Positions 1 to 64,000 of a DNA stretch of 64,000 nt are shown here, in pieces; within the stretch, counting starts at the first letter, position 1; every line of letters starts with the position of its first letter. Origin of the DNA: Oculina patagonica (lineage: Eukaryota); assembly GCF_052425735.1 (NCBI RefSeq), contig NC_135762.1:22878001-22942000 (forward strand), in the 5' to 3' direction. Made by a program: the position numbers and the translations under genes. The notes beneath the pieces were generated by a model. That model searched no databases, was not told the origin of the DNA, and worked only from the letters and a program-made list of their open reading frames with translations.

Positions 1-14199: not shown

Positions 14200-14491
14200 T
14201 GAAATTACTCGCCCGATTACTCTCTGAATTGTACTCCACTCAGTCCAATTACTATTACTTATTTAACAGTAACTTGTGCAGGGCAGCTATTACTAGCTTA
14301 TCTAGACATTTTTTAACAATATTCGTTTCGTTTCCTTCCTCACTTTAGTTCACACGGTAGACTGTTCAGTTCAGACAGAAGAAACGACTGAAGCCCTGTA
14401 CGCTTACGACAACCCAGCCGCAGTAGATAATAACTACAAGGGGAATGAATTTGTTGTAGATATCAGCGATAAAGCTCGTGTTGTCAACTAA
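4966..14491 (+). CDS. MFSD12: MFSD12-like major facilitator superfamily (MFS_2/GPH) transporter, 9 coding exons, ~780 aa if the exon-4 frame is repaired
   Basis: Exons bounded by GT-AG: 4966-5510, 8284-8395, 8715-8814, 9301-10164, 11553-11645, 11755-11847, 12279-12550, 13210-13325, 14349-14491. All phases join except a +1 frame discontinuity inside exon 4. MFSD12-type motifs: FSVGHVLND, YGKRKSFHLLGT, GWALSQVTHLALIPE, FHLGTKE, WIDWFKTPMFYK, YMCARL, IAYFPLV, SGAFVFASMS. Confidence 0.88.
5599..5629. repeat. (AG)n microsatellite
   Basis: About 15 AG units in MFSD12 intron 1. Confidence 0.9.
6927..7321. mobile_element. Kolobok-like MITE
   Basis: TTAA|aggaactgtatcacgg ... ccgtgaaacagtccct|TAAA. 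Confidence 0.6.
10435..10922 (+). mobile_element. L2 LINE 3' fragment (nested in a short MITE-like repeat ~10293-10980)
   Basis: Translates, with frameshifts, to KLHWLPVRYRI..LLVYKALHGAAP..YGERAFAVAAPRLWN; L2-type 3' stem gcgcca...tggcgctata and a TTA-rich tail. Confidence 0.8.
12132..12214. mobile_element. Short palindromic MITE, same family as 39200, in an MFSD12 intron
   Basis: ctcgttcccagggtctctc...gagagaccctgggaacgaggttg, flanked by direct ttaacgc. Confidence 0.7.
13851..14258. repeat. Two adjacent inverted-repeat elements (non-autonomous, unclassified)
   Basis: atcgtatctataacaaaatt...aattttgttattgatacgat (13851-14130), then a foldback with ~38-bp arms, gtaattggactgagtggagtacaattcagagagtaatcg...cgattactctctgaattgtactccactcagtccaattac. 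Confidence 0.65.
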
Positions 14492-14567
14492 GAACTTAAG
14501 TCGAAGTTAGCAAAACAGCTTGGCTGACAAAGCGCCAATTAAAACGCCGAGGTTTTGCGCAAATGTA

Positions 14568-14616
14568 CAACCTCGTTCCCAGGGCTCACCAAGGAAAAAC
14601 CCTGGGAACGAAGTTG
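14568..14616. mobile_element. Short palindromic MITE, same family as 39200
   Basis: caacctcgttcccaggg...ccctgggaacgaagttg; TSD gcaaatgta/ccaaatgta. Confidence 0.75.
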
Positions 14617-14629
14617 CCAAATGTACTAA

Positions 14630-14803
14630 CAGTCGAAACTCTCCATACGGACACCTCTAATACGGACACCCCCTATCACGGACTGTACACCCTTTATGAA
14701 AAGGCCTAAAACTGTTGTTAACTCTACTTCTGTAACATGGTCAAATCTATAATACGGACACTCTTCCATGTCCCTTGGTGTCCGTATTAAAGTGGTTCGA
14801 CTG
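14630..14803. mobile_element. Degenerate Tc1/mariner-pogo-like MITE
   Basis: cagtcgaa ... ttcgactg|TA ends with atacggacac subrepeats. Confidence 0.65.
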
Positions 14804-16023
14804 TAATAGCATTCCAGGCCATTGTTTCGCTCGTCACGGTCCGAAGTGTTGCGTGACGAGCTATATTGTGGCCGCAAAAGAGACTTAAATCCTATTGACT
14901 CTAAGAGGATTTAAAATGGGCTAAAATTAATGCAAGGTTTGGTTAAGTATGATCTGTAAGCGCATACGCGTGGCGTGGCGTCTGCAAGTTAAGGGGCAAC
15001 TAAAAATCCGTTGAATTAATCTGACTAGTGTCACTTAAACATGTTATGACAATGGAAGACGTAAACGTCTTCCTTATGCAGGTATCGGTGGCATTCCCCT
15101 ATTGTGTAGACCCTCGGTTGATTTAAATGACAGGGTGGGGGAGAGAGACGAGTGCTCGGAGGAGGGTGACGAGGGTGGGGGAAGGGATGGTGTACCTAGA
15201 ATGCTGTGAGCAAGTTTGATTTTCCCAAGGCTGGAGTGGGGCAGTTTTACCCAGAGTAGTGCTTTCCTTAAATTCCATTCTGGTAACTGCGCTATATACT
15301 ACCGTACGCCAGAAAACATAATGATGTTTCTTTTTATTAAGAACCAGAAATGCTGGATACCACGCAATGGTTGCACTTATAAAAACACGCCTGGTGCTAG
15401 TGATCTATACAATGTGCTGTAATGTTCTGATAACAAATGTGAGAAATTTGAGATGTTACGCTTTGTTAACGTTTTCCTGCGAAAAAGACCGTTAAATTGA
15501 TCCATATCAAATAGTTACAACCGCACAAATCTAAACGACAAACGACAATTGTATCTCTAACTTCTTATAATTATTAAATTTCACATAATAATGAATGGCT
15601 ATGCAAACCTAATACAATCTATCAATCCAGGTTAAATGTATTTGCTGAAGCAACGCAAGAATATGCTTGATCACGAAAACTGCTGTCACGTTTACACAGT
15701 TTCATATTAGTTAGTCTATTCGGTTATCAAATAGTTACAACCACACAAATTTAAACGACAAACGATACTTTTATCTCTTACACGATGATAATTAAGGAAG
15801 TGTAACTAGTTTCCTTTCGTCAACTTTCTTATTATTAAATTTTACTTATAATAATTATGAATGGCTTTGCAAAACTCATACAATCTATCAATTCAGGTTA
15901 AATGTAAATGCTGACGCAACGCAAGAATATGCTTGATCACGAAACTGCTGTCATGTATTTAAATTTACACAGTTTCATTTCGAAACATTAGTTAGTCTGT
16001 CTGTAAGCTGTTTGATGTCTCTT

Positions 16024-18070
16024 TTAATAAACAAACCATTTTGACGGCGAGTCGCTATGTTTGCATTCTTTCGATTCACTTGTTTCTTTCCAGTTACACC
16101 GCTGACCACTTTCGTCTACCTCGCAGTGCTCAAACCGCCTCCAGCAAATCGATTTCCACGTGCGAGACAGCTCACGTGCCTTCTGTTCACATCCGGGTAA
16201 CCTCTGGTCGCATTCAGAGTCTGATCCAGAACACTTGTGAGGCTTGAAGCGGCATTGTCGACACCCCGCCTCATAGTACCCCCGAAGGTTCGCTTTTTGA
16301 CGTGAGGTCACTTTGCCCCAGGGCTCCCGCAGGTCAGAGAATTTCGTGAACAGCTTACCACCTTCGATAATATCGCCGTATATGAAGTACTCTGTCCCCA
16401 TTTTGATCCCAAATGGTCCAGAAACTGTGTCTGACATGTAACTGTAGGGTGTATAGAGCTTCGTCGTAAGTTCTGTGTCCAGCACGCCAAAAGCTCGTTC
16501 TTGTTGGCCGCGTGAGATTCCTTTGAAAACTTCTTTAACGGTGATGACGAAAACGTCATGATGGCCCACTTTTTTAGGCCCTGATACAACAATGGCTCGT
16601 ATCACTAGAATAAAAAACAAGGGTTATTATAATTTGTTTTCCTAAAGGCCAAAAGAGCACTCTAAGATGAGGGACCTGAAGGGGTAAAATGGGAACTGGG
16701 ATTTGCCTGTTTTTTCATCCTCAATATTCCACTGGAAAATGAGATTTGAGACACTGGGAGTAGGAATCACAAACCAAAAATAGGACCTGGACTGGGATTT
16801 ACTGGATCAGGGCAAAAAATGGGCTCGCAAAAAAAATGGGATTCATGCCCCCCCCTCCTCCCCCCCCTTTCAGGACCTAATACAAAATATGAAAACTGAA
16901 ATGATAAACCCAAACAAAGGCTTGGTAAGCTTGTTACAGTGCCCTCCACCTTTTCGAATAATACTATTGATAATATTTTTAAGGTATTGACTAGAAACGC
17001 TTAAAATAAAAAAGAGAGAATGGGTGCAAAAAGTGAAAGCAAAATTTTAGGCAACAACTCGAAGCATGATACTTTGCAATCGTGTTTGCTGGTTTGGTTT
17101 TCTCGCAACTTAGTTTTTTCGCGGGATCTCGCGTGACTAGAGCGCGAAGCCGGCGCGAAAAGGGGGTTACGCGCGCGCAGGTAATGACTAAACTAATCCA
17201 AGCTATGATTTCGCAGTTTAACAAAACGACTTAAATACCGGAAGATATTAATTTAAGACATATTTCGCAACTCGTAACTCCGGAAACAGACAACGGCTCA
17301 CTTCTTTCAGTTACGATACTGTTTTTGCGGCCCAGACCAATTCTTTAAAAGATATTTACTGTTGTAAATGAAGTAAATTCTGCCATAAAATTAATATTTG
17401 TAGAACTTAAAGTATAAATCCTGAAAAATTTAAGTGACTGATCTTCAGGAAACCGCAGATTTAATAACGTTAGTGGATACTTGAGAAATAGAACTTTGTT
17501 TCTTTTAACCGCTCAGATTTGACAGCGTGAATGTTAACGAACACGACTAATTTAGAGCAAAGAAAAAAGCGCCGTAACGCTCAACCGAAACGCGTATAAA
17601 TTCATCAAATGTTGAGTACAAAATCCCAAAATGTTCTTTATACTTAACTCGAATGAGATTTTTTATGGTTTGATATTCATTTTGACAGAAGAACACGACC
17701 CATTTAGAGCAAAAAAGCGCTGTAACGCACGGCTGAAACGCGTACAAATCCATCAAATCTTGAATGACAAAATCCCGTAATCTTGAGTTTTTCAAAGCAC
17801 AGTAGGAAAATTACGACTTCTTTTTATTAAGAAGCTGGCCGTCCCGCGTTCTTTCAATACGTTGGCTATGTAATTTGCCTTTCAAAATTTCTCTCTTCTC
17901 TCGGCACAAAAATGACAAAATTTCCTTTATCGTGAATTTGTAAACTTACCGAAGTCTGCTTCACAAAAAGCTTGCTGTGGGTGTTCCAACTGCATAAGTC
18001 CTGCGTAAACGATAGCATAAGACGAAGATAGGACACATAAGATCACCACTAGATAAAAGTGGGCTGCCAT
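16024..18070 (-). CDS. TIMP: TIMP-like secreted protein, copy 1 (two-domain, 233 aa, lacks N-terminal CxC)
   Basis: Exon 1 18070-17950 (MAAHFYLVVILCVLSSSYAIVYAGLMQLEHPQQAFCEADF, donor G|GTAAGT), phase-1 intron, exon 2 16604-16024 (VIRA...VKEVFKG...LYTP...EYFIYG...YEAGC plus a Cys-rich C-domain). HPQxAFC, VIRA and FKG are TIMP hallmarks. Confidence 0.88.
16668..16879. mobile_element. MITE-like element in the TIMP intron, shared by all three units
   Basis: gagggacctgaagggg ... cccctttcaggacct ends with internal actggga repeats; also at ~32343-32540 and ~51786-51980, so it predates the duplications. Confidence 0.55.
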
Positions 18071-18162
18071 GGCATACGACTTGTACTTTAGTTTTTTGAT
18101 GAAGTACTTTCTCGCTTTCTTCAGGGAAGTTCTTCTGATTTGAGCGTGGTTTTGTTCATCTG

Positions 18163-18170
18163 TATTTATA
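18163..18170 (-). promoter_or_regulatory. Putative TATA box of TIMP copy 1
   Basis: TATAAATA on the minus strand ~95 bp upstream of the ATG; conserved in copy 2 (34115-34122) and copy 3 (53312-53319). Confidence 0.5.
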
Positions 18171-21100
18171 CCCTGCATGTGGGCATGGGAGAGTTAGTGT
18201 AGGCGTTTCTTTAAGGAATTCGACACATTATCTCCATAACTCGAATTTCTGATTTTTAAGTGTTGAGTTGTGTCTTTTCCGCCGAATTTTCCAGCCCTGC
18301 AACTCCTTAACCCGACAAGACAGAAGATAATTGTAGTTTTCTACTCGTCCAGACATATTTATCGTTTCTAGCGTTTCTTTACGGATTAGGCAAATAGTAA
18401 TCACGGGAAAGAATAGTCATGGGTGAATAGACTCCTGACACGGCCCATTTTCACCTTGTGTGAGAAAAACTGTTATCTGTCTACACTCATCTTAGCTAGT
18501 GGATAATTGCAATGTAAACAAGATTAATTACGCACACATTTACAAACGATAAAAAAGTCACGAAGAAGGGTCAAGACTTCGTTCTAAAACAGGAAAGCTG
18601 GCACGCTTTCCAATAAGCTCTGGGCTATTTCCCTTCGGATTATATGTATTTTTGTGGCCCTTCGTTTTCGCCTGTCCTTGCTAAATTATTGCTAACAACC
18701 TGACTAAACAACATAGGTCAATCTTTACTCTCGCGTTTATTTCAAATTATCCCATAAATATTGACTTTTCTATAAAAACAACATTGATTAATTTACAGTG
18801 TTTTTCGGACAAGAAACCTCACAACATATATTATATGTTTTTTTTATTAGCGACGGCGAACATGTTAAATCGAGTTAAACAAAAGGCGCGCACTTTCTAG
18901 CTCTGTCGGATGTAGCCCTTACCACACCTTCAGCCTTTAGCCATCTTTTGCGTTTAAGTGAAAAAAAAAAAAAAAAAAAAACTGAAGTCTTACATAAACA
19001 GGAAGTTTATCATTCGTTTGTTTGGCACCGTATAACGTGCTTTAATTAATTGTTTCTTGTGGAGTCTTACGTCGATTAACTCAGATTTGGTCACGTCTGT
19101 TTACTCTGTTAAGTTTTCCCGCCTAATTTGATTGCTTTGCGTAACTGCACCGACCGCAAAAACACCCAAGAGCTCGAGATGAACAGAAAATTACTGTAGG
19201 TTTACTTTAGAGAATGGCTCATTTCAACAAAAGAAATAACTTAAATATTTTCAACTCCATGCACCAAGAATTTTGCAAACATTCTCCGTCACCGCACCAT
19301 GCCCGGCTGCGGTGAAATGAATCGGTTTTTCCTCAGCTCGTGTCCAAAAAACATCCCAACGAATCCCAAGTCAAAAAGGGTTATTGAGCTTTATTCTAAA
19401 CAATTTGAGAAAGTTTGCTACTACTGACCTAAAGTTTTCTTTAGGCCAATGGGAAATGAATGAAGAAAGGGAAGCGGTATATACGTGCCCAGCCTCTACA
19501 CTCGAGAACTAGAGCTAAGAAAGTACGTGTATAACGTGACCGTTGCGCGTGAAGTCCCTCACTCGATCAAGTTCCTCGTTTTTACGCAACGTAGCGAAGG
19601 AGACAAACGCATGCCTCGCGTTCCCCAACTCGAGTAAGCACGTTTATAAAATAAGAGATTAATAATATAATACACTGCCAATCAGACATGTGCATGGTGA
19701 GAAGAAAGAAAGCTATTGAGTAGATATTTCCACCACAGTCCTGATTTGAACTTGGTTGAAATAGAGGAAACACATAAATAGAGGATTCTGGAAATACGTG
19801 CACCGAGGGTTACAGTCAACAACAGATGAATTGTCACGAAAACCTCTCACAAGCAATCTTTCTGGAAATAAAAAAAAAAATATGCATTTTTTAAAAAAAA
19901 TTCCTGAGTGGTGAAATGTAAATGAAATAGGAAGATCTAGAAGTTATTTTTGACACGTGCTTTTTTTTCTGTCACTGAAATCTGTTTTCATCAAGTGGGT
20001 AAATAAAAAAAGAAATTAATAAAGAAAATAATCAAGTAGAGGATAATTATATATAATCTCGATGTACTATATATCAAATCCTCAGAAGCGACATTAAAAA
20101 AACCATGGCAACGAGGAAAAGAAATTCACATGCAAAACGAGTTAAGGCCTGGAATAGACTGATTTACTGAAACATGCACAACCTCGTTCCCAGGGCCTTC
20201 TACGCATGTCAGAATATTGTTAGAAGGCGCTAGGCGGACAGAAAGTCATATGGAGCAATACACATAATCAGACGACGAAATCAGCTTAAGCAAAGAATCG
20301 ATCTAATATAAGATTTTGAATAGTTATTATTTTATTTTATTTTCGAATTTTAATAGCCGGCTTAGCAGGCGTGATGAGGTTTCAATTTCATCAGCCGATC
20401 ACGCCAAATGTTTCTGTCAAAAACCAACTGTTATGATAGTCTAGAATTTGGACGGTAAAACAAAGAAGGAACTGTTTTTATATTACAGACAACTAGGTAA
20501 ACCGTCTGATTCATCAGAATCCGATCTAATAACGCAAGAGGTTTGGCATCACAACTGTACAAAGCAGAGGATTATTTTTTTCTGAGGTACCACCCCTAGA
20601 AAAAAAACTTTATTGGCCTGAAATTTGGGTGAACTTTGAGGCCTGTGACAGAGGTGTCCTAACAGAGTGTAGGTAGATGGTTAAGTCCCGTTCGTGGGAA
20701 CAGAGAATTTTCGTATAATGGTACAAGTCTTGTAATAATCTCTAACAAGAGAGTTAAACGAAACCAATGCTCTAGAAACTCACATTACCACGCATTATCT
20801 CTTTGAGATGCTGAGGTATCCTTTAATCCATAGTGTCACATTTCATTAAATGGTAATTAAGTGGATTTAGTTTTTTTGCGGAAACTTTAAAAGTATAAAC
20901 TGCCTGCGGTTGGAGCTGGACTGTCGGTCAGGTCAAATATGGGGTGTTATTCAGTTTCAGGGTGTTATTTCGCAAATACGAATGTTTGGAATGTAACGGT
21001 AACGTATATCGCAGCTGTGATATCTGTGATAATTGTATATTTCTAAAACGACTGCTCAGTTTCATAACCGCAGTGTATATTTGATTTGACATCAATATAT

Positions 21101-21839
21101 CGGTAATAAACAAATTAGCTTTAAAATATTTAAATCGTGAGTTAGTTTGAGTTGCCAAGTCAGAGTCGGGAAAAAAACCCAGACATTTTTCGACCGGTAT
21201 CTTCTTTGACGCCTTCTTTCTCCCAAGCTCTTTTCCAGGCTCTATGACAAACATATTTCGTATTTTTACCCAACTGCCCTTAAGTTTAATGTCAAATATA
21301 TTATTGGAATTTTTCCGTTGTCCTGTCCAAGTCCATTTAAGGCAAGTTAAGCTCCAGGTTTAAGATTTAAGGCTTTATCCGGTGGCGGTAAGTCAGTTTT
21401 GTTAACGTTGCTGAGAGCAGCAGAAATTTACCTCGCCTACACATTTTTTAGGGGAGCAGATTTTAACACCCACCCCGGAGATATCCCAAGCGTGTTTCAG
21501 CGCGCAATTTACTGTAATAAATTAAGAAACGCGATAAAATTACCGGAAACGTTTCTGTAGACAAGTTAAGATAGACGTGAGCCGCTTTTTCATTAGGTAC
21601 TTCTGCTTCATTAGGTACTTTTAGCTTGATTAAAAATCAGGTTCAGCTTGTATATTTCCAGTTTGTATATGTTTGTACATCAGAGGGGCTAACGCTAAGC
21701 ATTACATATTAAAAAAAATAACTAAGTTGAATGACAGAGGAAGAAAAAAAATTCATCTTGCACACCGAACTTGAAAATGATGCATGCAGTCATCGAAACG
21801 TCATTCGTATCGTCAAGTTTTATTCCATTTTTTCCGACA

Positions 21840-24800
21840 TTTTATTTTATTTTATTTTTTTTTATTGAAACAAAACAAACATCTACAATACTCACATTAA
21901 CTACTTACTTACAACAGTTTGATTTTAATTACATAGTTACATTAATTGTTAATAAATATTATTGATTAATAAAGAAAAAAATAAGCTACTGACATACATA
22001 AATGTACAAAATTCAGAGACAGCTATACACAGAGTAACCACAGCTTTGAAAAAGATGGGTCTAATATCGAGTTCCTTATTATGGGTTTACAATATTGAAA
22101 GTTATGAGTTCAGATCAATTCGCTGATATGTAAGCTTGCGTTAAGCAGCTGTCAAAGCAATCAAAGGTTTCCATTTATTTATAAAATCCTTATTGGAAAG
22201 TGTTTGTTTCTCCTAACGTGCATGGTGGTATATAATCTTAATAACGGCTGAAAGCTGTGGCAACGTCTGCTGCAATTTACAAGTGTATAAATAATATCGT
22301 GCAATTAAGGAACGTAAGTCAAGCAAAATGGAGCAGGATTCTGTGTTAAATCCTAGTGCAAGAAGTTGATTGATCTCTTCATTTCTGTTTAGTAATCCGC
22401 GAGAAATAAACCAGGCATTCAAAGCTCGCCAGATATTCTGTGATATAGGGCAGCTCCAAAAAAGATGGTAAAGCATTTCTTTATCTGACTTGCAAAAGCT
22501 GCAGAGGTCATCCTCCGTTATCCTAATCTGTTTTAAGAAAGCGTTTGTTGCTATTCTTCGGTGATTGAATTTAAATTGGAAGTTTCTAAGTTTTGAGCTT
22601 TTGGTACAAGAGAAAGGCTTGATATAAATCTTTTGCCAAGTACAGAAGTCTATCAGTTCTCTTAAACTACAGTCTGTAGTCCACTTGGCTTGACTTTTAT
22701 CTGGTTTAGTTTGTACTGTAGCCACCAAGGTTTTGTAAATTGTTCTACTAACTTTATTACAAGTTGAAATTTTTTCATACCATTCGCTTTCTATGTCCTG
22801 GTCATCAATAGGCTGTTGCTGATTAATACCTTTTCGAATTTTACTCAATGCTGTTGTTATACCATAGTACTCAATAAAGGATGTTTTAATATTGTATAGT
22901 GCTAGAAAGTCTGTGTATCCTAAAAACAGGTTGTTTTCTGTGATCTGCTTTACTTTGTTAATACCTTTATGAATCCAGGATTTGTAATTAACAGGTTTGT
23001 TTCCTACTCGTATCAAAAAATTGTTCCACAAATGCATGTTGAGGAAGTCATTAAACGACGAAGGACTGTTCTTAAAACTGATATCTGACCAAATTTCAAG
23101 AAGTTCTCTTAAAAACATATCTTGTATATTCATTTTTTGTATATCCTTTTTATCTAGATTACATTTAAAGGCATTGTGTATAACAGAAAAGTTTTTTCCA
23201 TTTACCATTGTTACTCAAGTCTAGATATTTCTTTATCCACGTTACCTTTAATGATTGGTTAAAGGTCACAATGTCTATCATTCTGGCACCTCCTTCTTTG
23301 TAGTCATTTATCATTATTGAGCGTTTAATCTTGTCGCCTTTACCGTCCCATAGAAATTTATAGAACAAAGTGTTAATATCTTTCAAAGCACTATGGTGTG
23401 TTGGAAGAGGCGTCAAAATATAAACAAGTTGAGATACTAAGAACGTTTTGATGATTGTTATTCTTCCGAACATATATATAGTTAGGCGCCGTGCTGCCCA
23501 GTTTTCAGTAATGTTCCTTATTTTCTCCGTTTTTTCTTTATAGTTTAACGCTAAGGATTTTGTACTGTTTATAGAGAACCACACACCCAAAGCTTTAACT
23601 GAATCTTTGGCCCATTTTAGATTTCTTTCAGGAAACAAAACTTGTTCGTTGTTGCTTAACGCTCCGATCCAGAGAGCTTCAGTTTTTTCGCTATTCATCT
23701 TTAAACCAGAGATATTATAGAAAGCGTCCAGCATGAACAACGAAGCCTCTAAGGATTTTTTGGTACCGTTTAGTATCAGAGTTGTGTCATCTGCGTATTG
23801 ACTTATTTTCACCTCTGTATCTTCTACTAAAATTCCTTTTCACTTGCTTTGCTTTTTTCGTGCGACGAGGTGTTTTCGCTTTCCAAAACTTTCGTTAATT
23901 GAGTAATCTCATTTTCTAGTTGGGCTTCCTGGTTCTTCAAAAGTGTTTTCTTTTTCTTGGCATATCTTATGGAGCTTTCTCGCACTTTCAGCTTGATCAT
24001 TTCCCAAAGCAGCGAGTCATCAACATTGTTATCATTCTCGTATTCTTTTTATTTGTACCGCTGCGATGGTTGATTTTATCCATTCAATGTATTCAATTCC
24101 GCTTAACAAAGACGTGTTAAGTTTCCAGTAACCTGGTCCCCTTGGATTGACATGTATGCAAATCCTTGGTTAATCAAATATCATGTATGCAAATCCTTGG
24201 TTAATCAAAAAATAATCCAATCTGCAATGTATTTCGGGATTTTTTTGTCTCCATGTAAATCTGTTATCGTCAGGATGCATATCTCTCCATATATCGGTCA
24301 AGTCTAGGTTAAGTGCGGCTTCGCTTAATCTTTGTGCGGCTTTTCTATGGGTTTTGGGATTGCCCCCTTTCTTATCCTTTTTTAAATCCTGAACCAAATT
24401 GAAGTCTCCGCCAAAAATAATGTCATCGCAAGTAAAATCTAATAAGAGATCGATAACTTTTTGTATAAAATCAGGATCATCCTTGTTCGGAGCATAAATG
24501 TTAATCAGCGTTAAGATTTTTTCGTTTGTTTTTATGTCAACTATGGCGAATCTTCCATCTGGATCGGAGCGTTGTTTGAGAATTTGAAAAGAAAAGTTAT
24601 TGTTAAATAGAATGCAGACTCCTGCTTTGGAGCTGGTGCAGTTGCTAAATATTGCGTTATAGCCCCATTCATTTGCCCATAGTTTCGAGGTTTGTTCAGT
24701 TGAGTGCACTTCTTGAAGGAAATAAACAGAGTATTTTTTGTTACGTAGCCATCTAAAGGTTTCACGACGTTTAGTGTCGTCTACTAAGCCTCTTACATTC

Positions 24801-25319
24801 AGTGAGCATATTGTAAACTCAGTCATATCACAGCAATGTAGAAAAAAAAAAACTGTGTGTACAAACCCATTACTGTAATACCGTGATAGTAGGCCCAACA
24901 AGATTGGATATTATCATAATTGCTGTCTAACACACAGAAACAACTAAATGAACAAAAATAACAATAAAAGTTTAACAGTGTAATGTGTTATCTCAATTGT
25001 CAACTTCATTGTCGCGGCCGGAAATGCACACGATCGCATCGCCTTCCACTAGCGAATCACAGAGAACTATGAACTATGAGTGTTAGCTAGGCGGAGAACG
25101 CCTAAAATTGAGGGAAAAAGAAAACTATGTACTCACATCAGCGCTTGAAGCGATTCCTTGGCTTTAGCCACGGTAAAGTTCAAGCCAAATATCGTTATGA
25201 CCGCCGGCGCCTTCAAATCAGCCCGTATAGTCTAGTTCCGAGTCCTAATTGATGTGGCTAAAGACCTTTGCTGTCTAAAGCAAGCTCAACATTATCTGTA
25301 CCTGGCAAAACGAGCCGAC
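21840..25319 (-). mobile_element. L1/Tx1-clade LINE, internally deleted and frameshifted
   Basis: APE endonuclease ORF 24901-24170 (SLNVRGL, FLQE, NIYAPN, GGDFN, RLDYFL); RT C-terminal half 23812-23165 (QYADD); zinc knuckle in 23208-22213 (CSFC...HLFWSC); A-rich tail at ~21840-21865. The RT N-terminal half and ORF1 are not visible; the 5' boundary is approximate. Confidence 0.9.
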
Positions 25320-25637
25320 CGGTTATCTGTGTTTAACCGCCTAAAGCTCGGTTTGAGGTACGATAACAAGCGACGCACAACTTGCAAATCGTAAGACTTT
25401 CACCTTCCTCCGGCAAACTTCCTTTAGACAGCAGAATGGAAAGCTATAGATCAAAACTGTTCTACTAGCTAGCGCGCGCACGCAACTAACATTCAAATGA
25501 TAGAGAGGGGTTGGAGTTAGAGACTGGGCTAGACTAACCACAAGTAAATCTAGAGGGAGGGAGACGGGGGGGGGGGAGAGACAGGAAGGAAGAAAAAAAA
25601 AGTAAGATTGAATTCACTACATTAGACAGGGCGACAT

Positions 25638-26620
25638 TTCGTTGGAAGAAAGCCGAACAATTCTCCGTATCCTCAAAAAAAAAAAAAAAAAAAAAAAAAT
25701 GAAACCCCATACATTTCTTAACAACCCGATAGCCACCTTTTATCAAATCAATTAACAATCGACAATCCATTGAACAAATTTGTGCACAAGAATAAGTTAT
25801 TTCTGTCCTAACGCAGCTCTGTGAATGTAAAATCCATCAAATTGAAACAAGAACCGATTTAATGAGCCAAATTTGAGGAGTAATGAATTAGCTGAGTTTG
25901 AGTTTCAGTAAATCAAAGCTTTAATCTTAGATGTCACCAAGCAGTAACACACACACACTTCGTTGGAAGAAAGCCGAACAATTCTCCGTATCCTCAAAAA
26001 AAAAAAAAAAAAAAAAAAATGAAACCCCATACATTTCTTAACAGCCCGATAGCCACCTTTTATCAAATCAAGTTAGATTGTGCACAAGAATAAGTTATTT
26101 CTGTCCTAACGTAGCTCTGTAGCTCATTTCAAGCGATAATAGTCCACAAAGTGAATGTAAAATCCATCAAATTGAAACAAGAACCGATTTAATGAGCCAA
26201 ATTTGAGGAGTAATGAATTAGCTGAGTTGGAGTTTCAGTAAATCAAAGCTTAAATCTTAGATGTCACCAAGCAGTAACACACACACACGTAGTATGACCT
26301 TTTAAAGACCATTAAACCTAACAGTAATCGAGTCTGCCCTCTTATTTGACAAGGAATGGGTAAACGAGAGTGAAAACACGACTTTGGTTCAATAATTCAG
26401 CTAAAATTTGTCTTAACTCGACAATCCATTGAACAAATTTGTGCACAAGAATAAGTTATTTCTGTCCTAACGCAGCTCTGTAGCTCATTTCAAGCGATAA
26501 TAGACCACAAAGTGAATGTAAAATCCATCAAATTGAAACAAGAACCGATTTAATGAGCCAAATTTGAGGAGTAATGAATTAGCTGAGTTGGAGTTTCAGT
26601 AAATCAAAGCTTTAATCTTA
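25638..26620. repeat. Irregular tandem repeat of ~115-210-bp modules (continues at 30060-30218 after the Academ insertion)
   Basis: Module a at ~25638 and ~25959; module b at ~25781, ~26079 and ~26440; module c at ~26289 and ~30092. Confidence 0.85.
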
Positions 26621-29600
26621 TAGTGCGGTCCGGTATGTTCGAAAAATCGCTCCCGTGGGATTTTCGTGCCGAAATTGATTTTTTCGCTGTTTTGCACTAA
26701 TTTTGGGCCGAATAATAAGAATCCGATGGGGTTCAAATTTTTCGACCGCATCTTCCCGTGTTTCTGGCTACTTGAGGATTTAATTTATGCTAATGAGATG
26801 CTAATTATATGCAGGAATAAGTTTTGCGAATATCTTTGCTCTGATTTAAGACTAACGTACCAAATGTTATACGAAGCTTGCTTTTGATTAGTTAAGTCAT
26901 TTTACTTAAATTGGTTTCCATGGCAACCGGTGATGACGTCAGAATTAACTACCTGCTATTTTGGCGGCGGCCATCTTGGATCCGCCATCTTGGATTTTTG
27001 AACTCTCACTTTTCTGTAGCAAAACAAAGCATTTTAAATAAACTTCAACTAACGAATGATTTCCAGTACGAACAATGTCCAGTTGAGTGCAAAACGTTCT
27101 TTATTCAAAAATATGATATTCAAAAGTATCATTGACTTTTGTTAGTCCCATAGTAACAACGCAAACGCTATTTGTCTTCTTTCTGTTACTGATGTTTTAT
27201 ACTATTGAAGAGTTCCTTTTAAAGTGTTCGTGTATTTAAACGGTTTTGTGGTAATATCTTTGCTCTGACTCCATTTTACACCGAAAAAACTTACAACGTA
27301 GTTTGACCTTTTGACGTGCGTCGTATGACTAAAGTTGTTCTTTCTTGTGGGTAGAAAACCTATTTAAGTCAATTAAAGTTCGGTTCGTCAGGTAGAAAAG
27401 CACAATGATGTTTGTTCCTATTCGTTCTGTCCTGGGTTTCTCTTTTCTTACATAAAAGAAGGAGAGTAACCGATCAAGGTAAGCGTATTTTAAGTTTTAT
27501 CAGAAGGGAAAGCTGTAAGTAAAGCTTTAACATTAAAGTAAGAATAATTTGAGAAGCGTTATTGTACGCCAATCAGGAAACATTTAGGGGTATTCTTTGG
27601 AGATCAAAAATCTGCCATTTATTAGCACACTTTCAAACCCAAAAAACAAAGCTGTAAAAATCAAAACTTTAGGCGTATTTTCGCAATTTCGAGTCCTTAA
27701 ATGAAACTCGTCAGCTCGAGCTGCACATTTAAGCGAATAGACACAAAACACAAATTATTTATTTCAATTTGTCGTTGTTGTTTTGTTAAATAAGAGTCAA
27801 GTAGTAGCGATGAAGTCATGTCTCATTTGGTGTGTATTATCTACAACGAGGGTTTTGCATTGAATAAGACTCTAACAAGCAACCCTTTAATGATTGAGCA
27901 TCTGTACAAGTACCTTGGGACAGACTGACATCAAGTCACTTACAGACCGGTGAGTGCCGCAAACCGGTCGATAACAAGGGTATGATTGAGCGACTAAGAG
28001 TTGCAAAGCGGGCCTAGACAGACAACTCCTCATCCTCTATTCGGCGAGGCCCTGGTCGTCCTTCTAAGTCATCAACCTCTTCGCGGCCTTAAAGGGCAAG
28101 AACACTCCCTAAGTCGCAGCCCGGTGAAACTGTAAAAGATTTACCGCGTTTTTTTTTCAGATCAAGTGGGAACAACGCTATTAGAAATGAGGAAAAATAC
28201 GCAGGGAATATGCAGAAAACGCCTCAGCACTTAATCGATAACCACAGGAGCTGTTAGCGTTACGCTCAGCGCACCTTCGGCGCTGATTGTGAATGTGGTT
28301 CTGTAAAATAAGTTGTTCGTTCGGCGTGCGATGTAGAATTAGTTCTGGCAGTTCAAAACACGCTAGCGGACGATAGCGCCAGCTTGAATATGGCTGAAGT
28401 AAATGACATATACGTGGCGATATTAAAAAGATATTCGATGGAAATAAGCGAAACAGGAAATTACTAAAAGTGATTAAAACAACTTTTAAGTGAGCAGCTT
28501 CCAAATCTTCAGTTTGTAAGTCGCTGCGTAAAAATGAGCCTAACAAAGTTGTTTAGTTAGCAGCTGTCAGCAAGGCTATTGATGTTCTGTCAGCTCAAAT
28601 GGATAGCAAGTAGGGATACCATTGAGGGTTTAGAAACTATGACATTGGTGTTGCGGCGAGAAATCATGTAGCACCGGAATTGTTCATTCACTGGAAGCTT
28701 TGAAGATTTTCCGAATCCGTCCTTACTCCAGTTTTTTCTCATACATTTGCCGTTTGGCTCGCACGCACTCGATGTTTCGGGAATGCGTGATAAAGAAGTC
28801 AACAAAATTGTTAACTTAGCAGGTCAGTTCGATGTCCAAAACACAAGAAGTCAAGTCAAGGATCAACCTAAGGCAAACAAGGGATTGAAACACACCATGC
28901 AAACACCTCTCTCAGTCAGTCTGCCCCTCGCTATTCAACCAGTTAGCCAACGGAGAACTGCCTACTCAAGTTAAAGACCTAGAGGAAATTGTCTGCCAAG
29001 TGTACTGCAAAGCGGGACCTACCACCCTTGCTGAACTTCGATGGGAACTCTTTCGATCCAGGAACTTGGAAGCTGAGATGCTGCCTCCAATGCCTGCTTT
29101 TTTACTCCCCTTCATCATCCGCGCAAACTTCAAGGCCATGCGCGACATCTCCTTTACCACCAGCTGCCCGGATCTTCCATCCCTCAAAGAGAATTGCTTA
29201 AGCAAACACCAAGGAGCATACGTTCCTGTTATGTGCCTGTCTCTCCCTGCACTCTAAGCTGTTGTGAAGCTTAATAAATGCAGCTGCAATTCGGACTGCA
29301 AGGGACGCTGTGGTTGTTCCAAGAACAGGCTTCCACGCACTCCTCTTTGTTAATGTTTTGAAAAAAAAAAACGATTCAAATCCATTCAAAGGTGACACGC
29401 AGGTTGATGATAAGGAAGAGGATGATGCTGCTCTTAGTGCATAAACTTAAGTCAACTTAACGGGACTCTAGCTACGCTACATTAGTATTAGACATAACAG
29501 GAGAAAGACGAGTAGAATACTATGGTACTAACAAAGTACATGCGCTTAACTAAAAAAGTACATGTGCTCAACAAAAGAAAGAAAAATAAAGAAAGTTCTG

Positions 29601-30059
29601 CCCTTATTTGGACATCACTCGTAATGGAAATCATTCGTTAGTTAAAGTTAATCAAAAGAGGCTATGTTTTGCTTTTGAAAATGAGAGTTCGAAAATCCAA
29701 GATGGCGGATCCAAGATGGCCGCCGCCAAAATAGCAGGTAGTTAATCCTGACGTCATCGCCGGTTGCCGTGGTAACAAATTTAAGTCAAATGACTTAAAT
29801 AGTCAAAAGCAAGCTTCTTATAACGTTTGGTACGTTAATCTTAAATCAGAGCAAAGATATTCGCAAAACTTATTCCTGCATATAATTAGCATCTAATTAG
29901 CATAAATTAAATCCTTAAGTAGCCAGAAACATGGGAAGACGCGGTCGAAAAATTTGAACCCCATCGGATTCTTATTATTCGGCCCAAAATTAGTGCAAAA
30001 CAGCGAAAAAATCAATTTCGGCACGAAAATCCCACGGGATTACATACCGTACCGCACTA
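26621..30059 (+). mobile_element. Academ-like (AcademX) DNA transposon, internally deleted
   Basis: TAG...CTA termini; TIRs of ~460 bp (26621-~27080 vs ~29610-30059); 3-bp TSD TTA, confirmed by the uninterrupted repeat aatcttagatgtcacc at ~25923 and ~26253. Degenerate coding remnants: LAELRWELF...LPP...RANF and a Cys cluster (KCSCNSDCKGRCGCSKN..PLC) at ~29000-29360. Confidence 0.8.
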
Positions 30060-31693
30060 TTAGATGTCACCAAGCAGTAACACACACACACGTAGTATGA
30101 CCTTTTAAAGACCTGTAAACCTAACAGTAATCGAGTCTGCCCTCTTATTTGACAAGGAATGGGTAAACGAGAGTGAAAACACGACTTTGGTTCAATAATT
30201 CAGCTAAAATTTGTCTTAAAGAGAACAATAGGGGTCACGTGACCAAGACTTACCACACTACGGAGTGAGAGCTAGGGTTATGCTTAACCCATAATAGTGC
30301 CTGGATTTGGGTTGCAGGTTTGGGGTTTATGGTTTAGGGTTAGGGTTGAGTTGTTGGGGTTAGGGTTAGATTTAGGCTTAGGGTTGCATTTTGGGCCTGG
30401 GCTAGTCACGTGACAGGCACTCCTACCACACTGAATCACCTTAGTTGAAGTAAGTGTAGCCTTGTGACTGTATTGGGCCTAACTAAAGTTTGTGGTCAAG
30501 CTACAATTTCAAATTATTTACTCCCCTTGCTTCGATTTTGTGCTGTGGTCTGATTACAAAGGTTTGAGGGCTAGTGCCATGACCACCCTCCCTCCCTAAC
30601 TTCTTGCCCTTTGCTCGAGTTGACACAAACATTTGCATAGGTACTAGTATTGACAGCCTTGCATGTTTGAAGAGTCTCCGAGTTCGAAAGATGAATTGAC
30701 TGGCAAAACGAGCCGACAATGGAAGACGTAAACGTCTTCCTTATATACGTATCGGTGGCATCCCCCTGTTGTGTAGACCCTTGGTTGATTTAAATGACAG
30801 GGTGGGGGAGAGAGACTGCTCGGAGGAGGGTGGGGAGGGTGGGGGGAAGGGATGGTGTACCTAGAATGCTGTGAGCAAGTTTGATTTTACCAAGGCTGGA
30901 GTGGGGCAGTTTTACCCAGAGTAGTCCTTTCCTTAAATTTCCATTCTGGAAACTTACTATATAAACTACCGTACGCCAGAAAACATAATGATGTTTCTTT
31001 TTATTAAGAACCAGAAATGCTGGATACCACGCAATGGTTGCACTTATAAAAACACGCCTGGTGCTAGTGATCTATACAATGTGCTGTAATGTTCTGATAA
31101 CAAATGTGGGAAATTTAAGATGTGACGCTTTGTTAACGTTTTCCTGCGAAAAAGACAGTTAAATTGATCCATATCAAATAGTTAGAACCGCACAAATCTA
31201 AGCGACAAACGACATTTGTATCTCTAACTATTTTATAATTATTAAATTTCACATAATAATGAATGGCTATGCAAACCTAATACAATCTATCAATCCAGGT
31301 TAAATGTATTTGCTGAAGCAACGCGAGAATATGCTTGATCACGAAAACTGCTGTCACGTATTTACACAGTTTCATATTAGTTAGTCTATTAGTTATCAAA
31401 TAGTTACAACCACACAAATCTAAACGACAAACGATACTTTTATCTCTTACACGATGATAATTAAGGAAGTGTAACTAGTTTCCTTTCGTCAACTTTCTTA
31501 TTATTAAATTTTACATATAATAATTATGAATGGCTTTGCAAAACTCATACAATCTATCAATTCAGGTTAAATGTAAATGCTGACGCAACGCAAGAATATG
31601 CTTGATCACGAAAACTGCTGTCATGTATTTAAATTTACACAGTTTCATTTCGAAACAATAGTTAGTCTGCCTGTAAGCTGTTTAAAGCCACTT

Positions 31694-34026
31694 TCAATAA
31701 ACAAACCATTTTGACGGCGAGTCGCTGTTTTTGCATTCTTTCGATTCACTTGTCTCTTTCCAATGACACCGCTGACCACTTTCGTCAACCTCGCAGTGTT
31801 CGAACCGCCTCCAGCACTGAATCGATTTCCACGTGCGAGACAGCTCACGTGCCTTCTGTTCACATCCGGGTAACCTCTGATGGCATTCAGAGTCTGATCC
31901 AGAACACTTGTGAGGCTTGAAGCGGCATTGTCGACACCCCGCCTCATAGTACCCCCGAAGGTTTGCTTTTTGACGGGAGGTCACTTTGTCCCAGGGCTCC
32001 CGCAGGTCAGAGAATTTCGTGAACAGCTTTCCACCTGCGATAATATCGCCGTATATGAAGTACTCTGTCCCCATTTTGATCCCGAATGTTCCTGAAACTG
32101 TGTTATCAATGTAACTGTAGGGTGTATAGAGTTTCGTCGTAAGTTCTGTGTCCAGCACGCCAAAAGCTCGGTTTTGTTGGCCGCGTGAGATTCCTTTGAA
32201 CACTTCTTTTACGGTGATGACGAAAACGTCATAATGGCCCACTTTTTTAGGCCCTGATACAACAACGGCTCGTATAACTAGAATAAAAAAACAAGTGTTA
32301 TTATAATTTGTTTTCCCAAAGGCCAAAAGAGCACCCTAAGATGAGGGACCTGAAGGGGTAAAATGGGAACTGGGATTTGCCTATTTTTTCATCCTCAATA
32401 TTCCACTGGAAAATGAGATTTGAGACACTGAGAGTAGGAATCACAAACAAAAAATGGGACTGGTACTGGGATTTACTGGATCAGGGCAAAAAATGCGCTG
32501 GAAATGGGATTCATGCCCCCCTCCCCCCTTTCAGGGCCTAATACAAAATATGAAAACTGAAATGATAAACCCAAAAAGGCTTGATAAGCTTGTTACAGTG
32601 CCCTCCAGGCCACCTTTTCGAAAAATACTATTGAAAATATTTTTAAGGTATTGACAAGAAACGCTAAATAGAAAAGAGAGAATGGGTGCAAAAAGTGAAA
32701 GCAAAATTTTAGGCAACAACTCGAAGCATGATACTTTGCAATCGTGTTTGCTGGTTTGGTTTTCTCGCAACTTAGTTTTTTCGCGGGATCTCGCGTGACT
32801 AGAGCGCGAAGCCGGCGTGAAAAAGGGGTTACGCGCAGGTAATGACTAAAGTAATCCAAGCTATGATTTCGCAGTTTTACAAAAAGACTTAAATACCGGA
32901 AGATATTAATTTAAGACATATTTCCCAACTCGTAACTCCGGAAACAGACAACGGCTCACTTCTTTCAGTTACGATACTGTTTTTGCGGCCCAGACCAATT
33001 CTTTAAAAGATATTTACTGTTGTAAATGAAGTAAATTCTGCCATAAAAATGATATTTGTAGAACTTAAAGTATAAATCCTGAGAAATTTAAGTGACTGAT
33101 CTTCAGGAAAACCGCAGATTTAATAATGTTAGTGGATACTTGAGAAATAGAACTTTGTTTCTTTTAAGAAGATAAAAAAGCGTTCTCTGGTAAAATATTT
33201 TAAAAAAATTATGAGCTTTCGACAGCCAGACTGCTGTCTTCGACGGATAAAAATGAATACGGTGGCTATGCAATTTGCCGTTCAAAATTTCGCTCTTCAT
33301 TTTTATCCGTCGAAGACAGCAGTCTGGCTGTCGAAAGCTCATAATTTTTTTAAAATATTTTACCAGAGAACGCTTTTTTATCTTCTTACAATGAATTCTG
33401 GTATCGGATCCTCAATATTTTTTTGTTTCTTTTAACCGCTCAGTTTTGACAGCGTGAATGTTAACGAACACGACTCATTTAGAGCAAAGAAAAAAGCGCT
33501 GTAATGCTTGGCTGAAACGTGTAAAAATCAATCGAAAGTTGAGTACAAAATCCCGATATGTTCTTTATACCTAACTCAAATGAGGTTTGTTATAGTTTGA
33601 TATTCATTTTGACAACGTGAATGTCCAAGAACACGGCCCAAAATAGAGCAAAAAAGCGCTGTAACGCTTGGCTGAAACGCGTACAAATCCATCAAACCTT
33701 GAATACAAAAACCGTAATCCTCTTGATGCGTACCTAACTCGGAAGAGTTTTTCAAAGTACAGAAGGAAAATTAGGCCTTTTTTATAAAGAAGCTGGCCGT
33801 CTCGCGTTTTTTCAATACGGTGGCTATGCAATTTGCCGTTCAAAATTTCGCTCTTCTCTCGGCACAAAAATGACAAAATTTCCTTTATCGTGAATTTGTA
33901 AACTTACCGAAGTCTGCTTCACAAAAAGCTTCAGTGTGGGTGTTCCAACTGAAAAACTCCTGCGTTAACGATAGCATAAGACGATAGGACACATAAGATC
34001 ACCACTAGATAAAAGTGGGCTGCCAT
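31694..34026 (-). pseudogene. TIMP: TIMP-like copy 2, frameshift and premature stop in exon 1
   Basis: Exon 1 (34026-33908) is 119 nt versus 121 in copies 1 and 3 (3-nt deletion plus 1-nt insertion) and reads MAAHFYLVVILCVLSSYAIVNAGVFQLEHPH-TGA (stop at 33933-33931). Exon 2 (32277-31694) is still open and nearly identical to copy 3. Confidence 0.82.
33168..33421. mobile_element. Penelope-like pseudo-LTR foldback insertion with a captured host spacer
   Basis: 93-bp inverted arms; 14-bp flanking direct repeat tttgtttcttttaa; absent from units 1 and 3. The arm contains gaagacagc-agtctg-gctgtcgaaa, resembling a degenerate minimal hammerhead motif. Confidence 0.6.
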
Positions 34027-35147
34027 GGCATACGACTTGTACTTTAGTCTTTTGTTGAAGTACTTTCTCGCTCTCTTGAATTTCTTCTGCCTGGAGCGTG
34101 GTTTTGTCTATCCATATTTATACCCTACAGACCCTACATGTGGGCACGGGAGAGTTAGTGTAGGCGTATCCGAAAGGAATTCGAAACATTATCTTCATAA
34201 CTCGAATTTCTGATTTTCGAGTGTTGAGTTGTGTCTTTTCCGCCGAATTTTCCAGCCCTGCAACTCCTTAACCCGACGAGACAGAAGATAATTGTAGTTT
34301 TCTGCTCGTCCAGACATATTTATCGTTTCTAGCGTTTCTTTACGGATTAGGCAAATAGTAATCACGGGAAAGAATAGTCATGGGTGAATAGACTCCTGAC
34401 ACGGCCCATTTTCACCTTGTGTGAGAAAAACTGTTATCTGTCTACACTCATCTCAGCTAATGGATAATTGCAATGTAAACGAGATTAATTACGCACACAT
34501 TTACAAAAGATAAAAAAGTCACGAAGAAGGGTCAAGACTTCGTTCTAAAACAGGAAAGCTAGCACGTTTTCCAATAAGCTCTGGACTATTTCTCTTCGGA
34601 TTATATGTGTTTTTGTGGCCCTTCATTTTCGCCTGTCCTTGCTAAATTATTGCAAACAACCTGACTAATCAACATAGGTCAATCTTTACTCTTGCGTTTA
34701 TTTCAAAATATCCCATAAATAATGACTTTTCTATAAAAACAACATTGATTAATTTACAGTGTTTTTCAGACAAGAAACCTCGCAACAGATATCATATGTT
34801 TTTTTTTTCATTTGCGACGGCGAACATGTTAAATCGAGTTAAACAAAAGGCGCGCGCTTTCTAGCTAGCTCTGTCGGATGTAGCCCTTACCACACCTTCA
34901 GCCTTTAGCCTTCTTTTGCGTTTAAGTGAAAAAGAGAACTGAAGTCTTAGATAAACAGGAAGTTTATCATTCGTTTGTTTGGCACCGTCTAACGTGCTTT
35001 AATTAATTGTTTCTTGTGGAGTGTCACGTCGATTAACTCAGATTTGGTCACGATCGGATTAATTGCTTTGCGTAACTGCACCGACCGCAAAAAAACACCC
35101 AAGAGCTCGAGATTTGAGGAGGCACGATTGAACAGAAAACTACTGTA

Positions 35148-38100
35148 TTTTTTTTTTAATTTAATACTTTATTAAATTAAATATACAGTTACAAGCACAG
35201 ATATAGATACAGATACAGAAGTTTGAAGTACAATTACACTTTGAAAAAATACATAGTTACGGGTGCACTACAGTTACAATTTTTAATTTTGAAATACTAT
35301 TACAATNNNNNNNNNNNNNNNNNNNNNNNNNNNNNNNNNNNNNNNNNNNNNNNNNNNNNNNNNNNNNNNNNNNNNNNNNNNNNNNNNNNNNNNNNNNNNN
35401 NNNNNNNNNNNNNNNNNNNNNNNNNNNNNNNNNNNNNNAGAACGAAAAATGGCAGACGTTGCATACATTTACTTTAAATAAGTTTATCTAAAAAATTTTC
35501 CCATTTAACTAAATGGAGGTGCAATTTATTTTTCTGCTTAGCAATAAATTCTTCTATTTTAATAGTTTTCCTTAGTAGAGCATGGAAGACATTCAAACTG
35601 GGATTAGTAGATCTCTTCCTACAAAGTACAATTGTTTGTTTTGCCACAAGAACTATGTGGTTTACAGCCATAAAATGTTCCTCGAGATCAGGCAAACCAA
35701 GTATAACATTGACTACTTCTGACAAATCAACACTAATTCCAGTGACACACTGTTGCAGCCAGTTGAAAATTTCATTCCAAAAGGCACTAGAATAAGAACA
35801 TAATGCAAAAAAATGTTCAGGGGTTTCTTCCTCCTCTCCACAAAAGGTGCACAAAGGCGACTCCACCAAGCCAAACTTACACAATTTAGAATTTGTAAAT
35901 AAGATTCTATTAACCACTTTGTATTGAAATTCTCTTGTGTGCGCATCTAACGCAACCTGGAAAGGCAAGCTGTATATTTTACTCCAATCACGCTTAGGGT
36001 CAGGGAACATTTCATCGAATTTCCTTTGTGCTGTTGGTTTTTCACAAACCCTTGAGACCAGACTCCCATACAGTTTTTTGGAATTTACTTTTGATGTGGG
36101 TACTTTAACTGAATTAATAGTTAAAGTGGATTCATTTGAATCCGAGTTCAAGATATAAGGACCTGTCATGGACTTAATAGCTTGTTTCCATTTAACTGGT
36201 ATTGCATCGATTAGACCTTGCCACGAAAGAAAGTTTTTCATTTTAAGACCTTTGTTATGCAAATCATTCCATGTCAAAAATTTACATGTCCCATCCAGTT
36301 TAATCATGTCACCAATTTTGTTTATACCTATATCCATCAGTTCGCTAATAAAACATGATTTATTATTTATACAGATGTGTTTATTATTCCAAATTATTTC
36401 GTTTAAAATTTCATCACTTGTTTCAGGCATTGAACCATTTAATTTTGACCATAAGGTCAAACATTCGTTATAAAATGGGGGGATAGCAATTTTCAAAGAA
36501 CTTGGATCAAAATTGCATGTTAAGAGGTATGGGCCTCCCACAGGCTGTAGAAAAAAGTTGAGAACATGTTTCCATTCGGCACCATCTTCCGGATCAGAGT
36601 ACCGTTTCAAAAAGGATATCTTCTGTGCTTGAATAAGGGATTCTAAATGTATCATTCTTAATCCACCGTTCTCAATATTATTAATCAAAGCACGTCTTTT
36701 CACTTTGTCTTTACCCTTCCAAATAAATTCGTAGATGATCGTATTCGCTCTCTTGATAACGTCATCTGGAAAAGGTAACTGCGACGCTCTATACAGGAAT
36801 TTAGGGATAGCAAACGATTTTATAATTTGAATTCTTCCAAGAATGGTTAAATGTCTCCACTTCCACAGATTAAGAGTCTTTTTCAGCGAATCCAGGATTG
36901 AATCAAAATTTAATTTAACGGCTTGCTTCTTATCATATGAGAAAAAGATGCCAAGTATCTTTAAAGGTTTATCCATATTTTTAATACCGATATCAAGCTT
37001 TATGGACGAGTCGCCAAGATGGAGAGCCTCTAATTTACCGTTATTTACTTTAAGGCCTGAGCAGCATCCAAAATCTCGCAACATTTTTAAAAGATTTTCG
37101 AAAGATTGTTTATCTTTCAAGAAAGTCGTCAGATCATCAGCGAAAATGGTTAACTTAATTTCTTCGTTATCTGAAAGTTTAAAGCCTTTAATATTTTTAC
37201 TGCTTCTAATATTTATAGCAAGTATCTCGAGAGCAATAATGAAGAGGTACGGAGACAAAGGGTCACCTTGCCTAACTCCTCGCTTGACGTCAAAATGAAC
37301 GGAGGAGAAGCCGTTGTTTGTAACACAGCTTTTAATGTTACAATAAAATGTGCTTACCCACTTGATAAAAGATTCACCGAAATTGAAAGCCAGTAGGGCC
37401 TTATTTAAAAAAGCCCAGTCAAGAGAGTCAAACGCCTTCTCGAAATCGATCGCGACAAGCAGTCCACCTAAGTCATTAACTTTGGTATAAGACATGATGT
37501 CATCAATAATTCTCGTGCTATCGGAGATCAGTCGGCCCTTGACATAGGCATTTTGATTCCTGTGTATTATGAAAGGCAAAATGCATTCCAATCTCTTCGC
37601 TAAAGCCTTAGACGCAATCTTGACATCGACATTTATTAAGGAGATAGGCCTCCAATTTGCTATATACATCTTGTCCTTATCTTTCTTTTCAATTAATTTA
37701 ATAATAGCCATTTTTTGTGACGTTGATAATTCTCCATGCTCATGCGCTGCATTCAAGCAGCCCACTACCAGATTCCCTATAACTGGCCAAAAAGCTTTGT
37801 AGAATTCGACTGTCAAGCCATCGTTTCCGGGTGCTTTACCATTTTGAAAACTCAGTAGCGAACGATAACATTCATTGAAAGTTAATTTCCCCTCACACTT
37901 CATCTGCATTTCCTTGTCTAGTTTTGGTATGTCAGGGTTTCCTAAGAAGATTTTAGCACAGCCCTGATCAATATCCGCCCCGTTGTTTTGGTATAAGGTG
38001 GAATAGAAGGACTTTAGCTGGTTTAAAATAACAGCAGGTTCCGTAATGACATTCCCGTCGTCTTGTTTTATTTTCCTTATGCAGGATTTGTTATGATTAA

Positions 38101-38202
38101 AGTTTTCAAGTCGCAGAAAATAGCTGTTACTTTTCTCCCCTTTTTCATACCATCTAGCGCGAGATCGAATCATAGCACCTTGTGTTATATAATCATACAT
38201 AG
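35148..38202 (-). mobile_element. 5'-truncated L1/Tx1-clade LINE with an uninterrupted 908-aa RT ORF
   Basis: ORF 38200-35474 (KAPGNDG, WRPISL, IDFEKAFD, GVRQGDPLSP, FADD, CTFC...HFF); poly-A tail; 8-bp TSD ctactgta (35140-35147 and 38203-38210); empty site in unit 3 (~54373-54380). Confidence 0.95.
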
Positions 38203-39199
38203 CTACTGTAGGTTTACTTTAGAGAATGGCTCATTTCAACAAAAGAAATAACTTAAATATTTTCAACTCCATGCACCAAGAATTTTGCAAACATTCTCCG
38301 TCACCGCACCATGACCGGCTGCGGTGAAATGAATCGGTTTTTCCTCAGCTCGTGTCCAAAAAACATCCCAACGAATCCCAAGTCGAAAAGGGTTATTAAG
38401 CTTTATTCTAAACAATTTGAGAAAGTTTGCTGCTACTGACCTAAAGTTTTCTTTAGGCCAATGGAAAATGAATGAAGAATGGGAAGCGGTATATACGTGC
38501 CCAGCTTCTACACTCGAGAACTAGAGCCAAGAAAGTACGTGTATAACGTGACCGTTGCGCGTGAAGTCCCTCACTCGATCAAGTTCCTCGTTTTTACGCA
38601 ACGTGGCGAAGGAGACAAACACACGCCTCTCGTTCCCCAACTCGAGCAAGCACGTTTTTAAAATAAGAGATTTATAATATAATACACTGCCAATAATACA
38701 TGTGCATGGTGAGAAGAAAGAAAACTATTGAGTAGATATTACCACCACACTCTAGATTTGAACTTGGCTGAAATAGAGGAAAATACAACACATAAATAGA
38801 GGATTCTGGAAATACGTGCACCGAGGGTTACAGTCAACAACAGATGAATTGTCACGAAAACCTCTTACAAGCAATCTTTCTGGAAATAAAAAAAAATATG
38901 CAATTTTTTTTAAAAATTCCTGAGTGGTGAAACGTAAATGAAAGAGGAAGATCTAGAAGTTATTTTTGACACGTGCTTTTTTTACTGTCACTGAAATCTG
39001 TTTTCATCAAGTGGGTATTAAAATAAAAAAAGAAATTAATAAAGAAAATAATCAAGTAGAGGATAATTATATATAATCTCGATGTACTATATATCAAATC
39101 CTCAGAAGCGACATTAAAAAAAACCATGGCAATGAGGAAAAGAAATTCACATGCAAAACGAGTTAAGGCCTGGAATAGACTGATTTACTGAAACATGCA

Positions 39200-39261
39200 C
39201 AACCTCGTCCCCAGGGCCTTCTCGGTGACGTGTCACCGAGAAGGCCCTGGGGACGAGGTTG
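39200..39261. mobile_element. 62-bp palindromic MITE (caacctcg...cgaggttg family)
   Basis: Near-perfect hairpin; 9-bp TSD aaacatgca; empty site in unit 3 (~55657-55665); half-deleted copy in unit 1 (~20179-20200). Confidence 0.88.
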
Positions 39262-40092
39262 AAACATGCACTGCGTCGTGGTTCTTAAATTTAACTGGTC
39301 ACGTGGCTGAGTGGTAAAGTTACGCCAGACGTCTTGTATGCGAAACAAACTAACAAACTGACTACGCATGTCAGAATATTGTTAGAAGGCGCTAGGCGGA
39401 CAGAAAGTCATATGGAGCAATACACATAATCAGACGACGAAATCAGCTTAAGCAAAGAATCGATCTAATATAAGATTTTGAATAGTTATTATTTTATTTT
39501 CTTTTCGAATTTTAATAGCCGGCTTAGCAGGCGTGATGAGGTTTCAATTTCATCAGCCGATCACGCCAAATGTTTCTGTCAAAAACCAACTGTTATGATA
39601 GTCTAGAATTTGGACGGTAAAACAAAGAAGGAACTGTTTTTATATTACAGACAACTAGGTAAACCGTCTGATTCATCAGAATCCGATCTAATCAAAGATC
39701 TCTTCGAGATATCGACTTTTTTTGCATGAGGTTAGTATGAGTAGAAGGTTTATCCTGGGCATTGTTGTTCGAACATATCATGGAAGAATTCAAACGTCTT
39801 TCAGTTCAAGCATTTTTTATTTTCGCGGAGTAAATGCTGTATTTGTAAGTCGCGACGACTGGGTGCTTTGCGACTCATATACTTTGGCTTGGTTAAAAAA
39901 GGTAAACTTTGACGTTTGCCTTTAACATGTTTAATCGAAATAGTTGTTTCCTTTCGAGTTAGAAAGATTTCTACTCGGCCTAATGCAGAAAAATAACGCC
40001 TGATCGCAGTTTAGGTTACGCACGACAGAGTTACCTTTTGTCTCGTCACGCAATCTTAACCCCACATTGAGAAGTAAATTTTCGTTTGGATA

Positions 40093-40575
40093 CAGTCGAA
40101 GCTCTCTTAACGGACACTCTCGTAAGCGGACAGCTCTACTTACGGCCGCCTTGTTTGAAACCCCTTTTTACTCCCATACAAACTCTGTATCTTTACATTC
40201 TCCGAGATTACGACTTAGACTTTTTCTTTGTTTTTAAGCTCCCGTAAGCGGACACCGCAAAGAAAATCATATAAAAAACCTCTGTATCTTGTATTAATCA
40301 ATCAACTTCACATCGCCGTTCGTCACAATGATTTTACTGTAATTACAGTACCATATTTTAGTGTTTGTTTTGTCGTCATCCATGTCCGGTTACATTTCGA
40401 AACACCACTAACATGCATATTACCATTATGTTAGCTGGGCAAGCTCCCGTAAGCGGCCATCTATCCCCTACACCTCTAGTGGCCGCTTACAAGAACCATT
40501 CTCGTAAGCGGCCAGCTCCAGTTGCGGACACGTTTTTCGCGTCCCGAGGGTGTCCGCTTACGAGAGCTTCGACTG
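40093..40575. mobile_element. Tc1/mariner-pogo-like MITE
   Basis: TA|cagtcgaagctctc ... gagagcttcgactg|TA; internal cgtaagcgg repeats. Confidence 0.8.
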
Positions 40576-42086
40576 TATTACCAAAAGCCTCTTCTCCTCG
40601 CGTTATTCTTTACCTTACAGCTACACATGCCATTTCTAACGACTACATTTCCAGCAAAACAGTTGCTGTTATTTTTCTAATGGCGATCTTTTAACGTTTA
40701 CTGCTTCCACCGGAAGTAATTTCACAACAGGCTACAAAAACACTTATAAATATCACTTAACACATTTAATGATGTTGCAATTAGCGAAGCGCACTAATGA
40801 CGTTACAGAATTTGACCCCCGGTGTGAGTCAAAATTCAAACAAACAAACCGCTCTCTGTAAGAGCAATGTATGGTTGGCGGGCACTTTGGAGGCATATTT
40901 AGCGATTGTTTCACAAAACCATGGCCAGATTGGCTCGGATTTCGAGAGAAAGCCTTACCTGTGCAACGTAGAAAGCTCAAACCGTGGTTTGAAACAAAAG
41001 GTTTGTCAAACAGAGCGATTATTCAATAAATGTGTAAAATGTTTTACTCTCAGTTATTGAATGGATTATAAAGGCCCGATTTGCTGCCGGGATTTGCTGA
41101 AGGAAAACATTTATTTTTATGAGAAATGCAAAACGTTTACACTGTTCTTAGTGGCACATTTTCCAACACAACAGAGCTAACCTCAGATTTATGCCACCAC
41201 AAAATTACACAAAGAAACGCTCGTCCGATCGGTCCCCTTGCCTGACCCGAATATTTTAAGAGGTCAATTTCGTTACACAATTGTCGCGGCAAATACTATT
41301 TAATATACACTGATCGAGCTCGGCAGCTGTAGCTGCAGTCTGTAATAGTAATGGGGATAAATAACAGCTTTATTAAAATCAAACCCGCCGTCAATTCCAT
41401 TAAAAAGGCGTTTGAATAGCATAATATTTTCGCCCTCTATCTATCATGTGTCGAAACAGATCGGATGACCGGCGATCAGTGCCGTCAAATTCGGGAAGAA
41501 TTCTGAATTTCTTGCAACCGACGATCTTTCCGGTGCCTAAATGAAGCAATCCTTCGCAATTATATAATTCGATAGTAATTCGCTATCCGCCGCTTAAATT
41601 TCTCGGCAGCCTGAATAATTTTGCAGTGGGAATCAAGGTGTTATTGCCGGATCTTCGACTAATAAATTCAATTTTGGGCCATTTTTTGGATACCTTCAAT
41701 CTGTTTTCACTTACTAAAGCAAAAATGTTTGGAATCTATCATTTTTCGAGCCTTTCGAGAATCTCGGCGTCACATTGTGCCTTTCTCGCCCCTTTTTTCT
41801 TGTCAAGAATGCGTCCCCTCCATACAAAGCCTTTGCCCAAACTAAAATTGTTGTCCGACTCACGCGGGGGGGGGGGGGGGGGGTATCATGTGGCGAAATC
41901 TATTTTTAGTAATAGTGCGCTTCGCTAGATGATGTTGCAATTCTAAATTGTGCAACTCAGCAGAAATAATCAATTGTCACGAAATGAGTTCCCTTTGGTT
42001 AACTATTAGCAACGTTTTAGTGCGTGAAAGACTTGTACGAGTACAAATTTGCGTTGTTAATCGTTTTAGGTTTTAAAACTAATATT

Positions 42087-42887
42087 AGGCAGTTTAAGAT
42101 ACGCTACGGCGAGGCGCTACTACGGCTGCCGGAAGTAATTTTCTCCAAATATAAGATACTGCGCATGTCAGTCAGTCACGTCCAGCCGTAGAGTGAAATC
42201 TGACTACGCGAGTCGGGAGGTTTTGCCGTAGTGGTAGTACGTCGGATTTTATTCGCTTCTCTGTCCTTTTTCGACGAGTTTCTCAGCATTTTAAGAGTTC
42301 CAACGAATACTGTATCCTTTGAATTTAATTGTAGTCGAACAATTGTCGCGTTTGTCGCTCATAAGCTTAAAATGTCTTATTTTGAATTTGACGAATTCGT
42401 TCGGTGCAAGTGTCGGTATGGACAAGAAAAGTACTCGTGTTGAGCGTGCGATTTTTTTGCCTTCACAGTTTAGTGGAGATGTACTATAGCTGTATAAGTA
42501 TCCGCTACCATTTTGCTTCGGTGAGTACTGGTATATTTCAGTTCATAACTCGGTGTTCTTTGCGATATTCGTATTTTTAAAATTTTACATTTCATCGATT
42601 TTAATTGTTGTTGTGTTGTTGTGTATTGCTGCTGTAGAAAGAATCTCTCGCTCAGAACAATTCTGTTAGTCCTAGCAAAGCAAACAACAACTATATATTT
42701 TTTGAGCGAAGCCATTCGGCTGTGGAAAACTAAATAAAAGAGATTTTCAACTCCTTTGCCTATGTTTCTTTGTATTTCGCCTTGCTTTTACACTAAATTT
42801 GGCGGACTGCCGAGACGTACTCTCCCCAGACCTTTTCGGTTACGGTAGCCGTAGTAGCACCTCGCCGTAGCGTATCTTAAACTGCCT
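42087..42887. mobile_element. PIF/Harbinger-like MITE
   Basis: TIRs of ~45 bp (aggcagtttaagatacgctacggcgagg / cctcgccgtagcgtatcttaaactgcct); 3-bp TSD ATT. Confidence 0.75.
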
Positions 42888-43209
42888 ATTAGCGCCTAAA
42901 GACTTGTACTAGTAAAAATTGCGTTCTTAATCGTTTTAAACTTCACTGCCTTCGAGCGCTGAACCGCTTACATTCTTAATTGGTTATGTGACCTAAGATT
43001 TGGGCTACTCACGTTTTTGATTCTTATATAATGTTTGTAAATTTGACAAGTCACGTTTTTTTCTACAAGAACGGAAGTGCTGAAGCACAACTATAGAGTG
43101 ACACTTACAAGTCACGCGCTTTGATCACCCACAGCGGAAAGTATTCCCTCGAGAGTTAACAAGAATGCGATCCCTTCCGGTTCAGATTTGAGTCCACTAA
43201 ACGCTATTC

Positions 43210-46142
43210 GATCATGACTAATACACCACACGAGTACTACGAGTAACATACGGGTAACATACGAGTAACACACGGAACATACGGGTACATACAGGTAACA
43301 TACGAGTAACATACGGATACATACGAGTAACATACGGATACATACGAGTAACATACGGATAAATACGGGTGCATACCAGTTCCTATTTCATTTAACGTTA
43401 TTTTATCTTATTTTTCATTTTTATTTTATGCTCCCCCACCCCCCTTCCGCTTAACAAGGTTGCGCGACGAGCCCAAAGGACAAAACGTGTTGCTGGATTT
43501 CACTGTCACGCAACGAAAAAGTGTGACACATACTAGTAAAAAAGTCAAGAATTTGAAATGTTATAAGATCAATAGCTCGTCTTCTTAAATTCACTTACAT
43601 ACGATCTTACCCGTAACATACCAGTAACATAAGGACACAAACGGGTGCATACCAGTTCCTACTTCATTTCACTTTATTTTATTTTATTTTATTTTTTAAT
43701 TTTATTTTATGCAACACAAGTAAACCAAACAAAACATACGGTTACTTACGGTTACATACAGGTAGCATACAAGTGAAAAAACAATAATCGAAAAATCAAA
43801 TATTGGTCATGATGTTACCCGTTTCTCCATCGCTCTCCCCTCCAAAAAAAAGATTGCGTGACGAGCCCAAAGGACAAAGAGCATTGCTGGTTTTCACTGT
43901 CACGCCATGATAAAGTAAAAAAGATCAATATTTCAGGGAGCCGTGTTTGGCCTGTCACTTTTTATATTTTCACTTAAGTCGGCTTGGCTGGTAGATACGT
44001 ATTGCTTTGACGTCTGGCACTCGTATGTAAGTGAATTCAAACAAGATGAACTATTGATCTTATAACATTTCAAATTCTTGACTTTTTTACTAGTATGTGT
44101 CATAATTTTTCGTTGCGTGACAGTGAAATCCAGCAACACGTTTTGTCCTTTGGACACGGACACTGCCTATATAAGGAACCTTGGACTGGGCGAGCCGTCA
44201 GTCATTTCACTCTAGACACCGACCCGTCAACATCAACCCAAAAGCAATGTGCTGTTTTAGGTGGTAGTGTCGCAAGTTACCGAGCGTAGAACGCCTGAAT
44301 CTTGGGAGAGATATATATTTCTTTCAATTTTTTTTTTATATACTTAGTTCTATCCTTTTAGTTCTCAGTTCAAATGTTCACCTCGGTTTGCGCGGCACAA
44401 CAACGTGAAATTATGTCTGGGCGCTTTGAAAATTAGAAACGGTTGCTTCAATATAATTGTATATGTGGGCTGCTTTTCCCTTGTCGATTGAGTAAGCGAA
44501 AACAAACTCATTTCCCTTTGAAAATTCCAACACTCGTTTGAGGTCTATAATCGTTTGAATTCAAATAAACGGCACGAAGTAAGCCCAGAACCCAGAAAGG
44601 TCAAGAAAGCAATTTGATTCCCCTTGATTCATTCTGTTTCTGCAGGAATCTATAAACACCTTTGAACCTCAAATATTTTGAGGTAGCAAATAAATCCGAA
44701 CTTCAAAGTTGTAGCGAATCTTTTTACTATATAATACTCCTATATATACTCAGGAGCAAGCAAAACTATACTGGGATAAATCAATAATATTTAGAAAGAC
44801 CTTAGTTGTAAACTGTGATGCGATATGCGACAAAAATCTTCACCAGACACAATGCAGATAATTTCATTGAACACTTTCAGTATGAAATCGAAATGGTTTG
44901 TATTACTGTACCTCGATCATGTATCTAAAAATCCACCTCAGTGAAACACCCTGGTGTAATTCAGGCTATAGGCAGTCGATACAAAGATTTTCCCCCTGGG
45001 TCGATACAGCATATCCGCCGATACAGCTTGGGTCGATACAGCAAACGTCAGTCGCAGAGCGCACATTCAACGCATAAACGTTCCACTACAAATGCATTCA
45101 TTGCTTTTATTAGGTGCTGTACAGCGTACAGCGTCCTTAGACCAAACAAATAATGCACGAAAGGTTTTCCTTAAAGACCTGAGACCAATATTACGGTGAA
45201 TCTCTCCATCGGCCAAAACGCAACCGGTCCAAAGTCAAATGATATCCTACATAAGCTTCGCATGGCGTTCAAGTATCGATCCGAGTGCTTTCAGAAGAAG
45301 GCATCTTTTGGCTTTTTCTCTGATGAATCGGCCAAAAAAATATCAAGAAGTAAAGCCGAATTGACAATAAACTTAAATATTAAAATCAACGAATTAGCGA
45401 AGAAGGCAGGGTGGTTCGATCCAAGACAGAAGTTGCTTTTCTAAAATGGCGCAACGCCCGCCATGAAGCAAACAGTCATCTTCTCAAAGGATTTTATTTG
45501 TTTGTTAACCATTAAACCACGACTTGAGCATGCTTTAATAAGAAAGACCACAAGCCATTCATTTTGAGGGCTCAAAAAGGCCCATCTCAGCTGAGAGGAG
45601 TCTGTGTGCCATTTTGAGCATCTTGCCATTGGGGGAACCGTTACGGGCGCGAAATTCAAATTTTGTAAGGCAAAATTTTAGATTTTAGCTACAAAAGAGG
45701 TATTACTGGTGTTTTTTGGTTTCATTTTATGAAAGTGAGTATTTTAAAGTAAAATTAAAGATCAGAAGGTAGGATTTGACTTTATTTTCGGTCAAGGAAT
45801 TTTCCCCTTCTTGCTCGCATAGTCCGCCATATTTGATTATGCCGTTGAAACAAGGATTTCGTGACAAAGAGGGGGAGGAGCTATCCCTTTTATAGGCAGT
45901 GTCCTTGTTTAAGCGGAAGGGAGGTGGGTGAGCATAAAATAAAAATGAAAAATAAGATAAAATAACGTTAAATGAAATAGGAACTGGTATGCACCCGTAT
46001 GTATCCGTATGTTACTCGTATGTATCCGTATGTTACTCGTATGTTATCTGTATGTACCCGTATGTACCCGTATGTTCCGTGTGTTACTCGTATGTTACCC
46101 GTATGTTACTCGTAGTACTCGTGTGGTGTATTAGTCATGATC
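43210..46142. mobile_element. Non-autonomous Mutator/MULE-like foldback element
   Basis: TIRs of ~245 bp beginning gatcatgactaatacaccacacgag with tandem gtaacatacg subrepeats; perfect 9-bp TSD acgctattc (43201-43209 and 46143-46151); no transposase ORF. Confidence 0.85.
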
Positions 46143-47989
46143 ACGCTATTCTCCTACTTTTTTACTTGTAAACAAGCAAAAAAAGTCGAAAAAACGCAAG
46201 AGGTTTGGCATCACAACTGTACAAAGGCAGAGGATTATTTTTTTCTGAGGTACCACCCCTAGAAAATAAACTTTATTGGCCTGAAATTTGGGTGAACTTT
46301 GAGGCCTGTGACAGAGGTGTCCTAACAGAGTGTAGGTAGATGTTTGTATGGTTAAGTCCCGTTCGTGGGAACAGAGAATTTTCGTATAATGGTACAAGTC
46401 TTGTAATAATCTCTAAACGAAACCAATGCTCTAGAAACTCACATTACCACGCATTATCTCTTTGAGATGCTGAGGTATCCTTTTATCCATAGTGCCACAT
46501 TTCATTAAATGGTAATTAAGTGGATTTAGTTTTTTTTGCGGAAACTTTAAAAGTATAAACTGCCTGCGGTTGGAGCTGGACTGTCGGTCAGGTCAAATAT
46601 GGGGTGTTATTCAGTTTCAGGGTGTTATTTCGCAAATACGAATGTTTGAAAATGTAACGGTAACGTATATCGCAACTGTGATATCTGTGATAATTGTATA
46701 TTTCTAAAACGACTGCTCAGTTTCATAACCGCAGTGTATACTTGATTTGACATCAATATATCGGTAATGAACAAATTAGCTTTAAAATATTAAAATCGTG
46801 AGTTAGCTTGAGTTGCCAAGTCAGAGTCGGGAAAAAACCCCAGACATTTTTCGACAGTATCTTTTTTGTCGCCTTCTTTCTCCCAAGCCCTTTTCCAGGC
46901 CCTATGACAAACATATTTCGTATTTTTACCCAGCTGCCCTTAAGTTTAATGTAAAATATATTATTGGAATATTTCTGTTGTCCTGTCCAAGTCCATTTAA
47001 GGCAAGTTAAGTTTCAGGTTTAAGATTTAAGGCTTTATCCGGTGGCGGTAAGTCAGTTTTGTTAACGTTACTGAGAGCAGCAGAAATTTACCTCGCCTAC
47101 ACATTTTTTGGGGTAGCAGATTTTAACACCCACCCCGGAGATATCCTAAGCGTGTTTCAGCGCGCAATTTACTGTAATAAATTAAGAAACGCGATAAAAT
47201 TACCGGAAACGTTTCTGTAGACAAGTTAAGATAGACGTGAGCCGCTTTTTCATTAGGTACTTGTGCTATGAGCAACCGACTGTCGAAAAAGGCACTAATT
47301 ATTCTTTTTTCCTACGTTGCACTGACGGCTTTAAAAATCAGGTTCAGCTTGTATATGTTCAGTTTGTATATGTTTGTACTATTAGGGAACATCAGAGGGG
47401 CTAACGCTAAGCATTACATATTAAAAACATAACTAAGTTGAATGAAAGAGGAAGAAAAAAAATTCATCTTGCACACCGAACTTGAAAATGATGCATGCAG
47501 TCATCGAGACGTCATTCGTATCGTCAATTTTTATTCCATTTTTTCCGACACCTTATGCCTTTAGAAGGATACGAAATTGCAATAAAAATTAAGCTGAACA
47601 AAACAAGCATTTCTTTACTTCTTGACTTCATTTTCGGCTCTTCTCATATTTTCATTTTTAGAGTGATTGACGCGTTTTATATTCATATTAGTGGCTTAAC
47701 CTTGATTCATTTTATTCTCAACTTTTAATAGGAATCATGTCACTACTTTTTTAACCATTTTTCTGCTGTACAAAATACATTTATTTTGAAGTAAAATCCT
47801 TCATAAACCTAAAATAAAGAAGAATAGGTATATTTACAATATGAGAACGGTAAAGAAAATTGGCCAAGTTCCAACATGCGCCGTTCAGTTAACATTCGCC
47901 TTTGTAAACAAAGAAAACAAGATATGCTGACGTCATCACTGAGTTGCGTCGATCCTGATGTCACGACCCTCTAAAGTGAGTTTGCTTTT

Positions 47990-49095
47990 TTCGACGGTTT
48001 TGCTTGTTTACAAGCTAAAAACGTAGAATAGGGATTAGTGGACAAAATTTGGAACCACATATTTGTAAACTCTCAAGGGACTTTTTTTAATTTCTCAAGG
48101 GACTGTTTTAATTTCTCAAGGGATTACTTTCCGCTGTGGGTGATCACTTGCGATCTCGTGAAAAAAACGTGACTTGTCACATTTACAAACGTTATATAAC
48201 AATTTTAAAAGTGACATGTCAGCTTTCTTATCTCAACGCACGTGTGTCTGAAAGGCGATCTATAAAAAGCGTCGCACAAACAATGGATTGCGTAACTAAA
48301 ACACGAATAAATAATCACTAGCACTTACATCGTTTAAAAATTACAAACGTCAAATATAAACCATACCAAAAAACTCGCTCTTTTCAAAGATATTATTGAA
48401 GTTAAAACAAATGCGAGATGGGGGCTTCTTTTAGCTTAGGAGCGGTTAAAAATTAGGCCAAATTTGGTCGCTACATGCAAGCGCAACTCTATTTCGTCAT
48501 CAGCCTAGGTCGTTAGGGACGTGACCTCGCGTTGACAGGGAATGACAGCAATGTTGCATGAATCGGCTTTACAACATGCGATCGTATCTACGCAGTTCGA
48601 GTGGAATTTCAGTCAAAGACAGCAAAATTTTTTCTTATTTCATCTTCAAATATAATTCGAAAGCATTCACTGTATATATGGCTTTTGTTTAATCCTGGGT
48701 CTTGATATCCGACCCTCGCAGAGCCTAGACAAAACGCAGCTCGAGTGTAACGATTTGTTTACGCTGCAATTATATTTTGCTGTTTCATTTGCTAATTTCG
48801 CTGCCGTAATCGACTGCCTCGAAAGGTCCTTGCAATTTTAAAGTATAGAAATGTCAGATCTTGGTGAAATTTGCACTGTTTATTTGTGTAATGTTAAGGA
48901 ATATGTGTATAAATACCCGGCGCGGACGAGCCATTTTTGACAAAATTATATGGCTGCATTTCCTCCGCGAAGATAGGAAATTGTTAAACTAAACTACAAA
49001 GAAACTGTAATGATAAGTTCGAAGAACAATGCACAGGATAAACCTTCGACTCGTACTTCATGCAAAAACGTCGATATCTCGAAGAGACTTTGATT
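47990..49095. mobile_element. Asymmetric-ended non-coding element, copy B (opposite orientation to copy A)
   Basis: Absent from unit 3 (~57547-57565). Ends ttttttcgacggttttgcttgtttacaag... and ...gtcgatatctcgaagagactttgatta are reverse complements of the copy A ends; internal 48120-48210 matches 43000-43155 reverse-complemented. Confidence 0.75.
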
Positions 49096-51137
49096 ATAGT
49101 TGCCATTTGTTTCGCAACACCGGACATGAACTATTGATTACGTGACTCCAGGAAAAATATTTTGAGAGCTTATCGCTCAAATGCTGTTCCTGGAACTATT
49201 TCCTTGACGCGTTCGCGAGCCCGGACGATCATCGGATACTCAGCAAAGCTGTACTAAAAAAGCGGGTATTGCATCCTACCAAATACTAAAGTAGAATTTG
49301 TAAGGATCAGTAAGAAATTTGGGTTTGAGCTGTAAAATTATGCGCTTTTTGTCACAACGGAAAACTCGTTTGTGAAACTTCTGCGCTTCTGCGAAACAGT
49401 ATAAATCCCAGTATATAACAGACAAATTTTTTTTGGCCAGAAATCAAGCTCAAGTAAGGTACTTTCTCTTAACCAAATTAGTCTAAATAAGACAAGAAAA
49501 CATTGCTTCTATATTTTCTGACAGTTATTTTCTAAAAAGTTATTTTTGTACAAAAAATGCTAAAAATATCGCACTTTTGTTAAGGGTAGAATAAGACAAG
49601 AAAGCTTTGCTTCTATATTTTCTGCCAGTTAGTCCCTAAAAAAGTTCTTTGTGTACAAAAATGCTAACAAATATCGTACTTTTTTCTAGTGTAGAAAATG
49701 AGATTTTAACCGTCATTTGTAAACCATTTATCTACAAGCTTAGCTCAAAATATAACTCAAAATATAACTTTTTCTCACTGACTACCATAGTTTCTTTCAA
49801 TATCGGCTGTGAGAATTTAGTGGCACATCATTACCGATGTTGTATGGAGAAATTAGAAATTGGTCATGCATTCTTGGGACAGGAAGTCTTTACGTGTCCT
49901 AGAGAGCAACTCTTAACTGAAGTGTTTCTCAATAAAAAGAAAGAAAGAAAAACTTCCGGCCACGAAAATTTCGACAAGTACGTGCCGAGGTAATAACAAA
50001 TTTTCTTGAAATGCCACTTGTGACGTCATTGGTGGAGTTCATGGCATAAGATGATAGTTTATCAATTAAAAGAGAGAAAGGAAATCGTCCGGTCGCGTAA
50101 ATTGTGACGTCATTGGTGGAGTTCATGGCATATATATATATATCGAACATGTTGTGACAATGGAAGACGTAAACGTCTTCCTTTTGTACGTATCGGTGGC
50201 ATCCCCCTATTGTGTAGACCCTTGGTTGATTTAAATGACAGGGTGGGGGAGAGAGACGAGTGCTCGGAGGAGGGTGGGGAGGGTGGGGGGAAGGGATGGT
50301 GTACCTAGAATGCTGTGAGCAAGTTTGATTTTCCCAAGGTTGGAGTGGCGCAGTTTTACCCAGAGTAGTCCTTTCCTTAAATTTCCATTCTGGAAACTTA
50401 CTATATAAACTACCGTACGCCAGAAAACATAATGATGTTTCTTTTTATTAAGAACCAGAAATGCTGGATACCACGCAATGGTTGCACTTATAAAAACAAG
50501 CCTGGTGCTAGTGATCTATACAATGTGCTGTAATGTTCTGATAACAAATGTGGGAAATTTAAGATGTTACGCTTTGTTAACGTTTTCCTGCGAAAAAGAC
50601 AGTTAAATTGATCCATATCAAATAGTAAGAACCGCACAAATCTAAACGACAAACGACATTTGTATCTCTAACTATTTTATAATTATTAAATTTCACATAA
50701 TAATGAATGGCTATGCAAACCTAATACAATCTATCAATCCAGGTTAAATGTATTTGCTGAAGCAACGCAAGAATATGCTTGATCACGAAAACTGCTGTCA
50801 AGTATTTACACAGTTTCATATTAGTTAGTCTATTAGTTATCAAATAGTTACAACCACACAAATCTAAACGACAAACGATACTTTTATCTCTTACACGATG
50901 ATAATTAAGGAAGTGTAACTAGTTTCCTTTCGTCAACTTTCTTATTATTAAATTTTACATATAATAATTATGAATGGCTTTGCAAAACTCATACAACCTA
51001 TCAATTCAGGTTAAATGTAAATGCTGACGCAACGCAAGAATATGCTTGATCACGAAAACTGCTGTCATGTATTTAAATTTACACAGTTTCATTTCGAAAC
51101 AATAGTTAGTCTGCCTGTAAGCTGTTTAAAGCCACTT

Positions 51138-53223
51138 TCAATAAACAAACCATTTTGAAGGCGAGTCGCTGTTTTTGCATTCTTTCGATTCACTTGTCTC
51201 TTTCCAATGACACCGCTGACCACTTTCGTCAACCTCGCAGTGTTCGAACCGCCTCCAGCACTGAATCGATTTCCACGTGCGAGACAGCTCACGTGCCTTC
51301 TGTTCACATCCGGGTAACCTCTGATGGCATTCAGAGTCTGATCCAGAACACTTGTGAGGCTTGAAGCGGCATTGTCGACACCCCGCCTCATAGTACCCCC
51401 GAAGGTTTGCTTTTTGACGGGAGGTCACTTTGTCCCAGGGCTCCCGCAGGTCAGAGAATTTCGTGAACAGCTTTCCACCTGCGATAATATCGCCGTATAT
51501 GAAGTACTCTGTCCCCATTTTGATCCCGAATGTTCCTGAAACTGTGTTATCAATGTAACTGTAGGGTGTATAGAGTTTCGTCGTAAGTTCTGTGTCCAGC
51601 ACGCCAAAAGCTCGTTCTTGTTGGCCGCGTGAGATTCCTTTGAACACTTCTTTTACGGTGATGACGAACACGTCATGATGGCCCACTTTTTTAGGCCCTG
51701 ATACAACAACGGCTCGTATAACTAGAATAAAAAACAAGTGTTATTATAATTTGTTTTCCCAAAGGCCAAAAGAGCACCCTAATATGAGGGACCTGAAGGG
51801 GTAAAATGGGAACTGGGATTTGCCTATTTTTTCATCCTCAATATTCCACTGGAAAATGAGATTTGAGACACTGGGAGTAGGAATCACAAACAAAAAATGG
51901 GACTGGTACTGGGATTTACTGGATCAGGGCAAAAAATGCGCTGGAAATGGGATTCATGCCCCCCCCCCCTTTCAGGACCTAATACAAAATATGAAAACTG
52001 AAATGATAAACCCAAAAAGGCTTGATAAGCTTGTTACAGTGCCCTCCAGGCCACGTTTTCGAAAAATACTATTGAAAATATTTTTAAAGTATTGACAAGA
52101 AACGCTAAATAGAAAAGAGAGAATGGGTTCAACAAGTGAAAGCAAAATTTTAGGCAACAACTCGAAGCATGATACTTTGCAATCGTGTTTGCTGGTTTGA
52201 TTTTCTCGCAACTTAGTTTTTTTCGCGGGATCTCGCGTGGCTAGAGGCTAGAGCGCGCGCGAAGCCAGCGCGAAAAAGGGGTTACGCGCAGGTAATCCAA
52301 GCTATGATTTCGCAGTTTAACAAAAAGTCTTAAATACCGGAAGATATTAATTTAAGACATATTTCGCAACTCGTAACTCCGGAAACAGACAACGGCTCAC
52401 TTCTTTCAGTTACGATACTGTTTTTGCGGCCCAGACCAATTCTTGAAAAGATATTTACTGTTGTTAATGAAGTAAATCCTGCCATAAAAATGATATTTGT
52501 AGAACTTAAAGTATAAATCCTGAGAAATTTAAGTGACTGATCTTCAGGAAAACCGCAGATTTAAGGTATCAGTCAAAAAACCGCCCCCCCCCCCAGATTT
52601 AATAACGTTACTTGAGAAATAGAACTTTGTTTCTTTTAACCGCCCAGTTTTGACAGCGTGAATGTTAACGAACACGAATCATTTAGAGCAAAGAAAAAGC
52701 GCTGTAATGCTTGGCAGAAACGTGTAAAAATCAATCGAAAGTTGAGTACAAAATCCCGAAATGTTCTTTATACCTAACTCAAATGAGTTTTGTTATAGTT
52801 TGATATTCATTTTGACAACGTGAATGGCCCAAAATAGAGCAAAAAAGCGCTGTAACGCTTGGCTGAAACGCATACAAATCCATCAAACCTTGAATACAAA
52901 AACCGTAATCCTCTTGATACGTACCTAACTCGGAAGAGTTTTTCAAAGTACAGAAGAAAAATTAGGCCTTTTTTTTTAATAAAGAAGCTGACCGTCTCGC
53001 GTTTTTTCAATACGGTGGCTATGCAATTTGCCGTTCAAAATTTCGCTCTTCTCTCGGCACAAAAATGACAAAATTTCCTTTATCGTGAATTTGTAAACTT
53101 ACCGAAGTCTGCTTCACAAAAAGCTTGCTGTGGGTGTTCCAACTGTATAACTCCTGCGTAAACGATAGCATAAGACGAAGATAGGACACATAAGATCGCC
53201 ACTAGATAAAAGTGGGTTGCCAT
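51138..53223 (-). CDS. TIMP: TIMP-like secreted protein, copy 3 (two-domain, 234 aa, lacks N-terminal CxC)
   Basis: Exon 1 53223-53103 (MATHFYLVAILCVLSSSYAIVYAGVIQLEHPQQAFCEADF), exon 2 51721-51138; frame and splice sites intact. Confidence 0.88.
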
Positions 53224-54978
53224 GGCATACGACTTGTACTTTAGTCTTTTGTTGAAGTACTTTCTTGCTCTCTTGAAGTTCTTCTGCCTGGAGCGTGGTT
53301 TTGTCTATCCATATTTATACCCTACATGTGGCCGTGGGCACGGGAGAGTTAGTGTAGGCGTATCCGAAAGGAATTCGAAACATTATCTTCATAACTCGAA
53401 TTTCTGATTTTCAAGTGTTGAGTTGTGTCTTTTCCGCCGAATTTTCCAGCCCTGCAACTCCTTAACCCCAACGAGACAGAAGATAATTGTAGTTTTCTGC
53501 TCGTCCAGACATATTTATCGTTTCTAGCGTTTCTTTACGGATTAGGCAAATAGTAATCACGGGAAAGAATAGTCATGGGTGAATAGACTCCTGACACGGC
53601 CCGTTTTCACCTTGTGTGAGAAAAACTGTTATCTGTCTACACTCATCTCAGCTAATGGATAATTGCAATGTAAACAAGATTAATTACGCACACATTTACA
53701 AAAGATAAAAAAGTCACGAAGAAGGGTCAAGACTTCGTTCTAAAACAGGAAAGCTAGCACGTTTTCCAATAAGCTCTGGACTATTTCCCTTCGGATTGCA
53801 TGTATTTTTGTGGTTTTTTATGGCTCTTTTCGCATGTTCTGGCTTAATTATTGCAAACAACCTGACTAAACATAGGTCAATCTTTACTCTCGCGTTTATT
53901 TCAAATTATCCCATAAATATTGACTTTTCTATAAAAACAACATTGATTAATTTACAGTGTTTTTCAGACAAGAAACCTCGCAACAGATATTATATGTTTT
54001 TTTTTTTCATTTGCGACGGCGAACATGTTAAATCGAGTTAAACAAAAGGCGCGCGCTTTCTAGCTAGCTCTGTCGGATGTAGCCCTTACCACACCTTCAG
54101 CCTTTAGCCTTCTTTTGCGTTTAAGTGAAAAAGAGAACTGAAGTCTTAGATAAACAGGAAGTTTATCATTCGTTTGTTTGGCACCGTCTAACGTGCTTTA
54201 ATTAATTGTTTCTTGTGGAGTGTCACGTCGATTAACTCAGATTTGGTCACGATCGGATTAACTGTGATCTGTTTACTCTTTAAGTTTTCCCGCCATTGCT
54301 TTGCGTAACTGCACCGACCGCAAAAAAACACCCAAGAGCTCGAGATTTGAGGAGGCACGATTGAACAGAAAACTACTGTAGGTTTACTTTAGAGAATGGC
54401 TCATTTCAACAAAAGAAATAACTTAAATATTTTCAACTCCATGCACCAAGAATTTTGCAAACATTCTCCGTCACCGCACCATCCCCGGCTTCGGTGAAAT
54501 GAATCGGTTTTTCCTCAGCTCGTGTCCAAAAAACATCCCAACGAATCCCAAGTCGAAAATGGTTATTGAGCTTTATTCTAGACAATTTGAGAAAGTTTGC
54601 TGCTACTGTCCTAAAGTTTTCTTTAGGCCAATGGGAAATGAATGAAGAAAGGGAAGCGGTATATACGTGCCCAGCCTCTACACTCGAGAACTAGAGCCAA
54701 GAAAGTACGTGCATAACGTGACCGTTGCGCGTAAAGTCCCGTCTCATTCGATCAAGTTCCTCGTTTTTACGCAACGTGGCGAAGGAGACAAACACACGCC
54801 TCGCGTTCCCCAACTCGAGTAAGCACGTTTATAAAATAAGAGATTAATAATATAATACACTGCCAATCAGACATGTGCATGGTGAGAAGAAAGAAAGCTA
54901 TTGAGTAGATATTTCCACCACAGTCCTGATTTGAACTTGGTTGAAATAGAGGAAAATACAACACATAAATAGAGGATT

Positions 54979-55245
54979 AATTTATACATTTATATAGCGC
55001 TAAAACTATAAATATTCTAAAGCGCTGTTTACTACTGTGTAAAAATAATATAAAAATATAAAAATTAGAATGAACCTACATACAAATCAAACTAGAAACA
55101 GTGTGATTGAAAAGTTAAAACGCTTAAACGCGAAATGCTTTCTTAAAAAGGAAAGTCTTCAATTGACTTTTAAAAGTCTCCACTGATGACGCTTTGCGAA
55201 TGTCAACAGGAAGCTCATTCCACAGGGAGGGGCCTGCCTTGGCAA
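54979..55245 (-). mobile_element. L2 LINE 3' fragment unique to unit 3
   Basis: TSD aggatt; empty sites in unit 1 (~19780) and unit 2 (~38800); minus strand reads AGPSLWNELPVDIR, followed by an L2-type agcgct...agcgctatata tail. Confidence 0.75.
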
Positions 55246-57679
55246 AGGATTATGGAAATACGTACACCGAGGGTTACAGTCAACAACAGATGAATTGTCA
55301 CGAAAATCTCTTACAAGCAATCTTTCTGGAAATAAAAAAAATATGCATTTTTTTTTTAAATTCCTTTAGAGAGTGGTGAAACGTAAATGAAAGAGGAAGA
55401 TCTAGAAGTTATTTTTGACACATGTTTTTGTTTTTTCTGTCACTGAAATCTATTTTAATCCATGGGAAAATGAAAAAAAAAAATAACAAAGATAACACTC
55501 AAATAGAGGATATCCTCGATGTACCGTATATACAACCTCGTTCCCAGCGTTTCCGTATATATTAGATATTTAGAGTGACATTTAAAAAAAACATGGCAAT
55601 GAGAAAAAAATTCACATTCAGAACAAGGATAAGGCCTGGAGAAGATTGATTTACTGAAACATGCACTGCATCGTGCACGTGGTTCATAAATTTAACTGGT
55701 TATGAGGTGGAGCCACTATTAAAAAAATATAGTACGTGTCTCGTTGCCAGGTAGATTTGCAAAAGAAATTTCAAAGGAGAAGTAAAGTTACGCCGGTCTG
55801 ATATGTGAAACAAACCTACAAACTGCAACGCTTATCACAATATTGTTAGCAGACGGACAAAAAGGCATATGGAGCAATACGCATCACCCCCCCCCCCCCA
55901 ATCTGTCTGATTCATCAGAATCCGATCTAAAAACGGAAGACTTCGGCATTACAACTGTACTAAGGAGACGAGTATTTTTTCAGAGGTTCCACCCCTAGAA
56001 ATTAAGAAAGTTTATTGGCCTGAAATTTGGGTGAATTTTGACGCCTGTGACAGACGTGTCCTAACAGAGTGAAGATAGAGGTTTGCATGGTATAAAAGTC
56101 TAATTTGTGGAAACAGGGAATTTTTGTCTGGTACAAGTATCTTGTAATATAATATCTAAACGAAAGCAGTGCTATGGAAACTCATATTAACACTTATTAT
56201 CACTAGTATGTGCTGCTGAAGTGTCCTTTTATCGAACGTGCCACATTTCATTTAAAAGATGATTAGGTGGATTTAGTTATTTGCGGAAACTTAGAAAGTA
56301 TTAAAAACTGTCTGCGGTTGGAACTGGACTGTCGGTCAGGTCAAATATGGGCGTATGCTTGGAATGTAACGGTAGCTTTTATCGCATCTAGGATAGTTGT
56401 GTATTTCTATGACGACTGCTCAGTTTCATAACCGCAGTGATTTGATTTGACATCGGTAATGTACAAATAAACTTTAAAATATTAAAATCGTGAGTTAGCT
56501 TGAGTTGCCAAGTCAGGAGTCATTACAGTATCTTTGTTGACGCCTTCTTTCTCCCAAGTCTTTTTACCCATCCGTCCTTAAGTTTAACGTTTAGGTCAAA
56601 TACTGGAATTATTCCATTATCCTGTCCAAGTCCATTTAAGGCAAGTTAAGGTAAGTCCCAGGTTAAAGATTCAAGTCTTTATCCGGCGGGGAAAATTTAA
56701 CGTTACTGAGAGCAGCAGAAATTTACCTCGCCTACACATTTTTGGGAGGTGTAGATTTTCACACCCACCCCGGAGATATCCGAAGTGTGTTTCAGCGCGT
56801 AATTTACTGTAATGAATTAAACATCGCAAGAAAACGCGATGAAATTACCGGAAAAGTTCCTGAAGACAAGTTTAGATAGAAGTGAGCCGCTATTTCATTA
56901 AAAGGGTACGTTGCACTGGCGACTTAAAAAATCCAGTTTAGTTTGTATATGTTTGTTATACTACTAGGAGACATTAGAGGAACTAGCGTTACATAGAAAA
57001 ACATAATTAAGTTGTATGACAGAGGAGGACATCGAACTTGAAAATGATGACATGCAGTCATCGAGACGTCATTCCGTATCGCTAATTTTAATTCTTTTTT
57101 TTTTCCCGAAACCTTCTGTCATTAGAAGGATACGAAACTGCAATAAAAATTAGGCTGGACAAAACAAGCATTTCTTTACTTCTTGACTTCATTTTCGGCT
57201 CTTCTCATATTTTCATTTTCAGAGTGATTGACGCGTTTTATATTCTTATTAGTGGGTTAACCTTGATTCATTTTATTCTCAACTTTTAAAAGGAATCATG
57301 TCACTACTTTTTTAACCATTTTTCTACTGTACAAAATACTTTCATTTTGAAGTAAAATCCTTAATAAACCTAAAATAAAGAAGAATAGGTATATTTACAA
57401 TATGAGCACGGTAAAGAAAATTGGCCAAGTTCCAACATGCGCCGTTCATAACAGTTAACATTCGCCTTTGTAAACAAAGAAAACGAGACATGCTGACGTC
57501 ATCACTGAGTTGCGTCGATCTTGATGTCACGACGCTATAAAGTGAGTTTGCTTTTAATAGTTGCCATTTGTTTCGCAACACCGGACAGGAACTATTAATG
57601 AGTGCTTATCGCTCAAATGCTATTCCTGGAACTATTTCCTTGATACGTTCGCGAGCCCGGACGATCATCGGAGACTCAG

Positions 57680-58516
57680 CAAAAAATACAGTTTTTACGT
57701 GCCTCAAAGGCGCGCGCTACGATTTTCTGCTTGACGTCATTATTGCTCGCGCGGCCTAAAATGGCGCTAGCAACTCTCACTCTAAACAGAAACGAAAAAG
57801 AATTCCATCTGTTTTACCGCGCATTACCAACTTTGTATACAAATGAAAACTTCAAAATACTTTCAGATAGGTCTCAAAACCTGGGACGGTAAGCAATACG
57901 ACAAAAAGTATGGATAAACAGCCGACAGAGAAGTTCTAATTCTGTCTTTCATTATCGCTCGCGACGCATGGCGTCATATTAGCGCGCGCTCGCACGCGCA
58001 ATTTGATTCGCTTCGGAGGTCGAAAAACCCAGATTTTGATCCAGATTTTCTCGAAAACGTACCGTACAACCTATTATGAAACTCTCATAATTAAATTTAA
58101 GGTGTAAACCACGTCCACGGCCAAAATTTTGAAAAAATCTTAGACAGATTTTAAGCTATTTTAAAAATGGGCAAAATATCACATTTTCCTACTTTGCGAA
58201 AAATCTGTCTTACAGATTTTTATATTATTTTGCATGAATGATAAATCAAAGCCAATTTCTTATTTGTGAAATTTTGAGGTAGGGTCGTACGGCAGATTTT
58301 GAGAAAAACGCCGTATAAAATACTAGTGGCAGTCCCCTCATAAGCACTCGGCCGTTCATTCTGTTTATTAGCATTTTTATTTTCCAAATATCGCATTAGA
58401 TGGTTTTAGGATGTAACAATAAGTGATAAGAAAAAGACAAAACTTTTCTGAAGATTGTACAAGAGAGTGAAAGGTTGGACTGATTTGCCCTCTCAATATT
58501 GTATTATACCACCTTA
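57680..58516. mobile_element. Unit-3-specific insertion, probably a truncated Kolobok-like element
   Basis: Absent from unit 2 (~49245-49262); right end reads ...tataccacc|TTAA; no matching left TIR at the insertion boundary. Confidence 0.45.
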
Positions 58517-59270
58517 AAAATGCGGGTATTGCATCCTACCAAAAACGTATAATTAATTATAACTTGTAAGGATCAGTAAGCAATTTGGGTTGGAGCTGTA
58601 AAAGTATACACTTTTTGTCACTCTCTTGGAAGATACGACCCGGCTAATTATAAGACTCGCAGGTCACGGGCAACAACGGAAAACTCGTTTGTGAAACTTC
58701 TGCGCTTGGTGAAACAGTATAGATCCCAGTATATAACAGACAAATCTTTTTTGGCCAGAAATCAAGCTCAAGTGAGGTACTTTCTCTTAACCAAATTAGT
58801 CTAAATAAGACAAGAAAGCATTGCTTCTATATTTTCTGGCAGCGAGTTCCTAAAAAAAGTTATTTTTGCCATACTAAAAATGCTAAAAATATCGGCTTTT
58901 TTCTAGGGTAGAATAACACAAGAAAGCACTGCTTCTACAATTCCTGTCAGTAAGTTCCTAAAATAGTTATTTTTGTACAAAAATGCTAAAAATATCGTAC
59001 TTTTTTCTAGTGTGAAAAATAGAATTTTAACATTCATTTGTACACCTTTTATTTCCAAGCTTAAAATATAATTTGTCTCCACTGCCTACCATACATTTCT
59101 TTCAATATCGGCTGTGAGAATTTAGTGGCACATCATTACCGGTGTTGTATGGAGAAATTAGAAGTTGGTCACGCATTTTGGGAGGACATGACAGGAAGTC
59201 TTTACGCGTCACGTAATAATCACAAACCGCCCCCACTTCTAAAATTAGCGAGTCCCAGAGAGCAACTCTT

Positions 59271-59580
59271 AACTGAAGTGTTTATCAATTAAAAGAAAGA
59301 AAGAAAAACTTCCGGCCACGAAAATTTCGACAAGTACGTGCCGAGGTAATAACAAATTTTCTTGAAATGCCACTTGTGACGTCATTGGTGGAGTTCATGG
59401 CATAAGATGATAACCTCCAGTTATAAATAAAAAGAGGCGAGTTCCGTAGATAGCTAGCATCTCCAAACTGAAGTGTTTATCAATTAAAAGAGAGAAAGGA
59501 AATCGTCCGGTCGCGTAAATTGTGACGTCATTGGTGGAGTTCATGGCATAAGATGATTACCTCCAGTTATAAATAAAAAC
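59271..59580 (+). promoter_or_regulatory. Duplicated core promoter of the plus-strand TIMP (CRE + inverted CCAAT + TATA, twice)
   Basis: TGACGTCATTGG at 59377 and 59523, each followed 45 bp later by TATAAATA (59422, 59568); the second TATA is 180 bp upstream of the ATG. Confidence 0.6.
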
Positions 59581-59747
59581 AGGAGACTGAGTTGCGTCCA
59601 AAAAGAGTCAAACAAGAAAGAGGTTATCGAAGAACAGTCAACTCAAGTCAAGACGAAGATTGCTCGAACAGCAAAAGCGAGGAAGAACTCATCGCAGAAC
59701 AGTCAGCACAAGACAAGAAGATAACTCGAACAGCAAAGACAACTAAC

Positions 59748-62452
59748 ATGTCTTCTGTCTTCTCGGTTGTGATTTTACTTTGCATTGGTACTGTTATGGT
59801 CTGTCACGCCTGTATGCGGTGCCGACGAACTGACCCTCGAGATGAATTCTGTAATGCAGAGATCGGTAAGTAAATATAAATTGCACTCTAATTTGATCGT
59901 TGTTGTGACTTGTCACTCCGTATTGGGCTTCCATGGCGTTCAACTCCTGGCGGAGGATTCGTTAGCTATCAGATAGAGTACTTGTTTGCCTTTCATCACC
60001 AGAAATTTACCAACAGAGCTGCATTCATAGTAGTGCTTTCATGAGCCAGGTTCGACAACTTTAAAGCAATAAAATATTGTGTATTATTAATAGAGAAAAT
60101 ATCAATTTCGTAGCAACAGACATTGTATGATAAAAAAAAAAAAAAAATAGCACTAGTAACTCCAATTTATAAGGCAAATAGTAAGGAGGAATTTTCAAAC
60201 TATAGACCAATATCTGTCCTTCCATGTCTCAGTAAAATACTAGAAAAAATTATATACAAAAGAGTACTTAAATATTTGGATAAACATAACATGTTGTTTC
60301 AAGGTCAATATGGTTTTCGTAAAAACCATTCAACAAACTTAGCGACTATAGAGCTTACGACTAAGTTACTACAAGCAATTGATAACAATGAATACACAAT
60401 AGGAGTATTTTTAGATCTTGCAAAGGCATTTGATACTGTGAACCATGAAATATTACTTAAAAAGCTTGAACATTATGGTATAAGGGGAATTGCCCTTAAG
60501 TGGTTTGAAAATTACTTAACAAATAGGAAACAGATAGTTAAATATAAGTTAGAAAAATCAGTAAGCTTAACAGTCAAGTGTGGAGTGCCTCAAGGGTCCA
60601 TATTGGGACCTCTTCTTTTTCTTATCTACATGAATGATATCTCTAGGTGTTCAGAGATATTATCTATTATTTTATTTGCAGATGACACAAATTTATTTTT
60701 CAATCATAAAAATCTAGAAACGTTACAAAAGACCATGAACAATGAGCTAAGTAACATAGCATCTTGGCTTTCCGCAAATAAACTTTCATTAAATATTAAA
60801 AAAACACAATTCATAATTTTTAAATCCAGAGGGAAGAAAATAAATCAAAATGTCTCAATTAAAATAGATAACCAAGAAATTGAACAAGTAAAGCACACAA
60901 AATTCCTGGGTTTAAACATAGATAATGAGCTATCCTGGAAATATCACATTGACCAAGTGGCATCTAAAATATCAAAAATGACAGGTATACTGGCAAAGGC
61001 AAGACACTACTTATCTCTCAAAACTTTACAGACAATTTATGACACTATGGTACAACCTTACTTGACATATTGTAATATTGTTTGGACAAGTACTTATCCA
61101 ACAAGACTTAACTCACTATTTATGATACAAAAAAAGATAGTTAGAATTATGACTTTTAAAAATTACAGAGAAAAATCTAGGCCACTATTTGTAGCATTAA
61201 ATATTCTTAATATATACGAGTTAAATATAAGCCAAATATCACTTTTTATGTATTCCTACTTTAATGGTAGACTTCCAAGTTATTTTTGTAATTACTATAG
61301 ATTAAATGAAAAGATCCATAATCACAATACACGAACATCCTCAAACATATATATCGATTATAAAAGAACAAACTATGGGAAATTTTCATTAAAATTTAGG
61401 GGGCCCCAAATTTGGAACAATTTACCTAAGGATCTGAAGACACAGAAATCATATCGACTTTTTAAAAAATCAACTAAAGACTATATTCAAAATCATATGT
61501 ATTCCTTTAATTATATAAGCTAGATTGTAATTAGTTTATTAAAAACTAGCAAATCCCACTTAAACATATTCAATTAATAATTACATCCATCTGCTAAATT
61601 GTAATTAGTATACTTATGTATGGGGATCTTCTTACAAAAGCTCATTAGAGCTTGCTGAGATCTCCAGCCATTATATACATTATCTTATGTAGCAGATATA
61701 TTTGACATTTTTGTAAAATAGAATGAATATAATGGAAAATAAAGTTACTTACTTATGATTAATCTCTGCCGTGGGTAGGTAAGGAAACATAGGGCATCAG
61801 TGAGAGCGCTCGCATCCCTCCCGCTCTCTCTGTCTAATGTGTTCCTGGTTCGAATACAGGACCCGAAGTCAAATGTTGGTTGAGTTTGTTGTCGGTTCTC
61901 GTCACTGCTGTAAAGGGTTTTCCCCCATCCACAAAATCCAACACTCCAAATGTTACCTTTACTTTTTTTGGGGTGTGTAAATTAATCATGATAGAATGAC
62001 ATTTACATCAAAACATCATCCTTCTCGTCTGTTATTTATAAGATCATAGTTCAATAAAAACTCTCTTTTTTTCAATAGTACTACGTGCCAGAGTTTGGTC
62101 GGAACCAAGAGACGCGGACCCTGTCAAAGGTGACGAATTTAGCTTTATTATTCCTGATCAAGTTTACAGTCTAAAGATCATTGAAATATTCAAGGGAAAA
62201 GAAAAAGTGAACCAACTTCCAGGGGCCTTGTCTGTCGGTGTCCGCAACTTGGGTCTCCTGATTGACCTTCACACGCCGACCAGATTTATATCCTGCAGTT
62301 TCCGGCTCCAAAAGGGCAAGGAGTATCTTCTGTCGGGTTACATCCGCAACAACAAGCTGCGATCGTCCTTCTGTAGTTTGCGTTGGAGGTGGACACACGT
62401 GCCCACACAGCTGAGGGCGGTACTTAATGGACAGTACAGTGAGAGCTGCTAA
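59748..62452 (+). CDS. TIMP: Single-domain (N-TIMP/NTR only) TIMP-like protein, 163 aa
   Basis: Exon 1 59748-59865 (signal peptide, then CMRCRRTDPRDEFCNAEI; G|GTAAGT), exon 2 62079-62452 (VLRARV...YSLKIIEIFKG...LHTP...SC...LQKGKEYLLSG...FCS...YSESC-stop). Six mature Cys; same phase-1 intron position as the minus-strand copies. Confidence 0.85.
60123..61756 (+). mobile_element. 5'-truncated CR1/L2-group LINE in the intron of the plus-strand TIMP
   Basis: 466-aa ORF with NYRPISVL, QYGFR, FLDLAKAFD, GVPQGSILGP, LFADD, KFLG; 3' end has AATAAA followed by (TTAC)n. Confidence 0.92.
61790..61952 (+). mobile_element. Degenerate tRNA-derived SINE
   Basis: A-box-like cagtgagagcgctcgc and B-box ggttcgaat, followed by a ggttgagtttgttg..ggttctc..ggtttttcccc body. 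Confidence 0.6.
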
Positions 62453-62588
62453 TAACCGTGTGAAGAATCAAATGTATTATTAACAATATAAATTCAAGCG
62501 TGAGATTTTAACATGTTTTAACACTTTAACTATCAAGAGTGATCAAAATCAAATTTTATTATTTCGTCATAATGTTGTAAATACTTAA

Positions 62589-62800
62589 AGGCGCGTTTAC
62601 ACGACAGAGAAAATTGGGTAAGGACCCGTCAGAAATTCGGTCCGGCCATACCACTTTTGTAAAGAAACAATCAACTTTACTCGGGGCCATAGGCGCTTAT
62701 GGCCCCGAGTAAAGTTGATTGTTTCTTTACAAAAGTGGTAAGGCCGGACCGAATTTCTGACGGGTCCTTACCCAATTTTCTCTGTCGTGTAAACGCGCTT
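62589..62800. mobile_element. Fully palindromic Harbinger-like MITE
   Basis: Arms of ~103 bp, nearly perfect (aggcgcgtttacacgacag...), tiny loop, TAA on both flanks. Confidence 0.8.
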
Positions 62801-64000
62801 TAACAAAAGCTAAGATAAGGTTATGAGAATGATCACTAAAGGCAAATTGCTTTAATATTTAAACAAGTTCTCCCAACTAATACTACAAGAAAATGTAGAG
62901 AGATCAGTCACGAGAATTTTTATGTGAATATTTATTAGGGCTTTTAAAAAGCGTAAAGTGAAAGATTATAATTCTGGTTTGGATTTATTGGCGTTGTACT
63001 TGTGTAGTGTAAAGTTAAGTTTTGTATCCAAGTTGCAACGAGTTTTTCGTCTGTCTGTAAAATATAAAATATGCTTGAATAAATAAGTGTAAATATGTTT
63101 TTTGTTCTTGAACTTGTATTCCTGTTAATTCCACAATAAAACGCATTTTCCGCCCTATTTCAGGACAGATTTGGCGCAATGTTGACTTTAAAGTCATTGC
63201 AGGAATGTTCTTACGGTGGCGCTATTAAAGCAATACCTTTATACGTTGGTTAAGCCCTTTCCATCCCCAAGGCTGATCAGCATTATGTTTCTCCCAACAA
63301 TTTCAATACAATAGCAATCAGACAAGTAACGAGAATAAAAAGAATCATCAGCTAGGAAAGAACAAAATAATAAATGCCAATTTTGGAAATGTACGCCGTT
63401 TGAATAATATAGTTTTATTTTCTAACAGCAACTCATTTTGTACTTTTGCTATTAGTAAAAAGGTATTGTGCACATTAATTTCTCAGGCCAAGAGACGAGA
63501 CGTGACGTGTGAATTAATTAGTCACCAACAGTGATTTCCCCTGCTCCGAAGATTTTTCTTCGGGCTCAGTCCCAGTCAGTCTATCTTTTAGTGTGTGATA
63601 GCTCTCTCCTCCGCAGAGGCTCCTTCAGCCGGAGGAAGGCGAAAAACACGAAAAATGGTAAAATAGGGGGAGCGCGGGGGACGACGGGAAAGGCGAAGCG
63701 GCAGTGTTCCCCGCGCGCTTTCGTTTCGATTACCCTCAGGCTCCGCGCGCTTACTTTTCACCTCTCCCGATTTCCCTGGCCGTACGAAGGAGAGAGGTGT
63801 GATAGACCGTTGAAACGAAAATCGCGCGTAATTAGGACACCACGTAGGGTTCAAGCTTTATTGCAGCTTTTCAAAGGGAAAAGGAGATATTATCAACTAA
63901 TTGTCAAATCCATACAAACGCTGATAGTACGCTCAATTTTAAATTTATACAATCTTTTATAGTAGGCTTTGGTCACTTGTGGTTCAGTCTTAATTTTTCC

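Follow-up and report, generated by a model that had tools for sequence, protein, structure and literature searches.

Introduction

Among the closest described relatives of the coral proteins analysed here are the vertebrate TIMPs, TIMP-1 to TIMP-4 (PF00965; structures 1UEA and 1BR9), which likewise have a signal peptide ahead of a two-domain fold. TIMPs are mechanistically defined by Cys1 and by two disulfides, Cys1-Cys70 and Cys3-Cys99, which hold the inhibitory ridge (PMC9409782). Cnidarian TIMPs lacking the CxC motif, and with it the zinc-coordinating Cys1, were noted by Nicosia et al. in 2016 (AmTIMPa/d/f/g, AvTIMP and the NvTIMPs) and were set aside from further analysis (PMC4860685). Compared by stated lengths, the CxC-less Acropora TIMPs of that study (158-180 amino acids; PMC4860685) are shorter than the two-domain proteins described below (233-235 amino acids), which we refer to, together with their orthologues, as clade A.

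The NTR domain of PCOLCE, the NtA domain of agrin and the NTR domain of meteorin have an OB-like barrel as in clade A, which serves protein binding and not protease inhibition. Unlike clade A, they are modules within larger proteins and have no TIMP-type C-domain, and their sequence relationship to clade A is not comparable with the TIMP match. The bacterial serralysin inhibitors (Inh/APRin) block a metzincin by means of an untethered N-terminal trunk, the first residue of which contacts the zinc. They are not related to the TIMPs and their barrel is of another kind, so that the analogy with clade A is one of mechanism only.

A tandem TIMP locus in Oculina patagonica

The window, a stretch of 64,000 nucleotides of Oculina patagonica contig NC_135762.1 (all coordinates are positions in this stretch), contains three tandem two-exon TIMP-family genes on its minus strand, of which, in the present assembly, copies 1 and 3 are intact and copy 2 is broken. 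The coding part of copy 1 exon 1 (17950-18070) specifies the signal peptide, after which the mature protein begins with G-L-M-Q-L-E-H-P-Q-Q-A-F-C-E-A-D-F, and the 5' UTR extends to at least 18085. It is followed by an intron of 1345 nt (16605-17949; GT..AG, phase 1) and by exon 2 (16024-16604, stop codon included), which encodes the remaining N-domain, free of cysteine until the motif YEAGC, and a C-domain with 8 cysteines, to give a product of 233 amino acids. Copy 3 comprises exon 1 at 53103-53223, encoding the signal peptide and a mature protein that begins with G-V-I-Q-L-E-H-P-Q-Q-A-F-C, and an intact exon 2 at 51138-51721, with a full product of 234 amino acids. Its intron, like that of copy 1, is of the GT..AG type with phase 1 at the end of exon 1.

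Exon 2 of copy 2 (31694-32277) is an open reading frame with 5 differences from copy 3 in 579 nt. Exon 1 of this copy (33908-34026, 119 nt) carries a 3-nt deletion and a 1-nt insertion, resulting in an in-frame TGA and a frameshift ahead of the AFC cysteine. The three window copies are the outcome of a recent local tandem duplication, with one copy already disabled. An earlier sequence-only reading of the locus had described the genes as intact and amplified. This is true of copies 1 and 3 but not of copy 2, and copies are few in the other corals: one in Desmophyllum (22-kb locus examined), two in Pocillopora, and one plus a fragment in Orbicella.

Cysteine pattern and N-terminal register

Inspection of the clade A precursors by eye shows a hydrophobic stretch at the N-terminus and a small-x-small/Gly site that is conserved. 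Cleavage is predicted at VYA/G on the basis of the -3/-1 rule, this being the sole site conserved in all orthologues. The resulting mature N-terminus in the Oculina copies, G-[LV]-[MI]-Q-L-E-H-P-Q-Q-A-F-C, is in exact register with human TIMP-2. In a phmmer search against the PDB, His29 of the Desmophyllum orthologue precursor (mature His7) pairs with His7 of human TIMP-2 (E 1.5e-9), and since the segment HPQQAFC.AD.VIRA is near-identical to TIMP-2, Gly1 is placed opposite Cys1 and Met/Ile3 opposite Cys3 without gaps. The exact register is not universal, as one pocilloporid paralogue has 2-3 additional residues after Gln4.

All clade A members have G-[LVFI]-[MIFS]-Q as their mature N-terminus, where the TIMP family has Cys1-x-Cys3. 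The Cys70 column is occupied by D/S/N and the Cys99 column by S in every member, and in window copies 1-3, as in their orthologues, the interval from the Cys13 to the Cys124 equivalent is free of cysteine, leaving the ridge disulfides of the family without their cysteines. In total, Cys1, Cys3, Cys70 and Cys99, all present in vertebrate TIMPs, are missing in every clade A member, at least 17 in number. The mature proteins have 10 cysteines, none of them between AFC and YEAGC; Cys13, Cys124 and the 8 cysteines of the C-domain are invariant across the clade. These 8 fall in the same columns as in canonical coral TIMPs, whereas vertebrate TIMPs have 6, and we infer that the Cys13-Cys124 and C-domain disulfide pairing has been kept. 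The C-D connector is ~3 residues longer in clade A than in vertebrate TIMPs. The sequence-only reading had claimed the loss of four ridge cysteines in an exact N-terminal register, with the Cys13/Cys124 pair and 8 C-domain cysteines remaining. Its motifs and coordinates were reproduced, the phmmer match to TIMP-2 bears out the register, and the ten remaining cysteines were recovered in the alignment.

Family membership and fold

Comparison with the Pfam TIMP profile (PF00965), a check proposed in the sequence-only reading, gave scores of 46.2-49.6 bits for the exon-2 products, above the curated cut-off of 23.1 bits, which places them within the family (MEROPS I35). For structural comparison, the AF2 model of the Desmophyllum orthologue was used, a predicted structure with a pLDDT of 81, falling below 50 at residues 1-3. 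The top Foldseek matches of this model were all TIMP-1/-2 (E 1e-10), and VIA aligned it with TIMP-1/-2 at Z 15.1, with model residues 1-193 on chain residues 1-180, across both domains. Both parts of the TIMP fold, the OB/NTR barrel at the N-terminus and the C-domain, are thus seen in the predicted structure, and a non-TIMP fold, named beforehand as a finding that would overturn the assignment, was not obtained. Weaker matches of the model (Z 8-9.5) were to PCOLCE NTR (1UAP), agrin NtA (1JB3) and meteorin NTR (7TLH).

Clade A is a two-domain protein, presumably secreted, that descends from the TIMPs and has their fold. In common with the vertebrate TIMPs it has the motif HPQ.AFC..D.VIRA in register, the equivalents of Cys13-Cys124, a Cys-rich C-domain and a structural similarity of Z ~15. 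The ESM Atlas returned the description 'TIMP' and nothing further.

Transcription and the first exon

The absence of CxC could be explained if these were pseudogenes or mis-modelled genes with the true CxC exon located elsewhere. The frameshift and stop in exon 1 of copy 2 are in line with such an explanation, as are the wrong N-termini in many database gene models of clade A. Against it, copies 1 and 3 are intact, and RNA contigs from three RNA runs splice 17950 to 16604, joining exon 1 to exon 2 and confirming the gene model of copy 1. Positions 17950-18085 (copy 1 exon 1) are covered by RNA contigs with zero mismatches, and the contigs stop 15 nt upstream of the ATG. They correspond to copy 1, as its alleles or relatives, and not to copies 2 or 3. 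Upstream of 18160 the RNA depth is zero, with no upstream exon for copy 1, and cDNA contigs of two other species contain in-frame stops upstream of the ATG.

A six-frame search of the entire window for the CxC pattern gave a single match, the neighbouring single-domain TIMP at 59811. An alternative first exon supplying CxC, anticipated in the sequence-only reading as a way in which it could fail, is ruled out by the RNA contig ends, the upstream in-frame stops and the lack of a CxC candidate near the copies. With an omega far below 1 and a shared N-terminus at 10 or more loci in several species (see below), the explanation by decay or artefact is largely refuted, and we consider it very improbable.

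Orthologues and selection

Clade A orthologues were found in Orbicella, Desmophyllum, Pocillopora and Stylophora, and the loss of the four cysteines is conserved in these genomes, as the sequence-only reading had suggested might be tested. Clade A is therefore present at least in robust stony corals, with the identical type of N-terminus at no fewer than 10 loci in several species. A word-indexed protein search returned no clade member attributed to Acropora or Porites. The orthologues carry automatic NCBI names. The expectation that the subfamily was undescribed was borne out in part: CxC-less cnidarian TIMPs had been noted by Nicosia et al. (PMC4860685), but were left unanalysed there.

The dN/dS (omega) among orthologues is 0.09-0.25 overall, and 0.07-0.09 for the N-domain among Oculina, Orbicella and Desmophyllum. 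Gly1 is invariant though encoded by GGA, GGC and GGT, and Gln4, Leu5 and Glu6 are constant as residues while their codons vary synonymously. Clade A is held under strong purifying selection, which includes the N-terminal trunk G-x-x-Q-L-E-HPQ. The most variable positions are mature residues 71-77 (the C-D connector) and residues 2-3, and 6 of the 12 substitutions between copies 1 and 3 lie inside a set of 22 residues equivalent to the ridge (p = 7e-4 in a binomial test applied post hoc). Of the signs of a pseudogene (broken frame, omega near 1, no transcripts), only a broken frame was seen, and only in copy 2 exon 1. The low omega values, spliced transcripts and cross-species conservation together uphold the earlier view that the cysteines were lost by something other than decay.

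Possible functions of clade A

Since there is no Cys1 tethered to Cys70, a rigid N-terminal wedge would not be formed, and clade A would not be expected to act as a canonical tight-binding metzincin inhibitor. Judging from the sequences, the textbook mode of protease inhibition has probably been lost. We tentatively favour the hypothesis that clade A is a non-canonical binding protein over that of an inhibitor acting through its trunk. As such it would be a ligand with a regulatory role, or a decoy, and its partner would be a metzincin or a component of the extracellular matrix. In clade A the cysteines of both ridge disulfides (Cys1-Cys70 and Cys3-Cys99) have been replaced, and the remainder of the protein is conserved under strong purifying selection. 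In a binding protein of this kind the old wedge face would still be in use, presenting the invariant Gly1, Gln4, Leu5 and Glu6 together with the lineage-variable residues 2-3 and C-D connector, and the highly conserved C-domain may act together with it in partner binding.

The TIMP fold, the absence of the four cysteines, transcription, purifying selection, the synonymous codon changes at Gly1, Gln4, Leu5 and Glu6, the variable residues 2-3 and connector, and the share of copy 1/copy 3 substitutions that fall at ridge-equivalent residues are all consistent with a binding protein. The trunk insertion of 2-3 residues in the pocilloporid paralogue, which a canonical TIMP should not tolerate given its mechanism (PMC9409782), points in the same direction, as may the pLDDT below 50 that is predicted for residues 1-3. 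Against a binding protein, the changes at residues 2-3 and in the connector may reflect either tuning of specificity or simple relaxation of loops that have lost their cross-links, and the invariant Gly1 and the register kept in most members also fit engagement of zinc by a free alpha-amine.

Such engagement would be expected of a metzincin inhibitor with a soft trunk, whose Gly1 would contact the catalytic zinc through its free alpha-amine and carbonyl and whose residues 2-5 would fill the primed subsites. Non-covalent packing, with Met/Ile/Phe3 on the barrel, would position the trunk in place of disulfides, and specificity would be set by residues 2-3 and the connector. Such an inhibitor is possible, if less probable than the binding protein. 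It would account for the invariance of Gly1 through three codons and the conservation of Gln4, Leu5 and Glu6, for a register equal to that of TIMP-2 in most members, for the superposition of the model on TIMP-1 from residue 1, and for an N-domain omega down to 0.07. The serralysin inhibitors provide a precedent, by analogy. In addition, the sites that vary are the ones that determine specificity in canonical TIMPs, and differences between paralogues are enriched at them. Arguing against inhibition by a soft trunk, the accepted TIMP mechanism needs the Cys1-Cys70/Cys3-Cys99 ridge (PMC9409782), residues 1-3 are modelled with a pLDDT below 50, and the trunk is 2-3 residues longer in the pocilloporid paralogue.

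We also considered a structural role, or one as a constituent of a matrix such as the mesoglea or the skeletal organic matrix, in which the TIMP/NTR fold would be a scaffold with no specific protease-related partner. NTR/TIMP-like folds do occur as plain binding modules, and PCOLCE NTR, agrin NtA and meteorin NTR are among the fold matches. A TIMP-domain protein is listed in the skeletome of the octocoral Corallium (PMC7853314), and in single-cell data of Acropora muricata, TIMP-named genes including Timp1 are calicoblast markers, the genes not being matched to clade A (PMC12019164). Accession searches of the literature for clade A members in expression or skeletome data returned nothing that would link them to these reports, and a scaffold role leaves the strong conservation of the N-terminal trunk unexplained. 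We therefore regard a purely structural role as improbable.

A second cysteine-less coral lineage

A further group of coral TIMPs, clade B, is exemplified by XP_022786627.1 of Stylophora pistillata ('metalloproteinase inhibitor 4-like'). Like clade A, it is a two-domain TIMP without Cys1, Cys3, Cys70 and Cys99 that has kept 10 cysteines; unlike clade A, its N-terminus is several residues longer and the register is lost. In the tree, clade B is joined to TIMPs that retain the cysteines, with support of 100/99, and stands apart from clade A; a single clade comprising A and B was rejected by the AU test (p = 7e-7). Clade B lost the four cysteines independently of clade A.

Clade A has been kept by selection, through the divergence of several coral families, in the absence of the features by which TIMPs are mechanistically defined, and together with the second lineage it offers a natural experiment in which the TIMP fold is retained minus the canonical mechanism. 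A bolder proposal is that stony corals have at least twice independently made disulfide-free 'soft-wedge' TIMPs, which would engage metzincin active sites via a free Gly1, with residues 2-3 and the C-D connector evolving as specificity determinants. This we think rather unlikely; if true, the ridge disulfides, held essential to the TIMP mechanism, would be dispensable, and the proteins would constitute a new mechanistic subclass of inhibitors. The findings are relevant to MMP-independent TIMP functions and the control of matrix remodelling, and possibly to calcification in reef-building corals, and the proteins are potential templates for engineered non-inhibitory or re-targeted TIMPs. Their practical value is moderate, and their novelty is reduced by the earlier notice of CxC-less cnidarian TIMPs (PMC4860685). 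New here are the independent loss in a second lineage (tree and AU test), the map of variable sites (residues 2-3 and the C-D connector) and the conserved microsynteny.

Neighbouring genes and repeats

An exon of an MFS_2 transporter gene lies at 4966-5514 on the plus strand, convergent with the TIMP copies. This gene is a conserved syntenic neighbour in Orbicella, Desmophyllum and Pocillopora. Upstream of copy 2, an intergenic insertion of ~3 kb (35148-38202, minus strand), missing from the upstream region of copy 3, contains a LINE-type reverse-transcriptase ORF (35474-38200) with RVT_1 and zf-RVT domains. An assembly gap at 35307-35438 lies inside this insertion, ~1.3 kb upstream of the copy 2 ATG. 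As the gap is intergenic and no exon is crossed, interference with the TIMP exons was ruled out. Within the copy 1 intron, a repeat at ~16668-16717 is plentiful in RNA contigs originating elsewhere.

The single-domain TIMP gene at 59748-62452 (plus strand) is divergently transcribed and falls outside the Cys-less clade. Its product matches XP_078369442.1 of Oculina patagonica across the stretches read, begins with C-M-R-C, and retains Cys70, Cys99 and Cys124. A reverse-transcriptase ORF sits in an intron of this gene.

Cysteine pattern and predicted fold

The TIMP copies of the window encode a hydrophobic leader ending in VYA, followed by G-L-M-Q-L-E-H-P-Q-Q-A-F-C, with copy 3 beginning G-V-I-Q. 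A phmmer search of PDB sequences aligned precursor His29 (mature His7) of the Desmophyllum pertusum orthologue to His7 of human TIMP-2, with HPQQAFC.AD.VIRA near-identical between the two proteins. Because this register is gapless, Gly1 occupies the Cys1 position and residue 3 the Cys3 position (mature TIMP numbering). Cys columns were then scored in an alignment with canonical 14-Cys coral TIMPs. None of the aligned members of the group to which the copies belong (clade A, two-domain TIMP relatives) has a Cys at positions 1, 3, 70 or 99, and all retain equivalents of Cys13 and Cys124 and eight C-domain Cys. The two comparisons confirm the proposal of the sequence-only reading that four ridge cysteines were lost with the N-terminal register kept. 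The mature protein has 10 Cys and a pI of ~8.5, and no N-glycosylation sequon was found in the mature proteins.

Exon-2 products scored 46–50 bits against Pfam TIMP (cut-off 23.1 bits), in agreement with the proposed family membership. The mature Desmophyllum orthologue was modelled with AlphaFold2 from a 44-row alignment; the model had a mean pLDDT of 81 and a pTM of 0.77, with residues 1–3 below pLDDT 50. The 19 best PDB matches in Foldseek were all TIMP-1, -2 or -3 (lowest E-value 1.7e-10), and VIA-align superposed model residues 1–193 on TIMP-1 chain residues 1–180 with a Z of 15.1; PCOLCE NTR, agrin NtA, meteorin NTR and complement C345C were lower-scoring fold matches. Sequence and model together establish TIMP descent and a predicted TIMP fold for clade A.

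A GenBank model of a clade A paralogue from Stylophora pistillata (P0013, PFX34340.1) carries a long Asp-rich tail (D/G/N runs) in place of the C-domain. P0156 represents the same gene with an ordinary C-domain, and the tail is probably a gene-model error; if real, it would recall coral acid-rich skeletal proteins.

Triplication of the locus

The window is AT-rich (38% GC) with three N runs, and a ~16–19 kb segment is repeated three times within it at 91–100% identity. Each segment copy holds one two-exon, minus-strand TIMP gene with a GT..AG, phase 1 intron. The genes had been described as intact and amplified, which holds for the frames of copy 1 (exon 1 17950–18070, exon 2 16024–16604; 233 aa) and copy 3 (53103–53223 and 51138–51721; 234 aa) but not for copy 2 (33908–34026 and 31694–32277), and the expansion is local only. 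Exon 1 of copy 2 has lost 3 nt and gained 1 nt, and these indels create a TGA and a frameshift immediately ahead of the AFC cysteine. This exon also carries several substitutions besides the two indels. The frame of copy 2 exon 2 is open, and it differs from copy 3 at 5 of 579 nt (99% identity). From these sequences, either exon 1 was disabled recently, or gene conversion homogenises exon 2 while exon 1 decays. On its sequence, the Oculina array is a local and fairly recent expansion, the dS being 0.13 for the copy 1–copy 3 pair and 0.016 for the copy 2–copy 3 pair. Elsewhere, the 22-kb locus examined in Desmophyllum has a single clade A gene, Pocillopora has two, and Orbicella has one and a fragment. 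This fragment, a truncated additional exon 2 (residues 84–233) at 18496–18945 of the Orbicella faveolata locus L001, lies ~4.5 kb upstream of the intact gene and reads as a tandem-duplication remnant.

Transcription and gene model

RNA contigs from three runs (X1–X3) have exactly 16605–17949 spliced out and match copy 1 exon 1 with zero mismatches up to 18085, 15 nt upstream of the ATG; RNA depth is zero across the 3.3 kb beyond. Their exon-2 differences are not shared with copies 2 or 3, and the non-synonymous ones mostly go toward the orthologue state, so the contigs come from alleles or near relatives of copy 1. In metatranscriptome contigs from two further species, in-frame stops precede the ATG by 8 and 31 codons, and a search of the window found no CxC-type exon candidate near the copies. 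The RNA end, the upstream stops and the missing candidate exon all speak against an alternative first exon supplying CxC. A short repeat at 16668–16717, within the copy 1 intron, reaches a depth of up to 293 from numerous unrelated RNA contigs that are loose at both ends; the element is probably a transcribed, dispersed one that does not belong to the mRNA of this gene.

Distribution, selection and possible function

The same N-terminus is seen in full-length relatives from Orbicella faveolata (XP_020607994.1) and Pocillopora damicornis (XP_027047412.1), as well as from Desmophyllum pertusum, Stylophora pistillata and several further assemblies and metatranscriptomes. The four-Cys loss is conserved in related corals, and all named species with clade A are robust corals. 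Pairwise dN/dS (NG86) ranges from 0.09 to 0.25 across species, and the copy 1–copy 3 pair has 0.22. In comparisons of Oculina, Orbicella and Desmophyllum, omega of the N-domain (0.07–0.09) is not above that of the C-domain (0.11–0.14). Codons for Gly1 are GGA, GGC and GGT, and synonymous variation extends to Gln4, Leu5 and Glu6; conservation of the N-terminal trunk is therefore at the protein level. One pocilloporid paralogue has 2–3 additional residues after Gln4 (G-L-I-Q-K-P-V-L-E-H-P-Q), and its sister keeps the register unchanged. Clade A genes have lost four Cys, are transcribed and are strongly constrained, trunk included, and the low dN/dS, spliced RNA and synonymous codon change in the trunk uphold the suggestion that they are selected and not decaying. 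Decay or artefact, ranked last, is very improbable.

Variability in clade A peaks at mature residues 71–77 (C-D connector), plus residues 2–3, and 6 of the 12 substitutions separating copy 1 from copy 3 lie within 22 ridge-equivalent residues (p = 7e-4, post hoc test). The former wedge face still resembles a functional surface. The canonical TIMP mechanism and disulfide map are summarized in PMC9409782. A rigid Cys1 wedge should be impossible here, so canonical inhibition by the clade A protein is unlikely. A 'soft-trunk' inhibitor using the Gly1 alpha-amine, ranked second, is conceivable though doubtful, and a plain matrix component, ranked third, seems improbable. We rank first, if tentatively, a non-canonical binding protein or decoy, as which the clade A protein may act.

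Clade A is partly anticipated in the literature: AmTIMPa/d/f/g, AvTIMP and Nematostella TIMPs lack the Cys-X-Cys motif, and such proteins were left out of analysis owing to the missing Cys1 (Nicosia et al. 2016, PMC4860685). Clade A orthologues bear automatic names only, and their accessions do not occur in the literature searched.

Repeated cysteine loss

An exhaustive profile search gave 46 representatives and no more at E ≤ 1e-3. A maximum-likelihood tree of 50 sequences recovers clade A as monophyletic (support 100/100), with a long stem. In it, a second coral lineage lacking the same four Cys (clade B, which includes Stylophora XP_022786627.1) joins proteins retaining Cys70 and Cys99 at 100/99. 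An AU test rejected a tree forcing both into one clade (p = 7e-7); the paired four-Cys loss therefore occurred at least twice. A third pair of sequences from the searches, P0047/P0038, also lacks Cys70 and Cys99. P0026, P0027 and P0029 have lost Cys70 and kept Cys99; P0026, the sole complete N-terminus of its group, has Cys1 replaced and Cys3 kept. Paired loss of ridge disulfides seems, from these sequences, recurrent among TIMP lineages.

Genomic neighbourhood

The regions upstream of copies 2 and 3 align as far as 35147 and resume alignment at 38203, the ~3 kb between being an insertion. It contains an assembly gap (35307–35438), ~1.3 kb upstream of the copy 2 ATG and spanned by no TIMP exon, and an uninterrupted 908-aa LINE reverse-transcriptase ORF (35474–38200, minus strand). 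Hence the gap lies within a retroelement insertion. Three non-LTR retrotransposon remnants or copies (22213–24901, minus; 35474–38200; 60123–61523, plus) lie between and inside the TIMP genes, with Exo_endo_phos, RVT_1 and zf-RVT domains among them.

The reverse-transcriptase ORF at 60123–61523 sits in an intron of a single-domain TIMP (59748–62452, plus strand) divergent from the Cys-less copies. This protein begins C-M-R-C (CxxC, not CxC), keeps Cys70, Cys99 and Cys124, and, where read, matches XP_078369442.1 of Oculina patagonica. An MFS_2 transporter gene (4966–5514 and onwards, plus strand) is convergent with the TIMP array, with further N runs at 3468–3622 and 4047–4174 directly upstream of it. 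MFS_2 also adjoins clade A genes in Desmophyllum, Pocillopora and Orbicella, and the arrangement of a single-domain TIMP, then clade A copies, then MFS_2 recurs in Desmophyllum and Pocillopora, where the single-domain TIMP lies at 1173–2277 of locus L003 and 5510–6457 of locus L006, respectively.
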